From Candidatus Poribacteria bacterium (lineage in GTDB: Bacteria; Poribacteria; WGA-4E; WGA-3G), in contig CBDANF010000002.1 of the NCBI GenBank assembly GCA_965197475.1, positions 1 through 64,000 of the forward strand: DNA of 64,000 bases. The letters run 5' to 3'. How positions within the stretch are numbered: position 1 is the stretch's first letter; the number at the start of each line of letters is the position of its first letter. A program made the translations under genes and the position numbers. Shown here in pieces: positions 1 through 64,000 of the stretch. Under the pieces are notes generated by a model. The model saw only the letters and a list, made by a program, of their open reading frames with translations, was not told the origin of the DNA and did not search any database.

Positions 1-290
1 AGACCAACAACACCATCCTGTATGGCATCGTTGATTCCTGATGTAGCGACAAATTCAAAACCTTTACGAGATTTCTGGTGAGGTGCTAAAACCGTGTTGA
101 CGTACTCCAGCATCTCCTCAAGTCCCCTCATTTTTCCAGGAGGTTTCGGGAGGGAATGTCCTAACCATTTTTCCAGGTTTCTTAATCGTGTGCTAAGGAA
201 CGCGTGGGAATGAAGGTCAGTTTTTGGTGCTGCTCTTATAGCATTCAGATCGCCTGTGGTGAGGGCTTCAATAATATCAGTATGTCTCAT
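1..290 (-). CDS. Adenosine deaminase family protein, N-terminal part (runs off window start; absent from ORF track)
   Basis: Manual translation from ATG at 290: MRHTDIIEALTTGDLNAIRAAPKTDLHSHAFLSTRL..., containing the PKxDLHxH metal-binding motif; open to base 1. Confidence 0.75.
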   Translation of the reverse strand, partial: MRHTDIIEALTTGDLNAIRAAPKTDLHSHAFLSTRLRNLEKWLGHSLPKPPGKMRGLEEMLEYVNTVLAPHQKSRKGFEFVATSGINDAIQDGVVG

Positions 291-469
291 GTCAAATTTC
301 ATATAATTATGAATCCATTTACTATAATTCATAGACAAGCGTGCTTACGTCAAACTTGCTCCATTGTAACACGATTGGAAACGGAGCGCAATCCAAAAGG
401 ATTCGTAAAGTGCATATATTTGACACTATCACTGTAGCAATATAGAGGTAAATCAACACTTGATTCTTA

Positions 470-1918
470 TTGACTTTCGAGCGAGGAATTGGTATTATGA
501 TCAGCAATAAACTCTACAGAAACAACGAACACAACGATATGCTTATTACACAACTTAAACATCTCAGTCAACCAGAACTCATAAAGAAGGTAGGAATTTG
601 GGTGGTGTCAATTCTACTCCTATTTTTCGGATTTTATTCTAACTTATGGCGCGTCGCTGAACAGCAATGGTTTGCCAATCATCAGAAAGACACTGAAAGC
701 CATATTATGGGAAGAATGGTCAAATCTCACCAAGATGGTATCTTCTCGGCTGGTGGTTTGAATGGATGGGGGACAGCAAAAAGTACTGATGCGGAGTGGA
801 TACCTCCAACAGAAAGGACCCCTCAATATACAGCTTATCTTCACAAACTCTCCTTTGAAAAATTTTCAACGTATATGTCACAACCTGGAGGACAGGGAAT
901 GATTTTTAGTCTACTTGATAGACTAATTCCATTATCGCCTAAAGTCAAGTTACAGATATTCTATGTGCTGACAGCTTTACTTTCAGCAATTGCGCTGGCA
1001 TTCATTATAGGCTGGTTCTATGAGGAGTTTGGCTTGTTGTCTGCTATATTCGTAATAGGTTCAGCAGTGCTTTCTCAATGGTTGACAGTCTTTGGAAAGA
1101 ATCTTTGGTGGAGTCTATGGGCATTCTACCTGCCGATGATTGTCGTGATGTACTTCCTTAAACGCCACAGAATCCCAGAGAACCGTCATTTCATCAGGTT
1201 TGGTATTCTGATTTTCATAGCGGTTTCCATTAAGTGTTTCATCAACGGCTACGAGTACATTACAACAACTCTAATAATGATGATGACTCCGTGTATCTAT
1301 TATGCTGTTCTTGACAAGTGGAGCAGAGACCAATGGGTAAAATGGACGTTTGCAGCCGTACTCGGTTCAGGGGTAGCAATTTTTTTGAGTCTCATAATGT
1401 TATGTTTCCAGATCGGTGCTATGAAAGGTGGCTTCCTTGATGGGGTTGGGCATGTGATCTGGTCTTTTGGAAAGCGCACGTATGGAAATGCGGAAAACTT
1501 CCCACCAGTATATGCTGCCAGTCTTGAAGCAGGGGCGATTGGCGTGGTCATTACCTACATGAACGGTGTTTTTTTTGATCTTAACAACTATCTTACTCAA
1601 GCAAACTCATTTGTCTCTAAATTCCTATTTAAAATCCGCTATTATTATCTGATAATTCTCTTTATAGCGATGTCTGTCCTGCTGTATTTTCGTAGTAATA
1701 AAAAGATGGCGACGGAGCAAAGACAGTACTACATTGCGTTAATCTGGACGACGTGGTTTTCAATTTTAGCACCTTTGTCGTGGCATGTAATCTTCAAGGC
1801 ACACTCATACATTCATACGCACATGAGTTTTCTTCTGTGGCAGATGCCCTTTACTTTCTTTGGTTTTGCTGTGTTCGGATCCGCTGTTATAACATGGACA
1901 AGAAAAGTAAAAGACTGA
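470..1918 (+). CDS. Polytopic membrane protein, possibly GT-C-fold glycosyltransferase (glycan decoration)
   Basis: 482 aa, about 10-11 hydrophobic helices, large loop after the first helix, C-terminal SWHVIFKAHSYIH; function inferred. Confidence 0.5.
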   Translation: MTFERGIGIMISNKLYRNNEHNDMLITQLKHLSQPELIKKVGIWVVSILLLFFGFYSNLWRVAEQQWFANHQKDTESHIMGRMVKSHQDGIFSAGGLNGWGTAKSTDAEWIPPTERTPQYTAYLHKLSFEKFSTYMSQPGGQGMIFSLLDRLIPLSPKVKLQIFYVLTALLSAIALAFIIGWFYEEFGLLSAIFVIGSAVLSQWLTVFGKNLWWSLWAFYLPMIVVMYFLKRHRIPENRHFIRFGILIFIAVSIKCFINGYEYITTTLIMMMTPCIYYAVLDKWSRDQWVKWTFAAVLGSGVAIFLSLIMLCFQIGAMKGGFLDGVGHVIWSFGKRTYGNAENFPPVYAASLEAGAIGVVITYMNGVFFDLNNYLTQANSFVSKFLFKIRYYYLIILFIAMSVLLYFRSNKKMATEQRQYYIALIWTTWFSILAPLSWHVIFKAHSYIHTHMSFLLWQMPFTFFGFAVFGSAVITWTRKVKD

Positions 1919-1957
1919 ATCAAAACAAAGTTAGGCAAAAAGTAGCATGGAGGGAGT

Positions 1958-3775
1958 ATGCGCGTTAATCGATTGGAGCGGTGGATTGGCAGAGACCAAT
2001 TGAATCCCAATGAAATAGATGGTAACCGCTTCTTAAAAGCTGCGATTCTCTTCGCAGATACAGCCATACAATACGGGAGAGACAGATACAGTGGCAAAGA
2101 TATGCCGCTCTTTGCCGATTGCCTTCAGATTGACTATTTGAAGGCACCCAGATCAATGACATCTCACCGTTCAGGCACCGAGCCAAAACCGACGGTTTGG
2201 AGTTTCTTTCAAAATCAGCAGAACCTCATGCGGTTGCTGGCTTCTTTAAGCCAGTTCACCGGGGATGGCACATACATCCGTGCAGCGGGAGAAGCCGCCG
2301 AATACATGTTCAGCAACTACTGGTATCCAGAAAGTGGCGTTCTGCATTGGGGCGGGCACGGCTATGTGGACTTAGTAACCGATAATAGGTATGGCATGAA
2401 GGGTGTTGTCCACGAAATAGAGGACGTATACCCCTACTGGGAATTGCTTAGAGCCGTGGATGCGGACCGAGGCGAAATGCTGATGAAAGGTATTTGGGAA
2501 GCAAATATGAAGGATTGGGATGCCTTACACTACAACCGACACGGTGATTTTAAGAAACAGGTTGATCATGCCAATACATGGAACAGACCTTGGGATGGAT
2601 ACAAAGCACCCGAAATCAGTGGGGATCTCTCATTTATCAGTGTGGCACTGGATATGGCTTATGCCGCTTACAGCTTGGGTTACCAAAAGCAGGAGGAAGC
2701 ACCGCGAATTTGGGCAGAACGCTTACTGAATCTGATTATAAAGCATCGAGATCCAGAGACTGGCATCTGGCCCAATCTGGTGCATCCGCAAAGTTCCAAA
2801 CGCGGGATTAACGTATTCGGCAGAAAATATCCGCAGGCGACTGAACCGAGAGTCTATGTAGGCAACCAGTTGAACCACACCATTACCCAGATGATGGGTA
2901 TGCTTACAATCGTAGAAAATGCCCAAAAGTATGGGCGCGTCGGTGAAATGGCGCACATCAAAGCGGCAGTTGAGCAACACATCATCGGCTTCCTAAACGC
3001 CTCCTACGATCCGAAAAACAATACGTTGAAAAGCATCGTTATTGATGCGACAGATCTCACAGATTTTCGGATAAAGGGACCTTTCAAAACAGAGAAGCTT
3101 TACTTTGGCGCGAAAGAAGGCGGCGCATTTCTGCCGCAAAACATTACGCCGCTCTTTACCTCCGTTTGTGCCCGTGGATATTGGGTTTCTGAGGGCAGAA
3201 GTGAATTCAGAGACTACCTGCGAACCATGTTTAAAGCCTTCGGGCTTGGAGACATTGGTGCTGACAAAAACAGCCAACCACTGTTGAATTTTGACACAAC
3301 TGCCTTAGAACCCGCTTATATCTTCGCGTTAGTGGATCTGTATCGGGTGGAACCAAAAGCAGAATTTCTAACAATGGCGGAGCAGATAGGGGACAATCTG
3401 CTTCAAGGCAGACAACATGAAGGTAGCGGTCTCTTTACACTTGAAGATGGTTTTATTTTTCATAGCCGGGTTATGGATAAACCCGAACTCCAGGAATCGC
3501 ATGAAGGGAAATGTGTGACTGATCTTCTGCAGGACAGTCATAAAACTGCTAATCTTGATGCGATGGAACCACTTGCACTGCTCAGCATCTACGCCGCACA
3601 AACAGGACAGTACAATATCATGCCCAGTTGGACTGCTGGTGGTCTTTACCTTAAAGTGAGTAGCGTTGGTCATATAGTAAGCAAAGAGATGCAGCTATGG
3701 TTTGATAAACCAGCACTAAAGCAATTTTACAAGGATTGTAATATCAACTGTACCTGGTCTATTGACGAAGACTGA
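1958..3775 (+). CDS. Polysaccharide lyase family 2 (PelW-like pectate/oligogalacturonate lyase)
   Basis: LFADC, HWGGHGYVDL, HEIE and YNRHG segments resemble PL2 motifs; GGAGG RBS upstream; no signal peptide. Confidence 0.65.
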   Translation: MRVNRLERWIGRDQLNPNEIDGNRFLKAAILFADTAIQYGRDRYSGKDMPLFADCLQIDYLKAPRSMTSHRSGTEPKPTVWSFFQNQQNLMRLLASLSQFTGDGTYIRAAGEAAEYMFSNYWYPESGVLHWGGHGYVDLVTDNRYGMKGVVHEIEDVYPYWELLRAVDADRGEMLMKGIWEANMKDWDALHYNRHGDFKKQVDHANTWNRPWDGYKAPEISGDLSFISVALDMAYAAYSLGYQKQEEAPRIWAERLLNLIIKHRDPETGIWPNLVHPQSSKRGINVFGRKYPQATEPRVYVGNQLNHTITQMMGMLTIVENAQKYGRVGEMAHIKAAVEQHIIGFLNASYDPKNNTLKSIVIDATDLTDFRIKGPFKTEKLYFGAKEGGAFLPQNITPLFTSVCARGYWVSEGRSEFRDYLRTMFKAFGLGDIGADKNSQPLLNFDTTALEPAYIFALVDLYRVEPKAEFLTMAEQIGDNLLQGRQHEGSGLFTLEDGFIFHSRVMDKPELQESHEGKCVTDLLQDSHKTANLDAMEPLALLSIYAAQTGQYNIMPSWTAGGLYLKVSSVGHIVSKEMQLWFDKPALKQFYKDCNINCTWSIDED

Positions 3776-3778
3776 AAT

Positions 3779-3828
3779 GGCTGTCAGCAAAGAGATTTTG
3801 TTTAACAGAAGTCTCTTTACTGATGGCT
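3779..3828. repeat. REP-like hairpin or terminator after the PL2 gene; partial second copy near 7446-7466
   Basis: gctgtcagcaaagagattt ... aagtctctttactgatggc imperfect stem; gaagtctctttactgatgg recurs near 7448. Confidence 0.55.
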
Positions 3829-3854
3829 AAGGTTTGATTTTTGTGATTCTGTGT

Positions 3855-3883
3855 TTGACATTTTTCGACAAATTGACTATAAT
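3855..3883 (+). promoter_or_regulatory. Consensus sigma70 promoter with no convincing downstream ORF for about 1.5 kb
   Basis: TTGACA(3855-3860), 17 bp, TATAAT(3878-3883). Confidence 0.75.
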
Positions 3884-3912
3884 TACTATAGTGTATCTCA
3901 GAAATACTTTAT

Positions 3913-3984
3913 CTGATATTTATCAGAATCGTTCAGATGTCAATGTTTATCAGTGTTTTCTCGTTTATTCGTCATGAAAATGCG
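3913..3984 (-). repeat. 72-bp site, copy 1 (inverted)
   Basis: Reverse complement reads CGCATTTTCATG-N44-TTCTGATAAATATCAG. Confidence 0.75.
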
Positions 3985-4242
3985 CGCTGAGATCAGACAG
4001 CACCTACCTTTGTCCCATGAGTTCAAGTTTGATCTGATGAAAGGTTTTTCGCACGGAACGACTCACATGCTGTATTAAAAGATAGCTCATCACTTTCACG
4101 CCTAAGTTCGCATACGCACCATTTTGTCCTTTTAGACTCGCTGAGTTAGCATGAGATGTTCTCCTAATGTATTTTATATTCAAAACTGTAATTAAGATGT
4201 GATCTCATGCTAAAAAGTCAGGGAATTTCTACACAGCAAAAA

Positions 4243-4314
4243 CGCATTTTCATGGCGTTACATTTTGTTTCTATTGATGGTTATTAGGTTGAAGACCATT
4301 CTGAGAAATATCAG
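4243..4314 (+). repeat. 72-bp site, copy 2
   Basis: CGCATTTTCATG-N44-TTCTGAGAAATATCAG. Confidence 0.8.
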
Positions 4315-4410
4315 CTATAGCATTTTTGGCGGAATTGTCCTGCTGATTTACGCATTTTTGGCGTTGAGTTATGCTAAATATGCTGATTCGGAGTCTGATT
4401 CATTTTTTTA

Positions 4411-4439
4411 TTGCACAAATTTTGTATAATTGCTACAAT
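4411..4439 (+). promoter_or_regulatory. Putative sigma70 promoter
   Basis: TTGCAC, 17 bp, TACAAT. Confidence 0.5.
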
Positions 4440-4445
4440 ATATGT

Positions 4446-4605
4446 GACGTTAAAAATTCACGAAGAGCGCGTGGGTTACGTCAGGGCTGCTACCTAATCT
4501 ATTTAGGTGCGCCGCCGGTGGTCACACACCAAGCGACGCTTAGCACTGCCATAAGTGAACTATGACAGCGCTGGTTTCTATTATAGCAGAAAGCCACGCT
4601 TTTTG
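4446..4605 (+). ncRNA. Candidate structured RNA (multi-stem) downstream of the promoter at 4411
   Basis: GC-rich island with stems acctaa/ttaggt, agcactgccata/tatgacagcgct, ggtttct/agaaagcc, closed by gcgtgg/ccacgc and followed by a T run; no convincing ORF. Confidence 0.35.
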
Positions 4606-4974
4606 TTAGTTTTAAGTGGAAACCAGCTCCCTATAGGGACGAGTTGCCTGAAAAATTCTTCTCTTTCGTTGACAGATGTGTCTGTCAATCCTCCCTGTAG
4701 ACTGTCAAAACGTGTATACACAACCCTGGTGTTATTTTGATACAGTCTAAATTTGAAATACACCCATAAATTATTATATATCACAACGCGTAGTAACTTA
4801 TGCGTTTACATAAGTCTACAGAAACTTGTTGTGGCTGCAGACACAATGTTCAATTGAGTGCCGTCGCCATCCTTAAAAGGATCTCGTGGCGTGACTAAAA
4901 CGGGCAAAGGATGTCGCTGCTTGGCCAGTGTTGTAGGTTATATACAAGTATAACTGGCATTGTGAAATTGTCAA

Positions 4975-5119
4975 TAGGACTTACGCAATAACTTTAAAAG
5001 TCCCCTTGATAAGGGGTTTAGGGGGTTAAAAACATCGAAATAACGGCTTTTTGAGTAAAATATCATGCAGAATACCACACGCGTATTCTGCTTGTTCTGC
5101 TCAATTTGCGTAAGTCCTG
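4975..5119. mobile_element. MITE, 145 bp
   Basis: 13-bp IR AGGACTTACGCAA(4976-4988)/TTGCGTAAGTCCT(5106-5118); 5-bp flanking direct repeat GTCAA (4970-4974, 5120-5124). Confidence 0.8.
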
Positions 5120-5173
5120 GTCAATTAAACGGGTTTACCTACGAAAAAGAAGGCAAAATCATCATAACGAATA

Positions 5174-5245
5174 CGCATTTTCATGTTCGTATAAGTGTTT
5201 TGTATTGATGGTTATTAGGTTTAGAACAATTTTGAGAAATATCAG
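5174..5245 (+). repeat. 72-bp site, copy 3
   Basis: CGCATTTTCATG-N44-TTTTGAGAAATATCAG; shares TATTGATGGTTATTAGGTT with copy 2. Confidence 0.8.
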
Positions 5246-5394
5246 TTTATTAACATGCCTATACAAGCGAGATATGAAAAGTGCAATTTGTAGGGTATCC
5301 GATTTTTCATATCACAATTTAACCCAAACCTTTGTAAAGTTTTCCGTGCGGTTGCTGCAAAAACAACCCAACCAAATATTCAATAGGAGATTAG

Positions 5395-6108
5395 ATGAGA
5401 TATTCAATTTTATATTATAGCTTAATCGCTATGATTTCTGTATTTTTAGCAGGATGTATACCTGCTAACATTGAACCTGAACCTCCACGGGCAATTGTTA
5501 ATTTTGATTATACACCTCCATCAGAAGCGGTCCCTGGCTCAGCGGATGCGACATTTTCAGTCGTTGGTACAAAGTTTGAGACACCCGTTCCTCTTTTTAA
5601 GACTTTTGCCAGTAACATGACAAAGGATTTTGGAGAGATACTCACCGCCCGTGGCTTTGGAGTTAGAGGACCTTTCATGGCGTACAATGATATGACCTAT
5701 TCTGACAAAGAAGGAAGTGATTTGATGCTTACTGCTGAAGTAGAATTCAGCTCAGATACAAGTCAAATCCAATATTCTTCTTTTGGAATACCGAGTGGAT
5801 CTGTGACAGTCAAATGCCATGTTAATCTTATCGTTTCCGAAAGTATTACAAACGAGAGGTTATGGACAAGGAGTATAGCCATAACACCTTTTACAGTCAA
5901 CCTTAGATCGAGAAACACTTATACACCGAGAGCGAGTTTGGCGATACTTTTGGTAAATGAGAACAGATTCTACTCAGATGTAAGTCATGCTCTTGATGCT
6001 CAGTATAAAGAGATTATGAACAAAATTTACGGGTATCTTGATGCTAAAGAGATGAAAGTTGTCACACAATCCGCTCGTGACTTGCGGAAGAAAAAAGTTA
6101 TTCAATAA
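5395..6108 (+). CDS. Lipoprotein of unknown function, paralogue 1
   Basis: Lipobox LAGC; AGGAG RBS; clearly homologous to 6175-6996. Confidence 0.8.
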   Translation: MRYSILYYSLIAMISVFLAGCIPANIEPEPPRAIVNFDYTPPSEAVPGSADATFSVVGTKFETPVPLFKTFASNMTKDFGEILTARGFGVRGPFMAYNDMTYSDKEGSDLMLTAEVEFSSDTSQIQYSSFGIPSGSVTVKCHVNLIVSESITNERLWTRSIAITPFTVNLRSRNTYTPRASLAILLVNENRFYSDVSHALDAQYKEIMNKIYGYLDAKEMKVVTQSARDLRKKKVIQ

Positions 6109-6174
6109 GTAATGTTGTTAAGCACTAAACATAATAAATTTAGAATATATCATTCATCTATAAGGAGGATTTAA

Positions 6175-6996
6175 ATGAGATATTCAAACTTTCTAAAAAA
6201 TAGCATGGTTGCTATTATTTGTGTTATTATTTTCGTAGGATGTGCTGCGGGCACCTCTAAATTATCGCGTGAAACAATTGTATTTCAATATACCCCTGAA
6301 TCAGAGGCTGCCTCAGGTTCAGCAGATGTAACATTTGCTGTCGTTGGCACGCAATTAGCAAAACCTGTTCAACCAGGACAAACGCAATTACCGAATCAAG
6401 CCCCTGTAAAACTCTTCGCTGATTTTGCAAGTACTATGACGAAAGACTTTATGGAGGTACTTGGTGCTCAAGGTTTCGGTGTCAGAGGTCCCTACAATAC
6501 CTACGATGACATGATTTTCCCCGACAAGCAAGGAAGTGATTTAGTCTTTACTGCGGAGGTCCTGTTTTCTGCGGACACGAGCGGTGCTCAGCTTAAGCAG
6601 CCATTGCTATCTACCACAACCTATAGAATCATAGGTCCGGTCACAGTGAATTATGATGTCAAACTCGTTGTCAGTGAAAGTCTGACGAATGAACGTATGT
6701 GGACAAAGACTATAAACATTGAACCGTTTACAATTCAGCTGGAATCCCAGTATGCTTATTCCCTACAGTATTTGGCTGAGCATTCCATGAAATATGGAAA
6801 AGTTTTCCAAGGTAATGGTGATGTTCCTATAGAGGTAATCTTAGAGAAAGAGAACAAATTCCATAATGATCTCGGTCATGCCCTTGAAAAACAATATAAG
6901 GAAATCTTAGGAAAGATTTACACGTACCTTGATCCGAGGGAAATGACTATTGTGAAAAACCAATCCCTGGAGATACGTAAGAAAAAAGTCTTTTAA
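6175..6996 (+). CDS. Lipoprotein of unknown function, paralogue 2
   Basis: Lipobox FVGC; shares MTKDF, GFGVRGP, DKxGSDL, NERxWT and C-terminal RKKKV with paralogue 1. Confidence 0.8.
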   Translation: MRYSNFLKNSMVAIICVIIFVGCAAGTSKLSRETIVFQYTPESEAASGSADVTFAVVGTQLAKPVQPGQTQLPNQAPVKLFADFASTMTKDFMEVLGAQGFGVRGPYNTYDDMIFPDKQGSDLVFTAEVLFSADTSGAQLKQPLLSTTTYRIIGPVTVNYDVKLVVSESLTNERMWTKTINIEPFTIQLESQYAYSLQYLAEHSMKYGKVFQGNGDVPIEVILEKENKFHNDLGHALEKQYKEILGKIYTYLDPREMTIVKNQSLEIRKKKVF

Positions 6997-7029
6997 TTCA
7001 TTGGCCTCAAAAGTTTACGTTACAAAGAT

Positions 7030-7065
7030 AACTCTCTGCTGGCTTTTTGCCAGCAGAGAGTTTTA
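7030..7065 (+). terminator. Intrinsic terminator
   Basis: aactctctgctggc/gccagcagagagtt 14-bp stem ending in TTTT. Confidence 0.8.
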
Positions 7066-7109
7066 TGTGCATCGTAGAAAGGGATAACTAGAAGAAGGAG
7101 ACATTTTTT

Positions 7110-7353
7110 ATGAAAACACCTGCTGATTCTTTCACTGTTTTATTTCATGCTTGCATTTGCTCAAAGTGCCTTTGCCCAAGATTACACAAAATGGAGTTTG
7201 CCAGAGGTTGCAAAGGCACAACTTGGTAAAGGTTGGATTTCTGAGATACAGTATTCTCCAGATGGAAAGCGTTTAGCGGTTGTGAGTAGTATCGATGTCT
7301 GGCTATATGATCCACAGAAAATCCTGGTTCAGACAACAAACATCCTACCTTAA
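7110..7353 (+). pseudogene. Truncated secreted WD40-repeat protein (signal peptide + one repeat), frameshifted near the start
   Basis: AAGGAG RBS and ATG at 7110; removing one A from 7113-7116 gives MKHLLILSLFYFMLAFAQSAFAQDYTKWSLPE...YSPDGKRLAV..VWLYD, then an early stop. Confidence 0.65.
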
Positions 7354-7554
7354 ACGATCAAAGCGAAAATTCAACTTTTACATAGAAAATTGACGAAAAC
7401 TAAAATTGTTTGCTTTGCAGTGAGAACTAATAGGTTTTTGAATAAAGAAGTCTCTTTACTGATGGGTAATGGCTAATAAAAATGTTGACAACTTCACCGA
7501 AGTTAACATATCATGTGCAATAAGTATCAACCTGCTGTTGAAGGAGAGTATATC

Positions 7555-8326
7555 ATGAAAAATTTACGTATCCGAATCCTGGTTTGGCTATTTGCCATAA
7601 GCCTTATAATGCCCAGTATACTTTCAGCAAAGAACTTGGCACTTGAATTAGATGGATCCACGGCGATTAAAGTCCGTAATAGCGATAGTATCAATCCCAG
7701 AAAAGCCATAACAATCGAGGCGTGGATGAACATGGAAAAACAGGTCGGTGAATGCCTCGCCAAAGATTGGGGCGGCAAAAGGGACTACATTTTTCCAGAG
7801 ATTATCCAAAATGGAGCGGGATTGCGTTTTGTACTCTGGCCCGGAACGAAAATCCTTGATGTCCAGGGCTTAAAACTCAATGAATGGCAGCATGTTGCTG
7901 GTGTTTGGGATGGAAAAGAGATGCGGACGTATATTGATGGGAAGAAGATGGGAAGTACGCCCTATGATGCACCTGAGTTAGCGGCCACCGATGCGAGTCT
8001 ATATATCGGTGTGGGAGACAGTAAAAATTGGTTCTGCCAAGGGGCTCATAGACGAAATCCGCATCTGGGAAGTGGCACGGACAGAAGCGGAAATTAACGA
8101 ATTTATGATGAAGATACTTGACGGAGATGAGGACGGCTTAAACGCGCAGTACAGCTTTGATGAAGGGGATTCCAGAGATAGCACCCGGAACAAAAACGAC
8201 GGTCACAGGGGGTTTGGGAAACCGGCATACGTCGATGTTACAAACCAACTGAATCTTGAGCCGCTTGCTATAGATGCTAAAGATAAACTCGCTACGACAT
8301 GGGCATGGTTGAAGCGAACTCGCTGA
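7555..8326 (+). CDS. Secreted LamG/concanavalin-like domain protein, split by a +1 frameshift at GGGG 8041-8044
   Basis: ITIEAW, WQHVAGVWDG, YIDG, then in the second frame GLIDEIRIW; C-terminal KLATTWAWLK. Confidence 0.8.
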
Positions 8327-8359
8327 TGGGTTGTCAACCGTCTGAAAGGAGTACGAAAA

Positions 8360-9163
8360 ATGGCGAAAACTCTCTCACTCGTTGCCTACAACGACTTAGA
8401 AAGCCAAGTTGAAGCACTGGAAAGGGATGGTTATGTCTATTTCCCCAGTGTGCTTGATGTTGAGGAAGTCGCCGAATTGCGAACAACCATGGATCGATTA
8501 CAAGCGATCCCAGAGTGCTTGGATAAACACCAAACGCCTGAAAATGGTGGTAAATTCCTCAACAAAATCATCAACAACTCGTTTAATCGAGATTCACTGT
8601 TTCTCCAATTCCTTGACAAATCACCGATTGTTGAGGTAGCAGAGGCGACGCACGGCGACGATTGTCATTGCATCGGTATGCAATCGTGGCTGACAGGACC
8701 GGGACGGCCGGATCAAGGGTTACATACCGATTGGCTGCCAGTCCCACTACCGGCAGACATTCGTTCCGATCCACGCGTCAAAATCCCTATCTTCATCACC
8801 ACCGCCCATTACTATCTCAACGATATGTCCGAGGAATTGGGACCGACGAAGTTTGTCCCGGGCAGCCATTTCTCCGGGTGCTCCCCAACCGGAGAAACCG
8901 AGTGGAATAACCGGACAGAAGAGAGTATCTTATGCAATGCGGGGGACGTGGTACTCTTCCGCAGCGAAGTCTGGCATCGTGGTTCTGCCAATACGACTGA
9001 CGAAACCCGTTACCTCTTGCAGGTCCACTATGCCAAACGGATGATTACACAGAAATACCCACCCTATCTGAATAAATTTCAGTTTGATGAATCAATTCTC
9101 GCCCAAGCGAACCCTCGGCAGAGACGGCTCCTCGGCGACCATCGACCCAGTAATTATGATTGA
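8360..9163 (+). CDS. Phytanoyl-CoA dioxygenase (PhyH) family Fe/2OG oxygenase
   Basis: DGY, HTD, GPTKFVPGSH, GDVVLF...WHRGSAN...R motifs. Confidence 0.9.
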   Translation: MAKTLSLVAYNDLESQVEALERDGYVYFPSVLDVEEVAELRTTMDRLQAIPECLDKHQTPENGGKFLNKIINNSFNRDSLFLQFLDKSPIVEVAEATHGDDCHCIGMQSWLTGPGRPDQGLHTDWLPVPLPADIRSDPRVKIPIFITTAHYYLNDMSEELGPTKFVPGSHFSGCSPTGETEWNNRTEESILCNAGDVVLFRSEVWHRGSANTTDETRYLLQVHYAKRMITQKYPPYLNKFQFDESILAQANPRQRRLLGDHRPSNYD

Positions 9164-9390
9164 GGTTTTTTAAGAAACCTTTCATAACCTAAAGCAATGT
9201 CTCTACTAACTTAAGATCGTTGCCAACATCGGAGGCAACACGCAGAAGCAGTGATTAAAAAGCCTTGAATTATGAGCCTTCTCAAATCATATCCCAACTT
9301 GACTCTGAAGAATCCTTCGATTTCCGATCATCTAATTTGTGGGAGGAATTGACATATCACCCACTAAACTTACTTTCATGGAGGATAATC

Positions 9391-9765
9391 ATGTCCAAAA
9401 ACTCTGTTTCACTTATGGTCGTATTAACCTTATTTCTTATCGCTTGCGGTGAGGATGTCGATTATCTTGGGGAATCCTATTCGCCTATCTCCGATGTGGA
9501 TGTTTACTTTTCTGAGGATGATGTAAGCGAAGACTATCGGAAGATGGGTGATGCTTCTGTAAAAGGAGATGATCTAGAGAAGTTACGAGAAAAGTTAAGA
9601 AAGAAGGCAGGCGAGGAGGGTGCTGATGGAATCATTTATACAGGATTCGAGCCGATAAAGACCGGAGAAGTAGAAAGAACCGATGCCGTCGGGAACACCA
9701 TCACGCAAGACACAAGAACGTATCGGGCTACAGCGATTTTTATTAAGTATACGAAGAATCTGTAA
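9391..9765 (+). CDS. Small lipoprotein (YbjQ-like fold possible)
   Basis: GGAGG RBS, start 9391, lipobox LIAC, KAGEEGADGII. Confidence 0.7.
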   Translation: MSKNSVSLMVVLTLFLIACGEDVDYLGESYSPISDVDVYFSEDDVSEDYRKMGDASVKGDDLEKLREKLRKKAGEEGADGIIYTGFEPIKTGEVERTDAVGNTITQDTRTYRATAIFIKYTKNL

Positions 9766-9971
9766 GGTAGGACTTCTTAGCCCGACCTACCGCTACCACA
9801 ACTGATAATGCTGTATGCCGGAGAATGCCACATTCAATGGAAAAAAGAGCACACTACCCGATGAAGTGTTTGCAAGGTTGAAGGTCGGCGACGTGTTGGC
9901 GGATGATGAGTATCTGCCATTGGTTTTCTCGTATCGCGATGGTAGGACGCTGTCAGATAAATCATAAAGAT

Positions 9972-10907
9972 ATGATGACATTGAACAAAATGAAAAAAAT
10001 CCCAACGGGAACACCCTTTGAATTCGGTGAGCATCGTTTTCATTTTGGTGAGGAGATCGTCGAATTAGCAGATTCCACCTCACTTCTCAATAACTTCGGT
10101 GCGTTGCACAGAAAGATGTGTGAGGATGGATATCTCTTTATCCGAGGCTTCCATCCGCGGGAGCATGCGGAGAAAGCTGCACAATGGACATTGCAAGCCA
10201 TTGCGGGAAGGGGCGGCTTAAAGCAGGATACACCGGTTGAAGAGGGTATTATCGGAGAAGCGAATCAGACATTTAGCTTCTTTCGGCAAACTGAGGTGGC
10301 TCATGCCAAACCGATTCTTGATGTTGTGGATAGCCAGCGAACGATGCAGTTCTACGAAGAATTCCTCGGTGGTCCAGTTATTACGTTTGACAAACGATGG
10401 CTTCGCTGCATGGCGAAGGGTGGACACAACCATTTTCACTATGATAGCGTTTACGTTGGGCGCGGCACACAGAACCGGTACACGATGTGGAGCGCATTGA
10501 CGGACATCGGTCTGGAAAATGGACCACTCGTCATCTGCCTCGGTTCCCATCGGTACGATCGATTAAAGTCCACATACGGCGCGACTGATATGGACCGCGA
10601 TTTGACGGAAGCCGTGTTCAGCACCGATCCACGCAAGATGGTCGAGAAATTTGGATTCACGCTGGCAACAGCGCATTTCCAGCCGGGTGACGTTATTATT
10701 TTTGGGCTTTACATGATGCACAGCAGTGCCCCCAATCGCTCTGACTGCTATCGTATCAGCATTGATACGCGATACCAACTCGCTCGCGAAGAGAAGGATG
10801 ATCGTTTCTTTTTCCGTGAAGACGGCAGTTGGCTTGGTAATTTTTACAACAAAGGCGCGAGTTACAGACCGATAGCTGAACTCCGCCGGGAGTGGGGATT
10901 GGATTGA
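9972..10907 (+). CDS. PhyH family dioxygenase (start uncertain, 9972 or 9990)
   Basis: DGYLFIRG, HYD, NGPL..CLGSH, GDVIIF..MH..APN...RISID. Confidence 0.88.
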   Translation: MMTLNKMKKIPTGTPFEFGEHRFHFGEEIVELADSTSLLNNFGALHRKMCEDGYLFIRGFHPREHAEKAAQWTLQAIAGRGGLKQDTPVEEGIIGEANQTFSFFRQTEVAHAKPILDVVDSQRTMQFYEEFLGGPVITFDKRWLRCMAKGGHNHFHYDSVYVGRGTQNRYTMWSALTDIGLENGPLVICLGSHRYDRLKSTYGATDMDRDLTEAVFSTDPRKMVEKFGFTLATAHFQPGDVIIFGLYMMHSSAPNRSDCYRISIDTRYQLAREEKDDRFFFREDGSWLGNFYNKGASYRPIAELRREWGLD

Positions 10908-11026
10908 TATACTCCCCAAGCTAAAGTTTGCGGAGTCCATCAACGCTCCGTCACCCGTAGTATGTTACAATATTAGGTCTATGAAAAAAACATCACCCAA
11001 TGCGCTGGTGTCAAAGGAGGATTCGT

Positions 11027-12664
11027 ATGGTATACAAGCAATGGAATTTTGCGGTTTTAATCGTTATCTTGGTTTTTTACTGGATTGGAAACAGTGTAGA
11101 AGCAAATTCAACCGCAACTGGCACTGTATTTCTGGATACAAACAGAAACCAGATGAAGGACAACAACGAGAAGGGGTTGTCTGGGGTTCGAGTCTCTAAT
11201 GGACAAGATGTTGTCCAAACCGATGCCAATGGACAATACTCGCTTGCAGTCAGTGATGACACCATTCTCTTTGTCATTAAGCCCCGTGGGTTTATGACAC
11301 CAGTTGATGAAAATCGTCTCCCGAAATTTTATTATATCCACAAACCGCACGGTTCACCAGAAGGACTGAAGTATGCCGGCATCGAACCAACAGGTCCATT
11401 ACCGGAGTCGATTGATTTTCCGCTCATTGAACAGCCCGAAGCTGATACCTTCAAGGTACTTGTCTTCGGGGATACACAACCCCGTAATATGCAAGAGATT
11501 GAGTGGTTAGCACACGATGTGATTGAAGAAGTTATTGGAATTGATGCAGTGTTCGGACTCAGCCTTGGCGATTTGGTAGGTGATAATTTAAACTTATTCC
11601 AGCCTCTTAACGAAGTTATGGCTACTGTTGGGATACCATGGTACAACGTCTACGGTAACCATGATATGAACCGTCTCGCTACTGATGACCGTTACGCCGA
11701 TGAGACATTCGAACGTGTGTATGGACCCACGTGCTATTCTTATGATTGGGGCCCCGTCCATTTCATCAACATTGACAATGTGCACTTTCTCCCCGATAAG
11801 GAGGACAATCCTCCCTATTTCAGTGAGATAGGAGAACGACAGTTGACGTTCATTCGAAACGACCTTGCTTTTGTGCCGAAAGATCAGCTTGTTGTTATAT
11901 CCATGCATATTCCGTTGACCGAGATGCGTGATGTGAAGAAATTGATGAATCTACTCGGTGATCGACCTAACACGTTAACCCTGTCAGCGCACACGCACCT
12001 TCAACGTGATGACTTCATTGGACCGGCGCACGGTTGGCATGGCGACGACCTACATCATCACCATAATCATGCAACCACATCAGGCAGTTGGTGGCAGGGC
12101 TCGCTTGATGAAATCGGTATTCCCCACACAACTATGCGAGATGGTGCACCGAACGGATATGGAGTCTTCACATTCAGCGGCAATCAATATTCAATTCGGT
12201 TTAAGGCCGCTCGTCGTCCAGCGGGTTATCAGATGAACATTTGGGCACCCTGGGAAGTTGCGTCAACGGAAACTGGTAAAACAGATGTACTCGTTAACGT
12301 TTTTGGAGGTACCAAACGCTCAAAGGTTGAAATGCGTCTGGGCGAAGTTGGGGAATGGCAACCGATGACCTATAGGCCGCAGAAAGACCCATACTTTCAA
12401 GCACTCAAGGAACGGGACGAAACGTACCACCTTGAGCGGAAAATGCATACTGCACTTCGGGAAACAATCAAGCCTCTGTTGAAGGAAGAGGACCAACTAC
12501 CACAAAGGGGGAAACGACTTCTTTATGGAGTTCCAAAATCATCACACATCTGGCAAGCTAAGCTCCCAGCGAATGTCCGCAAAGGAACGCACGTTATCTA
12601 CGTCCGTACAACTGATATGTTTGGCCAAACTTTCACAGGTCGCCGAATCATCCGAGTGCGCTAA
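11027..12664 (+). CDS. Secreted calcineurin-like metallophosphoesterase with N-terminal SdrD/Cna-like domain
   Basis: Signal peptide; GTVFLDTN..GVRVSNG; DTQ, GDL, GNHD, HIP, HTH motifs; GGAGG before 11027. Confidence 0.88.
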   Translation: MVYKQWNFAVLIVILVFYWIGNSVEANSTATGTVFLDTNRNQMKDNNEKGLSGVRVSNGQDVVQTDANGQYSLAVSDDTILFVIKPRGFMTPVDENRLPKFYYIHKPHGSPEGLKYAGIEPTGPLPESIDFPLIEQPEADTFKVLVFGDTQPRNMQEIEWLAHDVIEEVIGIDAVFGLSLGDLVGDNLNLFQPLNEVMATVGIPWYNVYGNHDMNRLATDDRYADETFERVYGPTCYSYDWGPVHFINIDNVHFLPDKEDNPPYFSEIGERQLTFIRNDLAFVPKDQLVVISMHIPLTEMRDVKKLMNLLGDRPNTLTLSAHTHLQRDDFIGPAHGWHGDDLHHHHNHATTSGSWWQGSLDEIGIPHTTMRDGAPNGYGVFTFSGNQYSIRFKAARRPAGYQMNIWAPWEVASTETGKTDVLVNVFGGTKRSKVEMRLGEVGEWQPMTYRPQKDPYFQALKERDETYHLERKMHTALRETIKPLLKEEDQLPQRGKRLLYGVPKSSHIWQAKLPANVRKGTHVIYVRTTDMFGQTFTGRRIIRVR

Positions 12665-12770
12665 CCCGGTATCAGTATGCAACCGCTATTACAGTCACCG
12701 TAACAACTTGCCTCAGAGTCACTTAATTGCCTGACGGTTCGATAGTGCTAAATGTGATAACATTTAAACA

Positions 12771-12841
12771 GACGAAACTAAAATACCCGACCGAGCAAGG
12801 GTAACCCATATCTAATGCAAATTGGGTATTTAGGTTTCGTC
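12771..12841. repeat. Small IR-bounded repeat (MITE/REP-like)
   Basis: gacgaaactaaaataccc / gggtatttaggtttcgtc; related gacgaaaactaaaat near 7393. Confidence 0.55.
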
Positions 12842-12949
12842 ACCAGGGATACCCTTCCTCCTTTTAAGAGTAGGTGAATAGAGTCTCCAGAAAAATAATA
12901 AGTCTAAAAGTGTATCAGAACGGATAACGCCTAAAAAAGGAGAAAATCC

Positions 12950-14629
12950 ATGTTTAAAAAAAGTTTAACGAGACTATTAATCATTATTGTATTTCTATCG
13001 TTGTTTTTAATTCCATCGATAGGATATGCTGCCGATCCGTTTATTGTTCGAGTTATCTATTTTAAGGCACATGGAGGAGAACCCCTAAACCACGAAAAAT
13101 ACGACAAAATAATCAAGGATATGCAGGAATTCTTCAAGAATGAGATGATCCGACACGGCTACGGTGACAAAACCTTTGAGATTGAAACCGATGCCAATAT
13201 TGATTTGAAAATCCATACCATTAACGGAAAGCATCCTGGCGACCATTATACTGGCGAAATCTTTAACGCCTATTATCAAAAAATAAGTAAAGAAATTCCT
13301 TTTGCTATCAACAACACGACTAACAGAGATCAACAAGACAATATCTACATTGTCTTAGTTGGTGGTGTTGAGATTGTTGACGATGGGTTAGGCAGCCCCT
13401 GGGGAGGAGGTTGGACTTTCGCGGGCAATGCTGTAGGTGGAACGGCAATCATCAACGAAAACTTTGAAAAGTTATATCCCAACCACTACGAATCAATAAT
13501 CGCCCACGAATTCGCTCATTCGTTTGGGATGAAACATGACAAATTAGAAGGTTCAGTGATGGGACCATTACCGTTCGGCGGCCCGACACACATTACAGAT
13601 TTTGAAGCACGACTGCTAAACAAGCATCACATATTTAACGATGTTCATATACTCAATACTCGTCCAGAAATTGTAGGCGGTATTACTTCAAAAGCAATTG
13701 GTAGGGACACCGTAAGGTTTGAAATTAAGGTGAGAGGCAACGCTGATTTGTATCATTGTCAGGTGCATAAGGGGCAGGATTATTTAGGTAGTGCGAGCCT
13801 CAAAGGTAGAAATGACATAGCTCAAGTAGACGTTCCGCGTAACTTTATTGCGAACGGCGATAACTTACATTTTATCATTTATGATGTAAACGGGAACAGG
13901 GTTGAAAAAAGATTCGACAACATCCAATTACCAGAACCTATATTTATAAATGAAAGCAAGTTCAAATACTTGACCATTAGAGACAAACAAATTGATTCTC
14001 TTATTCCAATAAACAATCAGCAAGAATGGTGTGGTTGGGAAAATGCAGGTATTTTTGAGAAAAAACCCAATGGTCTCAGTCCACAATTACCTAACTGGTA
14101 TGTTCATGTGCCCAAACTTGATGAATGGAATAGTTGGTTTTATTCGCACGCTAAAAGTCGTTTTGTCTATGATATTAGTGGTGGAGAATATAATAGGTTT
14201 GATGCCCATTTTTATCTTCCAAATCCATGTGATGGAAATGCAGATGTTGAAGTTATATGTTTTGCTGACGATGTTGAAGTTTATAAATCTGAAATATTGC
14301 GATCTCCTGCTGCACAAAACAAACATTTCATAATTAATTTTCCAAAAGACACAAAAAAGTTTACTATTGAAATTACCGACGCGGGTGATGGCATAGGTTG
14401 CGACCATTTTGTTTTTGGAGAAGCACGAGTTTTACAAGTGTTAAATGATGATACTGATCCCGACGCTAATGAAATAGAGAATGAAGATTTAGACAACGTC
14501 ATTTGCGAAAATTGTATTCCAGAAACAGATAAAGAACCAAATGTGGTAATTGAGGAAGATTTGGGAATAAATTCCCAAAACAAGCTTACAACAAAATGGG
14601 CAACAATTAAGGCAAGGAAATTAAATTGA
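12950..14629 (+). CDS. Secreted metzincin-like Zn metallopeptidase with NPCBM-like carbohydrate-binding domain
   Basis: HEFAHSFGMKH + SVMG Met-turn; HAKSRFVYDI..DAGDGIGCDH (NPCBM-like); C-terminal KLTTKWATIK. Confidence 0.8.
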   Translation: MFKKSLTRLLIIIVFLSLFLIPSIGYAADPFIVRVIYFKAHGGEPLNHEKYDKIIKDMQEFFKNEMIRHGYGDKTFEIETDANIDLKIHTINGKHPGDHYTGEIFNAYYQKISKEIPFAINNTTNRDQQDNIYIVLVGGVEIVDDGLGSPWGGGWTFAGNAVGGTAIINENFEKLYPNHYESIIAHEFAHSFGMKHDKLEGSVMGPLPFGGPTHITDFEARLLNKHHIFNDVHILNTRPEIVGGITSKAIGRDTVRFEIKVRGNADLYHCQVHKGQDYLGSASLKGRNDIAQVDVPRNFIANGDNLHFIIYDVNGNRVEKRFDNIQLPEPIFINESKFKYLTIRDKQIDSLIPINNQQEWCGWENAGIFEKKPNGLSPQLPNWYVHVPKLDEWNSWFYSHAKSRFVYDISGGEYNRFDAHFYLPNPCDGNADVEVICFADDVEVYKSEILRSPAAQNKHFIINFPKDTKKFTIEITDAGDGIGCDHFVFGEARVLQVLNDDTDPDANEIENEDLDNVICENCIPETDKEPNVVIEEDLGINSQNKLTTKWATIKARKLN

Positions 14630-14763
14630 TTATACCCTTTTTTAATTTCTAAAACGAATCCGATTTGATATAATCACATGCTAAACCTGATTTTTTAAAT
14701 CTTTTTATGTCCAAAACTACTAATTGCGAAAAAATATTTCTAAAAAGACACCTATAGTGAGGT

Positions 14764-15908
14764 TTACGCCATTACACTCTCTATCCATGTCTCATCAATT
14801 TCAAATCCAAAGCCGGGAGCATTAGAAGGTACAACGTAGCCATCTTTTATGACAGAAGTTCCAGGCAACTTGACCATTTCTTCAAGAGGCACTCCTGGAG
14901 CGGAAACACCTTCAGAACGTTCACCCCAAGTGATGGTAGGCATAGCGAATGCAAGATGTTGTCCATAAGGATAATTCATACCCGCATGTGTAATCACAGA
15001 GATACCGTTTGCTTCAGCAATGTGACATATTTTGACTGCAGAAGTTATGCCGCCACACCACAAAACGTCAGGTTGGAAAATGTCAACTAATCTTTGTCCT
15101 GCAGCTGCCGCAAAGACAGTTGGTAGATACCAATGTTCTCCAGTAGCAAGTGTTTGCCACGGTATACGTTGCCTAACTGTCTTGTAACCTACCAGATCAT
15201 CAGCAGAGATGTAGTCCTCCATCCACTTTAAACCGTAAGGCTTCATGGTTTCACAGACGCGCACCGTATGTTCTACATCAAAGTTGGTCCACGCATCCAA
15301 CATTAATTCGACTTCATCTCCGATTACTTCACGCGTGTTTGCCACCAATTCTTCGAGTTTCCGCAAACCCTCTAATCCGTCTTCCGGACCGTACGGTGTG
15401 AACAGTTTTGTCGCTTTGAATCCGAGTTCCATATACCATTCCTGATCGAAACCTGAGGCATAGCAGAAAATCTTTTCTTTCTGAGGTCCTCCGAGGAGTT
15501 CGTAAACCGGTCTTTTCAGGATTTTCCCTTTGAGATCCCACAAGGCACAATCAATAGCACTAATAGCGTAACTGGTTAAGCCGGTTGCGCCGAATGCAGT
15601 TGATGATCGCACCATCATATCCCATATTTTTTCTGTTGCCATGCAATTCTGCCCTACCAGATTAGGAGCAAAGTGATCTGCGATAATTGACTGACCGGTC
15701 CACCGTAGAGTGAAATTCCGAATCCCCACGTACCGTCTTCAGCAGTAACAATGCAGGCAGGCCTTTTCCAACCCGCGTGTGAAATATGTTGATAACGGTC
15801 AATGGGGCGGTTCAAGCGGAATGTTTTAGCACGACTCGGTGAACGGGGTGGTGTCTTTGATTTAGGATTTCACGTAATTTCTACAACGCGAATTTCTTTG
15901 ATCTTCAT
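14764..15908 (-). CDS. Mandelate racemase/enolase-superfamily sugar-acid dehydratase (L-rhamnonate dehydratase-like), frameshifted near 15690
   Basis: True start ATG 15908 (MKIKEIRVVEI...CIVTAEDGTWGFG); joins ORF 14764-15729 after a 1-bp indel; AISAIDCALWDL, LMLD, WMED, GEH, QPD motifs. Confidence 0.8.
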
Positions 15909-16112
15909 AATATGTCCTTTACGTGTGTTCTACTATGTGCAGATATTTTACCAAAACCAATATGTAATTTGCAACCCGTCCTGTCAACATGGGTAAGTCC
16001 TGTTGTGGCTTGCTCGGTAATGGATCAATTCTACATATATGCAAAAATAACTTGCCTTCTTATAAGATTCATTCTATACTTTTCTATATCCTTACCTACT
16101 TGGAGAAAATAG

Positions 16113-16865
16113 GTGAATATTCAACTTTCAGACAAGGTAGCGGTTATTACAGGTGGTGCAACTGGCATCGGTGCTTCAACCGCTATCGCTTATGCTGAAG
16201 CAGGTGCTAAAGTTGTGCTGGGAGATATAAACGAACTTGATGGACAAGAAACGTTAAAGATAATAACGAAAAATGGTGGTGATGCTAAATTTTGTCACAC
16301 CGATGTTACCTCCGAAACCGATGTATCCGATCTAATGCGTACTGCTGAAGATACTTACGGTCAAATTGATACCTTAGTGACTAGTGCTGGTGTTTTACAA
16401 GGAGCAAGCGTACGTATTGAAGATTTTGAAGCAGCTACCTTCGATTCAGTCATTGATGTTAATCTTAAAGGAACTTTTTTTGCGCTCAAGCATGCTGTTC
16501 CGATAATGGGCAAAAGTGGCGGCGGTGTAATTCTCTGCATCGCCTCTGGGGCAGGCGTGCGGGGTGGAAGTTCATCAGTCGCTTATGCTTCAAGTAAAGG
16601 TGGTGTAAACGGACTCGTGATGACTGTAGAAAACCAAGTCGCTTCACTTAACATCCGCATGCACACGATATGTCCTGGCGGACTTGCGACACCGCTTAAA
16701 CTTGGACAAATTGCGCAGTCTGCAAAGCGTGACGGAAACGATCCAGATTCAGCTGTTGCCAATGCGCGGAAATCGCTCGGTGACCCAGCAGGTGTTGCTC
16801 GGATACTTACGTTTCTTGCTTCTGATGAAGCTGCCTACATGCGTGGACAGATTTTCACAAGGTAG
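16113..16865 (+). CDS. SDR family oxidoreductase
   Basis: TGGATGIG, YASSK, ICPG. Confidence 0.92.
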   Translation: MNIQLSDKVAVITGGATGIGASTAIAYAEAGAKVVLGDINELDGQETLKIITKNGGDAKFCHTDVTSETDVSDLMRTAEDTYGQIDTLVTSAGVLQGASVRIEDFEAATFDSVIDVNLKGTFFALKHAVPIMGKSGGGVILCIASGAGVRGGSSSVAYASSKGGVNGLVMTVENQVASLNIRMHTICPGGLATPLKLGQIAQSAKRDGNDPDSAVANARKSLGDPAGVARILTFLASDEAAYMRGQIFTR

Positions 16866-16891
16866 TTGAGAATAGTATGTTTTGGAAATTA

Positions 16892-17254
16892 CTAACTTTT
16901 TGGGTTCAGCGTGTAGTCAAAGTTCAGCCACAAACTTTTTGAGTAGCGGTAGAAAAAGACTGGGAATACTGCGGATACTATACCCCATACGCCAAAATTG
17001 AATAAGAAAGGGATAGATGTAAAAACGTCAAAGACAAAGTAGCCCGGAAAAACAAGAAACACTGTTGCACCATAATTAAGATACATTGCCCCGATGAAAT
17101 ATCCTTGCTCGCGTTCAAACTTCATATTACACATTTCGCAATGTGTGAACATCTTGAACCTTTTTTTAAACAGCGAACCTTTGCCACATCTCGGACACTT
17201 AAGTCCAAAACCACATCGCAAAATCTTTTTGAGATTGGTAAAGGATATATTCAT
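16892..17254 (-). CDS. DUF983-like Zn-ribbon membrane protein
   Basis: CPRCGKGSLF...CEMC followed by two hydrophobic helices. Confidence 0.75.
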   Translation of the reverse strand: MNISFTNLKKILRCGFGLKCPRCGKGSLFKKRFKMFTHCEMCNMKFEREQGYFIGAMYLNYGATVFLVFPGYFVFDVFTSIPFLFNFGVWGIVSAVFPVFFYRYSKSLWLNFDYTLNPKS

Positions 17255-17321
17255 ATCTCGAATTTCTTAAGGATAGATATTCGTTGGATTTCAAACAGTG
17301 TTAGGATGAACACGCTGATAG

Positions 17322-17975
17322 TTAGTAGGTGTTATCATCCCAAAAAACTTTGAACGTCCGTAGCAGTATCTTGAAATCGTTCCATAGGGACAAATTTTCA
17401 ATGTATTCCAAATCAACAGGTATTCCTTCACGGATTGAACCACGGCGGCGCGGACTCAACTGCCATAGTCCCGTCATTCCTGGACGCACAAGATGCCGTT
17501 GATTTTCCCAAGGCTCATAATTCTCAGCAAGAAAAGGCATTTCAGGACGCGGACCGACCAGACTCATTTCCCCTTTAAGCACATTAAAAAGTTGAGGTAA
17601 TTCGTCTAAACTCGTTTTTCGAATCCATTTTCCTATGGATGTAATGCGGACATCTTCTGTTGAATCCGGTTTTTCTGAATAGGATGGCGTATCAATATGA
17701 AGGCTTCTGAACTTGTGGATGATAAAGAGTTTACTGTTTAATCCTACTCTCTTGTGAGAGAAAAAGACTGGTCCACGCGACGATAGCTTAATCAGTATCG
17801 CAATCAGAATCATCAAAGGGGAAAATATCAGAATCAGGAAAAATGCTGCTACAAAATCGAATAGATATTTGCCTCGCTTTGCGTAAAAGGAGGAAAGTCT
17901 TTCAACTGAAGTTCGAGTTCCTGTGTCATTCATATATGAGAAGTCTGTTTTGGAGACGTACAATTTAGTTGGCAA
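17322..17975 (-). CDS. Priming sugar transferase (bacterial sugar transferase / small monotopic PGT; start may be 17933)
   Basis: KFRSL, RKTSLDELPQLFNVLKGEMSLVGPRPE, RPGMTGLWQ. Confidence 0.93.
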   Translation of the reverse strand: MPTKLYVSKTDFSYMNDTGTRTSVERLSSFYAKRGKYLFDFVAAFFLILIFSPLMILIAILIKLSSRGPVFFSHKRVGLNSKLFIIHKFRSLHIDTPSYSEKPDSTEDVRITSIGKWIRKTSLDELPQLFNVLKGEMSLVGPRPEMPFLAENYEPWENQRHLVRPGMTGLWQLSPRRRGSIREGIPVDLEYIENLSLWNDFKILLRTFKVFWDDNTY

Positions 17976-18015
17976 ATGTGACTTTGTCCTTCATCCTACA
18001 TGAGATGCGTTGATT

Positions 18016-19137
18016 TCACTTTTTCTTTTGTAGATTTTGAAACACTTCAATATATTGTTCCGCAATGTGATCCCAATTGAATCGTTTTCGGATCTGTTCT
18101 GTGGCACGTCGTCGAAAGTTCTCAACCCTCTCCGGGTCCTGTTCTAATGCCTCAATCTCAGCTTTGAGTGCTTCTGGGTTTTTGTCGAAGAGTACACCGT
18201 AATTGCCGCCTTCTAATACTTCATGGTTAAACGGTGTATTTAGCGCAAGAATGCAGTTAGAAAATCCTAACGCTTTCAAGATGGAAGGATTAATACCGCC
18301 GAATTGATGCCCGTGGATGTATGCGAAACAGTGATGATGAAGTTCTTTGATATGTTCAGAACTGTCAATGTGTCCGAGAAACAAGACGTTTTCATTGGCA
18401 ATGTTTTTCAACTTATCCAAAAATTCATTTTCAAGTTTGTTTCCTCTATAGTCTGCCCCACCCGCTATTGCGAGTTTTTTTTTACTGTTTGAGTTTACAA
18501 ATGCTTCCATAATCAGGTCAGCATTATTGTCAGGAACAAGACGACTCGCTATCAGATAGTAACCCCTTGACTCAAGCCCATAATTCTCAAGAACTTCAGG
18601 ATGCTCAGAGGGCTCAATGTTAGCTCCATAAGCGATATATGTCGTCTCAGCACCTAATTCTTCAAGATACAGTCGCTTCATTTCTTCAGCATCGGTAATG
18701 ACAAGCGGAAACGCCGAAGTAGCCATCTTCGCTGCCCATTTGAAATAGACCGCGCCTATACCTTTCCATTTTGGACGAAGCCATTCCATTCCATCAACAT
18801 TGATAACTGCAGTTTTACCAGCGATACGGAAAAACCATCCAAATGGACCATTGCCAGCATTCCATACGAAAATGACATCAGATGGCGTAAAAGAAGCATG
18901 CAAAGAAGCGAAAAAACTGTGACTGAGGGTACTAAACACCTTATGTTCAATACTGGGTAAGTAAACTAACTTGATACCTTTCCATTCCGGTGGTTTTTCC
19001 TTGAAAAAACCACTTCGGCAGTAGACGATAACTTCATGCCCTGCCTCAACCCAGCGCGGAGCAAGTTCTCCCATAACTGTCTCGGAACCGCTATAAGTTG
19101 CGGGAAGTCCTCGAATGCCTAATACCCGAATTCTCAT
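18016..19137 (-). CDS. GT4 glycosyltransferase (DUF1972-type)
   Basis: GIRGLPATYSGSET, NVDGMEW.R.KW, RLVPDNN, HGHQFGGINPSIL. Confidence 0.88.
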   Translation of the reverse strand: MRIRVLGIRGLPATYSGSETVMGELAPRWVEAGHEVIVYCRSGFFKEKPPEWKGIKLVYLPSIEHKVFSTLSHSFFASLHASFTPSDVIFVWNAGNGPFGWFFRIAGKTAVINVDGMEWLRPKWKGIGAVYFKWAAKMATSAFPLVITDAEEMKRLYLEELGAETTYIAYGANIEPSEHPEVLENYGLESRGYYLIASRLVPDNNADLIMEAFVNSNSKKKLAIAGGADYRGNKLENEFLDKLKNIANENVLFLGHIDSSEHIKELHHHCFAYIHGHQFGGINPSILKALGFSNCILALNTPFNHEVLEGGNYGVLFDKNPEALKAEIEALEQDPERVENFRRRATEQIRKRFNWDHIAEQYIEVFQNLQKKK

Positions 19138-19320
19138 CTTAAATCCTTCCGGATAATACCGAATCTACTTCTATAATACAATTCTTATGTCGTTTAGAAT
19201 GAAACTCTTATCCACACTATATATTGTAATCATTTTATATGATAAATATCAAATTCTTTGATGCGTCAACCAACACGAATCTTCGTTTAAAACGTTATTC
19301 TGCTTGTCAGGATTAATAGT

Positions 19321-20961
19321 TTAAAACCGATAAAGAGCCTTGGCTTGAATTTCATTCCCGGTTTCATGAACATTCTCACGATTATCTAAGTTCCTCCGCC
19401 AAACCCGAGCCCATTCACCATATATTGAATAATGTCCTATATCAACCCAGTTAAAACCGATCCTCAAGCGATGCTCACTTTCTGTGATTCCAGATAGCGG
19501 TATCCACACATCATCTTTCGGCGCATCAGGCGGATGGCTCTTATCAACGTTCCCTTCTCCGTGGCGTTCAAGTTCGTAACCAAAAACAGTTTCAAGCTTA
19601 TCCGTAAAACGTCTGCGTAGTTCAATCCATAGATTATCCGCATCTGAACCGATATGGTGTCCAATAACAGACGTAAAATGCTTATAAACGTTAAACGTGT
19701 TTATGTGCGTATATGCGTATTGGTTGATAAAAGCGTATTCTGCATGTAAATCAGTATCTGGCAATCCAAATGGATCCGTGAGATAAATTCCACCGAGGAT
19801 TCCAAACTTCGTATCCCAATGCTTAAAAACGGATATTGGATTTCCGTCGTCAACCATCAACTCACCATATATTTCAAAATTGTCTATAGGACGAAGCCGT
19901 ATATCAGCACTTATCAGGATATTGTCGCCACTACCAGGGACTCGGCTATCGGCACGTGAAATTGTCTGCTCGTTAATCAGATAGATATTGACCGGATTGA
20001 GATATCCTGGCTCAAAACGGTTTCCGTAAATGATTACCTCAGATATACCCAAACCAAACCTATCCCAGAAGTACCCCTCAAGTCTGTGTCCTGAAATATA
20101 TTTTTCATTGATTTCATCTGCCCTGTCTTCTAAAATACCGGTGAATGCGGTGAAGGTAGTAGTTTTGTATGTAGTTTGCAACTTCAGCATGTCTATAGCA
20201 ATAGGGTTTGGAGAAACCAATAGATTGCCATGATAACCAGGCCCCCACTGGAGATTGTCTTGTCCAAGTTGTAACTCAAACCAGGGGAAGTTAAATTTTA
20301 GGTAAGCATTAATTGCCGTTCGATGTTTCTGTCCAATTTTCAGTTCACCCTCCAGTTGCCTATATTTCGATTCATCAGGATAAAAGTCGTCAAAAACATC
20401 ACCATATAGCATTCTGTATGCCATATTTGCTGTGAACGCAAACTCTTCTTTGACTTGTCCATAAAGATGCGGAAACCATGTTGTGACAAACATAGTACCT
20501 TCAACCGGCGGTTTTTCGGACATGTTATCCACCAACCTGGTGATTGTTCGCTGTCTCCCCCTTAAATCAAATGAAAAGCGATAGGTGGTGTCGTCACTGA
20601 GACTGAACAGATGTAATCGTCGATTGGGAGGGATTTGTGTTCCAGCCTCTGAATAAAAGGCTAACAATTCGTTTAGGCGTTTCTGGTCGTTAACGCTTAA
20701 CGTCAGTTCGCCGCTATCAAGTTTTTGAGACACCTCCACCAGAAAAGATGCAACCTGTTTTCGCGTAAACGGCAGAGAACCGCGCGGAACACCGGATAAC
20801 ACACGTTTATTAAGTAAACGATGAATAAAGCGGTAGGTTTCAGTATTAAAGTCGGATATATCAGGGTTAAGTGGGACGTTGATTAGAGACGCAGCTTCGC
20901 CAAAAGGTAAATAGCAAAAATGAATAATTGTGCATAATATAAGTACGATGCGTAGAGACAT
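19321..20961 (-). CDS. Capsule assembly Wzi family outer-membrane protein
   Basis: Signal peptide; LPFTR, LGQDNLQWGPG, SGHRLE, GDNIL, YGELMVDD; C-terminal YRF. Confidence 0.78.
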   Translation of the reverse strand: MSLRIVLILCTIIHFCYLPFGEAASLINVPLNPDISDFNTETYRFIHRLLNKRVLSGVPRGSLPFTRKQVASFLVEVSQKLDSGELTLSVNDQKRLNELLAFYSEAGTQIPPNRRLHLFSLSDDTTYRFSFDLRGRQRTITRLVDNMSEKPPVEGTMFVTTWFPHLYGQVKEEFAFTANMAYRMLYGDVFDDFYPDESKYRQLEGELKIGQKHRTAINAYLKFNFPWFELQLGQDNLQWGPGYHGNLLVSPNPIAIDMLKLQTTYKTTTFTAFTGILEDRADEINEKYISGHRLEGYFWDRFGLGISEVIIYGNRFEPGYLNPVNIYLINEQTISRADSRVPGSGDNILISADIRLRPIDNFEIYGELMVDDGNPISVFKHWDTKFGILGGIYLTDPFGLPDTDLHAEYAFINQYAYTHINTFNVYKHFTSVIGHHIGSDADNLWIELRRRFTDKLETVFGYELERHGEGNVDKSHPPDAPKDDVWIPLSGITESEHRLRIGFNWVDIGHYSIYGEWARVWRRNLDNRENVHETGNEIQAKALYRF

Positions 20962-21000
20962 TTGTTGAGTTCCTCCTGAAATAAATGTAAAATGACCAAT

Positions 21001-23052
21001 TTATTTTCGGATTACCATTTGTCGTATGGCTTTTGACTGACCAGCATTGAGAGCATAAAAATAGAGCCCACTTGCTACTAACTCTCCAGCAGAATTACGT
21101 CCATTCCAATACGCTGCTAGTTCCTTGGTGCGATAAGTGCCCGCGTTTTGGAATCCTATTTTGAGTTCTCTGATAGTTTCTCCCTTGAGATTATATATTT
21201 TGACGTCCACATTCGCATCCTGTGCTAAGTCGTAAGGTATCCACGTTTCCGGATTAAATGGATTCGGGAAGTTCGGTAGAAGGGTAGTTTTTTGTGGGAC
21301 TACGTTATTAAACAGTGCTTCTAAGTTGGCAATTCCGTGGCGAAAAACATCGGACCCATCATCTGCTTGATAGGCTTCGGTGAGCCATTCTGCGATACTG
21401 TCAAGATGGTTTGGGGAAACAGATAAAGGTGTTGACGGAGCTGAGGCGGTGCAGGATTCTCCAAAATGTGCAGCTATTAAAAGCAGATCAATTATATCAA
21501 CGTGTCCATCTTTATTCACATCTGCTTTCGGATATTCAAGTGTTTCTTTACCAAAACTGTTTGAGATGAGGATGAGGTCTTGCATGTCGACGATTCCGTC
21601 GTTATTTATATCCCAAGGTAGCGTATTTGGGACCGAAACTTGTGACGTAACCTCAGGTAATGCCGCTTTCCATCCAGCACGCAGTCGTTGGCTTAGATGT
21701 TCAACGAGTTCAGCATTCTCTGGAAGATCAACGATATTGATAGTTTCATCCGGGTCGGTATCATAATCGTAGAGTTCACGTCCTTTGCTCCCGCCGGTGT
21801 TCGACTCGGTATATCGATATCGTGCTGTACGAATAGAGTATCTCTTTGTGTAATTTCCTCGGCCGCCGGTTTGGCTAAAGACAGCCGTTTTCCACGGACG
21901 CGTCGGTTGTTCAATGACCGGCATTAAACTTAAACCTTCTAATTGTGAAGGTATTGGAAGTTGGCATGCGTCACACAACGTAGGATAAATGTCAACGAGT
22001 TCAACGAGAGCATCTGTTTGACCAAGCTGCTGTTCTGGAACACTGATAATCAAAGGTGAACGAAGGGCAACTTCAAAAAGCGTACTTTTGCCCCAGTTAT
22101 CATGCTCCCCTAAATGAAATCCATGGTCACTTGCAAAAACGATAACCGTGTTTTGAGAAATGCCAAGAGTATCCAGATGTTGAACGACACGTCCTACCTG
22201 CACATCCATGTAACTTGTTGATGCAGCATATCCTCGCATTAGTTCTAACGTTTTCTTTTCAGAAATCCGAGTGTTTCCATCGGGAATATCTGCATAGTCT
22301 CTTAAGTCATTCTGGGAAGGTGGTTTTATAGATGAAGCATCTTTGAAAGTTTCGATATCATATAAATCGTAATATTTTCGAGGCACGTTGTAAGGAAGAT
22401 GTGGTTTATGAAAACCGACAGCGAGAAAAAACTGCTGGTCTTTAACCTGCGTCAGAATTTCAATAGATGTGCATGCAATTCTGCCATCTAGTAGTTCATC
22501 ATCGGCAACATCAAGTACCTGCCAAGAAGGTATCGTTGCTCGATCAATTCTCAATTGCTGGGACCAAATTGGAGCACTCCAGGAGAGCGTATCATGCCAT
22601 TTGTCAGCGTGCGCAATTTTACCAACGGAACGCGTATGATAGCCCTGGATTTTGAAATGTTGTGGTAGTGTCACAACTTCTGGCAATGCCTCACGCCATC
22701 CCATGGCATTCCCATATACACCAGTCGTCTCTGGTCGCAAACCGGTCATCATTGAAACGCGAGATGGATTACAGAGTGGATATTGGCAATACGCCTGGTT
22801 GAAAAGCGTGCCTTGCTTAGCCAAGGCATCAATATTCGGTGTATGCATCTCGGAATGACCGTAGCACCCCAGCAAAGGGCGCAAATCATCAACAATAATA
22901 AACAACACATTGTATTGGCAATCAGCGTCTGCCCTGAGTTTGGGTAAAAGCCCTGTCGTGAAGGCGGCTGCGCCTGCTTTCAAACTTGTTGATAAGAAGT
23001 CCCGTCGGGTAAATGGTTGAGAGAATGCTTTCTGTTGGTTATCGTTTTTCAT
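21001..23052 (-). CDS. Tat-exported S1 sulfatase (iduronate-2-sulfatase-like) with dockerin-like and FlgD-Ig C-terminal module
   Basis: TRRDFL; NVLFIIVDDLRP; CNPSR; GFHKPHLP; SDHGFHLGEH; DINNDG/DVNKDG; NFPNPFNPETWIPY. Confidence 0.92.
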   Translation of the reverse strand: MKNDNQQKAFSQPFTRRDFLSTSLKAGAAAFTTGLLPKLRADADCQYNVLFIIVDDLRPLLGCYGHSEMHTPNIDALAKQGTLFNQAYCQYPLCNPSRVSMMTGLRPETTGVYGNAMGWREALPEVVTLPQHFKIQGYHTRSVGKIAHADKWHDTLSWSAPIWSQQLRIDRATIPSWQVLDVADDELLDGRIACTSIEILTQVKDQQFFLAVGFHKPHLPYNVPRKYYDLYDIETFKDASSIKPPSQNDLRDYADIPDGNTRISEKKTLELMRGYAASTSYMDVQVGRVVQHLDTLGISQNTVIVFASDHGFHLGEHDNWGKSTLFEVALRSPLIISVPEQQLGQTDALVELVDIYPTLCDACQLPIPSQLEGLSLMPVIEQPTRPWKTAVFSQTGGRGNYTKRYSIRTARYRYTESNTGGSKGRELYDYDTDPDETINIVDLPENAELVEHLSQRLRAGWKAALPEVTSQVSVPNTLPWDINNDGIVDMQDLILISNSFGKETLEYPKADVNKDGHVDIIDLLLIAAHFGESCTASAPSTPLSVSPNHLDSIAEWLTEAYQADDGSDVFRHGIANLEALFNNVVPQKTTLLPNFPNPFNPETWIPYDLAQDANVDVKIYNLKGETIRELKIGFQNAGTYRTKELAAYWNGRNSAGELVASGLYFYALNAGQSKAIRQMVIRK

Positions 23053-23064
23053 GAGTTCTTTTCC

Positions 23065-25083
23065 TTATTTCATAATTACCATTTGTCGTATGGTTTTTGA
23101 CTGACCAGCATTGAGGGAATAAAAATAGAGTCCACTTGCAACTAATTCTCCAGTAGAATTGCGTCCATCCCAAAATGCTGCCAGTTCTTTGCTCCGATAG
23201 CTGCCCGCGTTTTGAAAACCTATCTTGAGTTCTCTGATAGTTTCTCCCTTGAGATTATATATTTTGATGTCTACATTTGCATCTTGTGCCAAGTCGTAGG
23301 GTATCCACGTTTCTGGATTAAAAGGATTTGGGAAGTTCGGTAGAAGAGTAGTTTTTTGTGGGACTACGTTATTAAACAGTGCTTCTAAGTTGGCAATCCC
23401 GTGGCGAAAAACATCGGACCCATCATCTGCTTGGTAGGCTTCAGTGAGCCATTCTGCAATACTCTCAAAATGGTTTGGGGAAACAGATAAAGGTGTTGAT
23501 GGAGCTGAAGCGGTGCAGGATTCTCCAAGATGTGCAGCTATTATGAGCAAATCAATAATATCAATATTTCCATCTTTATTCACATCTGCTTTCGGATATT
23601 CAAGTGTTTCTTTACCAAAACTGTTTGAGACGAGGATTAGGTCTTGGATATTGACGATGCCATCGTTGTTTATATCCCAAAGGAGCGCATGTGGAATTGG
23701 TATATGTCCCTGAACATTAGACATTGCTTCTTTCCAACCGGCACGCAGCCGTTGGCGTAGATCTTCGACAAGTTCTGCATTTTCTGGGAGATCCACTACA
23801 TTAACGGTTTCATTCGGATCATCAAGATAGTCGTAAAGTTCACTGCCGAATTTACCTCTCCTCCCCCATTCTGTGTATCGGTATCTTTCGGTGCGCATTG
23901 AAGTGGATCCAGCTCCTGCGCGGGTTAGATAACTGAAAGCAGCACTTTTCAAAGGTTTGGTAGGTTCTTCTATTACAGGCATTAGACTTAATCCTTCTAA
24001 CTCGGAAGGAATTGGAAGTTCACATGCGTCGCACAAAGTAGGATAGATGTCTACCAATTCTACTAAGGAATTTGTTTGGCACGACTGTTGTCCTGGAACA
24101 CTGATAAGTAAAGGGGAACGAACACCAATCTCAAAAAGTGTATTTTTCCGCCAGGTCCCATGCTCACCAAGATGAAAACCGTGATCACCACAGAAAACAA
24201 TAACTGTGTTATTAGTCAACCCAAGTGTGTCCAATTGACGCAGGACACGACCGACTTGTGCATCCATATAACTTGTTGAAGCCACATAAGCGCGAATCAA
24301 TTCTAATGTTTTCTCCTCAGAAATTGGCTCGTCACCAGATGGAATATCCCGATAAAGTCTAAATAAATCTATCTTGTTGTGGGCATCAGGTGGTGAATTA
24401 AGTGGATAACTTGAAGTAGGGGGTAATATAAAGGGATTTGGATTGTATAATTCGAAATATTTTTGAGGAGCATGAAAGGGTAAATGAGGTTTGTCAAACC
24501 CAACTGTTAGGAAGAATTGTTGATCTTTAATATTTACTAAAAGTTCCTCAGTTTGTCTTGCAGTTTTACCATCACTTAATTCGTCATCTGAAACATCAAG
24601 GGCATTCCAAGATGGACCATAAGTAAAAGGGGCAGGATAGTGTCGCACTTTACCGACAGTATGTGTATTATAACCTTGTTCCATAAAGTGTTGGTACATA
24701 TCCACCGCGTCAGGTACTGTGTTTTTATAATCTGCGGAATTGTTGTGTACTCCTGTAGTCTCCGGACGCAACCCTGTAAGGATAGAAGCCCGAGAAGGAT
24801 TACAAAGTGGGTATTGGCAATAGGCACGATTGAAGAGTGTTCCACGTGCAGCTAAACTGTCAATGTTTGGGGTGTGCATCTCAGGAATGCCGTAGCAACC
24901 AAGCATAGGACGCAAATCATCCACAATCATGAACAATACATTATGCTTTCCTTCAGCTTTTGCATTTAGACGTGGTAACAAACTTGTTGTAAAGGCAGTC
25001 GCACCAACCTTGAGGCTCGTTGAAAGAAAGTCACGCCGAGTATAGGAACGTGGAATAACCTGATTTTCTATTGTTTTTTTCAC
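23065..25083 (-). CDS. Tat-exported S1 sulfatase with dockerin-like and FlgD-Ig module
   Basis: TRRDFL; CNPSR; KPHLPF; DHGFHLGEH; same C-terminal module. Confidence 0.92.
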   Translation of the reverse strand: MKKTIENQVIPRSYTRRDFLSTSLKVGATAFTTSLLPRLNAKAEGKHNVLFMIVDDLRPMLGCYGIPEMHTPNIDSLAARGTLFNRAYCQYPLCNPSRASILTGLRPETTGVHNNSADYKNTVPDAVDMYQHFMEQGYNTHTVGKVRHYPAPFTYGPSWNALDVSDDELSDGKTARQTEELLVNIKDQQFFLTVGFDKPHLPFHAPQKYFELYNPNPFILPPTSSYPLNSPPDAHNKIDLFRLYRDIPSGDEPISEEKTLELIRAYVASTSYMDAQVGRVLRQLDTLGLTNNTVIVFCGDHGFHLGEHGTWRKNTLFEIGVRSPLLISVPGQQSCQTNSLVELVDIYPTLCDACELPIPSELEGLSLMPVIEEPTKPLKSAAFSYLTRAGAGSTSMRTERYRYTEWGRRGKFGSELYDYLDDPNETVNVVDLPENAELVEDLRQRLRAGWKEAMSNVQGHIPIPHALLWDINNDGIVNIQDLILVSNSFGKETLEYPKADVNKDGNIDIIDLLIIAAHLGESCTASAPSTPLSVSPNHFESIAEWLTEAYQADDGSDVFRHGIANLEALFNNVVPQKTTLLPNFPNPFNPETWIPYDLAQDANVDIKIYNLKGETIRELKIGFQNAGSYRSKELAAFWDGRNSTGELVASGLYFYSLNAGQSKTIRQMVIMK

Positions 25084-25149
25084 TAAATTCTTATCCCTTC
25101 ACAGACTTTGAATTTTGCTAACAAGCTATCTTCAATGATTAATTTAACT

Positions 25150-27240
25150 CTATTTTACAATTACCATTCGGCGTGTTGCTATAAGAGGGTTATGAGATAA
25201 GGTGTTGTCTCTATATCGTGCTGTCAATGAGTAAAAATAGGTTCCACTGGCGACAAGTTCGCCAGTGGAATTGCGTCCATCCCAAAATACTGCACGTGAT
25301 TGTGTCCTATAACTACCGGCAGCTTGAAAACCAATACTAAGTTGTTTCACAGATTCACCTTTTAGATTGTAGATGTGAATATTGACATCAGCATCTTCAG
25401 CCAAATCGTAAGGTATCCATGTCTCTGGATTAAAGGGGTTTGGAAAGTTGGGGAGAAGCACGCTCTGTTTTGGTATAACTGAATTTATCAAGGTTTCTAA
25501 ATTTGCAATTCCCTTGCGAAAAATGGTAGAACCATCATCAACTAAACGGGCTTCAGAAATCCATTCTTCAATGTCGTCAACATACTGAAGCGGGAGTGTA
25601 CTTAAACTCGGTGCTGCATTGCGGGGTTCACCTATATGTGATACGACTAAAAGCAAATCGATAATATCGACGGTTCCATCTTTATTTATATCTATTTTCG
25701 GATTTTCAAGTACATCTGCCCCAAAACTGTTTGAAACCAAAAGAAGATCTTGAATATCAACAACACCATCACTGTTTACGTCCCACGTTAGCGTTTGAGC
25801 ATGAGGGACACGGGTTGGGATTTCAGGTAATGCTGCTTGCCAGCCAGCATGGAGGCGTTCGCTGAGGTTTGCAACCAGATCTGCATTTTCAGGAAAATTA
25901 GCGATGTTCTGTTCAGAATTCGTGTTAGTACCGTAATCATAAAGTTCTTTAAGTTCACCAGTTTCAGTGTATCTATATTGATCAGTTCTGATGGAGCGTG
26001 ATTGTTTGAACTGACTGAAAGCAGCTGTTTTCCACGCGAGTGTAGGTTCTTCAATGACCGGAACCATACTAAATCCTTCCAATTCATCCAAAATTGGAAT
26101 TTGACATGCATCGCAAAAAGTTGGAAAAATATCAACCAGTTCAACGAGGGCATCTGTAGTGGTTCCAATTGCACTTTGCCCGGGCATACTCACAATCAAT
26201 GGTGAATGTAACGTGGCTTCATATATAATGTTCTTTCCCCATGTACCGTTTTCGGAAAGGTGATATCCATGGTCACCACAAAAAGCAATAACTGTATTTT
26301 CTGTGAGTCCAAGTGCATCTAACTCATCTAATACACGTCCTATTTGCGCATCTGTGTAACTTGTTGCAGCAGCATAAGCGCGGATAAGTTCCAACATCTT
26401 TTCATACGTCAACGGTGTTGTCCCTGATGGAATATCTTCATAAGGTCTAACTTCATTCCAATGGGGTGGTATTATCTCTGCTGTGGATTCATCTAAAATG
26501 TCAGGTATACTGAAGGTTTCAATGTCATATAAATCGAAATACTTTTTTGGAGCGTTATAGGGTAAATGAGGTTTATAAAATCCAATAGTCAAAAAGAATT
26601 GTTTGTTTTTGATCTCATCCAACACTTCAACTGTTCGTTTTGCCGTTTCGCCATCTCTAAGATCATCATCTTCTGCCTCAAGTGCTTGCCAAGATGGAGT
26701 CGTCTCGTGATCAAAGGGTCTCCACCTCGGTCTCCATGATGGAACACTCCAAGAGTTTGCATCGTCCTGAAATTCTGGAAGATGGAATACTCTACCAACC
26801 GATTGTGTATGGTAGCCGTTTGTTTTGAAATGTTGAGGTAGCGTAACGGTATTAGGTGCAGTCTGACGAAAAAAGGCTCTATTATCTGTAACGCGGGTTG
26901 TATCTGGTCTGAGACCTGTTAACATTGAAGTGCGGGAAGGGCTGCAGAGAGGATATTGACAATAGGCACGGTTGAAGAGTGTTCCCCTTTGGGCAAGTCT
27001 ATCAATGTTAGGCGTATGCATTTCTGGATGACCATAGCAACCGAGCAGAGGACGTAAGTCATCAACCATGATAAATAGAACATTATACCTATCATCAGCG
27101 GAAGCGTTAAATGTCGGTAAAAGACCAGTAGTGAAAGCAGCAGCACCGGCTTTTAAACTCGTTGAGAGGAAATCACGTCGGGTAAAAGCGCGTTTTTGGG
27201 TAGGCTGTTCTTGAACGTGTGATATTAAATTTTGTTTCAT
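25150..27240 (-). CDS. Tat-exported S1 sulfatase with dockerin-like and FlgD-Ig module
   Basis: TRRDFL; CSPSR; GFYKPHLP; DHGYHL; same C-terminal module. Confidence 0.92.
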   Translation of the reverse strand: MKQNLISHVQEQPTQKRAFTRRDFLSTSLKAGAAAFTTGLLPTFNASADDRYNVLFIMVDDLRPLLGCYGHPEMHTPNIDRLAQRGTLFNRAYCQYPLCSPSRTSMLTGLRPDTTRVTDNRAFFRQTAPNTVTLPQHFKTNGYHTQSVGRVFHLPEFQDDANSWSVPSWRPRWRPFDHETTPSWQALEAEDDDLRDGETAKRTVEVLDEIKNKQFFLTIGFYKPHLPYNAPKKYFDLYDIETFSIPDILDESTAEIIPPHWNEVRPYEDIPSGTTPLTYEKMLELIRAYAAATSYTDAQIGRVLDELDALGLTENTVIAFCGDHGYHLSENGTWGKNIIYEATLHSPLIVSMPGQSAIGTTTDALVELVDIFPTFCDACQIPILDELEGFSMVPVIEEPTLAWKTAAFSQFKQSRSIRTDQYRYTETGELKELYDYGTNTNSEQNIANFPENADLVANLSERLHAGWQAALPEIPTRVPHAQTLTWDVNSDGVVDIQDLLLVSNSFGADVLENPKIDINKDGTVDIIDLLLVVSHIGEPRNAAPSLSTLPLQYVDDIEEWISEARLVDDGSTIFRKGIANLETLINSVIPKQSVLLPNFPNPFNPETWIPYDLAEDADVNIHIYNLKGESVKQLSIGFQAAGSYRTQSRAVFWDGRNSTGELVASGTYFYSLTARYRDNTLSHNPLIATRRMVIVK

Positions 27241-27303
27241 ATAGAATGATTCCTTATTAATGAGTAGAGTGTCTTTCCCGAACCTATTATTTGAATAGTC
27301 TAC

Positions 27304-28305
27304 CTAACTATTATACCCTAATCTTGCCATTGTGTCATAGAAAATAGGTGCGATCTTTGGGTGTAAATCAAACGGGACTCTCGGTGGCACCGGATGTAAG
27401 GTATGCCGCGCATAATCCAGAAAAGTTTTGTCTATCGGCAATTCACAGAAGTCACATAAAGGAGAGAGCGTTTCCTCAGGCTTTGTGGTCAACTCTTCAA
27501 AACGAACTGTGTAGGTACAGTCGGAGAAGTTTTGCCTTAGATTTAGACCTTCACGCATTGTCACAACCCATTCAATAACGGCTCTATCCAGATGCTGATC
27601 ACAATTTTTCACATCTTCGACGATGTCTTTCAAGTCAACGTCTGTGGCAACTAATTGCTCCACCAATAGCTGCCATTTACGGTTATTCACACCCCACCAA
27701 TCATGCGTTTCACCATTGACTTGAACGCCAAGTCGTTCGGACCAGGCAGCAATGGAATGGCATGTATCCCATCCATTTCGGACTAAAAAGATAAAACGTG
27801 CATCAGGAAAAAGGGCACGCACAAAATCTACTCTAAAAATAAGTTCAGGATATTTGTCTACAACGCGTTGTGAAAATGTGGTGCTTAAATAAGCACCGAA
27901 CAACCGTTCCGCGCGTAGACACATTTCACTGGTAACGTCTTCAGATGTCAGACGATACATCCCTTCATCCTTACTATAGCTACCGATGACATCTTCTTGT
28001 GGATGGATAAGGTGCCATATTGCCTTCGGTTCATTTAGATAACCGACATCTCGATGCATTGAGAGGACTGTACCAAGGATTGTCGTTCCGCTACGTCCCA
28101 TCCCTAAGATGAAAATAGGTTTTTTAACTGGTTTGAAACGTCTATTACTTGATGATACGCCTTTTAAAAAGGAAAAAACAAGTGGGTTTATCCAACGTCC
28201 CTTTGTGGTTGCAGGTCGTCCTTCAAAGAACGCATAACTAATAAGCCGAGTTAGTGCCTTTGTTGGTCGCGTTTTGATGTAGCGTGAATTAAGCTGGGCA
28301 ATCAT
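27304..28305 (-). CDS. Sulfotransferase (Sulfotransfer_3-like)
   Basis: PIFILGMGRSGTT 5'-PAPS loop; VDKYP; FLVRNG...S. Confidence 0.9.
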   Translation of the reverse strand: MIAQLNSRYIKTRPTKALTRLISYAFFEGRPATTKGRWINPLVFSFLKGVSSSNRRFKPVKKPIFILGMGRSGTTILGTVLSMHRDVGYLNEPKAIWHLIHPQEDVIGSYSKDEGMYRLTSEDVTSEMCLRAERLFGAYLSTTFSQRVVDKYPELIFRVDFVRALFPDARFIFLVRNGWDTCHSIAAWSERLGVQVNGETHDWWGVNNRKWQLLVEQLVATDVDLKDIVEDVKNCDQHLDRAVIEWVVTMREGLNLRQNFSDCTYTVRFEELTTKPEETLSPLCDFCELPIDKTFLDYARHTLHPVPPRVPFDLHPKIAPIFYDTMARLGYNS

Positions 28306-28341
28306 TTTTTAGAATGGAGATCGTCAGGATATGTTTATACC

Positions 28342-29367
28342 TTACAAACGTCTCCTTAAGGTTTCTCGGATATTCTTAATCCTGTCAAGGTTACAGAGAA
28401 ATGCTAACGCTAATTTTATCGGAAATGAGACTAAATTAACCAACAAACTGAAGATGTTAGGACGAATTAAAACCGGGATATAGTTGTGCTTTTTCATCAA
28501 GGTTCCATTTAGTCTTTGGCTAATGTATATTTCTGACGAATTAAGTTTACTTGCATTAACATCGCTTTTGTTCCAGTTCCCAGCGCGATTTGGATTTATG
28601 CCAAGGGCTTCAACGTTGTCTTCGTTAACAGACGAACCTACTTGTGGCACCTGAAGTAGGTCGGTTGAATAGTCCATATCTACAAATTTACAGATATTTT
28701 CAACAGTAGTTTCGGGGTTTGCAAGAAGTTGTTCAAAATAAACTGAAAGAACATTGTCATTATTAGAAAATCTATCTGCAGCAGAAACTGCTGTGTGCCA
28801 AATTCGACTGATCGTGATAGGATGATAGTTAATCCAATCTCGGAAACTTTCCTTGATGAGTAAATCTGTGCCGCCAAGAAACCGGCGTTTCCATTTTCGT
28901 TTTTGAGATAAAAGCACATCACGTGGGTCACGAATCATATTTATTATTTTAACTTGCGGATAGAATTTCAGAATTTCATCAATATAAAAAACATTGCGCG
29001 GTGTCTGGTCACAAGGAATAGTTTTATCTTTCAGCAATGCCTCATAACGCAAGAACGCAGAAAAAAGTTCTGCTGGTGCTATTGGGTAATCGGACAAAGT
29101 CTCACAGAATTTTCGCGCTTCTTCAAGAAAACTTTTTGAATTTCCTTGTTTTCGGTAACCTTCACGTTGAACACAGAACAGCTTAGATGCCAATTCTTCT
29201 GCTTCTGTTATATTTAACTCGGATGAAAACGCAGGTGACCATAATTGTCCAAAAAAGTGGAGTTCACCAAAAGTAAAAACGTCTGGGTGATTTCCCAAAA
29301 TACGCCCCATCATCGTTGTTCCACTTCGACTGTTACCGACGACAAAAAGCATTTTTTCTACATTCAC
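28342..29367 (-). CDS. Sulfotransferase (Sulfotransfer_3-like)
   Basis: FVVGNSRSGTT; DQTPRN; IRDPRDV..S. Confidence 0.9.
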   Translation of the reverse strand: MNVEKMLFVVGNSRSGTTMMGRILGNHPDVFTFGELHFFGQLWSPAFSSELNITEAEELASKLFCVQREGYRKQGNSKSFLEEARKFCETLSDYPIAPAELFSAFLRYEALLKDKTIPCDQTPRNVFYIDEILKFYPQVKIINMIRDPRDVLLSQKRKWKRRFLGGTDLLIKESFRDWINYHPITISRIWHTAVSAADRFSNNDNVLSVYFEQLLANPETTVENICKFVDMDYSTDLLQVPQVGSSVNEDNVEALGINPNRAGNWNKSDVNASKLNSSEIYISQRLNGTLMKKHNYIPVLIRPNIFSLLVNLVSFPIKLALAFLCNLDRIKNIRETLRRRL

Positions 29368-30989
29368 TTTCTGACCTCAAGCACGCCAAAACTGTTTTTT
29401 GGAATTGTTAGTTCTTTCGCATTTCCAATCCAATTTTGGATTTCTACCTCAATTTTTCCAGAACCTTCCATCTCAGCATTCCCACCGTTAGTTGCTGTAA
29501 GTTTTTCATTTGCTACATAACGATACGTGACTTCAGTTTTCATCCGTTTTTCATCAATAGAGAGTTGAGGAGTGAAATCATTACCTGTACGATTACTTAC
29601 AAAAATGAAGATGTTATCTGTGTTTCCGATGGCTTGAACTTGAATTCCCGGCATCTGCTTCCCTTGATAATCCAATCCCCCTTCAAACATTAGTGGATCT
29701 TGTAACGCAACCGCGAACTGCGTATCTGAGTTCTCAAACGCCTCTCCAATTAATAAAAAAGAAAAGTATACAGTGCGCCGAATTGTGTCGCCATAATCTG
29801 ATTCTGGCTCCCCGCCATATTTCCAAAAGGTCTTTGGTGATGGTGGCGTAATCCGTGAAAATACGGGAAACCCTTTACCAGGACCAGTAATCACATGAAA
29901 ATTCGCCTGTGTTATGTTCGGCATATTGAGCAATTTTAAAAAGAAATCGCCAGCATACATCGCATGGAGTTGGGTATTAGCGACTCGATTTGCTGGGTTG
30001 GCTATGTTCCACTCTGTCACCCACATCTCTTTATTTGGAAACAACTTATGATAATAATCCAATGCTTCTTCGATTCCATAGTGTATCCAACCGAAGAGGT
30101 AACCCCGCATCTCCTCTATTTCAACTTTTTTAACGGCTTTGTAGGCATAAATGTGAACGGTGTAAGCATCATACCAGTTGGTCGTTGAAGGAGTAGTACC
30201 CTCTGCAAGGTTTTCATCCCATTTACGTTGAGCCCATTTTATTAACCATCCCTCTTTGTGGAATGCTACAGGTGTCGCGCATACAGACACTTTTATGTCA
30301 GGATTAACCGCTTTCATCGCTAACGCATGTTCCTTGGCTACCTTCATATAGGTTGCAGCACTACGGAATTTGTTGGCGTAATGCGGCAAATAGTACTCGT
30401 TTCCAAGTTCCCAGTGACTAATGTCGTACCCCATCTCTTTTGAATAACGAACCCACGCTGCGCTCTCATCAGGACTACCGGTCCACAAGTTGACAACAAC
30501 AATTGGTGTTATGTTTAAGTTTTGGCAGAGACGCATAAATTCGTCAAAAGAGATTTTACCTTCGCGCCGCTTTTGAAGTTTGACGTAATTCCCTCTATTC
30601 CGTTTATTAAGTTGAAGACTGAGCGTTGTTGTCATTTCATCTTTAATAAAACCATCAGTTTTCCAATGATAGAAATTTCCCACTGTTCCACCAGGAAAGC
30701 GTAAAGTTTTCGGTTGAAGAGCTTTTGTTAAGGCAACAAAATCTGTGTCAAGGTAGCCGTAATCTCCACTCATCATGTTTGTATTGAAGCCGTAGAGTTC
30801 TTTTCTTAAGGGTGTTTTGGTTTGTGTGTCAATCGCTATGCGCACAGTTTCGGAAATTAGTTCTTTCTTTTCACATCCCCTAATTAATAGCATGGTCAGC
30901 ACACATACAACAAATATGCTGCAAAATAGGTAAAGTTTTGAGTGTTTAGATTTCCATATCTTATGCCATAGATGGAAAAATGATTTCAT
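29364..30989 (-). CDS. Membrane-anchored clan GH-A glycoside hydrolase (GH79/GH51-like)
   Basis: N-terminal TM; LRFPGGT; WELGNE acid/base; WVTEWN nucleophile. Confidence 0.8.
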   Translation of the reverse strand: MKSFFHLWHKIWKSKHSKLYLFCSIFVVCVLTMLLIRGCEKKELISETVRIAIDTQTKTPLRKELYGFNTNMMSGDYGYLDTDFVALTKALQPKTLRFPGGTVGNFYHWKTDGFIKDEMTTTLSLQLNKRNRGNYVKLQKRREGKISFDEFMRLCQNLNITPIVVVNLWTGSPDESAAWVRYSKEMGYDISHWELGNEYYLPHYANKFRSAATYMKVAKEHALAMKAVNPDIKVSVCATPVAFHKEGWLIKWAQRKWDENLAEGTTPSTTNWYDAYTVHIYAYKAVKKVEIEEMRGYLFGWIHYGIEEALDYYHKLFPNKEMWVTEWNIANPANRVANTQLHAMYAGDFFLKLLNMPNITQANFHVITGPGKGFPVFSRITPPSPKTFWKYGGEPESDYGDTIRRTVYFSFLLIGEAFENSDTQFAVALQDPLMFEGGLDYQGKQMPGIQVQAIGNTDNIFIFVSNRTGNDFTPQLSIDEKRMKTEVTYRYVANEKLTATNGGNAEMEGSGKIEVEIQNWIGNAKELTIPKNSFGVLEVRK

Positions 30990-32335
30990 AGCGTTATCCT
31001 TAACGGTTTATAGGTTTGAAGTGCTGTATCACTAACGAACATCAATCCGGCGCACATCCAAAAGTAAAAACCGTATCCTCGAAATTCAAGCGTCCTGTTG
31101 AAAAAGAGCAGAAACATGGTGACAACGACAAGACAAAGCATAACCATTGCCATCTCTTTTGTAAATCTGCTTACAGCCCGCTTGTAAAGTTTCAATGATG
31201 CAATAAAGAGACGATAAAATATAAGCATGAACAAACCTAATCCCAATACACCATAAAAACAGAGAATAGCAACCCAATACACATCCTTAAATCCCTTCTT
31301 ACTAAGAATTTTAAGCAGAAAAGAACGTTTGCTTTTGTTGAGTCTTTCAATCGTGGTGTTTTGGTCAGCACCGTACCCTAAAAATGGTTTGTTCGCAAGG
31401 ACTGTGGGAACATTCCCAATTAGAGCACCGAGACGCTGCTTTTGTGCGACCTTCACATAAGAACCCGAAAAAACACCTGTAACGTTACCCACAAGTCCAA
31501 CTTTGGCTTTACGGGGATTAACGTAATCCAATTCAAACGGATTCAGTATTGCTAACACAACGCTGAAAATCAATAAGCATATCAGAGATATACGGAGTGT
31601 TTTTTTCCATCCGTATTGAAAAAAGTACCACACAACACAAGCAAGCAGTGCAGAAAATGTTGCTGCCCGTGAATAGGAACGTGCAATAAACATCAATAGG
31701 ATTGCAATACCGAGTAGATTCAAGTACTCAAGCCGCTTGATACGCGATAAAAAGATGATGAGGATAACAATCATAAACACACCATAAATAACCGTATCGC
31801 CTAAGGTGCCATAGATACTGCCAATTTCCCTGCCGATTTCAAGTAACCTGAATTCTTTCGTAAACCCTGCCACCTCAAGTGTGGAAGCACGAGGTAAAAA
31901 GAAATCATAAAAGGTTGGACCGCCAAGCCACTGGATTATACCCACCCCGATCTGAATTATGCCGATACCTAAAATTATCCGCAAAAGGGTAGCAATCCGT
32001 TGTTTAGATAGGGGAGAATTCACAATAAGATAAAAAAGCACAATGTAACGGGCAAGTGGACGGATATTGTATAAACTTCCTATTAGAGGGGAACGGTTTA
32101 TCACCATTGAAAGAAAGACCACAATGTAAAAGCCTATCACAGGTAAATCAATGGGGGTTTTGACAAACGGAATACCCTTGTAAAGTTTGTGGAAAACAAG
32201 TTTTCCGAATGCTGCATAAATGAGAATTTCGCCTAAGAATCTTAAATAGGAGTAAACCGCATCGCTGACAGGTAAGAACTTCAGCACAAACTCTTCAAAT
32301 GCAAAGTATCCGGTGAGAAAATAAATTATTGCCAT
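30986..32335 (-). CDS. O-antigen ligase / Wzy polymerase family membrane protein
   Basis: About 11 hydrophobic helices; GTLG, SYSRAA, KPFLGYG, YGVLGL. Confidence 0.75.
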   Translation of the reverse strand: MAIIYFLTGYFAFEEFVLKFLPVSDAVYSYLRFLGEILIYAAFGKLVFHKLYKGIPFVKTPIDLPVIGFYIVVFLSMVINRSPLIGSLYNIRPLARYIVLFYLIVNSPLSKQRIATLLRIILGIGIIQIGVGIIQWLGGPTFYDFFLPRASTLEVAGFTKEFRLLEIGREIGSIYGTLGDTVIYGVFMIVILIIFLSRIKRLEYLNLLGIAILLMFIARSYSRAATFSALLACVVWYFFQYGWKKTLRISLICLLIFSVVLAILNPFELDYVNPRKAKVGLVGNVTGVFSGSYVKVAQKQRLGALIGNVPTVLANKPFLGYGADQNTTIERLNKSKRSFLLKILSKKGFKDVYWVAILCFYGVLGLGLFMLIFYRLFIASLKLYKRAVSRFTKEMAMVMLCLVVVTMFLLFFNRTLEFRGYGFYFWMCAGLMFVSDTALQTYKPLRITL

Positions 32336-32435
32336 TTTAAACTATGAACCGTACAAAGATTTGAATCGCTTTGTTCCATGTTTTCGCTTTACTAATCTAC
32401 TCATTTTCAAATATCAAACGATTCCAAATTTACTC

Positions 32436-33341
32436 TTAATGATGTGTTTGCCAATGTGTTAAATCTTGTCTCAATAATTCTGCTAACTGTTCATTATAAG
32501 GTTTAAAATACTGGACTAATTCCTGGCCCGTCTGTGGGTTCAGGGGCGGAGGCGTAAAAGTTTTTTCGTTTAAGTCCAAAATAGCTTTTCTCAATTTGTA
32601 AGCAGTCGCATCTGGAACAAACTTCCGAATTGCACGTCTCAATGGATTACGGGAGGCAAGAAATTGCGTAAACAGAAAGCCCAATTTTTCGGATCGTGGC
32701 ATTGCAGCCTGATTGTGATGTTCGCCTACTACTGGCTCAAAATCTAAATGGACACCTATTAGTTTGAAAATTTGTTGACAAACGGCATTGGCATCGGTTT
32801 TCAATTCATCTGTCAAAACACAGTGTACTTGATCTGCCCCGAACTGTGTAATCATATTTTTCACTAATGGATAATAGGTGCTGTTGAATCGATATGCACA
32901 TTGCCGCCATTTAAACCAATTTTCATTTAGGCGTGTTTCCTCAACTTCAAGTGCATCTTCAAAAGTTTTAATATTTTCCCATCCTCTGCGGCGGGCCCAC
33001 CAATACGCAGAATACGCACGCGAAACAGGCTCTCGTAAAAGGACAATAAGGTGGATTTCAGGGTTGTGTTCATATATCCGTTGCATAATTTCTTGTGAAC
33101 ACATTACCATCACATTTTTCGCAATGATGTGCATATTTTCTGGACATTTTGAGAAATATTTTGCGAACGCCCATTCGTAGCCACGCACATATTCATGGTC
33201 TTGAAGGAAAAAAGTCATCTCTGGTTGCGGATGTGTGTAGATTTCAGGATGCTGTGCCAAGTAGCGCAACAACGAAGAAGTACCTGACTTCTGTGAACCT
33301 ACAATCATCAGTTGAATGTTTTTAGATTGATCCTTTTTCAT
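32436..33341 (-). CDS. Sulfotransferase (Sulfotransfer_1, heparan-sulfate sulfotransferase-like)
   Basis: IVGSQKSGTSSL..YL.QHP; LREPVSRAYSAY. Confidence 0.9.
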   Translation of the reverse strand: MKKDQSKNIQLMIVGSQKSGTSSLLRYLAQHPEIYTHPQPEMTFFLQDHEYVRGYEWAFAKYFSKCPENMHIIAKNVMVMCSQEIMQRIYEHNPEIHLIVLLREPVSRAYSAYWWARRRGWENIKTFEDALEVEETRLNENWFKWRQCAYRFNSTYYPLVKNMITQFGADQVHCVLTDELKTDANAVCQQIFKLIGVHLDFEPVVGEHHNQAAMPRSEKLGFLFTQFLASRNPLRRAIRKFVPDATAYKLRKAILDLNEKTFTPPPLNPQTGQELVQYFKPYNEQLAELLRQDLTHWQTHH

Positions 33342-34342
33342 CAGGTTAGTCTACCTATAAAAGGTTGCCATGGTGGTTGTTTGCCAATCAATTTTCTGAG
33401 ATCATCTACATCGTGCTCATAGAACGTAACTAACCGATTTTGCGTTTTTTCAGAAACGGTGACGCTTTCATCAGGACGGGTGTTCAAACGGAGATAGAGT
33501 GGTTCAATTGCTCGCCTCATTACACGCAAAGATCTATGAATTATAGGTTTGTTATGTGTCCACCGACGTACCTGGAATCTAAACGCTCTATATTTCTGAT
33601 GAAACTCTGAATTTCTCATCGTCTCGGTGCGATTGGTAACCTTAAATGTATAATCCTCATAAAAATCAGGTTCTATATCAGCAAAACGGCATAAATCATT
33701 CAAAACTTTTAATGGGTTTTCGGCAAGGTCTTCATAAAAAAGCGTGTAGATGCGGTCTTTACCAAAACGTTCAAGATAGTTTTTCAGATAGCTTGCGTAA
33801 CATCCCTGTTGGAGCGTTTGCATGTACTGTTGACGGTCTATGTTTTCCTCGGAATTCACATCATCCTGAGATGTTTGTTCTACGGACGGTTTTGCCGACA
33901 CAACATTGAAAAGTTCTTCAACATAACCATCAAAACTGAGACTTTTCGGCAATCTTCCTATCTGTCTTGCGAAGCGATACCACGAAATTAATCGAGAAAT
34001 CGGTTCACGTAGACTAAAAATCAACTTGGCATGTGGCAGAAACTTAGCAATTCTCTCAAGCGCAGATGCACAATACAAGTAGTCTGGTGTTGACTCAAGT
34101 CTAAATTGATTTTCATCACATTCTGAAAACAGCAAATTGTATTCTTCAACATCACCTTTGAATCGGAATTTTGAAGGCAGTGGATAATCAGTGTCAAGAA
34201 AGAAACGGGTTTCTTTATAGGATGCGGCACAAACTGATGGATGGTCGGCAAGATAGGCGAACAAAGATGTTGTCGCAGCTTTTGTTGTCCCTCCGACAAT
34301 CAGATATTGGTAGTCACTGACCATTTTTGTTGAAGTTTGCAT
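33341..34342 (-). CDS. Sulfotransferase (Sulfotransfer_1, heparan-sulfate sulfotransferase-like)
   Basis: IVGGTTKAATTSL..YLADHP; KETRFF; ESTPDY; LREPISRLISWY. Confidence 0.9.
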   Translation of the reverse strand: MQTSTKMVSDYQYLIVGGTTKAATTSLFAYLADHPSVCAASYKETRFFLDTDYPLPSKFRFKGDVEEYNLLFSECDENQFRLESTPDYLYCASALERIAKFLPHAKLIFSLREPISRLISWYRFARQIGRLPKSLSFDGYVEELFNVVSAKPSVEQTSQDDVNSEENIDRQQYMQTLQQGCYASYLKNYLERFGKDRIYTLFYEDLAENPLKVLNDLCRFADIEPDFYEDYTFKVTNRTETMRNSEFHQKYRAFRFQVRRWTHNKPIIHRSLRVMRRAIEPLYLRLNTRPDESVTVSEKTQNRLVTFYEHDVDDLRKLIGKQPPWQPFIGRLT

Positions 34343-34416
34343 ATTCCATCAAAATCTAAACGACAAATAATTCCTTAAAGCATTTCAAAATATCTACTTT
34401 TCCAAAAAACAAATCT

Positions 34417-35784
34417 TCAACCTTTCGAATATAGAGAAACACCCGTTTTTCTAAGCAGAAAGACTAAATTCGCCACAGCAAGAACTGCAGTAACCACAAT
34501 AGCAATCGCAATTCCTGTTAGTTCCCATACCGTCACAAGTCCGTACGCCACAATGAAGTTTAAAACCGCCATTGTGACCATGTTTCTAAAAATGAGTCCA
34601 TACGTTTTCTGAGCATAGAGTCCAGCATTTAGCACGGGAATCAAGCAAGAAAATACTGTACCAATGCTTAAACAGAAAAGGATTTGACCAATCTGTTGAA
34701 CAGATCGGTCAGCAAGTTCACCTCTTCCATAAAGGATATGCGCTATTTTTGTTGAACCCAATAGAAGTAAAAACGTAATTGGGACTGCGATGTATAATAC
34801 AGTTCGCAAGTTGCGTAATAGTGTCTGTCTCAACTTTTGTTTATTCTCTTCAGTGTTATCTGCTGCCATATCAGGCAATCCTGTTGTGGCAATGCTTATC
34901 CCAATAAGCGTCTGTATCGCAGAAAAAATTCGGAAGGCACTATTGTAGAGTGTAATTGCGCCTTTGCCGAGTTTTCCCACTAAAAACACTTCAACAAACA
35001 AACGAGCAGTTATCTGTCGGATTGCGAAACCGAGTGTCGGCAGTGGAATTGTCTCTTTCAATGAACGCAGTGCATCAAAAGATATCCACGAAAAACGGTA
35101 GCCATATCCCGCCCTATGCATCCCGACGTACAACCACCCAAAATATACCACAAATCCGGATGCGTAGGCTATAGCGACGCAATGTGCAAGGTTTTCTGCA
35201 TCTGATAGAAGCAGGAAGACCAAGGTTGCGATCCCGGATGGAAGCGCGTTTCGGAAGGCAACTGTTTTGAAACGCCGCTGACTATTTAGAAACGCCCCCA
35301 ATATTGTGCTACCACTACCGAAGATAACTAATGGCGCACACAATCGCAATAAGGTTGCCATCTCTACTCTTGCTACCACCGAACTACTTGACAACAAAAC
35401 GTTCGCGATCCATGTTGCGAATACCTCTATTAGCAGCATCAAAACCACGCCCGCACAGAGCATAAAATTTAAGATGCCACTTGTAAAATATTGAAAATCG
35501 GTTCTGCTTTTCGATTTCTCTTCATTTATAAAAAGCGGAACAAGACTAAATTTAGCACCTTCTCGGAGTACAGTATCAACTAATAGAACAACCTTTAATG
35601 CAGCAATTAAAGCGTCCGCTGTTTCACTTACCTCAAGATATCTGGGAATTAAGACATGGAATAAGAGACTCAACCCCATTCCTATAAAGGTAATTAGCAT
35701 TACCCAGCGAGTTGGAGAATGTCTCAACTTTTCTACTAATCTACCTATCTTTTGGAACGAGTTATGCTCTCGAATTCGCTTCAA
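34417..35784 (-). CDS. MurJ/MviN-like MOP flippase
   Basis: About 12 hydrophobic helices; EGA..SLVPLF, LNSQRRF, ISIATTGLP. Confidence 0.82.
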   Translation of the reverse strand: MKRIREHNSFQKIGRLVEKLRHSPTRWVMLITFIGMGLSLLFHVLIPRYLEVSETADALIAALKVVLLVDTVLREGAKFSLVPLFINEEKSKSRTDFQYFTSGILNFMLCAGVVLMLLIEVFATWIANVLLSSSSVVARVEMATLLRLCAPLVIFGSGSTILGAFLNSQRRFKTVAFRNALPSGIATLVFLLLSDAENLAHCVAIAYASGFVVYFGWLYVGMHRAGYGYRFSWISFDALRSLKETIPLPTLGFAIRQITARLFVEVFLVGKLGKGAITLYNSAFRIFSAIQTLIGISIATTGLPDMAADNTEENKQKLRQTLLRNLRTVLYIAVPITFLLLLGSTKIAHILYGRGELADRSVQQIGQILFCLSIGTVFSCLIPVLNAGLYAQKTYGLIFRNMVTMAVLNFIVAYGLVTVWELTGIAIAIVVTAVLAVANLVFLLRKTGVSLYSKG

Positions 35785-35914
35785 GTTCTAATTGTCTCTC
35801 AAATGCACTATACTGAAAACCAGATTTTTGACTTGTCGGTTCGCCGAATTGTTCATTTTTTGTGATTAGCAGGAGTTAGAAATCCAGTTGTTACGAATTT
35901 GCAATATGCTAGCA

Positions 35915-36316
35915 TTATCCGTTGAGAATCTTCTGGACAATGTCTGTGGTATGGATATAATCCGTATACACCGTTTGAACAGGTATCTCTAATCCCAGTT
36001 CTTCAAGAATCTCGCGGAGTCTTGCATTGCCATCAGCACCTTCAACACAAATATCGGGTGATACCTGAGCAACTAAATCCAGTTGCGACTCCAAAGAAAA
36101 GATTTCCACAGTATCCACATATCGACATGCTTTTATCAGTGCAATACGTTGTTCAAGGGGATAAATAGGTCTATTTTCACCTTTGACGCGTCGGACTGTA
36201 TCATCCTCAGCAACACCGACCACGAGCCGATCACCACATGCAGCCGCTGCCTCGAAGAATTTCAGATGTCCATAATGAAATAGATCGAAACAACCCGTAA
36301 CCAAAACAGTTTTCAC
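35915..36316 (-). CDS. Cytidylyl/adenylyltransferase family (TagD / RfaE domain II-like)
   Basis: GCFDLFHYGH (HxGH), KGENRPI, TTDI. Confidence 0.88.
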   Translation of the reverse strand: MKTVLVTGCFDLFHYGHLKFFEAAAACGDRLVVGVAEDDTVRRVKGENRPIYPLEQRIALIKACRYVDTVEIFSLESQLDLVAQVSPDICVEGADGNARLREILEELGLEIPVQTVYTDYIHTTDIVQKILNG

Positions 36317-37326
36317 GTTTGAAGCTCCAATGCTCTAAAAGCATATTTGGCTGTTTGCCGATGTTGGTAAACCTCTGCCTCTGGTGGAGAATTGAAGTGG
36401 AACGGACTGTCTAGTTTATCTAGTTTAGGAGCCAGTTTTTCACCGTATCCACCGATAACGTATATCTCTGATTTTTCGGGAACCTGCATCAACTCATATA
36501 GGGAAATGATGTAATTCATTTCAGAAATAGTAATTGGATTGGAAACTTTTTTGACGACCTGTTTGTGAAAACTACCGTTTGCTGTAATCGTCCAACGTAT
36601 TCCTTCCAATTTCTCATCTTGTCTCGGTAAGAATGAAATTTCCGGCTGACTGATCACCACCCATGTTCCTGCAATGATGATTGGTTTGGGATTAAACACA
36701 GAGATACAACTATGATCATGCCCGCCAGCAAAGACTGCAACACCGTTTTCAGTGTTCCCAACGATTGTTGCTGCACTCATGAATTCAGATGAAAACGGAA
36801 AGGGTTCACACTGATATTTTTGGAGTAGTTCGACTGCCCAACGTCGCTGAGAAAAGTTTAACATACCGCTATTGCCAGCGTGTGTCAAATCCCAAGTATT
36901 TATTTTAGCATTTGCAAGCCGAGATGCGATATAGGTTGAAACAGGTAATGCTGGTCCGTCAGAATAGGAAGGAAACGTTAGAAGCGATTGAAATGCTGAA
37001 CCGATATCCCGTTTGACATCCGTTGGCGTGCCTGTCTGCTCATAATAATCCTCAGATAAAGGCACACGATTATGGGTAGGTTCATAAATAATATTGTTAT
37101 AAACAACACCTTCTCCGAAACTAAGCGGAAAGATTGCTTGATACGTGTAATTGTCAAACTTAGACAAAACCTCTCTAACACATGCCTCAAGCGTCCTTGG
37201 TGATGTAATATCGGTCACCAATTTATAATCAGCGATGATGTCTAACGTATTGTTGAACAGATAGCCTTTCGTATATGAACAACCTATGTCAAGAACCAGG
37301 ATTTGCATTGCAATACCTCTGCACAA
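36313..37326 (-). CDS. Divergent, shortened FGGY-family carbohydrate kinase
   Basis: LDIGCSYTK, SFGEG, THAGNSG, GGHDH, AGTW, IGG; 337 aa versus the usual ~480. Confidence 0.65.
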   Translation of the reverse strand: MCRGIAMQILVLDIGCSYTKGYLFNNTLDIIADYKLVTDITSPRTLEACVREVLSKFDNYTYQAIFPLSFGEGVVYNNIIYEPTHNRVPLSEDYYEQTGTPTDVKRDIGSAFQSLLTFPSYSDGPALPVSTYIASRLANAKINTWDLTHAGNSGMLNFSQRRWAVELLQKYQCEPFPFSSEFMSAATIVGNTENGVAVFAGGHDHSCISVFNPKPIIIAGTWVVISQPEISFLPRQDEKLEGIRWTITANGSFHKQVVKKVSNPITISEMNYIISLYELMQVPEKSEIYVIGGYGEKLAPKLDKLDSPFHFNSPPEAEVYQHRQTAKYAFRALELQT

Positions 37327-37529
37327 AACTAAAATCTCTTGTAATCACCTTATGTTAACTTACTATTCCTATGATAAAACAGGTATTATCGCGTCTAATG
37401 TATAGTAGTAAATTTACTTCTATTATTTATAGTTTGTATCAAATGACCCCATGAGTTATACTATTAGTATTCGTTAAACTAACGGGTAGATGTCCTCGGA
37501 TCCCCGATAATCTATTCATGGAGGTCAAT

Positions 37530-38327
37530 ATGAACCGCAAGAAGGATACCGCCTACGGTATCAATCGACTGGAATCCAAGAATGCCAGAGCCGCGATTAT
37601 TCAGAAGATTTCAGCAGACTTTAATCTAATGCCTCTCGTTGCTGAAGCCTACTATAAACAGATTTCTACCTACTTTGAACAACACGCCGATGTGCAACTC
37701 ACATCAGGGCAAATCTGCTACGAGGCAGTCGCCGCTGAGGAACCCGCAGGCAAACACATCGCTTTAGCGAAAAAAATCTCCTGTCGACTCAAACTCAACG
37801 ATGTTGAAGCCGACCTTGAAGTTTTAGCGACTTATGGGCTCGCAGGTCTCAGACAGCATCGGATCCTCCGATTGACCCAAGAAGCTTATGACCAAGAAGC
37901 CTTGCTGAGTTATGAGGATTTGGCGGTGTTATTAACTACCAGTCCTGCCACCGTCAAACGCGACATCCGAGCGTTGAAGCAGTCCGGCTATTTCGTGATG
38001 ACGCGCGGGGCGAAACACGACATGGGCCCGGGACTGTCTCATAAGACGCAGATTCTTGAGTTGTCCTTCAAAGCATACACCTTCACCGAGATTGAGCAAA
38101 AGACGAACCACTCCGAACGGGCCGTCTACCGCTACTTGAGGGACTTAACACAAGTCGCCACGCTCCATCATCAAGGTTTTCCTAACGCACAGATACGGCT
38201 CATCACTCATCTCTCTGACCGGCTGATCCGCGAGTATCTCTCGCTGTCCGAGGAATACCAACACACCGATCGCATGACCCAACTCCTTCACCCAGAGCCC
38301 GTGGAGAAAAAAAAGGAGGAACTCTGA
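37530..38327 (+). CDS. DUF1670-like protein A (multiple HTH-like segments)
   Basis: RLTQEAYDQEALLSYEDLAVLL.TS..TVKRDI; TRG..HDMGPG.SHK; HS..AV.RY; GGAGG RBS. Confidence 0.8.
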   Translation: MNRKKDTAYGINRLESKNARAAIIQKISADFNLMPLVAEAYYKQISTYFEQHADVQLTSGQICYEAVAAEEPAGKHIALAKKISCRLKLNDVEADLEVLATYGLAGLRQHRILRLTQEAYDQEALLSYEDLAVLLTTSPATVKRDIRALKQSGYFVMTRGAKHDMGPGLSHKTQILELSFKAYTFTEIEQKTNHSERAVYRYLRDLTQVATLHHQGFPNAQIRLITHLSDRLIREYLSLSEEYQHTDRMTQLLHPEPVEKKKEEL

Positions 38328-39211
38328 TGAGCAAACCTTTGACGCGCACGCAAATCAACGAGAAAAAGTTCAGACGCATCAACGATAAATCGCTACGACA
38401 GTTGCTGATCCACCGCTTTCTCAATGACTATGGTTATGACAAAGGCGAAGTCACTGCCACCGCCATTGTTGATGATATTCTTAAGACCGTTGAAGACTAT
38501 TTCGTGATTACCCTTCCTTTGGAGAAACTCGCCACCGGCGATCAACTCCCGGATGAGCGTTTCTTGAGTTATGGACAACTCGTTTGGATGGCCGTCCCTA
38601 TTGAAGAGCATCCAGAAAGAGGAAAGTCCATCGTCAAAACCCGCATGAAACCCATCATCCTGACTTACCTCGCCGCAGAGGATATTGAATCCTTTCGCAA
38701 CGGTTTCACCTCCCGGCAATTGCGGATCAATCGCTTGGTCCGCTGGTGTCATCAAGCTTATGACCAAGGGGCATTATTGACACAACTCGACTTGGCAGTT
38801 TTGCTCAATGTCTGCGATGCCGTTGTCTGTGATTATGTTAATGAATGGCAAAAAACCACTGGAGAACTCTTGCCCACCCGTGGCAATATCCATGACTTAT
38901 CGGGGGCTATTACCCATAAGAAAGAGATCATAACCCTCTATCTTCAAGGACATCTCACCCCCAGGATTGCCGCAAAGACCAAACACTCTAAGGAGGCAGT
39001 TGACCGATACATTCGCGATTATGAGAGCGTCAAAGTCGTTCGGAAAGCAACCGCAGATATTGATAAAATCTCACAGATTACACGACTTTCTAAACGCGTC
39101 ATCTCTCAATATCTCGACCTCATACCGCAGCACCAACTCCAAGCCATAGATGCAGACCTTGCCAATTCAGACTCAAACGATGAAGCCACTCACCAAGGAG
39201 AAGCCCAATGA
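38327..39211 (+). CDS. DUF1670-like protein B
   Basis: QAYDQGALLTQLDLAVLL; PTRGNIHDLSGAITHK; HSKEAVDRY; overlaps the stop of gene A. Confidence 0.8.
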   Translation: MSKPLTRTQINEKKFRRINDKSLRQLLIHRFLNDYGYDKGEVTATAIVDDILKTVEDYFVITLPLEKLATGDQLPDERFLSYGQLVWMAVPIEEHPERGKSIVKTRMKPIILTYLAAEDIESFRNGFTSRQLRINRLVRWCHQAYDQGALLTQLDLAVLLNVCDAVVCDYVNEWQKTTGELLPTRGNIHDLSGAITHKKEIITLYLQGHLTPRIAAKTKHSKEAVDRYIRDYESVKVVRKATADIDKISQITRLSKRVISQYLDLIPQHQLQAIDADLANSDSNDEATHQGEAQ

Positions 39212-39278
39212 GACCCTAATCCTATGTTCCCGACGAACTTTACTTCGCAAAACCGGGGCAGGTGCCTTGAAAATATGG

Positions 39279-39307
39279 TTGACAACCGCTACTGGTTTTG
39301 CTATACT
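39279..39307 (+). promoter_or_regulatory. Near-consensus sigma70 promoter inside the right end of the DUF1670 element, pointing outward
   Basis: TTGACA, 17 bp, TATACT. Confidence 0.7.
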
Positions 39308-39438
39308 TTAGACACGTTTATCGCTAAACGCATCATTTCTCAAAGAGGATGCTCGCGATCCCAACGCAACCCACTCATTAATGATCGCTGGGAAGCCAAT
39401 AAACATCAACCTTCCAGATATCCTATGGTCATTTGATA

Positions 39439-42105
39439 CTATTTAATGATGACTAATTTTCTCGTCTGTTTAGATGTTGGCGTGGACAATTCGTAAAAGT
39501 ATAGACCACTTGCGGCAGCTTCCCCAAATTCGTTAGAGCCATCCCAATATGCGGCTTTCCCACGACTGATATAAAACCCTGACGTTTGATGTCCAATGAA
39601 GAGTGTCCGCACAGTCTCACCTGCAGTGTTATATACACGTATGGTAATTTCTGCATCCTCAGCGAGTTGATAAGGAATCCATGTCTCCGGATTAAACGGG
39701 TTAGGATAGTTTGCGAAAAGTTTCGTTTTCAGAGGACCACCAGCAGGCATCAACAGATTCTCTAAAAAACGTTTCACTATTGATATTTGTGTAGCATCAT
39801 CAGACAATTCTTCAATTTTTTCGTAAAATGCATGGAGAAGTGCAATGTAATGATCTGAAAGGGAGTAGATATCGGTGGCTTTAATTTTGGGAATGGGTGT
39901 TTGAGGTGGTGCTGCAGTGCCATTCTGGTTTTCTTCAATACTCTTAATTACCAAAATGACATCTTGAAGATCCACTTTTCCATCTTTATTTGTATCATAC
40001 TTCGAATTTGAAGGGGGGCTTTCTCCAAAATGAGCGACAATTACAAGTAGATCAATAATATCAACTTGTCCATCTAAATTAACATCACCCGTGAGTAACG
40101 TTTGAATTCCATCTTCAACTACACGTAACACTTGGTTCACCTCAACATCCTTTAACTTTTGAACAATACCGCTTGGCCAATTGATAATCAATTCATTGAC
40201 CACCTCATTCTGTCCAAGCCCAAAATGGATACGTTTCTGGTCTTGCTGAGACCAGTGGATCCCTCCGTTACGTTCGCGAAGCTGAGTTTTGCCATCAGGT
40301 GTTGTTGCGAACAATCTCGCACCGATTCCATCTCTATTTGAAACTTTCCCTTCTAAATCTATCTGAAGCCAATTGTTTCCACTCCCTACGTTGCGATAGA
40401 GTTGGTCGGGTCCATTGTTATATGGGTAGACACCTCTACCATTGGTTACAAATAGGTCAAGGTAACCATCTAAGTCGTAGTCCCCCATTGTAACGCTCAT
40501 TCCTCTTCCTTCCGTGTTTGCTTCTGCACCGCCTGCTCCAGCAACTTGAATGAAAGAACCATCACCTTGGTTTTCATACAATTGGTTAGGGAGATTTACA
40601 GCACTATTTGAACGTACTATATAGAGGTCAATATCCATATCGTTGTCGAAATCTCCTGCTGCAACGGAACGTGCCTCAACTGCCTCAGTAAAAGGAATTT
40701 TCTGGAAATAGTTTGGTGGAGTCGTAATACAAAGAACAGAATTTGGTTGGTAAACGAGATCAGAGTAAGAAAAGTTTATAGGTTCTACCTCTACTATTGG
40801 GTTTTTTGATGATATGAGTGCCTCAAACCCTGTCCAAGTTGTGTTAGAAGAAGGCATTGTGTGGTATAACACAGTCCACTGAGTTGAATCTGGGTCATAT
40901 CCTACATAAGTTCGCCATTTCTCGTTTTTTGGACGAGCAGCCAACCCGACAACCCTTGGATCAGTTGGGTCAAGTACAAATGTGAAGGACGAAACATTCC
41001 GCTCCCGATTTGTTTGGATGTATTCTCCATCAAAAGCATTTACATTATGTGCTTCTTTTCCGATTGCTAAGTGGAGAAATTGAGATGCCCAATCGGAATG
41101 AACTTCAAATTTGACTTTTCCATCTGTCTTAAAACTAAAACCTTTCTCACCGACGTTAATTATAACGTGTACCTTTATCCTATAAGGATTAGTTTCAGTC
41201 TCTTGTAAATCGCCTGTGTTTTGTATATTCTCTGCTTCGGAAGTGTCAATGAAGGAGCGATAAACACCACATGCTAGAAACGCATCTGGGAGCAGATCCC
41301 CATTGAAATCGGCAAACGTAGCATCCTGTACATTATAAATATTAGGAAAATTAAGTGTTTCTGTTATTTCATTAAAGGGTGAAATAGATGTATCATATAC
41401 GCGTTCAGGATATGAACTTTTACCTATAAAGAGTTCCATATTTCCATCGTTGGTGACATCAGCAAGTTGTGCTAACGCAGCACCTTTTTCAATATGAAAA
41501 AACAATTGTTCATTTACAATCTCAAATCCTCCGTTAGTTTGTGCAAATATTGATGGGGTTACGGGGGTACCTGTTTTGTCATTTTGACTTATCCCAGTGA
41601 TAAGGAGATCCAGTTGTCCATCACCGTTCCAATCAAACCATAGAGGTGATCTTCCTCGAAGAAGCGGCATGTCAATACCAAATGCAGATGCACGCTCAAT
41701 TAGTTTACCATTTTCATTGACATAAAAATGATTAAAATGTGTTATGTTTGAACGGTTAACTCCGCCACCTCCCCCACACAAGACAATCAAATCTTGGTCA
41801 CCGTCATTATCAAAATCTGCCCATGCAACGCCATGTGTGTCCGCAAACGGAAATGCATTCCATACCTCGTCAATAATATCCGTAAATGTACCATCCTGAT
41901 TGTTACGATAGAGACTTGGTTTGTGTTTATGGTTCGTTGCCCATAAATCCAGATATCCATCTCCATCAAAATCCCCCCATGCGTTTCCCCAACTTTCACC
42001 GATGCGCGTGATTCCTGCTTGATGTGAAACATCTTCAAATTGAATTTCACTCCACGCAGTAGGGAGCAGCCAAAAAACAAACAACGACAAAATTAAAATT
42101 CGCAT
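39439..42105 (-). CDS. Secreted FG-GAP / ASPIC-UnbV (CRTAC1-like) protein with dockerin-like and FlgD-Ig module
   Basis: Repeated WGDFDGDGYLDL / DFDNDGDQDL; SNRDGIGA; HFGLG; WPSG; NYPNPFNPETWIPY. Confidence 0.9.
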   Translation of the reverse strand: MRILILSLFVFWLLPTAWSEIQFEDVSHQAGITRIGESWGNAWGDFDGDGYLDLWATNHKHKPSLYRNNQDGTFTDIIDEVWNAFPFADTHGVAWADFDNDGDQDLIVLCGGGGGVNRSNITHFNHFYVNENGKLIERASAFGIDMPLLRGRSPLWFDWNGDGQLDLLITGISQNDKTGTPVTPSIFAQTNGGFEIVNEQLFFHIEKGAALAQLADVTNDGNMELFIGKSSYPERVYDTSISPFNEITETLNFPNIYNVQDATFADFNGDLLPDAFLACGVYRSFIDTSEAENIQNTGDLQETETNPYRIKVHVIINVGEKGFSFKTDGKVKFEVHSDWASQFLHLAIGKEAHNVNAFDGEYIQTNRERNVSSFTFVLDPTDPRVVGLAARPKNEKWRTYVGYDPDSTQWTVLYHTMPSSNTTWTGFEALISSKNPIVEVEPINFSYSDLVYQPNSVLCITTPPNYFQKIPFTEAVEARSVAAGDFDNDMDIDLYIVRSNSAVNLPNQLYENQGDGSFIQVAGAGGAEANTEGRGMSVTMGDYDLDGYLDLFVTNGRGVYPYNNGPDQLYRNVGSGNNWLQIDLEGKVSNRDGIGARLFATTPDGKTQLRERNGGIHWSQQDQKRIHFGLGQNEVVNELIINWPSGIVQKLKDVEVNQVLRVVEDGIQTLLTGDVNLDGQVDIIDLLVIVAHFGESPPSNSKYDTNKDGKVDLQDVILVIKSIEENQNGTAAPPQTPIPKIKATDIYSLSDHYIALLHAFYEKIEELSDDATQISIVKRFLENLLMPAGGPLKTKLFANYPNPFNPETWIPYQLAEDAEITIRVYNTAGETVRTLFIGHQTSGFYISRGKAAYWDGSNEFGEAAASGLYFYELSTPTSKQTRKLVIIK

Positions 42106-42235
42106 TTTCCCTCCTGTTATACCTGTCTAAAAACCGTTTACAAGCATCAAAACTATTGATCTTCTACAAGAACATTTCAACTGAACAAACCTTGAGACAC
42201 GGAAAATCCAAACTTAATGGATTAAGTGATTGGTA

Positions 42236-44383
42236 TTATTTTCGGATGAACATCTTGCGGGTAGCCGTAAAATCACCTGCAGTAAGCGTATAGAAATAGA
42301 TTCCACTTGCTACAGACTCACCGAACTCATTCCGACCATTCCAATATGCTGATCGGGATTTGTTATGATATATGCCTGCAGGCAATTGACCCAACTTCAG
42401 CGTCCTTATAAGCTTCCCATCCGCAGAATGAATTGAGATGCTAACCTTTGCAGGTTTTGCCAATTGATACGGTATCCACGTCTCAGGATTGAACGGATTT
42501 GGATAGTTTGGGAGTAGTGCTGTCGTTTCAGGCAATGACTCAACACCACTCAGGAGTGCTAAGAGTTGTTCTAAGATCGCAATGCCGTTTAGGAGACGCG
42601 ACTCTTTGACATCAAGCTGCTTGGCGAGTCGAATCCACTGCGCGAGGTTTTCAGTAGTAAGATTAAATGTTTCAATTTGACTTTTGCTGAGTGCTGGAGC
42701 TGCAGATTCTGACCCTATCGCCGAAGCAGCAATGAGAAGGTCGATCAAATCCACATCGCCATCGCCGTTGACATCTGGATAGATGTTTGACTGGGCAAGT
42801 GCCTCCAAGTCCGGATCGTGAAAGTTTGATGCAATTAAGACGAGATCGGTTATATTTACAAGACCGTCGTGGTTTACGTCTGCAATGTTGAAAGATAGTT
42901 CTATCACCAAGTTCGGAGGAGGTTCCGTTTGATCGCTGGAATCAAATTCCATTAGATTCTCTATCAATCCGTTGATCGGTGAGAAATCTAATATGTGGTT
43001 ATCACTAAGATCGAGAATTGTCAGATTAACCAATTTTTTTAAGGGAGACACATCTGTGATCAAGTTGTCGTGGAGATCTAATTCTGTCAGATTTATTAAA
43101 TCCATGAGTGGGGACACATCCGAAATTTTGTTGCCATCAAGATCCAACACTGTTAATTTTGTTAAATATTTGAGAGAAGATACATCAAATATTTGGTTGT
43201 CATCAAGATCTAATGCTGTCAGATTTGTCAGGTCTTTAAGTGAAGACACATCAAATACTTGGTTGTCATGAATATCTAACAATGTCAAACTTGTTAAGTT
43301 TTTGAGTGGGGATGTATCTGATACCATGTTTTCATCAAGATCCAATTCTCTCAGGCGCGTCAAACCCATAAGCGGAGATACGTCTGAGATTTTGTTGCCA
43401 TCAAGATCAAGGAATACCAGATATCTTAAATACTTTAGCGGAGACAGATCCGATATTTGGTTGTCGTCAAAGTCCAGTTTCCTCAGTTCAGTTAAATGCT
43501 TTAGCGGAGATGCATCCGATATCTGGTTGCCGTGAGCGTCCAGTATTATCAGTTTTTTCATATTTATCAGAGGGGTTAGATTCGATATCTGGTTACTGTC
43601 AATATCCAGGTTATCAAGGTCTGTCATAGCACTCAATGGAGAAATATCTAATATCGCATTATCGGAGGCATCTAAATGTAATAGTTTGGTCATATCTTTG
43701 AGGGCCAGAACATCTGAAACCAGGTTGCTATCGAAATCCAGGTATGTCAGATTTATCAATTTTTTTAATGGTGACAGATCCGAGACTATATTAGATTCAA
43801 CATCAAGGAATGTCAAGTTTGTCAAATTGCTAATCGGGGATAAATCTGATAGTCTATGGTTGTAGCCGACATGTAGATATATCAAGTTTGTCAAACTACT
43901 TAGCGGGGACAAATTCGCTATCTGGTTACCCCTAAGAGAAAGCCATATCAGATTTGTTAAATCTTTGAGTGGAGACAAATCGATGATTCTCTGGTTGCGA
44001 TGAAGATCTAACACTAGCAGACTTGTCAAATTTTTGAGTGGGGACAAATCTGAGACTCGGTTGATCCCAAGATGCAGCCCAGTAAGATTAACAGCAAACT
44101 CAAGTCCGGTTAGGTTGCGAATGCCGGATTCAAATGCATCAAGCGATTCTAAACTTGCCATTTCTGCTTGAGTAATGTCGTCACCAGATTGTTTACCTAA
44201 TGCCGATTCAAGAGCAGCGCGGAGAGCTGGGTCAGGAATGTGGACGGTCTGTGCAGATGTTACCTGAGGAGATGCCAAAAAGAGGACACATGTGATGAGA
44301 ATCAGACTGATACCGTGAGTGGGTATAAGCATTTGTCTAACACGAGGTGAAAACGCTGATTTGGAAAATGTGAAAAGTTTCAA
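42236..44383 (-). CDS. Internalin-like LRR surface protein with dockerin-like and FlgD-Ig module
   Basis: IPDPALRAA cap; about 17-18 repeats of 22 aa (LSPLxxLTxLxxLDLxxNxISD); NYPNPFNPETWIPY. Confidence 0.92.
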   Translation of the reverse strand: MKLFTFSKSAFSPRVRQMLIPTHGISLILITCVLFLASPQVTSAQTVHIPDPALRAALESALGKQSGDDITQAEMASLESLDAFESGIRNLTGLEFAVNLTGLHLGINRVSDLSPLKNLTSLLVLDLHRNQRIIDLSPLKDLTNLIWLSLRGNQIANLSPLSSLTNLIYLHVGYNHRLSDLSPISNLTNLTFLDVESNIVSDLSPLKKLINLTYLDFDSNLVSDVLALKDMTKLLHLDASDNAILDISPLSAMTDLDNLDIDSNQISNLTPLINMKKLIILDAHGNQISDASPLKHLTELRKLDFDDNQISDLSPLKYLRYLVFLDLDGNKISDVSPLMGLTRLRELDLDENMVSDTSPLKNLTSLTLLDIHDNQVFDVSSLKDLTNLTALDLDDNQIFDVSSLKYLTKLTVLDLDGNKISDVSPLMDLINLTELDLHDNLITDVSPLKKLVNLTILDLSDNHILDFSPINGLIENLMEFDSSDQTEPPPNLVIELSFNIADVNHDGLVNITDLVLIASNFHDPDLEALAQSNIYPDVNGDGDVDLIDLLIAASAIGSESAAPALSKSQIETFNLTTENLAQWIRLAKQLDVKESRLLNGIAILEQLLALLSGVESLPETTALLPNYPNPFNPETWIPYQLAKPAKVSISIHSADGKLIRTLKLGQLPAGIYHNKSRSAYWNGRNEFGESVASGIYFYTLTAGDFTATRKMFIRK

Positions 44384-44564
44384 AATATTTTATACTCCTA
44401 AAAAACAGATGTAGAGACTACGAAGCTTATTTCAGAAGGCTGGAAGGATAGATGTTATCTACCAATTTTCCAGCCTCCTTCTGTTATGGCGGAATTGAAT
44501 CTTTTAGAAGATAACTCTCAATCCGAAGACTCTACTGAAGTATACTTAAGGTTTAACGTGGATC

Positions 44565-45170
44565 CTATTCTACCTTATTTTCTGCCCCAGGCGTTGCCAC
44601 AACAACTTGGAAATCCCCAGTCCCATTTGGAAAACGGCCAAAGGCAACATCGTCCTCCTGTTCTCCGAATGTAACGGTGTCAAGAACAGTATTTCCCCGT
44701 GCGTCTGTATCAACGAGCATGACCGTTTCACCACCTTTGGACAGTTTGAAGTTAGCATGCAGTCCTTCTGTAGCATCTTCGTCATCATGATCTTCATCTA
44801 ACCACACAATCAAATACCCATTCGCTGGAATTTCGGTGCCTTCAGGAAATTGCCATTTTGTGGGGTTGTCCTCTTTGTCTGAGAGATACATTCCTGTTAG
44901 CAGTACTGGGCCATCAGTGCGGTTGTATAACTCAAGCCAGTCGTCATAATCCCCTTGCGGGTCTGCGTAACTTTCTGAGTTACCCGCCATAAATTCATTA
45001 ATTACGACAGAAGATCCATCCAACATCTCCATCATTTTGTCGGGATCCATCATTTTTACCGGATCCATGGGATCCGGTAGAACAGGTTTCATTATTTGTG
45101 GTGCTTTCTCACACGATACAATTACAACACAACCAAGCAGCATCATAATTATTGTTAACTGAAATTTCAC
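44565..45170 (-). CDS. Lamin-tail-domain (LTD) lipoprotein
   Basis: Lipobox IVSC; Met/Pro linker; VVINEFMA, DWLELYN, NFKLS, TPG.EN. Confidence 0.85.
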   Translation of the reverse strand: MKFQLTIIMMLLGCVVIVSCEKAPQIMKPVLPDPMDPVKMMDPDKMMEMLDGSSVVINEFMAGNSESYADPQGDYDDWLELYNRTDGPVLLTGMYLSDKEDNPTKWQFPEGTEIPANGYLIVWLDEDHDDEDATEGLHANFKLSKGGETVMLVDTDARGNTVLDTVTFGEQEDDVAFGRFPNGTGDFQVVVATPGAENKVE

Positions 45171-45319
45171 CCTGTTAATCCTCCTATACTTTTGAGGGTA
45201 TGAATTGATTAATGAGATTACAGCATTCAGTGCTATTTGGGCACGGATGCCTGCAAAAAATTCAAAACTATTTTAGCACATCATGGCTATTAAAAAAACA
45301 ATATTTTACATTTTAACTA

Positions 45320-46522
45320 TTACAAAAACTTTTCATAAATGTTAATTACCTTTTGATAGTGAATATCTGCGTTAAATTCGGTTTCCATTTTGCGGCGTCC
45401 TGCTTTCCCCATCTCAGCAGCCTCAGTTTTATGCTTGGACATCCATAGTAGACGGTCGCGTAGTGGTTCATGTTCTCCAGATGGAACGAGAAACCCATCG
45501 ACTTTGTCCACGATGAGTTCAGGAATACCGCCAATATCCGCGCCGATTACCGGTTTTCCGTAAGCATAAGATTCTAAAACGGACATAGGACAGTTTTCAT
45601 ACCATTCTGATGGCAAAACAGTACAGATGCTGTTCAAGATCAGTTCTTGAAGTTCTTCACCCCGTTTAAAACCCAATAGATGGATATGTTCGCACCCGTT
45701 TTGTTCGATGATTTGCTTCACTTCAGGCATCGCTTCACCATCACCAACTATATATAATGGAACTTGTTTGAGCGGTGCTGCCGCTTCAATAAGCGTAAAA
45801 ATACCTTTACTCTTATGCACCCTCCCGAAATAAAGGACATATTCACCGACAGAGAAATTAGGCGTAAAATTTGAAACATCTGTAAAGTTATGAACCGTTG
45901 AAATCTTATCTTCAGGCATCCCGTATTGTATCATCTTTTTCCGGAGAAAATGTGAGACAGAGATAAAGTGGTCAAACTTATCAACGGAACCAAGGGAACG
46001 TGATACATAAGATTCAGCAACACTCAGGGCAGTGCGTGCCAGTGAGTTTCTATTACACTTTTTCGGAAGGGCACGCCAGAAGTGTTTGCCTGCACATGCC
46101 TCGCAAATCTCATCGTTTGAGAGATGACTATACACGGGACACGTTATTTTATATTCGTGTAATGTCTGAATAAGCGGTATACCTGCTTTTTTTAAGCCTC
46201 CCAAAATTGATGCAGTTAACTTGCCATAGTAGATATGGAAGTGGGCAATATCCACATTTGTATTTTTCAACAGTCGTTGAATTGATTCAGCAGCATTGCG
46301 TGAATAAATAAAACGTAGTAGGTCAATTGGTCCCGGCTTTTCAAAATCGGCTGCGCGAGGAAAATACTGATCCCATTCCGACGGTTCATTTTTTGGGTTT
46401 GCAGCAGTGAACGGAATTACATTGTGACCATGTTTCTGTAATATCTCCGCCATGGTGAAAAAATATCGGTCAGATCCGCCGCGAACATAGTGGTTCTGGG
46501 AAACATTCAGAATCGTCAACAT
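45320..46522 (-). CDS. GT4 glycosyltransferase
   Basis: RGGSD, TLHEY, YFGRV, PSEWYENCPMSVLES, IGGIPE. Confidence 0.92.
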   Translation of the reverse strand: MLTILNVSQNHYVRGGSDRYFFTMAEILQKHGHNVIPFTAANPKNEPSEWDQYFPRAADFEKPGPIDLLRFIYSRNAAESIQRLLKNTNVDIAHFHIYYGKLTASILGGLKKAGIPLIQTLHEYKITCPVYSHLSNDEICEACAGKHFWRALPKKCNRNSLARTALSVAESYVSRSLGSVDKFDHFISVSHFLRKKMIQYGMPEDKISTVHNFTDVSNFTPNFSVGEYVLYFGRVHKSKGIFTLIEAAAPLKQVPLYIVGDGEAMPEVKQIIEQNGCEHIHLLGFKRGEELQELILNSICTVLPSEWYENCPMSVLESYAYGKPVIGADIGGIPELIVDKVDGFLVPSGEHEPLRDRLLWMSKHKTEAAEMGKAGRRKMETEFNADIHYQKVINIYEKFL

Positions 46523-46527
46523 AATTT

Positions 46528-47430
46528 TTACTCCCGCGGTCCGGCATCCGTAAACCGTTTATCAGCAATCGGTTCATAGTAGACGGTGCCTAAAGGTTTA
46601 GTAATAATGTTTGTGTCCCCAGAATCCAGAATTATATTCTCAATTTCATCAATTAAGACAGTTCCCCACCAATTGTGGGATATTTCAAGATCGAATTTGA
46701 CCTGTAACCTAAGTGCATAATCATTGTTTTCAAGGTTATTGTACTTTATGAAAGACTGAACGTTCTCACAGACAATTCCAGAATCATTATCTGAAATGTT
46801 ATTTTTCTCAATTTGCGGGCGAGTTTGTCGACCGATGGTATAAATACCGATGTCGTTTTCATGAATTGCATTATGCTGGATTATAGAATTACTCCCATCT
46901 AAAGCAATTGCGGTTTCATTATAGCGAAGTTTAGAATCAATGACACTTGGAGACGCTGTTTTCATGTCAAGTGCAACCGTAGCGTATTCTATAACAACTC
47001 CCCTGAGAAAACTTTGAGAATCATGTGTGTGGTCAAATAGGATTCCTTTCCAATCACCAGATTCTGGATTGGCATTATTTGAGGTTAAATAGACCGGCTC
47101 TTCTAACGTTCCTTGTGATAACGGAGTTCCGATCTTCAGCATTGCTCTTAGTCCGCTAACCTTAATTTGCGCATTTCTATTGAATTTAACGACCGTTCCG
47201 GGCAATATCTCAAGCAAGACATCAGATGGAATCTCCAATGTTCCGTGTATAATATAGGTTTTTTCTGAATCCCATGTTTCGTCCTCTGAAAGTAGATAGT
47301 CTCGTAGTACTACTTCAGAAGCTTTTTGGGGTTTGTCAATAACTGATGTAGAATCTTGGCATCCACAAACCACAAATATGAAACCAAGAAGAAGTATACA
47401 ATAAGATAATTGAAAACGTTCCATCAACAC
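46528..47430 (-). CDS. Lipoprotein with right-handed beta-helix
   Basis: Lipobox VCGC; ILPGTVVKF, GDWKGI, N-x-x-x-x-N repeats, HNWWG. Confidence 0.78.
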   Translation of the reverse strand: MLMERFQLSYCILLLGFIFVVCGCQDSTSVIDKPQKASEVVLRDYLLSEDETWDSEKTYIIHGTLEIPSDVLLEILPGTVVKFNRNAQIKVSGLRAMLKIGTPLSQGTLEEPVYLTSNNANPESGDWKGILFDHTHDSQSFLRGVVIEYATVALDMKTASPSVIDSKLRYNETAIALDGSNSIIQHNAIHENDIGIYTIGRQTRPQIEKNNISDNDSGIVCENVQSFIKYNNLENNDYALRLQVKFDLEISHNWWGTVLIDEIENIILDSGDTNIITKPLGTVYYEPIADKRFTDAGPRE

Positions 47431-47582
47431 TTGCGACCTTCTTTGTTATTTTCAAAAATTATTTCAAAATAAAAACCCTGAGTATCATTTGAAAATTTGA
47501 GGGTATTGGTTAAATAATGATGCGGTAATTAGTGGGTACCCTCTGAACCACTCTGCATCACATTTCAATTAGAGTAGAGTTA

Positions 47583-47611
47583 ATGATAACACTTATGACA
47601 AAAATTGTCAA
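47583..47611 (-). promoter_or_regulatory. Outward-facing promoter inside the IS left end
   Basis: Minus strand TTGACA, 17 bp, TATCAT. Confidence 0.65.
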
Positions 47612-47705
47612 TCAAAATCAAACTAATAAACTGATTTTGATTGACAGATGTATCTAAAACCTATATCCTTATTGAAAACAAACTCGCTGCTCTATAGAGG
47701 ACACC

Positions 47706-48434
47706 ATGAAGAATTGCCCAAGATGTCAACACACTCACTTCGTCAAAAACGGGTTCGTCAAAACTAAACAACGCTATAAATGCAAAAACTGCGGTTATCA
47801 ATGGACGCGCACAACACCCCGGGGGAAACCACAAGCACAGAAAACTCTCGCCGTTCTCTTATATTGCCACGGCATCTCAATGAATGCTATCTCAAAACTT
47901 GTCGGATGCCACGTAACAACTGTGCTTCAATGGATACGCACCTTTGCTAAAAAACAGGCACCGAAACAAACACTCACACCCGGCACCACCGCCTGCTTGG
48001 AACTTGATGAGATGTGGCACTATATTGGGAACAAGAAAAACAAACTCTGGATATGGAAGGCACTTGACAGAAACACAGGATACCTCATTGACTGGGAATG
48101 TGGTGGGCGTGATAAACAAACCCTTGAAAAACTCACGGCAAGGCTCTCAACCCTCAATGCTAAGATATATTACACAGACAAATGGCAGGTCTATGAGTCG
48201 GTCCTACCTGCCGTAAAACATGTTCAGGATAAAGCGGAGACGCATCGCATTGAACGCAACAATGGTCGGATGCGCCACTGGTTCGGACGCTTCAAGCGCA
48301 AGTCCATTATTGTTTCCAAAAGCATAGAAATGGTGGATTTGACGATTGCTTTGTTCGCACGATTTCGTGTCAATGGCAACGTGTTTGACATTTTAAAACT
48401 CGACGGAATAGAAAACATGAATATCATTATTTAA
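47706..48434 (+). CDS. IS1-family transposase (InsA-InsB in one frame)
   Basis: CPRC..KNG..QRYKCKNC Zn ribbon, HTH, ELDEMW, YTD.W..Y, IERNN. Confidence 0.92.
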   Translation: MKNCPRCQHTHFVKNGFVKTKQRYKCKNCGYQWTRTTPRGKPQAQKTLAVLLYCHGISMNAISKLVGCHVTTVLQWIRTFAKKQAPKQTLTPGTTACLELDEMWHYIGNKKNKLWIWKALDRNTGYLIDWECGGRDKQTLEKLTARLSTLNAKIYYTDKWQVYESVLPAVKHVQDKAETHRIERNNGRMRHWFGRFKRKSIIVSKSIEMVDLTIALFARFRVNGNVFDILKLDGIENMNIII

Positions 48435-48569
48435 CCAATACTCTCGAAAATTTTAGTAGTAATTCAGATAGATTTTCTTTAAAAATTAGAGAAGAAGTTG
48501 AACGCTTTAGAACATCTCAGCATTTGCGAGTTTCAAGAACTACAATATGAAACAATTTTTGAAAATACA

Positions 48570-51134
48570 CTATAGTCTTGGATCAACTGTTTCACTTTCA
48601 AGTGCTAAAACGCCGAAAACACATTCATGAACTTTGGACAACGGTTCACGATGCACAAACCGTTCAAGTGCCTCTACACCTAATACAAATTCTCGGATTG
48701 CAAGCGAACGTTTGTGAGACAATCCTCTGGATCGGAGACGTTCTAAATTGTGGGGTAATGTATATTCGGGCCCGTAAATTATACGGAGGTATTCTCTTCC
48801 TCGACACTTAACAGCAGGTTGAACCAGTCCGCGTTTACCTTTAACAGCAAAGTCCAACGGTTTGATGACAATGCCTTCACCCCCTTGTGCGGTAAGTTCT
48901 TCCCATTGACAGATTGCTTTAGTTTCACTATCTTGGTCAGTTAGATCAACCGTGCCATAAGAAGTTGCAAACAATAACTCATTTTCAGAACTGTCACAAA
49001 GTTTGGAAAGCATTTCTATATGCCAAAGATGGTTCTTATCAATATGCACTGTTCCTTCGGTCGCCAACAGATGGAACGGAGCGAGTTTCAGGTCTGCGAT
49101 AGATTGCACGTTCCAACAATACCGCTGATATGCTTTGACGTATTCGCTAACTACAATAGTGCGTTGCTGATAACCTTCCAATATATCATTCACTTGAACA
49201 CCCCTTTTCTCTGCGGCTTCTAACGAAGCAACCACATCTTCAATGGCAACACGTGCGGATGCCCCAACCGGCGCGTACTGTTGCTGCAATAACGCTTGCG
49301 CTTTTACAGACCATGGCATTAACTCACAATCAAGACAGAGCCAATCCGTGTTCAAGGTTTCCCAATATCCAGCCTTATCTACTGCTTGTTTCACTTGTGT
49401 TAGCAGTTCATTTTCCATCAAGGCATCGTCAAAAAAAGGTCTGCCGGTCCGTGTGTAACACACGCCAAGTGTATCGTCCGAGATGCCAAAACGCTTCTTT
49501 GTAGTTTCAGAGGTTTGGCATACAATCACAACGGCACGAGACCCCATGTGTTTCTCCTGCCAGACGACTTGGGATATACCCTGATTCCGATAATAAGCAA
49601 AGCCTTCAACTGGATGTTCAAGTAGGTTTGGAATTTTAGTAGTTTCGGTTGGAGACATCGTCGGAGGTAGATAGATGAGCCATTTTGGGTCTACTGCAAA
49701 ACGACTGATAACCTCAAGCGCGGTGATGGTGTTCTCCTCACGAATTGTTACGTTGTGATTTAACCCGGTGCTAATCACACGTCTACCTAATACATCATTA
49801 ATGTCTAAGATTCCTTCATCAGGTTGTATTTCTAATGAAGTCTGTTTATCCGTTTTTTCAAGGAGCGGTTTCGCTGGTTCATAATAGGTCTTGTGAGCGG
49901 GGACAGAGACGAGTTTTTTTTCAGGATACCGCAATGCTGTCAGATTACCACCGAAAACGCACCCTGTGTCAATGTTGATTGTGCGATTTATCCATTGCGG
50001 TTCCGCAACCGGAGTATGTCCGTAAACAACAGTAGCACCGCCCCGGTATTCTTCCGCCCAATTAAGGCGAATAGGTAATCCGAATTCATCCGTCTCCCCG
50101 GTGGTTTCGCCGTAAAGCGCGAATTCTCGGACGCGTCCGGATGCCCTTCCTTGAAATTCCGCCTTCATTCCAGCATGGGCAATGACAAGTTTACCATTGT
50201 CGAAAACATAGTGGCTCACTAAACCCTCAATAAATTCCGTTATATCTGTCTTAAATTCTGGCGATTCATTTTCTAATTGGGATAGCGATTCTGCTAAACC
50301 GTGCGTCGGATTAACATTTTTGCCGCGAAGCGCACGGGCAAGTTTGGCATCATGATTCCCCGGAACGCAAATTGCAATGCCTGTCTTTTGCATCTGCATG
50401 ATCAATCTTAGCACTTCAACAACCTTTGGACCTCGGTCAACATAATCCCCTACGAAAATAACCTTTCTACCATGCAGAGAATTAATAACATGAATTCCGT
50501 CCTCATTTGTTGCTATTTCATATCCGAGTTTTGTGAGTAATTCAACAAGTTCATCAAAACAACCGTGTACGTCACCAATTATGTCAAATGGGCCGTGTTC
50601 TTCCATCCGATTTGTCCATAAAGGTTGGCGTTCAACTTTGACATTATCAACTTCTTCCGGGGAAGACATTACATAAACGAAATTCCGAAAACCTTCGCGC
50701 TTAAGGGCACGTAGTGATCTACGGAGTTGGCTGGTCTGCCTACGAACAACATGCTGTCCAAAATCTCGGTCAGGACGAGATTCGTTTCTTTCGTGACAGA
50801 GTTTTGGCGAAATGTTTAGGACAATGGCAGCAGTTAGATAGTGATATTCGCGAGCCAGTACATGCAGCGATTTCCGCGCATCAGGTTGAACATTTGTCGC
50901 ATCAATCACTGTCAATTTCCCAGCGACGAGACGTTTCGCAGCGATATAATGTAGCACATCAAACGCATCGTTCGATGCAGATTGATCGTTTTCGTCATCC
51001 GAAACAAGCCCACGGCAGAAATCTGATGAGAGGATCTCAGTCGGCTTAAAATGCTTCTGAGCAAAAGTAGACTTGCCGGAACCTGAAGGTCCAATGAGAA
51101 TTACAAGTGAAGGATCAGGAATTTTGATTAGCAT
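48570..51134 (-). CDS. pnkp: Bacterial Pnkp (polynucleotide kinase-phosphatase-ligase), RNA repair
   Basis: GPSGSGKS kinase; GDVHG/GDYVDRG/GNHD phosphatase; EKHMGSR nucleotidyltransferase; C-terminal VDPRL. Confidence 0.95.
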   Translation of the reverse strand: MLIKIPDPSLVILIGPSGSGKSTFAQKHFKPTEILSSDFCRGLVSDDENDQSASNDAFDVLHYIAAKRLVAGKLTVIDATNVQPDARKSLHVLAREYHYLTAAIVLNISPKLCHERNESRPDRDFGQHVVRRQTSQLRRSLRALKREGFRNFVYVMSSPEEVDNVKVERQPLWTNRMEEHGPFDIIGDVHGCFDELVELLTKLGYEIATNEDGIHVINSLHGRKVIFVGDYVDRGPKVVEVLRLIMQMQKTGIAICVPGNHDAKLARALRGKNVNPTHGLAESLSQLENESPEFKTDITEFIEGLVSHYVFDNGKLVIAHAGMKAEFQGRASGRVREFALYGETTGETDEFGLPIRLNWAEEYRGGATVVYGHTPVAEPQWINRTINIDTGCVFGGNLTALRYPEKKLVSVPAHKTYYEPAKPLLEKTDKQTSLEIQPDEGILDINDVLGRRVISTGLNHNVTIREENTITALEVISRFAVDPKWLIYLPPTMSPTETTKIPNLLEHPVEGFAYYRNQGISQVVWQEKHMGSRAVVIVCQTSETTKKRFGISDDTLGVCYTRTGRPFFDDALMENELLTQVKQAVDKAGYWETLNTDWLCLDCELMPWSVKAQALLQQQYAPVGASARVAIEDVVASLEAAEKRGVQVNDILEGYQQRTIVVSEYVKAYQRYCWNVQSIADLKLAPFHLLATEGTVHIDKNHLWHIEMLSKLCDSSENELLFATSYGTVDLTDQDSETKAICQWEELTAQGGEGIVIKPLDFAVKGKRGLVQPAVKCRGREYLRIIYGPEYTLPHNLERLRSRGLSHKRSLAIREFVLGVEALERFVHREPLSKVHECVFGVLALESETVDPRL

Positions 51135-51243
51135 TTCTTCTAAAAATCATCCCAAATACGTTTATCTGACCAATGTAGCAAATATTTTTCAGAACCATTC
51201 AATTCTCGCAAAACTTTCTTGTAGGAGGGGTTTCTAACCCCGA

Positions 51244-52644
51244 TTATCCCACACTTTCACGGGTAAACACTGCCATCTGAGTCGGTGTACCAACGTCTTC
51301 CTCTGTTTCTCCGATTGGATGGAACACAACAGTATAACCGAAACGTTTGGAGATATCTGATGCCCACGACTGAAATTCAGACCGTGTCCATTCAAATCGG
51401 TGATCTTTGTGTCGAAATCTGCCTGCTGGCAGATTCTCAAACTTAACGTTATATTCTACGTTCGGCGTTGTCAATACAACCGTTTGAGGACAGGCATACT
51501 CAAATAGAACCCTTTCAAAAGCCAAAAGTCGAGGTGAATCTAAATGTTCAATAACCTCTATTACAGCTGCAGCATCGTATCCAGCCAGGCGGCGATCTCG
51601 ATAGCAGAGCGATCCTTGGAAAAGTTGAAGCCGTTCTTTCTGCTTATCTGGCAATCGATCATAATGCAGTCGCTGATAGGCAATTTTCAGTGATTGATGT
51701 GAAACATCCATCCCAACAATTTCTTCAAACTGCTTTTCTGCCATCAATTTGCGAAGGAGTTTTCCTTCACCACACCCTAAATCCAGAATACGTTTTGCTC
51801 CAGATTCTTTGATAACTTCTGTCGCCTGAGTCAAACGAATTTCGTTCAGACCAATACGTTCTTCAATCTGCGCTCCGTCTTGTGTATTCGTCTCTTCATC
51901 AACATCATCTGTTTCACCCAATTGGAAAAGTGCTTGATGGGTAAGCCTGCGTTGATGTTTTAGATAACGACTAACAATTGATTCCCGTTCTGGATGATCG
52001 GAAAGCCAATCATCACCGTGTCTTAACAGTTTTTCTATCTCTGCTTCGTCAACCCAATAGTGTTTTTCATCGTCAAGTACGGGAATTAAAACATAAAGGT
52101 GTGTTAAGAGTTCGCTCAAACGGCAATTATTTTCAAAGGTGACGCTAAAATAACGACTCTCACCCCAATCTGGGAACTGTACGTCTAATCCGTGTCGTTT
52201 GACGTTTACAGTATACCCAAGCGGCTCAAAAAGCCGTCTCAACAGTCTTTCGCCGCCCCTACACGGTAACGTAGACAACTTTGCAGATAAAGGTATAGGT
52301 GTTTCTGCAAGTTCAGGACATTCTTTGCTTCTGCCTGACATTGCACTGCTGAATACCTTGGCGATTGCTACGCTCATAAATGAGGATGCAACATAAGGAC
52401 GGTCATTGACGTATTCAGCTAAGACGAAGTTTTGGTGAATCTGTCCTTGATGTCGGCGCACAAGACCAACGGGATCAATTTCAAGTAGTAGGGCTACGGT
52501 GCATCTCTCAGCACGCGCCTCCGGATAAAAGACGTGGGCTTTTCCGAAGGCAATCTCAAAGGATTGAAGACGCTCAGGGTGTTTATGCAACAGAAATCCA
52601 AGGTCTGTCGCAGGAGAATATGTTGTCGTTATTGTCAAAAGCAT
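51244..52644 (-). CDS. hen1: Hen1 3'-terminal RNA ribose 2'-O-methyltransferase
   Basis: N-terminal MLLTITTT..PATDLGFLLHKHP, YVNDRPY; LDLGCGEG, EVIEHL, TTPN.EYN, RHKDHRFEW. Confidence 0.95.
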   Translation of the reverse strand: MLLTITTTYSPATDLGFLLHKHPERLQSFEIAFGKAHVFYPEARAERCTVALLLEIDPVGLVRRHQGQIHQNFVLAEYVNDRPYVASSFMSVAIAKVFSSAMSGRSKECPELAETPIPLSAKLSTLPCRGGERLLRRLFEPLGYTVNVKRHGLDVQFPDWGESRYFSVTFENNCRLSELLTHLYVLIPVLDDEKHYWVDEAEIEKLLRHGDDWLSDHPERESIVSRYLKHQRRLTHQALFQLGETDDVDEETNTQDGAQIEERIGLNEIRLTQATEVIKESGAKRILDLGCGEGKLLRKLMAEKQFEEIVGMDVSHQSLKIAYQRLHYDRLPDKQKERLQLFQGSLCYRDRRLAGYDAAAVIEVIEHLDSPRLLAFERVLFEYACPQTVVLTTPNVEYNVKFENLPAGRFRHKDHRFEWTRSEFQSWASDISKRFGYTVVFHPIGETEEDVGTPTQMAVFTRESVG

Positions 52645-52782
52645 TACTGACAGATTTTATGGGTTGATCTGGTAGCAGATTCAAAATTATGTTGTATTCC
52701 CCGATCGTGTATCCGCAAGTAGATATTCAAATGCCGCACAAGCATCGGGAGATAGAGAAATTAAATTACATCAGCGTTCATT

Positions 52783-52811
52783 ATTATATCTTCTTTTCTA
52801 CTTTCTGTCAA
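52783..52811 (-). promoter_or_regulatory. Consensus sigma70 promoter of hen1-pnkp
   Basis: Minus strand TTGACA(52811-52806), 17 bp, TATAAT(52788-52783). Confidence 0.8.
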
Positions 52812-52906
52812 GTTTTTTGAGAGTTCATTTGTTGTTTGGATTTGACTATATTCACTGAATGTGGTATATTAAATCAACCTGATACTGAGAGTAGAGGAAT
52901 ATAAAG

Positions 52907-54361
52907 ATGTATACCCCACAATATCCCGGTCCCAACCTTGATCTGCTGGAAGCGCAAGCGAGAGTTTGCACCGGTCCACACCAAACGCGTCCCTTAGGCA
53001 AGAAAGCCTCCGATGGACCGCAACCTGATGCTATCCTCAAAACCATTCTAAAGTCCTTGAAAGGTGAGTTAGCGGAAACAGAGGCGGTTTCAGAAGCACA
53101 GATGGGATCGTTCTTTGTAGCGATGACGCTCCGAAAGTATTTTCCTGAAGCAACGCAGTGGTCTCAAGCTGAGAAAGCAGCATTTCAGAAATACCGACCC
53201 ACATTACTGCCACGTTTGCCGAATGAGATACAATTTCTTGTAAACCCTGAACTTGGATTTGTTCCGACAAATAAGACAGAAGCCATTGTTGTCACGGCTT
53301 TGGAAAAGATATTAAGGGCAAAACATTTAAGTTATACTGAAACGCGTCAGATGTGTGAGGCAATCCTTACTGATGATGTTAAACCTGCCCTCAAAGGTGC
53401 TGCACTTATTGGACAACGCATGAATCGAGAAACCTACGAGGAGGTGCGCGGATATCTTGATGCCTATTTCGGACCGGAACAGGTACGTCCAATTGATGTA
53501 GATAGTCTCACCCATTTTGGGCAACCTTACGATGGCGCAACACGCTATTTTCGTCCAACGTTATTTGTTGCAGCAGTTCGAGCAGCGTTGGGAGAACCCT
53601 CGCTTCTTCATAGTGTTGATATGATGCCGCCGAAAAATGGTGTAACCGAAGAGGCGATTTTGCAAGCACTCGGCGCAAAAACTGACCTATCTCTTGAACA
53701 GACTGCCGCACTCATTACGAATAAATCGGTTGGATTTGGATACATCAGCCAGCGCGAGTATTCGCCTGGGGCTTATGGTATACGGGAGTTGCGGGTGCAT
53801 ATCAAGAAACGTCCACCGTGGGCTGCTACTGAGAAAGCACAACAGTTCTTTTCTGCGCGTCGCGCAAACTACATGGTGCTTGGCTATTATCATATCGGTT
53901 ATGAAAAGCCTTTACTTCAAATGGCGTTGGAACGTGGGTTTCAAGGGGCAGTCGCAATTAAAGGAGAGGAAGGTACGAGTCATTACGCACTCCGCCTTGG
54001 AAAACCTTCTACTCCCGATAGGATGGCAGTGAATTATTCTCAAGGATTCAGATACGTTAATGGGAAACGTGAAGATTTTGCTTTGGACATTGATCCGAAA
54101 ACTTATGGATTTGAGTATGCGCTGAATCCGCGTCCTGACACCGTTAGCGCGGATGCCTTCGCTGAAGCAGGAATAGCAGCATTATCCGGTGAAAAAGGGC
54201 ATATTTACGATAGAATTCTGCTCAATACGGCAATGGTGGATTATCTGTTAGGAATTTGTCCTGATCCGCATCATGCTATCAAGCGCGCAAAGTGGGCAAT
54301 GGATGATGGTAGTGCTTTGAGACATTTGCAGGCGTATATGACTGCAAGTCAGGAATTTTAA
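52907..54361 (+). CDS. Anthranilate phosphoribosyltransferase-like (TrpD/YbiB-like) protein
   Basis: AQMGSF, QRMNRET, GQPYDG..R, MPPKNGVT, LRVHIKKRP..AT.EK, KGEEG. Confidence 0.75.
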   Translation: MYTPQYPGPNLDLLEAQARVCTGPHQTRPLGKKASDGPQPDAILKTILKSLKGELAETEAVSEAQMGSFFVAMTLRKYFPEATQWSQAEKAAFQKYRPTLLPRLPNEIQFLVNPELGFVPTNKTEAIVVTALEKILRAKHLSYTETRQMCEAILTDDVKPALKGAALIGQRMNRETYEEVRGYLDAYFGPEQVRPIDVDSLTHFGQPYDGATRYFRPTLFVAAVRAALGEPSLLHSVDMMPPKNGVTEEAILQALGAKTDLSLEQTAALITNKSVGFGYISQREYSPGAYGIRELRVHIKKRPPWAATEKAQQFFSARRANYMVLGYYHIGYEKPLLQMALERGFQGAVAIKGEEGTSHYALRLGKPSTPDRMAVNYSQGFRYVNGKREDFALDIDPKTYGFEYALNPRPDTVSADAFAEAGIAALSGEKGHIYDRILLNTAMVDYLLGICPDPHHAIKRAKWAMDDGSALRHLQAYMTASQEF

Positions 54362-54493
54362 CAATTGGTATGAAAATACATCAAGAAGTGAATTACAACC
54401 ACCGATCAATCTACTAACTCAACATAAATTTACGCAATAAGTAGTTTTGGGATTTTGCATTTTTCAAAATATTTTGCAAATTTCAAATTGCAA

Positions 54494-54547
54494 TTAATCA
54501 TAACAAAATTGCAATAAAATTAATTAATGCAATTTTGTTATGATTAA
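54494..54547. repeat. Perfect 20-bp AT-rich inverted repeat between convergent genes (possible bidirectional terminator)
   Basis: ttaatcataacaaaattgca(54494-54513) / tgcaattttgttatgattaa(54528-54547). Confidence 0.7.
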
Positions 54548-54548
54548 A

Positions 54549-54769
54549 CCTACACTCCGCACTTCTGATTCCGATTTTCGGTATTTATTTCTCAAACCTG
54601 CGTGGTCCCTACATTGAGTAAGCAATTTTAGGTGAACCGGAAAAAAGACAAGTGGAAAATGGACTCTTAATTCACAACTCCAAATCTTCCCTATCCTGTG
54701 CAAATCCTTTCGTAACGCGGGTTTGTCGTAAAAATACCAAAATGTGTCAAAACAAGTGCGGAGTGTAGG
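54549..54769. mobile_element. MITE, 221 bp (ends resemble IS1634 family)
   Basis: 16-bp IR CCTACACTCCGCACTT / AAGTGCGGAGTGTAGG; 6-bp TSD ATTAAA (54543-54548, 54770-54775). Confidence 0.85.
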
Positions 54770-54787
54770 ATTAAATTATTATTGATT

Positions 54788-55450
54788 TTATTCAAAGATA
54801 CTGATTAGACGACCTATATAAAAACCCGCTATTGTATCAGATTTATCTTCTAAAGTCATACAAGGATTGTCTAATTCACCTTTTCCAGTTATTTCTATAA
54901 TCACTTCAAAATTATACTCCGTTAGAAGCGTTCCAAAAGTAGTATGTTTGATCACATTACTATCAATTGACGGATCTAAATAAATGCGAACTTTAAAAGG
55001 GTCTTCAAAATAAGGTCCGTCTTCAGAATTTTCGTTACCTATCCAAAACTCATTCATCCACTCATCGGCTCGTATTCTGCCGTGAAAATAAATATACTTA
55101 CCATCAGCAGGACAAATAAGAGCTTCACCTACAACCATTTTATATTTACCAGAACTTAACTCGTATTTTCCATCAATTAATTTTCCGCCTGGATAATATT
55201 TTTCATCAATTAATTTTCCGCTTGGATCGTATTTTCCATCAATCAATTTTCCACTTGTTGTTATTGCTGGTAATTCTATATCAGGATATGGTATAGTTTC
55301 TAATTCTATACCTTTATTTTCCAAATCTAATTCAGGATTGCCAACTATACTGTCTGTACTATCTTGATTACAGGATACAACCATTAAAAACGATGTAAAA
55401 ACTAAAATACAATTTATAGTTCGGAAACCTATAAGTCTAATCCTTTTCAT
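54788..55450 (-). CDS. Low-GC lipoprotein of unknown function with internal 11-aa repeats
   Basis: GAGG RBS, start MKRIRL at 55450, lipobox VVSC. Confidence 0.7.
   Translation of the reverse strand: MKRIRLIGFRTINCILVFTSFLMVVSCNQDSTDSIVGNPELDLENKGIELETIPYPDIELPAITTSGKLIDGKYDPSGKLIDEKYYPGGKLIDGKYELSSGKYKMVVGEALICPADGKYIYFHGRIRADEWMNEFWIGNENSEDGPYFEDPFKVRIYLDPSIDSNVIKHTTFGTLLTEYNFEVIIEITGKGELDNPCMTLEDKSDTIAGFYIGRLISIFE
55161..55257 (-). repeat. 33-bp tandem repeat, about 3 copies (GKLIDGKYxPx)
   Basis: Units start at 55161, 55194, 55227. Confidence 0.85.
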
Positions 55451-55538
55451 TTTATATTCCTCTTTATAGATGTGAGGAATAGCTGCCATCCCTTGAACAA
55501 AGAAATATATCTTATTTAGTTTAATTCGTCAATATTAC

Positions 55539-56584
55539 AATAGACATTATAACTAATTAGTTGTCCGTTTGGTTAGTCTCTATTATACTTATTACAATCG
55601 GACAATAGGAGGCTAACTCATGATAAGTTTTCAAGAACTAAGGGACAAACCTGATACGCTCCTGTCCCTCACCGGATATACCTTAGAAGATTGGACTGAA
55701 CTATCACCTTATTTTACTAAATGTTTTTTAGAGTATGTTCAAACACATACCCTTGAAGGAAAACCGCGCAAAAAACGGAGATATAAACCGTATAAAAATA
55801 GTCGTTTTGATACACCTGAAGATATGTTGCTATTTATACTGATTTACCTTCGTGAAGCACCGAAACAAGTGCTATTCGGTGCGCTCTTTGGCATGTCTCA
55901 ACCTCTTGCTAATAGATGGATTCACTTGCTTTTATCAATATTGAACAAAGCATTAGCAAAACTTGGAGAGTTGCCATCTCGGGAAACAGACCCCGCCCCT
56001 ATATGTGCTCCATCAAAAGTATCAACTCAAAATCAAGAAGGAGAACATTTTTTTCATGATAGCACCGAACGCCCGATACGATGCCCCAAAGACCCACAAA
56101 CTCAAAAGGGTTATTATAGTGGTAAAAAGAAATGTCATACAGTGAAAAATAATCTGATTATCAATGAGACCTGCAAAGTTGTCCTATTGACACCTTCTTT
56201 GAAGGGAGATATCATGACAAACACATAGCCGATATGGTGGGCTATTGTGTGCCACAGGGTAGCACATTGTCCCAAGATACCGGTTTTCAGGGTTTCGTTC
56301 TCCCGGATATAAACATCATTCAACCGAAGAAAAAACCGAGAGGTAGAGAACGGACGAATGAAGAAAAAGAAAACAATAGAAAGATAGCGTCTATACGCAT
56401 ACGCGTTGAACATGCGATTAGTGGTGTCAAAAGATGCCGCATTGTCAAAGATAAACTCAGGAATTGGAAGAAAGGGTTTTGTGATTTAGTTATGGAAACC
56501 TATTATGGTTTACACAATTTTCGCCTAAACTTCAGACCCTGGCGTTATGAAACTCCTGTTATTTAAATCATTATAATGTCTATT
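55539..56584 (+). mobile_element. IS5-family (ISL2/IS702-like) insertion sequence
   Basis: 14-bp IR AATAGACATTATAA(55539-55552)/TTATAATGTCTATT(56571-56584), possibly including a TA duplication. Confidence 0.8.
55620..56566 (+). pseudogene. DDE_Tnp_4-type transposase with frameshift at about 56198-56200
   Basis: HTH (LFGMSQ), DSTERP, YYSGKKK.HT.K; then in the shifted frame EGRYHDK, DTGFQG, RIRVEHAI. Confidence 0.85.
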
Positions 56585-56689
56585 ATCCCAAATATTGTTA
56601 TGGGTTATGTTTTGAGCAAAAAGCACCGTAACACAAATGACTGTTGTTAAAATAAGTGACATGATCGTATAATCTACTATCCTTTTCAT
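56583..56689 (-). pseudogene. 5' stub of a secreted-protein gene cut by the IS
   Basis: ATG overlapping the previous stop; MKRIVDYTIMSLILTTVICVTVLFAQNITHNNIWDN runs into the IS end; same position as 58728 in the other copy. Confidence 0.55.
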
Positions 56690-57504
56690 GGGTTTACCTC
56701 CTCAGGTTTTTGTAAATCTAAAAATTTGTAGGGGTCAATACCCTCATCAAAACTTAAAATTTCTAAGTAAGAAGGAATCTCTGTTATTGTTTCTGGCCTC
56801 TCTTCTCCTCTACTTAGACTTAAAAGATCATTAGTCATAGCGTCAAATTGATCTTCTATGGAAGGAAAATCATCAGGATGACCAAGATACCGAGTTGCTT
56901 CTCTTACCATAGTACCATCTGAACTAACTACTTCACGATATTTGACATAGACCTTTCCTTGAATAATTGGATAAACCAACCCATTGTCACCAAAACTAAT
57001 ACCTCTAACGCGTTCACCCTGTTTCCACAATTTAATCCAAACACGCATGAGTAATTCATGGCCTTCTGAGAAACCTTTAAAAGAGAATTTTCCAGCGGGA
57101 AAATCTTCAGGAATCTCAGGATAAGGACCAAACCCGTAAGGAGAAACACGTACCTTGCGCGTCTTTGTTTTAGACGAGGCAGCATTATTCACTGCACCAC
57201 TGGTTTTAGTCTTTTCAGAACCAGTGTTTGACTCTTCAGTGGTATCTTCGTTGACGAATGCCGTTTCTACATTTTCATCCCACTCGTCCTGAACGATTTC
57301 TCCGGTAGGGGTAGTTCGTTTCATTACTGCTTCTGTACCGTTTTTTTCATCTTCCAGTTGAGCAATGAATGCCTCATGTGCTTCTGTCTCCTTTTGGATC
57401 TTTGCCATTTCATTTTGATACCAGAGCAAACATCCGATGGAGCAGATAACACACAAGATGAAAGCCCCGAGGAACCACTTGTTAACTAAAACATCCCGGT
57501 ACAT
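56686..57504 (-). CDS. Membrane-anchored protein of unknown function, allele 1
   Basis: N-terminal TM + coiled coil; SPYGFGPYPEIPED, ELL.RV..KLW, GIDPYKFLDL. Confidence 0.8.
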   Translation of the reverse strand: MYRDVLVNKWFLGAFILCVICSIGCLLWYQNEMAKIQKETEAHEAFIAQLEDEKNGTEAVMKRTTPTGEIVQDEWDENVETAFVNEDTTEESNTGSEKTKTSGAVNNAASSKTKTRKVRVSPYGFGPYPEIPEDFPAGKFSFKGFSEGHELLMRVWIKLWKQGERVRGISFGDNGLVYPIIQGKVYVKYREVVSSDGTMVREATRYLGHPDDFPSIEDQFDAMTNDLLSLSRGEERPETITEIPSYLEILSFDEGIDPYKFLDLQKPEEVNP

Positions 57505-57733
57505 TTTCGTTTCCTTTTATCAAATTTGCCAACAAAATTTATCTTCTATCGTCGCGCATAGTCTGCGGATTGAATAATAGAAGGAACACGCATCAAAATC
57601 AATCTTAAATGCTTTACGGCATTCAACGAGAACGATCCGATGCAACAACAAAAGCCCGCGACAATATGCCTCGTTTGAGACGAAGTACGTGCGGGCGCGA
57701 AAATATCGCAGCATATAATTCCTACGATAAGAC

Positions 57734-57762
57734 CTTATAACCTAAATTTCAGCAAATGTCAA
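57734..57762 (-). promoter_or_regulatory. Sigma70-like promoter of allele 1
   Basis: Minus strand TTGACA, 17 bp, TATAAG. Confidence 0.6.
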
Positions 57763-57851
57763 ATTTAATTTACGAAATTTCACGTTTTTTAACCATTTTT
57801 GCCAAATTATACACGCGAATTTTGTTTTTGTCAAATTAAATTCCGAAAATC

Positions 57852-58210
57852 TCACCATTCACCTTCCTTGAAGTCTTGACTTTGTAATCCGTAACTCTGC
57901 ATTCGGTGCTGCAGCTGACGGCGAGAAATACCCAACAATTCTGCCGCTTTGGTTTGATTACCGTTCGTTTTTGTTAAAGCTGCATACACATATTCCTTGA
58001 TAATATCATCCAAGGCAATGCCACCTTCAGGGATGTCAATCTCAAAATCGGTGAACGGTAGTGAAGTATCCAAAATTTCGGGAGGCAATTGATCTAAGTC
58101 AATGGATGCGTTTTCGGACAAAACATAGATACGATGTAGGTAGTTTTCCAATTGGCGCACGTTCCCGGGCCAATGAAAACGGCACAGGGCAGACATTGCG
58201 CGCGGTGTAA
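57852..58210 (-). pseudogene. Duplicated 3' fragment of the sigma54 response regulator
   Basis: Matches 59889-60247 with few, mostly synonymous, changes; identity stops abruptly at 58210. Confidence 0.88.
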
Positions 58211-58728
58211 TTCGCATCGGTACTAGACATTAAAAGAGCATAGATTGCAGCTTTCTGCTTTTCCTCTTTATCTCTTTTCCTTTCTTCTTTAGTATCTCCC
58301 TCTCCCTCTATATCTCCAATGCCTCCATCATCCCACCAGTCAAAATCAGACCTTTCTGCTTTCCTAATTATAGATCCTTCCCATGTGCCGATTTTTAAGT
58401 CAGGAGTCTGATTGATGACCCACGCATCAACTATGTAGTCACCTCCACAGGTTTCCTCTTCTCCTAATGGAGATGAACCGTTACAAGTGGATTTCGCATA
58501 AAAATCTATACCGTTCCACTCAATATCACTTTTTGTATAGGCGGTAGTATACAGTGATGGTAAACCTGTTGTGTCTGAATCGTTACCCTGCAGGTTTATG
58601 TATTTTGGCTTTATGGTTCGCTTATGCACATCCCGGTTATAATATCTGCCATTATCCGGGCCCCGCAGCGCATAAAGGGAAGTGCAGACAAAAAGTGTTA
58701 AAAGAAAATAGGATAATATACGTTTCAT
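58099..58728 (-). CDS. Secreted protein of unknown function, truncated at 58211 and fused out of frame to the regulator fragment
   Basis: GGAGG RBS, signal peptide MKRILSYFLL..LYA; last ~37 aa come from the regulator copy. Confidence 0.65.
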   Translation of the reverse strand: MKRILSYFLLTLFVCTSLYALRGPDNGRYYNRDVHKRTIKPKYINLQGNDSDTTGLPSLYTTAYTKSDIEWNGIDFYAKSTCNGSSPLGEEETCGGDYIVDAWVINQTPDLKIGTWEGSIIRKAERSDFDWWDDGGIGDIEGEGDTKEERKRDKEEKQKAAIYALLMSSTDANYTARNVCPVPFSLARERAPIGKLPTSYLCFVRKRIH

Positions 58729-58741
58729 CGTTTTACCTCCT

Positions 58742-59524
58742 TTATTGTAAATCTAAAAATTTGTAAGGGTCAATACCCTCATCAAAACTGAGAATCTCTA
58801 AGTGAGATGGGATTTCTGAAGAATTACCTTTAAAAAGTTCCGCTTCAAATTTGTTAAACATCGTTTTGATATCGTTTTCATTGGTCACTGTTTTTTTCGG
58901 GAAATCGTCAGGATGTCCTAGTCTGCGAGCTACGTATCTTTCCACCGTGCCATCTGTCCTAATAAACTCACCCCATTTTACATATACCTTGCCTTGAATA
59001 ATGGGATATACCAACCCATCTTCGTCCATGGTAGCACCGTCGGTAAAAATTCCCTGCTTCCACAACTTTACTTGAACACGCGCTATTAATTCATGGTCTG
59101 CAGATGTATTGTTGAATGGATATTTGCCTGGCCAGTCCTCAGGAATCTCTGGATAGGGACCGAACCCGTAGGGGGAAACACGCACTTTGCGAGTCTTTGT
59201 TTTAGACGAGGGAGCATCACTGGTTTTCATCTTTTTAGACGTAAAGTCAGATATTCCAACGGTATCTTCGTTGACGAATGCCGTTTCTACATTTTCATTC
59301 CACTCGTCCTGCCCGCTTTCGCCTGTAGGGGTAGTTCGTATCCCTGTAACCTCTGAATCGCTTTTTTCATCTTCCAGTTGAACAATGAATGCCTCATGTG
59401 CTTCTGTCTCCTTTTGGATCTTTGCCATTTCATTTTGATACCAGAGCAAACATCCGATGGAACAGATAACACACAAGATGAAAGCCCCGAGGAACCACTT
59501 GTTAACTAAAACATCCCAGTACAT
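58742..59524 (-). CDS. Membrane-anchored protein of unknown function, allele 2
   Basis: Paralogue of 56686-57504; start MYWDVLVNKW. Confidence 0.8.
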   Translation of the reverse strand: MYWDVLVNKWFLGAFILCVICSIGCLLWYQNEMAKIQKETEAHEAFIVQLEDEKSDSEVTGIRTTPTGESGQDEWNENVETAFVNEDTVGISDFTSKKMKTSDAPSSKTKTRKVRVSPYGFGPYPEIPEDWPGKYPFNNTSADHELIARVQVKLWKQGIFTDGATMDEDGLVYPIIQGKVYVKWGEFIRTDGTVERYVARRLGHPDDFPKKTVTNENDIKTMFNKFEAELFKGNSSEIPSHLEILSFDEGIDPYKFLDLQ

Positions 59525-59888
59525 TTTCGTTTCCTTTATCAAATTTGCTAACAAAATTTATCTTCTATCGTCGCGCATAGTCTGCGGATTGAATAATAGA
59601 AGGAACACGCATCAAAATCAATCTTAAATGCTTTACGGCATTCAGCGAGAACGATCCGATGCAACAACAAAAGCTCGCGACAATATGCCTCGTTTGAGAC
59701 GAAGTACGTGCGGGCGCGAAAATATCGCAGCATATAATTCCTACGATAAGACCCTATAACCTAAATTTCAGCAAATGCTAAATTTCAGCAAATGTCAAAT
59801 TTATTTTACGAAATTTATCGGTTTTTACGTCATTTTTGCCAAATTATACACGCGAATTTTGTTTTTGTCAAATTAAATTCCGAAAATC

Positions 59889-61283
59889 TCACCATTCACC
59901 TTCCTTGAAGTCTTGACTTTGTAATCCGTAACTCTGCATTCGGTGCTGCAGCTGACGGCGAGAAATACCCAACAATTCTGCCGCTTTGGTTTGATTACCG
60001 TTCGTTTTTGTCAAAGCTGCATACACATATTCCTTGATAATATCATCCAAGGCAATGCCACCTTCAGGGATGTCAATCTCAAAATCCGTGGGTGGCAGTG
60101 AGGTGTCCAAAATTTCGGGAGGCAATTGATCTAAGTCAATGGATGCGTTTTCGGACAAAACATAGATACGATGGAGATAGTTTTCCAATTGGCGCACGTT
60201 CCCGGGCCAATGAAAACGGCACAGGGCAGACATTGCGCGTGGTGTAACCTGTTTCGGTTCCGCATCTACGTATTCATCGCTAAACTTTTGAATTAAGAAT
60301 TTCACAAGTGGCTCAATATCCTCAACGCGTTCACGAAGGGGTGGAAGATGGATGGGGATGACGTTCAAACGAAAGTAGAGGTCGGAACGAAAAGTTCCCT
60401 CTTTCACAGCTTGCACCAGATTCTTATTCGTTGCTGCAATAACACACACATCCACTTTAATGTTTTGGGTGCCGCCGATCCTCCGTATCTCATGTTTTTC
60501 CAACACATGGAGCAGTGTGCTTTGCATTTGGACAGATATATCTCCGATTTCATCAAGTAAAAGGGTGCCAGTATCGGCAATTTCAAAGATACCTTTTTTC
60601 TGCTGAACCGCGTCCGTGAATGCCCCTTTTTCATATCCAAACAGTTCGCTTTCAATTAAGGTTTCTGCAATTGCGCCACAATTTATTGACACGAATGGAC
60701 AATCTTTGCGGTTTCCATATTCGTGGAGTGCGCGTGCAACAAGGCTTTTGCCGCTACCCGTTTCACCTGTGATGAGAACTTGCCTAACCCCTCGGTGAAT
60801 GACTCTGGACATATTCTTAAAAAGTTGCTGCATTTTCTCGCTTTCCCCAACGATATAATCAACCTGAACCTCTGAGGAAGTATCGTCTGAATCTGGTTCG
60901 CCTTCAGTTAAGACACCGCGAGTTTGCAATGCGCGATTGACCTCGCGCTTAAGCACATCAATCTGAATTGGTTTTTCAAGATAATAAAATGCCCCCTCAT
61001 GCGCAACAAGATTTACAGCATCATTGAGTTCAGCGAATGCCGTAATGATCAACACTGGCAATCCAGGATCAATCTTTTTTATTTCTCGGAGTAGGTCACG
61101 CCCATCAAACCGCGAAGACATCCACATATCGCTGATGACGATATCAAACATCTGTTCCTTAATTTTTTCAAGTGCCGCTGTGCTATTTTCAACCGTTTTG
61201 ACATCGTATCCTTCGCGTTGTAAGATACGTTGCAAAATGGTGAGTTGTGCTTGGTCGTCGTCTACAATCAATATTGATGGCAT
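59889..61283 (-). CDS. Sigma54-dependent (NtrC/AtoC-type) response regulator
   Basis: Receiver ILIVDDD..D..K; GETGSGKS, ESELFG, GAFTDA, LLDEIG, WPGNVRQL; Fis HTH. Confidence 0.93.
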   Translation of the reverse strand: MPSILIVDDDQAQLTILQRILQREGYDVKTVENSTAALEKIKEQMFDIVISDMWMSSRFDGRDLLREIKKIDPGLPVLIITAFAELNDAVNLVAHEGAFYYLEKPIQIDVLKREVNRALQTRGVLTEGEPDSDDTSSEVQVDYIVGESEKMQQLFKNMSRVIHRGVRQVLITGETGSGKSLVARALHEYGNRKDCPFVSINCGAIAETLIESELFGYEKGAFTDAVQQKKGIFEIADTGTLLLDEIGDISVQMQSTLLHVLEKHEIRRIGGTQNIKVDVCVIAATNKNLVQAVKEGTFRSDLYFRLNVIPIHLPPLRERVEDIEPLVKFLIQKFSDEYVDAEPKQVTPRAMSALCRFHWPGNVRQLENYLHRIYVLSENASIDLDQLPPEILDTSLPPTDFEIDIPEGGIALDDIIKEYVYAALTKTNGNQTKAAELLGISRRQLQHRMQSYGLQSQDFKEGEW

Positions 61284-61360
61284 TTCTAAATCTCCACTGC
61301 TTACGTTGTAATCTAACGCTTTCTTGGTATCATGCTTATACCTCAGCATTCTGAATGTTT

Positions 61361-63202
61361 TTAAATCTCATCTGATTTCGGATTGCGAAACTCTTGTGCT
61401 TTTTTAACAGGAAAAGTGATTTTAAAAGCCGTTCCCATGCCAGCTTTGCTTCTCACTTCAACCTTGCCTTTATGTGCAGTGATAATCTGGTGTGAAATCG
61501 CAAGTCCAAGGCCAACACCTCCGTCAGATTCTTTGGTTGTGAAATAGGCATCGTAAATCAGTTCCTGATTTTCTTCTGGAATCCCAACACCGGTATCGCG
61601 TATCTCAAGCACGACGAAGAATACGTCACCGATATCTTCTAATGTTGTTGTAAGGTAAATGCTTCCGCCTTTGGTCATTGCCTGTATGCTATTTTGCACA
61701 AAGTTGAAAATTGTTTGACGCATTAATACTGCATCTAACTGCATATCCGGGAGTTCAGGATCGTAATTCCTAATAATTTGGACTCTTGCTTCTTCCGTAA
61801 CTAACACGAATTCAGAAATAACAGAATCCAAGAGAACGTTGAGATTTATCGGTGCTAAGTCCAGTTTTCGCGGACGATTGAGTGTTAAAAATTGCTCTGA
61901 TGTCTGTTTTAAATCTTGAATTTTCTCATCAACGATGTCTAAAAATTCTTTCGCTTCTTCAATATCTTCGGGACTGATTTCAGGTTGTGAGAAGATCGTC
62001 TTTAGATGTTGCGCGGTCATTCCGATTGAATTCAGAGGGTTACGAATTTCGTGTGCAACCCCAGCGGCGAACTGTCCAAGTGCGGCGATCTTTCTTGAAT
62101 GTGATGTTTTCAACTGAATAAACATCCGAACTAAATTACGGGTCGCCTTGCTGATTTCATCTGAGGCATATCTCTGCTGTAAGAAAGATGAAAAATTACC
62201 AGTTTCAGCTTTTTGAATGATCGCTGTCATTCGTGCAAGAGGTTTCATAATTAAGTGGTTCGTCATCAAATCAATCAGAACAACGAGCAACACGCCAACA
62301 ATCACAATAAAAATCGCATGCATTAACAATGATGAACGGATAGATTTCTCAATATATGGCACATCAAAAAGTACTCGGATATAACCATTGGCGTGTGCCG
62401 TGTGAATCCAAAAGGAGTCTTCCTCCTGCCATAAATCATAAACATATCCATTTCCTGTGTCTGTGTCTGTGATTTGCCATCGGTTCTTTTCTTCATCTAC
62501 TGCCACTGTTGCATCCGGTGACAGGTAGATTTTGTTTGATATGAACATCCGCCATAGCTCAAAAGGAAATTTACCTTGGTTAAGTGCTGTTTGATAATTG
62601 AACCCAGGTCGTACTTCAACATCTGTAATTGTTGTGCCTGGTGATAAATCAATTTTACTTGATATAAGTGCTTGCCAGACTTCAAGAGGAATTTCTTCAA
62701 CGTTTGAGGATGTTTGAGATCCCAGATCGGAGGGTTCCAATTTTTTTGGTGGAATAGTATATTTTATAATGAGGGTTGTTGCGTTTTGTCCCTCCATCGT
62801 ATCAATTATTGCACCGTCTTTTTCAATCTGATGAAGGTCATCCTGTCCTAAGATAAAATTCGCTTTCTCTTCGTGCGAAAATAAACTTGAACGGACGCGG
62901 GTATCACCTAAGGTAACCTGCACATTTAGAACATCCCGCATATCGGAGTGTTGTTTCAAGTTCAAAAGTGTCTGATCAATTCTTTCGGCATTAAATGCTT
63001 GCGAGGTGGTGAGTTCCGTAACAACTGCGTCAAGGATGGTATCCTCAGCGATTCTTTTCAGTGTAGCACCTTGCTTTGCACCTAAGGCGTGAAGCGCACT
63101 CATCTCTCTCCGCATTCGAATACTATCAAAAAAGTAGAAGGCGACGAGCACGGCAATGACGGTTAAGTTTATTATTAACGAGTATTTCCATTGCAGACGC
63201 AT
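61361..63202 (-). CDS. Membrane sensor histidine kinase
   Basis: Two TM helices, HAMP-like region, AHEIRNPL, N box, DTGVGI, YFTTK, GVGLGL. Confidence 0.93.
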   Translation of the reverse strand: MRLQWKYSLIINLTVIAVLVAFYFFDSIRMRREMSALHALGAKQGATLKRIAEDTILDAVVTELTTSQAFNAERIDQTLLNLKQHSDMRDVLNVQVTLGDTRVRSSLFSHEEKANFILGQDDLHQIEKDGAIIDTMEGQNATTLIIKYTIPPKKLEPSDLGSQTSSNVEEIPLEVWQALISSKIDLSPGTTITDVEVRPGFNYQTALNQGKFPFELWRMFISNKIYLSPDATVAVDEEKNRWQITDTDTGNGYVYDLWQEEDSFWIHTAHANGYIRVLFDVPYIEKSIRSSLLMHAIFIVIVGVLLVVLIDLMTNHLIMKPLARMTAIIQKAETGNFSSFLQQRYASDEISKATRNLVRMFIQLKTSHSRKIAALGQFAAGVAHEIRNPLNSIGMTAQHLKTIFSQPEISPEDIEEAKEFLDIVDEKIQDLKQTSEQFLTLNRPRKLDLAPINLNVLLDSVISEFVLVTEEARVQIIRNYDPELPDMQLDAVLMRQTIFNFVQNSIQAMTKGGSIYLTTTLEDIGDVFFVVLEIRDTGVGIPEENQELIYDAYFTTKESDGGVGLGLAISHQIITAHKGKVEVRSKAGMGTAFKITFPVKKAQEFRNPKSDEI

Positions 63203-63204
63203 TG

Positions 63205-64000
63205 TTACTCACCGTTTGCATTACAACTTAACCTTTGAATTACATCCCGCCAGGAACCAAGTTTTTCATCTCGTTGCGGACCATCTATTTGAGAGCAAAA
63301 GACGTTGTCAATTTTTCGGTGGTTCTCAAGTTCATCAATATCCTGCCACACACCTGTCGTAATACCTGCGAGGTACGCAGCACCGAGAGCCGTTGTTTCA
63401 ATCCGTTCTGGACGTTCTACATCTATACCTAAAATGTCTGCCTGAAACTGCATCAAAAAGTTATTAGCGACCGCACCCCCATCCACGCGCAACCGTTCAA
63501 GCGGGGTGTCAGCATCTGCGACCATGGCAGTGACCACATCTGCTGCTTGATAGGCGATCGATTCCAATGTCGCTCGGACAATATGTTCGCGGGTTGTGCC
63601 TCGTGTTAAGCCGAAGATTGCACCTCTGGCATCAGCATTCCAATAAGGTGCACCAAGACCTGTAAATGCTGGCACAACGATAACCCCTCCCGAGTCATTT
63701 ACACGGTTGGCAATAACCTCCGTTTCTGTAACAGATTCAATTATTTGTAGACCATCCCTGAGCCATTGCACCGCTGCGCCAGCAATAAACACACTCCCTT
63801 CCAACACATACATAGGTTTTTCATCAAGACTACAAGCAAGTGTCGTTAACAAACCTGCTTTTGACTCCACCCTTTTCGTCCCAGTATTTAGCATGAGGAA
63901 ACAACCTGTGCCATAAGTTGCCTTCACCATCCCCGGTTCCCAACAAAGTTGACCGAAAAGCGCAGATTGCTGGTCGCCAGCAATGCCCGCAATTGGTATT
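63205..64000 (-). CDS. glpK: Glycerol kinase, C-terminal part (runs off window end)
   Basis: [65 protein letters not shown]. Confidence 0.93.

Follow-up and report, generated by a model that had tools for sequence, protein, structure and literature searches.

A conserved Poribacteria gene cluster for a putative sulfated surface polysaccharide carries its own clade of exported sulfatases

RESULTS

The window analyzed here, 64,000 nucleotides of contig CBDANF010000002.1 from a sponge-hosted Candidatus Poribacteria bacterium, contains a minus-strand locus at positions 16892 to 37326. A first-pass annotation had assigned to it a priming transferase, a GT4 enzyme, Wzi, a Wzy-like protein, a MOP flippase, four sulfotransferases, three sulfatases, and a clan GH-A hydrolase; a Pfam search of the window and the translations bore out this content, and all listed genes were found where they had been placed. 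The conserved cluster extends beyond 37326, up to 47430, adding a second GT4 enzyme and a beta-helix lipoprotein. Gene content, synteny, clade exclusivity, export signals, and accessory pathways were computed. The features are as follows.

16892..17254, minus: DUF983 small membrane protein (Pfam DUF983, 37.2 bits), the cluster's last conserved gene
17322..17975, minus: small polyprenyl-phosphate sugar-1-phosphate (priming) transferase (Pfam Bac_transf, 213 bits, E 2.4e-63)
18016..19137, minus: GT4 glycosyltransferase with DUF1972 N-domain (Pfam Glycos_transf_1 and DUF1972)
19321..20961, minus: Wzi-family outer-membrane capsule-assembly protein (Pfam Caps_assemb_Wzi, 88.6 bits, E 5.4e-25)
21001..23052, minus: sulfatase 3, with Tat signal, Cys-type S1 domain, dockerin, and T9SS-type C-terminal sorting domain (CTD) (Pfam Sulfatase, 155.5 bits, SGSH_C, Dockerin_1)
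23065..25083, minus: sulfatase 2, same architecture (Pfam Sulfatase and SGSH_C)
25150..27240, minus: sulfatase 1, same architecture (Pfam Sulfatase, 164.4 bits, SGSH_C, Dockerin_1, FlgD_ig, 34.8 bits)
27304..28305, minus: sulfotransferase ST3b, Sulfotransfer_3 (Pfam PF13469, E 1.2e-26)
28342..29367, minus: sulfotransferase ST3a, Sulfotransfer_3 (Pfam PF13469, E 5e-29)
29364..30989, minus: membrane-anchored clan GH-A glycoside hydrolase with GH51/GH79-like fold (unmatched in the Pfam copy searched)
30986..32335, minus: Wzy/O-antigen-ligase-like polytopic membrane protein (Pfam Wzy_C, E 4e-6)
32436..33341, minus: sulfotransferase ST1b, Sulfotransfer_1, heparan sulfate (HS) sulfotransferase-like (Pfam PF00685, 37.6 bits)
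33341..34342, minus: sulfotransferase ST1a, Sulfotransfer_1 (Pfam PF00685, 54 bits)
34417..35784, minus: MOP-family (MurJ/Wzx-like) flippase (Pfam MurJ, 148.3 bits, and Polysacc_synt_3)
35915..36316, minus: small nucleotidyltransferase, RfaE domain II-like, accessory (Pfam CTP_transf_like, 73.2 bits)
36313..37326, minus: FGGY-like sugar kinase, accessory (Pfam FGGY_N, 29.9 bits, cut-off 28.8)
37423..39444, plus: inserted multicopy element with two DUF1670/HTH ORFs, outside the pathway
39439..44383, minus: two surface proteins (FG-GAP/ASPIC; LRR) with dockerin and CTD module, nested in the cluster (Pfam)
44565..45170, minus: lamin-tail-domain (LTD) protein (Pfam LTD, 64.5 bits)
45320..46522, minus: second GT4 glycosyltransferase (GT4b), ancestral cluster member (Pfam)
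46528..47430, minus: exported beta-helix lipoprotein, with which the ancestral cluster begins (Pfam Beta_helix/NosD)

Overlaps between genes, also claimed earlier, number four (29364-29367, 30986-30989, the single nucleotide 33341 shared by ST1a and ST1b, and 36313-36316), and the remaining gaps within 16892-37326 measure 12 to 183 nt. No terminator-like site was found in the minus-strand intergenic gaps of the cluster. A promoter-like match (11 of 12 positions) lies at 27338-27310, just before the first sulfatase; such matches are not commoner than chance.

The priming transferase has a single hydrophobic segment (residues 35-68) and reached 268 bits with the NCBIfam model EPS_sugtrans, below the cut-off of 295.55. 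The adjacent GT4 enzyme, 87-96% identical to the copies in relatives, scored 177 bits with a Cps2T-type model, far below its cut-off of 500. Wzi has a hydrophobic segment at its N-terminus. The Wzy-like protein is a weak Wzy_C match (27.1 bits, Pfam cut-off 31.7) with ten hydrophobic windows, of which several overlap, and is 84-94% identical among relatives. The flippase is not the housekeeping MurJ, since it obtained 139 bits with the NCBIfam murJ equivalog (cut-off 235.55). In the compact locus L055, GT4b adjoins the flippase block on its upstream side, and the beta-helix lipoprotein, whose N-terminus appears lipobox-like in the alignment, occupies the same position there and in L109. The DUF983 gene comes after the priming transferase gene in 7 of 10 mapped relatives, as well as in L108. 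The kinase and nucleotidyltransferase genes form a pair present or missing jointly across mapped relatives, the latter being absent in four of the ten. Wza, Wzc, and PAPS genes had been reported as lacking from the window, and the Pfam search found none there. Elsewhere in the genome we located APS kinase and ATP sulfurylase (cysC/sat) and an orphan wza-wzc pair without an adjoining Wzx, Wzy, or glycosyltransferase set.

These data support the view that the locus serves polysaccharide assembly and includes four sulfotransferases, which belong to two Pfam types. Three of these enzymes, among them ST3b (68-94% identical in relatives), have no hydrophobic segment, and the fourth, ST3a, has a C-terminal hydrophobic tail (residues 304-327). 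PDB matches of ST3a are PKS-linked and tyrosylprotein sulfotransferases, and NCBIfam models indicate weak similarity of the sulfotransferases to NoeE (Nod-factor). The best PDB match of ST1b is 3rnl, a chain titled only "Sulfotransferase" (E 4e-31); its matches to HS 3-OST-5, 3-OST-1, and NDST1 (E 2e-15 to 3e-7) agree with the earlier description of one type as HS-sulfotransferase-like. Genome-wide, sulfotransferase matches by PF13469 comprise the four in the cluster and one outside.

The hydrolase carries one N-terminal transmembrane segment (residues 16-41). It matched GH79n weakly (17.1 bits, cut-off 23.1), and a Foldseek search with its predicted model (pLDDT 73) returned GH51 (E 9e-24) and GH79 (E 7e-17). 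G196, E198, and E326 are invariant in the alignment and N197 nearly so. The label "heparanase-like" is not supported and at most loosely right, because in sequence and fold the enzyme is nearest to GH51 arabinofuranosidases, with GH79 second, and failed both cut-offs. Of the 24 genus genomes searched, 23 carry the gene. Among 24 distant relatives of the enzyme, 21 had no match to a Pfam family. The nearest cross-phylum homologs (Latescibacterota records, 61-66% identical) adjoin a sulfatase, a Na+/solute symporter, and FGEs, in a catabolic-looking operon.

All three sulfatases (Pfam Sulfatase, 144-164 bits) show in their translations a Tat-type N-terminus (RRDFL) and a motif of the Cys type (CNPSR/CSPSR..TG), and carry a dockerin and T9SS-type CTD that the first-pass annotation had not recorded. 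Sulfatase 3 (CNPSR) scored 24.4 bits with TIGR04183 (cut-off 23). It is 90% identical to sulfatase 2 over the C-terminal 209 residues and 63.5% in the catalytic part, and sulfatase 1 (CSPSR) belongs to a third paralog lineage in the tree. They are the only long ORFs (677-717 amino acids) among about 43 sulfatase genes of the genome, which also holds 23 FGE-domain and 20 cohesin matches. The proposed grouping with iduronate-2-sulfatase is supported: the best PDB match of sulfatase 3 is 6hhm (E 1.2e-81), followed by human IDS (E 7e-57), whose substrate is iduronate-2-sulfate. These best catalytic-domain matches, Formosa agariphila ulvan sulfatase P18_S1_7 (6HHM) and IDS (5FQL/6IOZ), share the Cys-type motif; they are, however, catabolic or lysosomal, with matched chains of only 475-525 residues. 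The entry 6hhm is listed as S1_7, a subfamily whose characterized members are catabolic and whose tabulated substrates are xylose-2-sulfate and galactose-4-sulfate (PMC9096561).

The cluster core is kept in all but one of the 24 genus genomes searched, and the order flippase-ST1a-ST1b-Wzy-GH-ST3a-ST3b in all ten mapped genomes and every further locus long enough to show it. Had the sulfatases been non-syntenic, the earlier proposal would have lost its ground; they proved tightly syntenic with the biosynthetic genes and form a cluster-exclusive clade with export signals. All 87 cluster sulfatases fell into this clade (SH-aLRT 100, branch 1.71) in a tree that also held 35 other own-genome sulfatases, 6 non-clade sulfatases from relatives' loci, and 9 Latescibacterota rows; identity to the nearest other own-genome paralog is at most 31%. 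The Tat motif occurs in 86, the Cys-type motif in 82, and the dockerin motif in 84 of the 87. The 31 genus genomes yielded 78 clade matches, spread over 27 of them. Among the 57 copies sharing a contig with the hydrolase gene, 56 are no more than 16 kb away from it, and the last adjoins a split cluster's half with Wzi, GT4, and PGT. Since the cluster or a split half thus holds every placeable copy, the sulfatases are dedicated rather than strays.

Loci contain zero to five sulfatase copies, located downstream of the last sulfotransferase gene (ST3b) in 31 of 37 informative loci. Genomes G023 and G041 lack both clade sulfatases and ST3b. The sulfatases are dispensable for synthesis, given that L055, L057, and L062 have an intact core with zero sulfatases and that G008 and G043 retain ST3b with no clade sulfatase. 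The tree favors a single capture, with later duplication and loss, over repeated insertion.

The FG-GAP/ASPIC and LRR genes occupy the same position in most relatives, and the C-terminal modules of their products are 45-48% identical to those of the sulfatases. The inserted element is missing at the corresponding place in G003. It has 18 more near-full genome copies (90.6-98.1% nucleotide identity), 16 of them directly adjoining a CTD-module gene at its 3' end.

DISCUSSION

The cluster most likely builds a sulfate-decorated sugar polymer of the cell surface. We consider it moderately probable that it constitutes a Poribacteria Wzx/Wzy-type system for a heavily sulfated surface polysaccharide with extracytoplasmic trimming enzymes of its own, for which we infer the enzymatic steps, the sulfation of the product, and the sulfatase substrate. 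On the inner side of the membrane, the priming transferase together with both GT4 enzymes would assemble a short lipid-linked repeat. Its sulfation would fall to the four sulfotransferases, which would act in the cytoplasm with PAPS supplied by sat and cysC, one of them being tethered to the membrane. The MOP flippase would transfer the sulfated repeat to the outer side, where the Wzy-like protein might polymerize or ligate it; the orphan Wza-Wzc pair would export the polymer, and Wzi would retain it on the outer membrane. The membrane-anchored hydrolase, which could likewise reach the product outside the cytoplasm, may set chain length or free the polymer, like other hydrolases of exopolysaccharide operons. 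Outside the cytoplasm, the S1_7-like sulfatases, presumably matured by FGE, exported via Tat, and surface-sorted via dockerin and CTD module, would strip particular sulfate esters; the FGE-domain and cohesin matches and the PorU-like and SprA-like giant ORFs of the genome fit these roles. Their number and paralog mix vary by species, and therefore the final sulfation pattern would vary. The polymer may be glycosaminoglycan-like, a resemblance seen at family level only. If it mimics host matrix, as suggested earlier, that host would be a sponge. What makes the locus unusual is the combination of a putative sulfated coat with an exported sulfatase family found nowhere else in the genome. The ratio of three glycosyltransferases to four sulfotransferases, the Wzy_C score below the Pfam cut-off, and the dispensability of the sulfatases speak against this reading.

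It is possible, if rather unlikely, that the coat is sulfated while the sulfatases, perhaps along with the hydrolase, target external sulfated glycans such as those of the sponge matrix in foraging or movement through the mesohyl, residing in the locus merely through a collecting place for CTD proteins or common regulation. Shared location need not mean shared substrate, because other CTD surface proteins with a flavor of host interaction (FG-GAP/ASPIC, LRR, and LTD proteins that share the dockerin and CTD module of the sulfatases) are nested there too. The catabolic S1_7 relatives (PMC9096561), the dispensability and variable copy number of the sulfatase block, and the Latescibacterota operon point the same way; judged by the latter, the hydrolase-sulfatase pair could equally be degradative. 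The literature found, in the parts available to us, likewise regards sponge-symbiont sulfatases as degradative. However, the sulfatase clade never occurs away from the cluster, remains with one half where the cluster is split, and is absent where the cluster is absent, whereas the remaining sulfatases of the genome, about 40 in number, are encoded elsewhere and have no sorting module. Moreover, no transporter or additional catabolic gene lies beside the cluster sulfatases. We infer that their target is the polymer of the cell itself, not glycans of the host.

In Porphyromonas gingivalis, PorU attaches CTD proteins to anionic LPS. By analogy, the sulfated polymer could be the surface anchor for T9SS-type cargo, with cargo genes, including those of the sulfatases, gathering at the locus and the Wzy_C protein, whose Pfam family is that of O-antigen ligases, acting as a ligase and not as a polymerase. 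Six CTD-module or related surface genes inside one glycan locus would fit this improbable alternative, as would about 84 genome places matching the module, three PorU-like ORFs (1,749-2,196 amino acids) covering most of the sortase model, and a SprA-like ORF (2,194 amino acids). Yet all T9SS machinery matches, including SprA and PorU (summed about 364-415 bits, cut-off 420), fall below curated cut-offs, and the CTD-module genes are mostly outside the locus. Wzi and the orphan Wza-Wzc pair favor a product of capsule type over one of LPS type, and the exclusivity of this one sulfatase clade would be left unexplained. That the sulfotransferases modify a small molecule, lipid, or protein and stand among glycan genes incidentally is very hard to credit: the PDB relatives of ST3a and the NoeE similarity would agree with it, but the four genes interleave or overlap with those for Wzy, the hydrolase, and one another, their order is kept in every mapped relative, and Pfam detected no PKS, NRPS, or lipid genes in the locus.

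We found no paper describing this cluster. Two bacterial systems invite comparison with the polysaccharide locus proposed here, within the parts of their descriptions available to us. The synechan (xss) cluster of Synechocystis sp. PCC 6803 is likewise of Wzx/Wzy type, with sulfotransferases of distinct subfamilies and outer-membrane exporter genes elsewhere (PMC8205485). It has two sulfotransferases and eight glycosyltransferases, against four and three here, and, unlike the Poribacteria locus, includes the co-polymerase; as described, it lacks the sulfatase, hydrolase, and Wzi that the Poribacteria locus has, and its product was chemically analyzed (PMC8205485), whereas the one proposed here is predicted from genes. 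Pontiella sulfatireligans F21, also marine and sulfatase-rich, both degrades and makes sulfated glycans and has PF13469 sulfotransferases in a cluster for a putative sulfated glycosaminoglycan-like exopolymer; as described, this cluster has a single sulfotransferase alongside many GT2/GT4 enzymes, with no sulfatase embedded in it, and F21 is free-living (PMC7356697), whereas the Poribacteria bacterium is a symbiont.

The animal HS system follows the same logic of writing and erasing, and ST1b aligns to HS 3-OST and NDST1. In animals, HS sulfotransferases write sulfate intracellularly with PAPS, and the endosulfatases Sulf1 and Sulf2 erase selected esters extracellularly. The Poribacteria sulfatases are S1_7-like (IDS group), not of the Sulf type, and we claim no homology of the whole pathway. 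Hydrolases encoded within exopolysaccharide operons are known in PslG, BcsZ, and PelA. Like these, the Poribacteria hydrolase is an exported or membrane-anchored enzyme encoded between biosynthetic genes, which it overlaps; its family differs from theirs, the nearest folds being GH51 and GH79.

Organization and conservation of the cluster

ORF calls with Pfam/NCBIfam assignments place sixteen ORFs at 16892-37326, all in the same orientation on the minus strand and transcribed in the following order.

Minus strand, 5' part: FGGY-like kinase, small nucleotidyltransferase, MOP (MurJ/Wzx-like) flippase, and the Sulfotransfer_1 genes ST1a and ST1b
Minus strand, middle: Wzy_C-like polytopic protein, 541-aa hydrolase (GH, 29364-30989), and the Sulfotransfer_3 genes ST3a and ST3b
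Minus strand, 3' part: sulfatases 1 (25150-27240), 2 (23065-25083), and 3 (21001-23052), Wzi, GT4 with a DUF1972 domain, small Bac_transf priming transferase (PGT), and DUF983

Neighboring genes overlap by 1 to 4 nt in four pairs, and the remaining gaps measure 12 to 183 nt. Families, orientation, and the presence of several overlaps agree with the first-pass annotation, which had described a sulfated surface-polysaccharide cluster with embedded sulfatases. The conserved cluster extends to 47430, adding a second GT4 (GT4b) and an exported beta-helix lipoprotein (predicted model pLDDT only 55.5); insertions within this extended form comprise genes for surface proteins and a mobile element. Nine terminator-like sites were detected, all of them outside the minus-strand intergenic gaps, and neither promoter-like (44 versus 46.3) nor terminator-like (9 versus 15.9) counts rose above those in shuffled sequence, so that the scan yields no operon boundaries. 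Metatranscriptome contigs from four runs in three studies, mostly 90-95% alike, partly cover the genes for priming transferase, GT4, sulfatase, ST3b, Wzy, ST1a, flippase, and kinase. Among them, a contig of 341 nt spans the ST3b/sulfatase 1 junction (27044-27381); such contigs cannot prove a single transcript and may stem from DNA carry-over.

The order flippase-ST1a-ST1b-Wzy-GH-ST3a-ST3b is invariant in 10 genomes of the genus (34 kb mapped), and in nine of them this block is followed by 1 to 5 sulfatases and then by Wzi-GT4-PGT. Public records hold 40 Poribacteria loci with ST3b, 37 with sufficient downstream sequence. Sulfatases come immediately after ST3b in 30 of these 37 loci, in 1 to at least 4 copies; in one further locus, two sulfatases stand behind an inserted LTD-LRR pair (LTD, Lamin-tail domain), three loci run directly into Wzi, and three lose synteny at that point. 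A compact locus free of surface-protein insertions, L055, starts with beta-helix, GT4b, NAD-epimerase, flippase, ST1a, and ST1b genes and continues with Wzy, GH, ST3a, ST3b, Wzi, GT4, PGT, and DUF983 genes, in this order. This layout is likely the ancestral form of the cluster.

Predicted polysaccharide assembly and sulfation

The priming transferase is a clear Bac_transf protein (213.4 bits; cut-off 27). The flippase scores above the cut-offs of MurJ (148.3 bits) and Polysacc_synt_3 (44 bits) and below that of the murJ equivalog. For the polytopic Wzy-like protein, Wzy_C reached 27.1 bits against a cut-off of 31.7; the protein may be a polymerase or a ligase.

PAPS-synthesis, wza, and wzc genes, which the first-pass annotation had found lacking in the window, were located elsewhere in the source genome (5.70 Mb, 92.7% complete, in three contigs, with the window forming the initial 64 kb of contig 2). 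They comprise APS kinase (248.6 bits), ATP sulfurylase (264.5 bits), two Wza genes, and, directly after one of these, a 798-aa Wzc with Wzz, GNVR, and P-loop kinase domains. This Wza-Wzc pair (C3:2009629-2013369 on contig 3; Poly_export+SLBB and Wzz+GNVR+AAA_31) has no flippase, polymerase, or glycosyltransferase set beside it and is thus an orphan export pair, which we infer serves the cluster. UDP-sugar dehydrogenases are likewise encoded elsewhere in the genome, and none of the transferases could be assigned as the hexosaminyl or uronosyl transferase expected for the hexosamine-uronic acid disaccharide backbone of a glycosaminoglycan. A rhamnose-containing polymer, suggested by the Cps2T-like GT4, is unsupported because RmlC, the dTDP-sugar isomerase, was not found in the 92.7%-complete genome.

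All four sulfotransferases exceed the curated cut-offs of PF13469 or PF00685 (94.8, 102.5, 37.6, and 54 bits). One more is encoded outside the cluster, by a genome-wide count that used PF13469 and not PF00685. The best PDB match of ST1b is 3rnl, a chain titled just "Sulfotransferase" (E 4e-31), followed by the heparan-sulfate enzymes 3-OST-5, 3-OST-1, and NDST1 (E 2e-15 to 3e-7); ST3a weakly matches PKS-linked and tyrosylprotein sulfotransferases. Gene context makes a glycan the putative acceptor of all four.

PAPS is a cytoplasmic sulfate donor. Three of the sulfotransferases lack hydrophobic segments and the fourth carries one as a C-terminal tail only, which together with the location of PAPS argues that sulfation would precede flipping and have the lipid-linked repeat as its target. 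The order of steps assumed here follows the established Wzx/Wzy scheme as summarized in PMC8205485.

The membrane-anchored hydrolase

The hydrolase has an N-terminal membrane anchor, and its predicted structure (pLDDT 73, pTM 0.76) comprises a (beta/alpha)8 barrel and a beta-sandwich. Residues G196, E198, and E326 do not vary, and N197 hardly does, in 14 sequences down to 28% identity; by analogy, the NE motif and the second E would be the catalytic glutamates of a retaining clan GH-A enzyme. The modeled barrel and the two conserved glutamates place the protein in this clan. The annotation as a heparanase-like GH-A hydrolase therefore holds for clan and membrane anchor and fails for the likeness to heparanase. 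Glyco_hydro_79n scored 17.1 bits, below its cut-off of 23.1, and in Foldseek searches GH51 arabinofuranosidases ranked first (E 9e-24, TM 0.63/0.70), with a GH79 beta-glucuronidase behind all GH51 entries (E 7e-17, TM 0.53/0.63); GH79 membership was rejected on these grounds. The NCBIfam ArfA (GH51) model, too, stayed below its cut-off (53.9 bits against 625), and PDB sequence matches to GH51 were limited to residues 74-236 (E 1e-9). The hydrolase is accurately described as a clan GH-A enzyme marking a family for which the searched Pfam copy gave no match. In a library of 1.84 billion proteins, this family counts 57 representatives at E<=1e-30 and 689 at E<=1e-10, and 21 of 24 distant members are without any Pfam match.

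Within the genus, 23 of 24 genomes encode the hydrolase at 63-84% identity; 16 genomes from three other families of the order lack it or yield weak matches at 29-30% identity. Latescibacterota loci (L086-L096 and L099) encode homologues 61-66% identical to the cluster hydrolase, in which a cleavable signal peptide replaces the anchor. The gene order, as at L088:1519-11530, is FGE, FGE (formylglycine-generating enzymes), LarA-like, PhyH, 414-aa sulfatase, Na+/solute symporter, and hydrolase homologue. No biosynthetic genes were found beside the Latescibacterota homologues, which, together with the 61-66% identity, points to a cross-phylum transfer of the hydrolase gene between symbionts and makes it possible that Latescibacterota feed on the same glycan. 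In the hydrolase tree, Poribacteria and Latescibacterota form a polytomy, which does not give the direction of such a transfer.

A sulfatase clade dedicated to the cluster

Sulfatases 1 to 3 match the Sulfatase domain with 144-164 bits. Each has a Tat-type RRDFL N terminus, a Cys-type C-x-P-S-R...TG motif (CNPSR or CSPSR in all three), and a C-terminal dockerin followed by a T9SS-type C-terminal sorting domain (CTD). The sorting domain was recognized by TIGR04183 in two sulfatases (24.4 and 24.8 bits; cut-off 23) and by FlgD_ig in the third (34.8 bits). In the source genome, with 47 sulfatase-domain matches in about 43 genes and 23 FGE-domain matches as available maturation enzymes, only these three have ORFs long enough for a sorting module (677-717 aa versus at most 585 aa for the others). 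Their catalytic domains best match 6hhm (E 1e-81) and human iduronate-2-sulfatase (E 7e-57), and the third-ranked PDB match (1e-38) trails 6hhm by 43 orders of magnitude. As 6hhm is an S1_7 enzyme, these matches bear out, by proxy, the earlier placement near the iduronate-2-sulfatase subfamily. A review table (PMC9096561) gives 6HHM as the ulvan xylose-2-sulfate sulfatase P18_S1_7 and a second S1_7 enzyme as a galactose-4-sulfate sulfatase, so that the subfamily does not fix the substrate of the cluster sulfatases. The dockerin and CTD modules of sulfatases 3 and 2 (21001-21630 and 23065-23694) are 90% identical; their catalytic parts, from separate old paralogue lineages, share 63.5%. This difference suggests gene conversion or module exchange between the two neighbors.

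Over the region aligned by BLAST, the three sulfatases share 57-59% identity among themselves, as against 31% with the next sulfatase of the genome. We built a tree of 128 catalytic domains, 38 from the source genome and 90 from relatives' loci. All 87 cluster sulfatases, a group chosen by at least 45% identity and placed with a quick tree method, formed one clade (SH-aLRT 100, stem length 1.71), separate from 35 other sulfatases of the genome and from those adjoining the Latescibacterota hydrolase homologues; 82 of the 87 match the Cys-type pattern. The clade contains at least five paralogue lineages common to several species, with the three genes of the window in three of them. This topology favors a single capture, after which old duplications and differential loss shaped the clade, and it disfavors repeated independent insertion.

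Across the genus, 27 of the 31 genomes searched held a total of 78 clade matches. Where a clade sulfatase shares a contig with the hydrolase, it lies within 16 kb of it in 56 of 57 cases; the remaining one, in genome G017, sits directly upstream of Wzi-GT4-PGT-DUF983 in a split cluster. The sulfatases are thus clearly syntenic with the biosynthetic genes, contrary to the refuting condition of absent synteny set out with the first-pass annotation, and the clade is dedicated to the cluster. Four genomes have no clade sulfatase; ST3b is missing as well in two of them and retained in the other two, and one of the four, G023, is also without the hydrolase. The two halves of the G017 cluster are 1.14 Mb apart (C1:763378-776917 and L108, C1:1904000-1923999), each with a clade sulfatase beside it.

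Surface tethering of the cluster sulfatases is plausible in view of 20 cohesin matches and of SprA-like and PorU-like giant ORFs in the source genome, all of the latter below curated cut-offs. Three PorU-like ORFs (T9SS sortase; 1749-2196 aa) lie at C3:63668-68764, C2:1200210-1205780, and C3:3901215-3905594; they cover most of the PorU model with summed scores slightly below its cut-off, and similar ORFs occur in all six relatives searched.

Possible roles of the putatively sulfated product

The catalytic domain of the hydrolase and the sulfatases are both extracytoplasmic and would reach the product only after its export from the cytoplasm. With a sulfatase clade tied to a biosynthetic locus, we lean towards the view that the sulfatases trim the cell's own polymer. 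External, that is, host, glycans as their substrate are a minority possibility, though a serious one: the papers found, judged by listings and the opening lines of abstracts, assign sponge-symbiont sulfatases to the breakdown of sulfated glycans; against this stands the confinement of the clade to the cluster. The polymer might instead be an anchor glycan for CTD cargo, as the sorting domains and PorU-like ORFs could suggest; this we regard as distinctly improbable. Action of the sulfotransferases on a non-glycan, in line with the weak matches of ST3a, is highly improbable in this gene context.

Trimming of the cell's own polymer may be part of a wider picture, unlikely in its entirety, of a host-like sulfated coat whose sulfation would be set after export by a species-specific set of 0 to 5 surface-tethered paralogous sulfatases, a counterpart of the animal heparan-sulfate/Sulf "sulfation code," serving recognition by or hiding from sponge cells. 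The polymer might double as an anchor for CTD proteins, and co-resident Latescibacterota, whose catabolic operon includes the related hydrolase, would use it as food. Should the cluster function in this way, Poribacteria would produce sulfated glycan inside a tissue whose own matrix, in sponges, is sulfated. Because the sulfatase clade is locked into the biosynthetic locus, its genes could be cloned for a concrete test of extracellular sulfate editing in bacteria.

Poribacteria are described as widely distributed sponge symbionts. Genetic proof of sulfated bacterial polysaccharides comes mainly from cyanobacteria (PMC8205485). The nearest described system is the synechan xss cluster (PMC8205485), with a Pontiella cluster second. 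The outer-membrane exporter of synechan is encoded away from its cluster (PMC8205485), as is the orphan Wza-Wzc pair here. Unlike the Poribacteria locus, neither of these clusters is described as containing a sulfatase or hydrolase. Dockerin, cohesin, sulfatase, and sulfotransferase are nowhere mentioned in Kamke 2014 (PMC3909097), and we found no literature linking Poribacteria to sulfotransferase-based glycan synthesis. Among the papers found on Poribacteria, sponge-symbiont, and Wzy-type sulfated exopolysaccharides, none describes the locus in its main text.

Neighboring genes and a multicopy element

Other features of the window, inside or beside the extended cluster, are as follows.

1958-3775, plus strand: periplasmic pectate-lyase family protein, outside the cluster
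8360-9163 and 9903-10907, plus strand: two PhyH-type dioxygenases, outside the cluster
37423-39444, plus strand: repeat of about 2.02 kb with two DUF1670/HTH ORFs
47706-48434, plus strand: IS1-family transposase, directly adjoining the extended cluster on its upstream side
48570-52644, minus strand: RNA-repair gene pair, Pnkp (kinase-phosphatase-ligase, 589 bits) and Hen1 (384 bits)

PhyH is the most abundant domain family reported in Poribacteria (PMC3909097). The DUF1670 pair was ruled out as divergent regulators of the cluster because it belongs to a multicopy element, with 18 more near-full copies in the genome at 90.6-98.1% nucleotide identity. In 16 of these 18 copies, the end of the repeat touches or runs into the 3' end of a gene whose product terminates in a dockerin and CTD module, and the window copy adjoins the stop codon of an FG-GAP protein gene. 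The repeat looks like a mobile element preferring the 3' ends of CTD genes. At a relative's locus, L072, the same DUF1670 pair follows a cluster sulfatase.

Follow-up and report, generated by a model that had tools for sequence, protein, structure and literature searches.

Do two adjacent DUF1670 genes enclosed by short inverted repeats form a mobile element and, if so, could the two proteins themselves move it? The question arises from a 64,000-nucleotide stretch of a contig of Candidatus Poribacteria, a sponge symbiont (the whole stretch is called the window here). An earlier note on this DNA had described a compact mobile element with only two genes, a perfect 13-bp terminal inverted repeat and a higher GC content than its flanks, and our analysis bears this description out. 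The perfect repeat lies at 37436-37448 and 39427-39439, terminal inverted repeats being a feature expected of an insertion sequence; GC content is 0.48-0.52 inside vs 0.37-0.42 outside; and no other gene lies within the element, so the compact two-gene architecture is strongly supported. The BLAST limits common to 18 full-length copies, analysis of the flanks and empty orthologous sites place the whole insertion sequence at 37429-39442 on the + strand (2014 bp), with the termini 5'-ATAG...CTAT-3' and TT on both flanks. The repeats are asymmetric: the left one, ATAG-TTTG-TATCAAATGACC (37429-37448, + strand), has four more bases from terminus to core than the right one, GGTCATTTGATA-CTAT (39427-39442, + strand). 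Their core, CA[A/T]ATGACC, is kept in other phyla and in archaea.

A search of the genome for other copies, as suggested in the earlier note, brought the number to 20: 18 are full-length, one has an internal deletion and one is a derivative of 432 bp. They have identical sharp limits at several loci and 92-100% identity by BLAST. Groups of four, three and two copies show no differences and occupy different sites. Derivatives that have lost the genes, one of 442 bp in this genome (G000) and one of 367 bp at locus L126, each lie at the end of a sorting-domain gene. The ends had been read in the earlier note as TCAAATGACC...GGTCATTTGA with a TA duplication, which would make the empty site tttgTActat. 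Empty sites do exist, in orthologous loci of the relatives G035, G031 and G017 and in contigs of sequencing runs X1 and X5, where 37326 is joined to 39440, but the predicted TA site occurs nowhere in the genome. The ten bases to the left of the repeat accompany the element in 20/20 copies and follow none of 36 unoccupied target genes; they are element sequence, and the TA reading is excluded. For two further copies no clean empty sites were found, the counterparts in G035 and G045 being 76-84% identical with left flanks that do not align. The copies with their sharp common limits, the identical copies and the empty sites in relatives identify a recently active insertion sequence whose mobility is strongly supported. 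Searches of plasmid and phage collections (tblastn) and of viral contigs (pattern scan) gave no match. In run X2, an RNA library, contigs were deeper over the element than over its flanks; DNA carry-over is possible and contigs cannot show transcription.

The host gene (39439-42105, - strand) encodes 888 aa with FG-GAP repeats, a dockerin and a T9SS type A sorting domain (TIGR04183, 36.7 bits, cut-off 23). That the right end of the element adjoins this gene had been claimed correctly, but the stop codon (39439-39441) is actually inside the element, as is the third base of the last Lys codon (39442). The right flanking TT (39443-39444) forms the first two bases of that Lys codon, read on the - strand; the left flanking TT (37427-37428) is a 2-bp target duplication or a crossover core, and 37424-37426 with the preceding base represent the displaced original Lys and stop, again on the - strand. 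The element thus enters in one orientation within the final Lys codon (AA^R) of T9SS type A sorting-domain genes and supplies "A+TAG", so that the host frame is restored and the protein unchanged, the original Lys and stop being left at the other junction. Among the copies in this genome 18/20 adjoin a gene ending in ...RKMLILK (TIGR04183-confirmed in 16/20), and 18 of the 54 such sorting-domain genes, one third, are occupied. The last Lys codon is AAA in 18/18 occupied genes; in unoccupied genes it is AAG in 19/36 and AAA in 14/36. TT is found on both flanks in 72 of 74 distinct elements, and in 61 of the 74 the 6 nt preceding ATAG, taken as their reverse complement, read Lys and stop. The triplet left of TT in the four copies without differences is TAT, CAC, TAC and TAT. 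The target reconstructed from 86 insertions carries about 29 bits. TT is present on both sides, yet it also belongs to the preferred target, so that the sequences expected from a duplication, from a shared crossover core and from blunt insertion are identical. The target flank bears some likeness to the right repeat (AGnATCAA), but only three of the positions concerned are invariant at occupied sites, and the likeness was not used as evidence.

The two ORFs (37518-38327 and 38327-39211) overlap on the + strand, opposite in orientation to the host genes on the - strand, as had been noted. The ORF1-type gene (269 aa) matches PF07900 (DUF1670) with 199.4 bits and HTH_11 at aa 125-162, and its real start is likely the ATG at 37530, preceded by GGAGG. 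The ORF2-type gene (294 aa), whose start overlaps the ORF1 stop, reaches 207.7 bits; both far exceed the PF07900 gathering cut-off of 25 bits. At 35% identity (E 8e-26) the two are paralogues, in agreement with the earlier description of coupled paralogous genes, and in a tree the ORF1-type and ORF2-type proteins form two clades, each with archaeal and bacterial members; the 269-aa protein groups with the ORF1 clade. Variable sites among copies fall at first, second and third codon positions 19/20/82 times in ORF1 and 13/7/75 times in ORF2; judging by this third-position excess, purifying selection is shown for both. ORF2 has 294 aa in 17/18 full-length copies and in the eighteenth is fused in frame to ORF1 through an extra G, giving a 564-aa ORF; natural ORF1-ORF2 fusions of 520-560 aa occur elsewhere. 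IS3 and IS1 elements also have two consecutive overlapping ORFs with a slippery heptamer that gives a fusion protein, and here an in-phase A_AAA_AAG (38309-38315, + strand) is present in 19/19 copies that keep the region, at which a candidate -1 slip would join ORF1 to ORF2. Frameshifting cannot be general, because about half of the other lineages have ORF2 in the +1 frame. Unlike the ORFs of IS3 and IS1, the two here are paralogous, and an rve domain is absent from both.

What kind of enzyme might such proteins be? The motifs TRGxxHD...HK and HSxxAVxRY, pointed out in the earlier note, are present in both ORF1 and ORF2, and across 14 ORF1-type and 14 ORF2-type sequences R185, G186, D190, H197, K198, H220, R227 and Y228 show no variation or almost none (R227 is conserved in 13/14 and 14/14). 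Because they are invariant in both paralogues, R227 nearly so, the candidate catalytic residues are R185, D190, S/T196, H197, K198, H220, Y228 and R227, with E94 and K100 in the N-terminal part. The positions of H220, R227 and Y228 are core or DNA-contact residues in ordinary HTH motifs, as read from the HTH_23/28/29 matches. Searches of Pfam, NCBIfam, PHROGs and PADLOC with both proteins gave HTH-type matches only and no catalytic domain, which upholds the statement that no DDE, HUH, serine or tyrosine recombinase is recognisable. PDB sequence searches returned HTH proteins or matches with E>0.3 only, and the ESM Atlas small HTH clusters only, with scores <=0.80. For the DDE domain there was no Pfam match at E<=1 and hhalign gave <=1.0% against a 20-sequence rve alignment. 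Nor did Pfam match the tyrosine recombinase domain PF00589 (hhalign 0.2-0.4% against 30 sequences), the serine recombinase domain PF00239 (0.2-0.5% against 24 sequences), the IS110 DEDD domain (<=0.3%) or the HUH Y1 domain (0.1%).

These values, all <=1% for five classes with a positive control at 100%, and the lack of any Pfam or PDB sequence match to such an enzyme speak against a known catalytic class from which the pair has diverged so far that sequence methods miss it. A compact tyrosine recombinase would be one such case, a PD-(D/E)xK-like nuclease centred on D190...T-H-K another. The invariant R...D...(S/T)HK...H...RY constellation lends this reading some plausibility, as does an N-terminal similarity, weak and not significant, to the N-terminal domain of an integrase (2khq, E 0.7), but we consider it quite unlikely. 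An IS200/605-like single-strand mechanism was ruled out by the missing HUH domain and by the element ends, which have no stable hairpins (end folds z -0.3 to +0.6); unlike IS200/IS605 elements, with their HUH Y1 enzyme, subterminal hairpins and no inverted repeats, this one does have inverted repeats.

DUF1670 occurs in both bacteria and archaea, its sequences falling into about 1000 clusters at 50% identity. A tandem ORF1-type/ORF2-type pair is present in 20/20 loci outside the Poribacteria (other bacterial phyla and archaea), with the CA[A/T]ATGACC core at both ends wherever both ends are on the contig. The ...CTAT|TT junction is conserved, and nothing besides the pair lies between the repeats in the elements of other phyla. 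The expectation that tandem pairs elsewhere share terminal repeats thus holds, but their flanks are TT rather than the TA cores that had been predicted. No DDE or other transposase gene lies alongside the homologous pairs, so that a reading of the element as a deletion derivative is not borne out. Pairs without repeats, a DDE companion or a missing empty site had each been named in advance as grounds against a new element class; all three fail, because the pairs have inverted repeats, have no DDE companion and do have empty sites. Outside the Poribacteria, the bacterial elements adjoin the end of a TIGR04183 gene in 8/8 cases and copy number is low (one or two pairs in five genomes). The address at gene ends is confined to the bacterial branch, since the elements of archaea do not lie where an ORF ends.

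An element whose two genes are passengers or regulators, moved by an unrelated transposase encoded elsewhere, might be expected to contain no recognisable transposase and to reside in a genome rich in other insertion sequences, as this one does, with 29 rve-type matches in G000. All paired repeats in the genome belong to the 20 copies, however, no element of another, larger size carries them, and the seven further core matches are all solitary. The pair and the repeats are the sole content conserved across phyla, purifying selection acts on both genes in all copy lineages, and G000 has no IS110-type match. IS3-type ends are TG...CA, which ATAG...CTAT does not match. We therefore regard a non-autonomous element as very improbable.

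We favour, at somewhat better than even, the reading that this insertion sequence is autonomous, was active recently and belongs to an undescribed family; its sole genes, an anciently duplicated DUF1670 pair, would constitute a new transposase. On the pattern of conservation, we infer that the pair itself may be a transposase, possibly a heteromeric one, as the earlier note had proposed. A fuller version can be offered only tentatively, at a little under even: the pair would represent an additional, hitherto unrecognised kind of transposase or site-specific recombinase with no relation to the DDE, DEDD, HUH, serine or tyrosine enzymes. Its two ancient paralogues would form a heteromer that reads the DNA encoding the last residues of the T9SS sorting signal, enters the final codon with single-base precision and repairs the gene. 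In the favoured reading itself, ORF1-type and ORF2-type proteins would act jointly, perhaps in addition as a fusion made by frameshifting; their three or four helix-turn-helix modules would bind the CA[A/T]ATGACC repeats; and the proteins would recognise a motif of about 20-30 bp encoded by the last sorting-domain codons and cut and join DNA at TT with a 2-nt stagger. Acting as a transposase, the pair would leave a 2-bp duplication. Acting instead as a conservative recombinase on an excised circle, it would use a junction, CTAT-TT-ATAG, that shares its TT core with the target. A junction of right end to left end, from a circle or a tandem, was not found in G000, the loci or JGI metagenome contigs, but assemblies rarely keep such junctions, and their absence does not speak against a circle; the sole match, L128, is an unrelated GC-rich palindrome.

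The DUF1670 proteins may only bind DNA, and in that case they would recognise the ends and target and build the synapse while catalysis falls to a host enzyme, for example the resident tyrosine recombinase of Xer type or a topoisomerase. A comparison is offered by integrative elements, some of which exploit XerCD. Consistent with such a division of labour, all similarity detected in either protein is of HTH type, the junction of a circle would place two inverted arms on either side of a short spacer, the near-constant flanking TT is what conservative exchange predicts, and G000 has one tyrosine recombinase gene (PF00589). On the other hand, the same repeats and proteins are found in several bacterial phyla and in archaea, whose recombinases and sites differ, the target is not dif-like, and host enzymes are scarce in G000, where serine recombinases gave no match at E<=1e-12. 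R185, D190, H197, K198 and E94 are moreover invariant in both paralogues in all lineages, which exceeds the usual demands of reading DNA. Host catalysis is accordingly the less likely reading, though the weightiest of the alternatives, and a DUF1670 transposase remains our preference.

The element shares single traits with several known systems. Members of IS630 / Tc1-mariner are small, with terminal inverted repeats, a 2-bp flanking repeat (TA) and an HTH end-binding part with a basic linker. Size, repeats and a 2-bp flanking repeat are alike here, as are HTH motifs (HTH_23/28/29 matches) with a basic linker, the PTRG of DUF1670. The element differs in having no DDE/D domain and two paralogous genes, in its TT rather than TA flanks, which show no TA duplication, and in its orientation-specific insertion at a target of about 29 bits. 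Tn7 with TnsD targets attTn7 downstream of glmS by a similar logic: the 3' end of a conserved coding sequence serves as the address, and its product stays intact. Unlike Tn7, however, this element has no TnsA/B/C/D-like genes, just two proteins of 270-290 aa, inserts inside the last codon rather than downstream, and is addressed to a domain common to about 50 genes per genome rather than to one gene. Some integrases enter the 3' ends of tRNA or protein genes and carry a replacement 3' end; here too element bases restore the interrupted gene end in a fixed orientation and a short identical core (TT) is found at both junctions, but there is no tyrosine or serine recombinase gene, and the element is of insertion-sequence size with about 20 copies. 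IS110 / IS1111 elements combine a DEDD transposase with a seeker or bridge RNA (doi 10.1101/2024.04.26.591405), and the present element resembles them in strict target-site selection, often in repeated sequences, and in having no classical DDE enzyme. It differs from them in having terminal inverted repeats, no DEDD domain and no conserved long non-coding region (50-230 nt, with no Rfam match).

If the DUF1670 pair is a transposase, this would be the first function for DUF1670 and the insertion sequence family would have an enzyme outside all known transposase classes. The element homes to the terminal codon of a secretion-signal domain that about 50 genes per genome share and restores the reading frame, a safe-harbour strategy that is not described in the papers searched. 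A compact two-protein system with an address of about 29 bits and a fixed orientation would also be of interest as a DNA-insertion tool.

The right non-coding part of the element (39212-39426, + strand) contains a 70-aa ORF (ORF3, 39224-39436) that is probably not a gene, its variable sites being spread 5/6/8 over the codon positions with no bias. This right part has no match in Rfam, and a guide RNA in it is unlikely, as its roughly 230 nt shrink to 50-140 nt in the elements of other phyla. To the left, TTGTAT-17 nt-TATACT (37434-37462, + strand), picked out by eye, is a possible ORF1 promoter; its first hexamer overlaps the left repeat and matches only 3/6, and the promoter scan did not list it. 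Towards the right end, an outward-facing sigma-70-like promoter is predicted at 39279-39307 (+ strand; TTGACA-17-TATACT with TG, 11/12 matches), and its hexamers are retained among the copies, TATACT in 20/20 and TTGACA in 19/19 that keep the region.

The element in the window runs from 37429 to 39442 (5'-ATAG...CTAT-3') and is one of many in its genome. In this 5.70-Mb assembly of three contigs (G000; contamination 6.97%), 22 BLAST pieces resolve into 18 full-length copies of 92-100% identity, one deleted copy and one short derivative; these are the further copies that the earlier note had proposed to look for. The perfect 13-bp inverted repeat reported in that note lies where it was placed, and GC content is indeed higher inside the element than outside (0.48-0.52 vs 0.37-0.42). 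The ends it proposed, with TA on both sides, have to be moved outwards, as the 20 copies have in common, besides the repeat, YTTATAGTTT on its left and TATTT on its right. The right flank of 18 of the 20 copies reads, in reverse complement, as a gene end ...TRKMLILK, and TIGR04183 confirms a T9SS type A sorting domain at 16 of the 20; the host gene in the window (39439-42105, minus strand) scores 36.7 bits (cut-off 23). A tail profile identifies 54 genes with such tails in the genome, 18 occupied and 36 free (TIGR04183 matches 51), and about one in three T9SS type A sorting-domain genes bears the element at its stop codon. The bases of the element's left flank follow none of the 36 free genes and therefore belong to the element. 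Three bases further out differ among otherwise identical copies (TAT, CAC, TAC, TAT) and, together with the preceding base, read on the gene strand as a Lys codon and a stop codon. This arrangement is found at the left junction of 61 of 74 distinct elements, which were drawn from this genome, from further Poribacteria and from other phyla (AAGTAA 23, AAATAG 12, AAATAA 11, AAGTAG 9, AAGTGA 5, AAATGA 1). Occupied genes end in AAA-TAG in 18 out of 18 cases; among the 36 free ones, 19 have AAG and 14 have AAA.

The evidence from the flanks, the free genes and the displaced Lys and stop codons fixes both the limits and the insertion point. Insertion occurs between the second and third bases of the last Lys codon, the element supplies "A TAG", and the old "R + stop" ends up at the opposite junction. 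With the limits drawn in this way, the inverted repeats reach the tips, ATAG-TTTG-TATCAAATGACC at the left end and ATAG-TATCAAATGACC at the right, the left end being four bases longer. The expectation that tandem DUF1670 pairs would share terminal repeats and TA cores is borne out for the repeats only, as 72 of the 74 distinct elements have TT on both sides. The target reconstructed from 86 insertions, TTcac.gc.AC.CG.AA.ATG.T.AT..tgAA^gTAa, holds ~29 bits of information, nearly all of it on the gene side. Among the elements tabulated for junctions, right-flank tails reading ...RNRVLKK were seen four times and the left hexamer AAAAAA five times. Some copies in another genus, at G022:C1 (L009) and similar loci, lie off gene ends in the loop of a hairpin with a 13-bp stem (gaaaccgagtttt ... 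aaaactcggtttc), and this may be a repeated hairpin that serves as a second target.

Empty sites exist in relatives, as the earlier note had anticipated, in a form other than the sequence it predicted, which has no occurrence in the element's own genome. At orthologous empty loci in the genomes G035 (gene 96% identical), G031 and G017 the intergenic DNA passes directly into TATTT..., that is, ...AAA TAA. Contigs from two public runs, X1 and X5, join position 37326 to 39440 across a stretch of 95 unlike letters, which is the same empty, diverged intergenic layout; these may be of the same lineage as G035 and were not scored as independent. Left of the element in the window, the minus-strand genes at 33341-37326 encode a sulfotransferase, a MurJ/polysaccharide flippase, a cytidylyltransferase and an FGGY-like kinase, and look like a surface-polysaccharide cluster. 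To its right are two T9SS-tagged proteins, one with FG-GAP/dockerin and one with leucine-rich repeats.

Copies identical over their whole length occur in groups of four, three and two, all at different loci. The deleted copy (G000:C3:434730-436501) lacks element bases 68-299 and with them the ORF1 start, and its ORF2 is intact. The short derivative (G000:C3:94120-94551) joins element bases 1-286 to 1854-2004 over 432/442 bp; it and a second derivative (L126:1137-1503, 367 bp) are MITE-like, with both ends kept and no gene. Both gene-less derivatives are located at sorting-domain gene ends, and therefore the element ends suffice in cis. Mobilisation of the element by an unrelated transposase is unlikely, given that no other element in the genome has the same repeats and that the DUF1670 pair is the only conserved cargo. 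Two pairs of copies, G000:C2:1160548 with G000:C3:845190 and G000:C2:1472043 with G000:C3:49950, have one flank in common and the other different; the shared flank is ~2150 bp on the left (~95%) in one case and 85 bp on the right in the other. This may reflect recombination between the copies, a segmental duplication or an assembly that mixes strains. The copy at G000:C3:845190 is one of two away from a sorting-domain gene. The genome also has 29 rve (IS3-type) transposase domain matches, mostly in 289-aa ORFs, so that at least one further IS has expanded in it; at the thresholds used it has one tyrosine recombinase match and no serine recombinase match.

The family extends well beyond this genome. 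PF07900 was found in 29 of 101 sampled genomes of the phylum and in 10 of 30 in the same genus, mostly in several copies, and other genera share these element ends. Scanning one genome for each species gave 80 loci. In all 20 examined loci not labelled Poribacteria, many of them on contigs of 1.4-2.5 kb, an ORF1-type gene is followed by an ORF2-type gene; the sources include the archaeal Methanoperedens, ANME-2 and Methanomicrobiales, and the bacterial Gemmatimonadota, Melioribacteraceae, Ignavibacteriaceae, Cloacimonadota, Neomarinimicrobiota, Fibrobacteraceae and Chloroflexota, among others. On contigs that contain both ends, repeats sharing the core CA[A/T]ATGACC enclose the pair and no other content. 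In the bacterial elements of other phyla the right junction is again ...GA[T/C]ACTAT|TT, and eight of eight adjoin a TIGR04183 gene end (25-51 bits). The archaeal elements (~1.67 kb) retain the TT flanks and the longer left end, and do not lie at ORF ends. In a protein tree the ORF1-type and ORF2-type sequences separate into two clades (support 1.0), and both clades contain archaea as well as bacteria; it follows that the duplication is old and that neither copy has since been lost. With 50%-identity representatives, the family comprises 1016 clusters at E<=0.001. Some proteins are fusions of two or three DUF1670 modules, and fusion with another domain was not seen among the longer proteins, where the five hits were all ORF1-ORF2 fusions. 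The proteins P0133 and P0135 (~930 aa) have three DUF1670 modules per chain, the first without TRG..HD...HK.

ORF1 (37518-38327, plus strand; PF07900 199 bits, cut-off 25) and ORF2 (38327-39211, plus strand; 208 bits, same cut-off) are overlapping paralogues of 35% protein identity set between minus-strand host genes, in agreement with the earlier note, which had also recognised no DDE, HUH or classical serine/tyrosine recombinase motif in them: apart from PF07900, their Pfam matches are to helix-turn-helix families only, and no NCBIfam model matches either. Both proteins have an N-terminal part of ~110 residues followed by three HTH-like stretches, the first HTH_11- or DeoR-like and the later ones HTH_23/28/29-like. 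Residues invariant or near-invariant in both paralogues (14+14 sequences) include K21, E94, G99-K100, R133, R139 and D155, and further on R185, G186, D190, S/T196, H197, K198, H220, R227, Y228 and Y262. Among copies in this genome variable sites are concentrated at third codon positions in ORF1 (19/20/82) and ORF2 (13/7/75), and a 70-aa ORF3 has no such excess (5/6/8). ORF1 is 269-270 aa long in 14 of the 18 full copies and ORF2 294 aa in 17, the eighteenth being fused in frame with ORF1. An in-phase A_AAA_AAG heptamer (38309-38315) just upstream of the ORF1 stop is present in 19 of 19 copies, and a -1 slip there would yield an ORF1-ORF2 fusion; in the copy at G000:C3:685919-687923 an extra G at the heptamer already joins the two into a single ORF of 564 aa. 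ORF2 is in the +1 frame in about half of the other lineages, and the general rule across lineages is coupling via a start that overlaps the ORF1 end and follows GGAGG/GGGGG.

Pfam, NCBIfam, PHROGs and PADLOC relate the pair to no transposase class. The sole PDB sequence match is a designed HTH-repeat protein (E 0.0012), the best non-HTH match being at E 0.7. In hhalign comparisons with tyrosine recombinases, serine recombinases, rve, IS110 and Y1 (30, 24, 20, 19 and 18 sequences from genomes of the phylum, small alignments lacking secondary structure), the probability was at most 1% each, and an ORF1/ORF2 control gave 100%; a remote fold relation to a transposase class may nevertheless exist. 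The proteins are named "DUF1670 domain-containing protein", "hypothetical protein" or "biotin operon repressor" in databases, and no mention of DUF1670, PF07900 or such an element was found in the paper library searched. We file the element as a new family within a known kind, the insertion sequence; the chance that its enzyme belongs to a new category is substantial.

The simplest mechanism that fits is one in which ORF1 and ORF2 form a self-sufficient two-protein enzyme, as the earlier note had proposed. DNA-binding motifs are all that is visible in the pair, as would be expected if it recruited a host enzyme to do the chemistry; we consider this possible but doubtful, because identical repeats are spread across phyla and into archaea and the genome has no serine recombinase match. 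The two-protein enzyme would bind the conserved terminal repeats and read the gene-end motif on one side of the insertion point, which would account for the fixed orientation, and strands would be exchanged at TT, staggered by 2 nt. A heteromer with one paralogue per end would suit the unequal end spacing. TT on both sides fits a 2-bp duplication and the shared core of a conservative exchange equally. The conservative version would involve the target and an excised circle with the junction CTAT-TT-ATAG, which was found in none of the genome, the loci or the JGI contigs. One match in this search, L128:6303-6350, was a false positive, a perfect palindrome on an unrelated GC-rich contig that contains both 13-bp arms by chance. 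A sequence scan of the right part of the element predicts a near-consensus, outward-facing promoter (TTGACA-17-TG-TATACT, 39279-39307, plus strand), with TATACT conserved in 20 of 20 copies and TTGACA in each of the 19 in which that region is present. The promoter faces out of the element on the right, in antisense to the host gene, and on a circular form it would drive ORF1.

What the first reader, a model, noticed from the sequence alone, without database searches (positions are those of the whole stretch)
39279..39436. Strong internal promoter and structured ~120-nt RNA at the right end of the DUF1670 element
Seen: TTGACA-17-TATACT after gene B, then short stems (cgttta/taaacg, gcatc/gatgc, gcgatc/gatcgc, tccca/tggga) up to the IR. 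The 70-aa ORF here starts upstream of the promoter and looks non-functional. Inference: this may be an element-encoded ncRNA, analogous to IS110 bridge RNA or IS200/605 omega RNA, or an antisense promoter firing into the FG-GAP gene. An 8-mer TTAATGAT (39378-39385) also occurs in the right flank (39443-39450), which may be chance.
Basis: partly seen in the sequence, partly recalled or inferred. Interest (0 to 1): 0.7.

Follow-up and report, generated by a model that had tools for sequence, protein, structure and literature searches.

The report
Outward promoter ending a DUF1670 element
The right tip of a small, undescribed jumping gene in a sponge-symbiont genome carries a conserved outward-pointing promoter and a short folded leader RNA; it looks like a regulatory add-on of this lineage, not an RNA guide that chooses insertion sites.

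Summary
The promoter is real in sequence (TTGACA-17-TGcTATACT, 39279-39307). A single match is only weak evidence, because 14 of 300 shuffles give one. However, its hexamers, the extended -10 and the spacing are kept in 24 of 26 related right ends.

The roughly 125 nt behind it are more conserved than four-fold sites of gene B. They show no codon periodicity. They hold a 5' hairpin with compensatory changes, plus three further stems with kept pairing but little covariation.

The element (37426-39439, two DUF1670 genes) has 20 copies in this genome. 18 of the 20 sit on the stop codon of genes with a conserved secretion tail, always in one orientation. The transcript therefore leaves the element antisense to the host gene.

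The bridge-RNA or omega-RNA reading is not supported:
- Nothing in the RNA covaries with the flank.
- The repeated 8-mer is private to this copy.
- An outgroup element with the same ends and the same kind of target has only 24 nt between gene B and the terminal repeat.
- Actinomycetota and Chloroflexota relatives also lack room for the module.

The module probably arose by duplicating the 3' part of gene B. RNA-library contigs cover it, but give no strand or start site. The scan had already found DUF1670 elements on other DNA.

The parts
37424..37425 (.). TA of the target, left copy. The right copy is at 39440-39441.
   Evidence: Empty orthologous sites in three relatives read ...aattTAtttt.... 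TA precedes the element in 16 of 18 full copies and CA in the other 2.
37426..37435 (+). Left-end extension YTTATAGTTT, lying outside the left inverted repeat.
   Evidence: Present in all 18 full copies and in all 25 relatives' left ends.
37436..37448 (+). Left terminal inverted repeat GTATCAAATGACC.
   Evidence: 13-bp perfect inverted repeat with 39427-39439.
37518..38327 (+). Gene A, a DUF1670 protein. The likely start is the ATG at 37530, which follows a GGAGG.
   Evidence: PF07900, E 6.4e-59.
38327..39211 (+). Gene B, a DUF1670 paralogue.
   Evidence: PF07900, E 1.9e-61. The model has pLDDT 85 and matches only HTH-type folds, with Z up to 6.4.
39212..39278 (+). Spacer between gene B and the promoter.
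   Evidence: Identity to distant group III relatives is 0.47-0.58, about background, so it is not constrained there.
39279..39307 (+). Outward sigma-70-type promoter: TTGACA, 17 nt, TGc, TATACT.
39314..39314 (+). Inferred transcription start, 7 nt after the -10.
   Evidence: Inference from promoter geometry only. It has not been observed.
39315..39330 (+). 5' hairpin CGTTTA-TCGC-TAAACG at the start of the transcript.
   Evidence: Covariation at two pairs. G-U to A-C ratio is 9:3 in close relatives and 20:9 in 27 sequences.
39330..39352 (+). Second hairpin: GCATC/GATGC with an apical TTCT/AGAG.
   Evidence: 91% of cells paired. In the apical part G-U to A-C is 9:0. No change on both sides.
39359..39393 (+). 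Long-range stem TCCCA (39359-63) with TGGGA (39389-93).
   Evidence: One covarying pair. In distant group III it is replaced by AGCCA/TGGCT three columns off, with 5 of 5 pairs in 6 of 7 sequences.
39374..39385 (+). Internal direct copy of the terminal repeat (CTCATTAATGAT). In group III it reads CTCATTTGATGAT.
   Evidence: Read from alignment A1.
39383..39422 (+). Hairpin before the terminal repeat: GATcGCTGGgAAG with CTTCCAGatATC. The loop holds AATAAACATCA.
   Evidence: 87% paired in 15 sequences and 83% in 27. G-U to A-C is 8:20, so this is no evidence for the + strand RNA.
39427..39439 (+). Right terminal inverted repeat GGTCATTTGATAC. Its last base completes the host gene's new TAG stop codon.
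39439..42105 (-). Host gene (FG-GAP/ASPIC, dockerin, secretion-tail domain) whose stop codon is occupied by the element.
   Evidence: Pfam. Orthologues without the element are seen.

Best explanation
The last roughly 165 bp of this poribacterial DUF1670 insertion element are a lineage-specific regulatory add-on. They consist of a strong outward-facing promoter and a roughly 125-nt non-coding leader that begins with a stabilising 5' hairpin.

The RNA starts near 39314 and runs through the right terminal repeat. It leaves the element antisense to the 3' end of the host gene whose stop codon the element occupies.

I take it to serve the element's own regulation in this head-on arrangement. It would oppose, or pair with, host transcripts that now read into the element against genes B and A. 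It does not select targets.

Shown: conservation of the promoter, selection on the leader, absence of coding, the 5' hairpin, the fixed orientation, and absence of the module from outgroup elements.

Inferred: that the promoter fires, where the RNA ends, and what the RNA does.
For: Promoter conservation:
- The hexamers, the TG and the spacing are kept while the spacer sequence changes. The -10 block is present in 26 of 26 right ends and a TTGnnn -35 in 24 of 26.

Selection on the leader:
- The leader is 0.78-0.98 identical where four-fold sites of gene B are 0.62-0.76.
- For distant group III it is 0.62-0.70 against 0.32-0.49, while the spacer upstream of the -35 drops to 0.47-0.58.
- There is no codon periodicity, 17/21/18.

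Structure:
- The 5' hairpin covaries.
- On 27 sequences fitted to a three-hairpin model, 82.6% of cells pair against 31-50% when slid.
- 8 pairs change on both sides, and the covariation score is 0.189 against 0.127, reached in 0 of 500 shuffles.
- Fold z-scores of the + strand average -2.1 over 25 sequences.

Geometry and specificity:
- All 20 right junctions in the genome have the same orientation. 18 of 20 abut a conserved secretion-tail gene end.
- The covariance model finds the module only at these 20 ends in the genome.

Expression:
- Contigs of four metatranscriptome runs from four studies cover genes A and B and the right end up to 39443/39444.
Against: - No transcript start, end or strand has been seen. 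The RNA libraries were available only as contigs, and DNA carry-over cannot be excluded.
- RNAalifold finds no consensus fold on the mixed alignment and no compensatory pairs in the close group.
- Group III sequences fold no better than shuffles, and the minus strand is nearly as structured overall, with mean z -1.7.
- The terminal hairpin's mismatches favour the other strand, 8:20.
- The structure-fitted alignment leans towards the model, and it misaligns the short group II at the 5' end.
- The outgroup element lives in the same head-on context without the module, so shielding cannot be essential.
- Sequence-level conservation of the leader is not required by a pure shielding role.
Confidence: 0.4

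Rival explanations
1. State-dependent promoter. The promoter exists to transcribe genes A and B only when the right and left ends are joined, in an excised circle or a head-to-tail tandem. The conserved leader is then part of that mRNA's 5' UTR.
For: - The promoter points at the junction.
- The left end's own candidate promoter (TTGTAT, 17 nt, TATACT, read) fell below the scan threshold and overlaps the left repeat.
- The left end carries 10 extra bases beyond the repeat.
- The TA(Y)TT at the left junction resembles the TATTT target. That would fit recombination between a circle junction and the target.
- Junction promoters are an established device in IS3-type and IS110-type elements (search listing and abstract starts of PMC3219604 and PMC13626964).
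Against: - No circle or tandem junction was seen in the genome or among the joints in RNA contigs. The latter is no proof of absence.
- The promoter is complete and would fire in the integrated state too.
- A transcript crossing the junction would form a 13-bp hairpin from the two repeats.
- The outgroup element lacks the module.
Confidence: 0.2
2. DNA-level function. The conserved stretch holds subterminal binding sites for the HTH-only DUF1670 proteins, namely the internal copy of the terminal repeat and the palindrome before it. Transcription is secondary or regulatory for end activity.
For: - An internal direct copy of the terminal repeat lies about 55 nt inside the end.
- The terminal hairpin shows conservation without + strand wobble bias, 8:20.
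- Both strands fold about equally well.
- Both proteins look like multi-HTH DNA binders.
- The module looks like a duplicate of the gene B 3' part, which may originally have overlapped end sites.
Against: - This does not explain the promoter footprint or the covarying 5' hairpin.
- The outgroup element has only 24 nt between gene B and the repeat.
- One RNA-library contig joins 37470 to 39419, keeping only the last 21 nt of the right end.
- Many truncated right ends exist. Their mobility is unknown.
Confidence: 0.2
3. Relic. The stretch is a duplicated piece of gene B plus the right end, drifting without function.
For: Window 39282-39376 aligns to gene B 39047-39139 (score 42, z 4.9, 0 of 200 shuffles). 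The core is 18 of 20 identical.
Against: - It is more conserved than four-fold sites of gene B.
- The promoter elements are invariant across 25 aligned ends.
- The similarity to gene B is significant only in the window's own lineage, with z below 1 in the 10 other elements tested.
Confidence: 0.1
4. Guide RNA. The RNA programmes target or donor recognition, like a bridge RNA. Alternatively, it reads into the flank to give a guide, like an omega RNA.
For: - The RNA would run across the end into the flank.
- Targets are sequence-specific on the right side only.
- The hairpin loop AATAAACATC matches the common flank AATCAACATC in 9 of 10 positions (read).
Against: - The only positions that vary among 18 copies (39379, 39382, 39412 and 39421, among others) split by subfamily, not by flank.
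- By my estimate a 9/10 match is expected 0.1-0.3 times by chance over the comparisons made.
- Group III elements with one loop type sit in different targets.
- The outgroup element has the same ends and target without the module.
- There is no DEDD, RuvC or other catalytic fold.
- Rfam gives no match.
Confidence: 0.04
5. Small protein. Either the 70-aa ORF on the + strand, or the 20-38-aa ORF on the minus strand that spans the module, is the functional product.
For: A minus-strand ORF is open in 19-20 of 25 elements. Two indels in the close group are multiples of three.
Against: - There is no three-base periodicity in any phase, 17/21/18.
- ORF lengths and ends differ between groups.
- The amino-acid changes read are non-conservative.
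Confidence: 0.03

Closest known systems
IS10/Tn10 pOUT and RNA-OUT (details recalled; papers seen only as search listing and abstract starts: PMC5006887, PMC4513863)
   Same: A complete, strong promoter inside an insertion element, close to one end and pointing outward. It makes a short RNA that begins with a stable stem-loop.
   Different: RNA-OUT overlaps the 5' end of the transposase mRNA. Here the promoter sits at the far end from gene A, and the only built-in antisense partner is host transcription entering the element. No pairing with the gene A start region stood out.
Insertion-element outward promoters that make antisense RNA over a neighbouring gene, such as the IS-driven antisense RNA in Bordetella pertussis (PMC11774165, title and abstract start only)
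   Same: The promoter in the element end fires into the adjacent host gene in antisense.
   Different: Here the orientation relative to the host gene is fixed by the element's site choice (20 of 20 junctions). The transcribed leader itself is under selection.
Junction or circle promoters of IS3-family and IS110-family elements, and Pcirc-type promoters of integrative elements (PMC3219604 and PMC13626964 as listing and abstract starts; scan note e1-1231948)
   Same: An outward promoter at the right end would face the element's own genes once the ends are joined.
   Different: Classical junction promoters are split between the two ends, whereas this one is complete 130 bp inside. No joined form was seen.
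IS621 bridge RNA and IS200/605 omega RNA (recalled; scan note e1-3177988 cites PMC11208160)
   Same: A non-coding RNA encoded at an element end, next to the terminal repeat.
   Different: No matching recombinase or nuclease, no guide-target covariation, absent from outgroup elements, and no Rfam match.
Tn7 insertion at attTn7 through TnsD (recalled; named by scan note e1-3003129)
   Same: This applies to the element as a whole. It shows orientation-specific insertion next to the conserved 3' coding end of a gene, recognised on one side only.
   Different: The element is tiny, with two HTH-only proteins. It inserts on the stop codon itself and targets a gene family rather than a single gene.

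Membership tests
Sigma-70-type promoter | -35 and -10 hexamers near consensus with 16-18 nt spacing | tested here: met
   11 of 12 matches, 17-nt spacing, and TG before the -10.
Sigma-70-type promoter | Hexamers and spacing conserved in relatives while the spacer sequence varies | tested here: met
   The -10 block is present in 26 of 26 right ends and a TTGnnn -35 in 24 of 26.
Sigma-70-type promoter | A mapped transcription start | not testable with these tools
   Only contigs of RNA libraries were available.
IS110-family bridge RNA | Adjacent DEDD/Tnp recombinase | tested here: not met
   The element's only genes match PF07900 and HTH families in Pfam.
IS110-family bridge RNA | Loops complementary to the target and donor that change with the target | tested here: not met
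   The variable RNA positions follow subfamily, not flank, in 18 copies. One group III loop type occurs at different targets.
IS110-family bridge RNA / any Rfam family | Match to a curated covariance model | tested here: not met
   0 matches at E up to 1 for 37200-39700.
IS200/605 omega RNA | Partner TnpB or IscB nuclease gene overlapping the RNA | tested here: not met
   No such family appears in Pfam for A or B.
IS200/605 omega RNA | The RNA continues past the right end to take a guide from the flank | not testable with these tools
   The geometry allows it, but the 3' end of the RNA is unknown.
IS10 RNA-OUT-like antisense regulator | Overlap with, or pairing to, the transposase mRNA start | tested here: not met
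   The promoter lies 1.8 kb from the gene A start on the same strand. In duplex prediction the only clear element is the 13-nt terminal repeat.
Pfam DUF1670 (PF07900), genes A and B | Score above the curated cut-off | tested here: met
   199 and 208 bits against a cut-off of 25.
Known transposase or recombinase catalytic folds (protein B) | Structural match to a catalytic domain | tested here: inconclusive
   No Foldseek match at E up to 0.001. The best VIA Z is 6.4, all on HTH-type domains over residues 128-247. Other parts of the protein were barely tested.

The most novel reading that the evidence does not exclude
The read-out RNA carries the conserved leader plus whatever flank it runs into. 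In 18 of 20 copies that flank is the antisense of a secretion-tail coding end shared by many paralogous genes. The RNA could act with the HTH-only DUF1670 proteins to mark similar gene ends for new insertions, or to police occupied sites. That would be RNA-assisted homing in an element with no recognisable catalytic protein. Absence of the module from outgroup elements makes it at best an accessory of this lineage.
Probability: 0.04. Interest if true: 0.9.

Novelty: new variant of a known kind. Interest (0 to 1): 0.4.

Why it matters
Outward promoters and end-encoded RNAs are well known in insertion elements.

It matters for two reasons:
- It belongs to a mobile-element family for which I found no description. 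Searches for DUF1670 and PF07900 returned 0 papers. The family has no recognisable catalytic protein, and it lands base-exactly on the stop codon of secreted-protein genes.
- This genome gives the clearest anatomy of that family so far: 20 copies, empty sites in sister genomes, a TA duplication, and a rebuilt TAG stop codon.

A selected promoter-plus-leader that always fires head-on into the host gene is a testable handle on how such an element coexists with the gene it occupies.

Tried and rejected
- Rfam scan of 37200-39700: nothing at E up to 1.
- RNAalifold on all 25 right ends: only a trivial 3-pair stem.
- RNA-RNA duplex prediction of the leader against three partners: the gene A leader, the A/B junction and the host mRNA end. 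Long, uninformative duplexes resulted. Only the terminal repeats pair clearly. 4, 35 and 152 of 200 shuffles reached the observed energy.
- Hairpin-loop to flank similarity (9 of 10): judged chance-level by my own estimate, not by a run control.
- The 8-mer TTAATGAT: private to this copy.
- Search for a mini-element (left end, 10-40 nt, right repeat) in 176 genomes: 0 matches. The joined form seen in one RNA-library contig therefore remains unplaced.
- No joint that goes back from the right to the left end was listed. Contigs drop rare forms, so this says nothing about circles.
- Depth in RNA contigs could not show a separate abundant small RNA.
- An alignment of 20 distant DUF1670 proteins was too diverse for the locus search. 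A 5-protein alignment worked.
- PDB sequence search with protein B: one chance-level row. NCBIfam gave only weak HTH rows below the cut-offs.
- The outgroup L100 has a 9/12 promoter-like site inside the gene B 3' end, at chance level.
- The scan note e1-1926432 says an IS3 group shares a folded RNA with DUF1670 elements. I could not test it directly. My model finds no copy outside the 20 element ends in this genome.
- Supplementary files of papers were not consulted.

Full report
**What is in the sequence**

Between gene B (stop at 39211) and the right inverted repeat (39427-39439) lie 215 non-coding bases. They hold TTGACA (39279-84), a 17-nt spacer, TG (39299-300) and TATACT (39302-07).

- The scan lists 5 promoter-like sites of at least 9/12 in 37200-39700, against a mean of 4.3 in shuffles. 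This one is the only 11/12 match.
- By my own count, a site of at least 11/12 occurs in 14 of 300 shuffles of that region. The whole window has 11 such sites. The match alone proves little.
- The single sequence folds only slightly better than shuffles (z -1.65).
- Rfam has no match.

**The element**

A 13-bp perfect inverted repeat bounds the unit. Its two genes are both DUF1670 (PF07900; E 6e-59 and 2e-61).

- The genome holds 18 full copies at 92-100% identity, plus two internally deleted ones. That makes 20 right and 20 left ends.
- All copies carry ten more bases, YTTATAGTTT, outside the left repeat. All are followed on the right by TATTT.
- Three sister genomes have the orthologous site empty. 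It reads ...aattTAtttt..., the reverse complement of Lys-stop.
- The element therefore spans 37426-39439 and sits in a TA that is found on both sides. TA precedes 16 of 18 full copies and CA the other 2.
- Its last base rebuilds a TAG stop codon for the host gene.
- A strict pattern of mine flagged 13 of 20 right flanks. Reading the translated flanks, 18 of 20 end in ...YFY.L.AG.F.ATRKM.I.K*, the tail of a secretion-type C-terminal domain. The other 2 have stops in frame.
- Orientation is the same at all 20 junctions. The outward promoter therefore always faces the host gene head-on.
- Earlier notes of this scan describe the same behaviour for DUF1670 elements in other genomes. Here I confirmed it independently.
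- Searches for DUF1670 and PF07900 found no paper.

**Is the promoter conserved?**

PF07900 occurs in 46 of 176 genomes of the phylum.

- From 30 loci I recovered 25 further right ends. One locus had no recognisable end, and four lacked a full gene B hit.
- The block TGnTA[TC]A[CA]T is present in all 26 ends.
- The -35 hexamer reads TTGACA in 14, TTGATA in 3, TTGACC in 1, TTGGCA in 5 and TTGGAA in 1. It is weak in L032 and was not assessable in L029.
- In the 25-sequence alignment the invariant columns upstream of the start are exactly the hexamer and TG positions. The spacer sequence differs between groups and its length stays the same. This is the footprint of a used promoter.

**Is the transcribed part constrained, and how?**

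Against the window:
- Four-fold degenerate sites of gene B are 0.62-0.76 identical in the close group I and 0.32-0.49 in the distant group III.
- The stretch from the inferred start to the repeat is 0.78-0.98 and 0.62-0.70 identical, respectively.
- The spacer upstream of the -35 falls to 0.47-0.58 in group III.

It is not coding:
- Variable columns by phase are 17/21/18.
- The 70-aa ORF is not kept.
- A 20-38-aa ORF on the minus strand, open in 19-20 of 25 elements, falls under the same lack of periodicity.

**Structure**

- RNAalifold gives nothing on the mixed alignment. In group I it gives only invariant or one-sided pairs.
- Counting named structures on 15 group I sequences:
Scored together with the terminal hairpin, its covariation score is 0.150 against 0.109, reached in 1 of 500 shuffles.
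  - A long alternative fold plus the terminal hairpin is 86% paired against 33-52% when slid, but without covariation.
- In group III the fourth stem is replaced by AGCCA/TGGCT, three columns off. It is fully paired in 6 of 7 sequences, and each is reached by 2-4% of shuffled regions. These sequences are related, so this is roughly one event.
- A covariance model of three hairpins, realigned on 27 ends, gives:
  - 82.6% of cells paired against 31-50% when slid;
  - 8 pairs with changes on both sides;
  - a covariation score of 0.189 against 0.127, reached in 0 of 500 shuffles.
- That alignment is fitted to the model, and it misplaces the short group II at the 5' end.
- Wobble against A-C counts favour the + strand for the 5' hairpin (20:9) and the small apical hairpin (15:3). 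They do not for the terminal hairpin (8:20).
- Fold z-scores average -2.1 for the + strand and -1.7 for the minus strand. Group III is near zero.
- Several stems are mutually exclusive.

In sum, a covarying 5' hairpin is well supported. The remainder is conserved pairing potential of uncertain strand.

**Is it a guide?**

- Among the 18 copies the few variable positions (39379, 39382, 39412 and 39421, among others) separate two subfamilies and do not track the flanks.
- Group III elements with one loop type lie in different targets. Three copies in three genomes sit in the loop of a palindrome.
- More telling are distant relatives found with a 5-protein alignment:
  - An Actinomycetota element of 1.73 kb, with six copies, has about 85 nt after gene B.
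  - Chloroflexota elements have an estimated 50-130 nt.
  - L100, on a 2.5-kb contig labelled Pseudomonadota, has proteins 63% and 57% identical to A and B. It has the same ends (TTTATAGTTTAGGTCAAATGACC ... GGTCATTTGATAC) and the same kind of flank (TATTT, then ...LVLMK* in reverse). It has only 24 nt between the gene B stop and the repeat.
- The module is therefore an addition of the poribacterial branch. It is not needed for finding this target.
- Protein B models well (pLDDT 85). It matches only winged-helix and sigma-region-4-like HTH domains, with Z up to 6.4. I saw no catalytic partner for a guide.

**Origin**

- Window 39282-39376, from the end of the -35 to about +62, aligns to gene B 39047-39139 (score 42, z 4.9, 0 of 200 shuffles).
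- The core is 18 of 20 identical.
- In a shorter test, 7 of 13 group I and II elements hit the same place in their own gene B.
- Over the full module, the other 10 elements tested are not significant.

The module thus probably began as a duplicate of the 3' part of gene B plus the end, and was then recruited.

**Expression**

Fourteen RNA-library runs hold part of the stretch. I laid four, from four studies.

- Contigs cover genes A and B and the right end up to 39443/39444, where flanks diverge.
- These are contigs. They give no strand, start or level, and DNA carry-over is possible.
- One contig joins 37470 to 39419, a derivative that keeps only 21 nt of the right end. It was not found in 176 genomes.

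**Other context**

- The right junction (repeat plus TATTT, up to 1 mismatch) occurs in 115 of 176 genomes, with 0 hits for the reversed control. That is far more than the 46 genomes with DUF1670 genes.
- I fetched 20 such places out of the several hundred listed. By eye, 6 keep about 60-100 nt of the right end. Most of the rest keep only about 13-25 nt next to ordinary genes.
- In this genome the covariance model hits only the 20 element ends.

**Verdict**

This is a real, selected outward promoter with a non-coding, partly structured leader. It is specific to one branch of an undescribed insertion-element family and always fires antisense into the occupied host gene.

My odds for its role:
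- Regulatory RNA or read-out that handles head-on host transcription: 0.4.
- Promoter for the element's genes when the ends are joined: 0.2.
- DNA-level protein sites: 0.2.
- Relic: 0.1.
- Guide: 0.04.
- Small protein: 0.03.

Noticed in passing
window 37426-39439; own genome, 20 copies (L001-L022): The whole DUF1670 element is a site-specific insertion sequence. It duplicates TA, carries 10 extra bases beyond the left repeat, and rebuilds a TAG stop codon. It occupies the stop codon of secretion-tail genes at 18 of 20 copies. I found no paper on it.
   Followed up: partly
phylum genomes; loci L065-L084: The right junction occurs in 115 of 176 genomes, but DUF1670 genes in only 46. Many sites keep only 13-100 nt of the right end beside a secretion-tail gene. 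How these stubs arise is unexplained.
   Followed up: partly
window 37470 joined to 39419 in run X6: An RNA-library contig (depth 235) joins the left end to the last 21 nt of the right end, with four other letters between. This is a possible mini derivative. It was not found in 176 reference genomes.
   Followed up: partly
L023, L024, L036 (three genomes): Group III copies lie in the loop of a palindrome, GAAACCGAGTTT ... AAAACTCGGTTTC, instead of at a gene end. This is a second kind of target that shares only the T-TA-TTT core.
   Followed up: no
L002/L005 and L006/L007 in the own genome: Two copies share a right flank but not a left flank, and two others share a left flank but not a right one. 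This suggests recombination between copies or duplicated targets.
   Followed up: no
proteins P0133, P0135, P0142, P0143: Proteins of 930-950 residues with three DUF1670 stretches exist in public data. These are fused forms of the family.
   Followed up: no
window 39312-39410, minus strand: A 33-aa ORF (20-38 aa in relatives) spans the module on the strand of the host gene and is open in 19-20 of 25 elements. It shows no codon periodicity.
   Followed up: yes
window 39047-39139 versus 39282-39376: The promoter and the first 60 nt of the leader align to the element's own gene B. This points to origin by partial duplication.
   Followed up: partly
L093-L096, L101, L110 (one Actinomycetota genome): Six nearly identical 1.73-kb DUF1670 elements have a conserved right flank, TGCGCGCGTTCGG-like. 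In this phylum the AAACTAT extension lies at the right end instead of the left.
   Followed up: no
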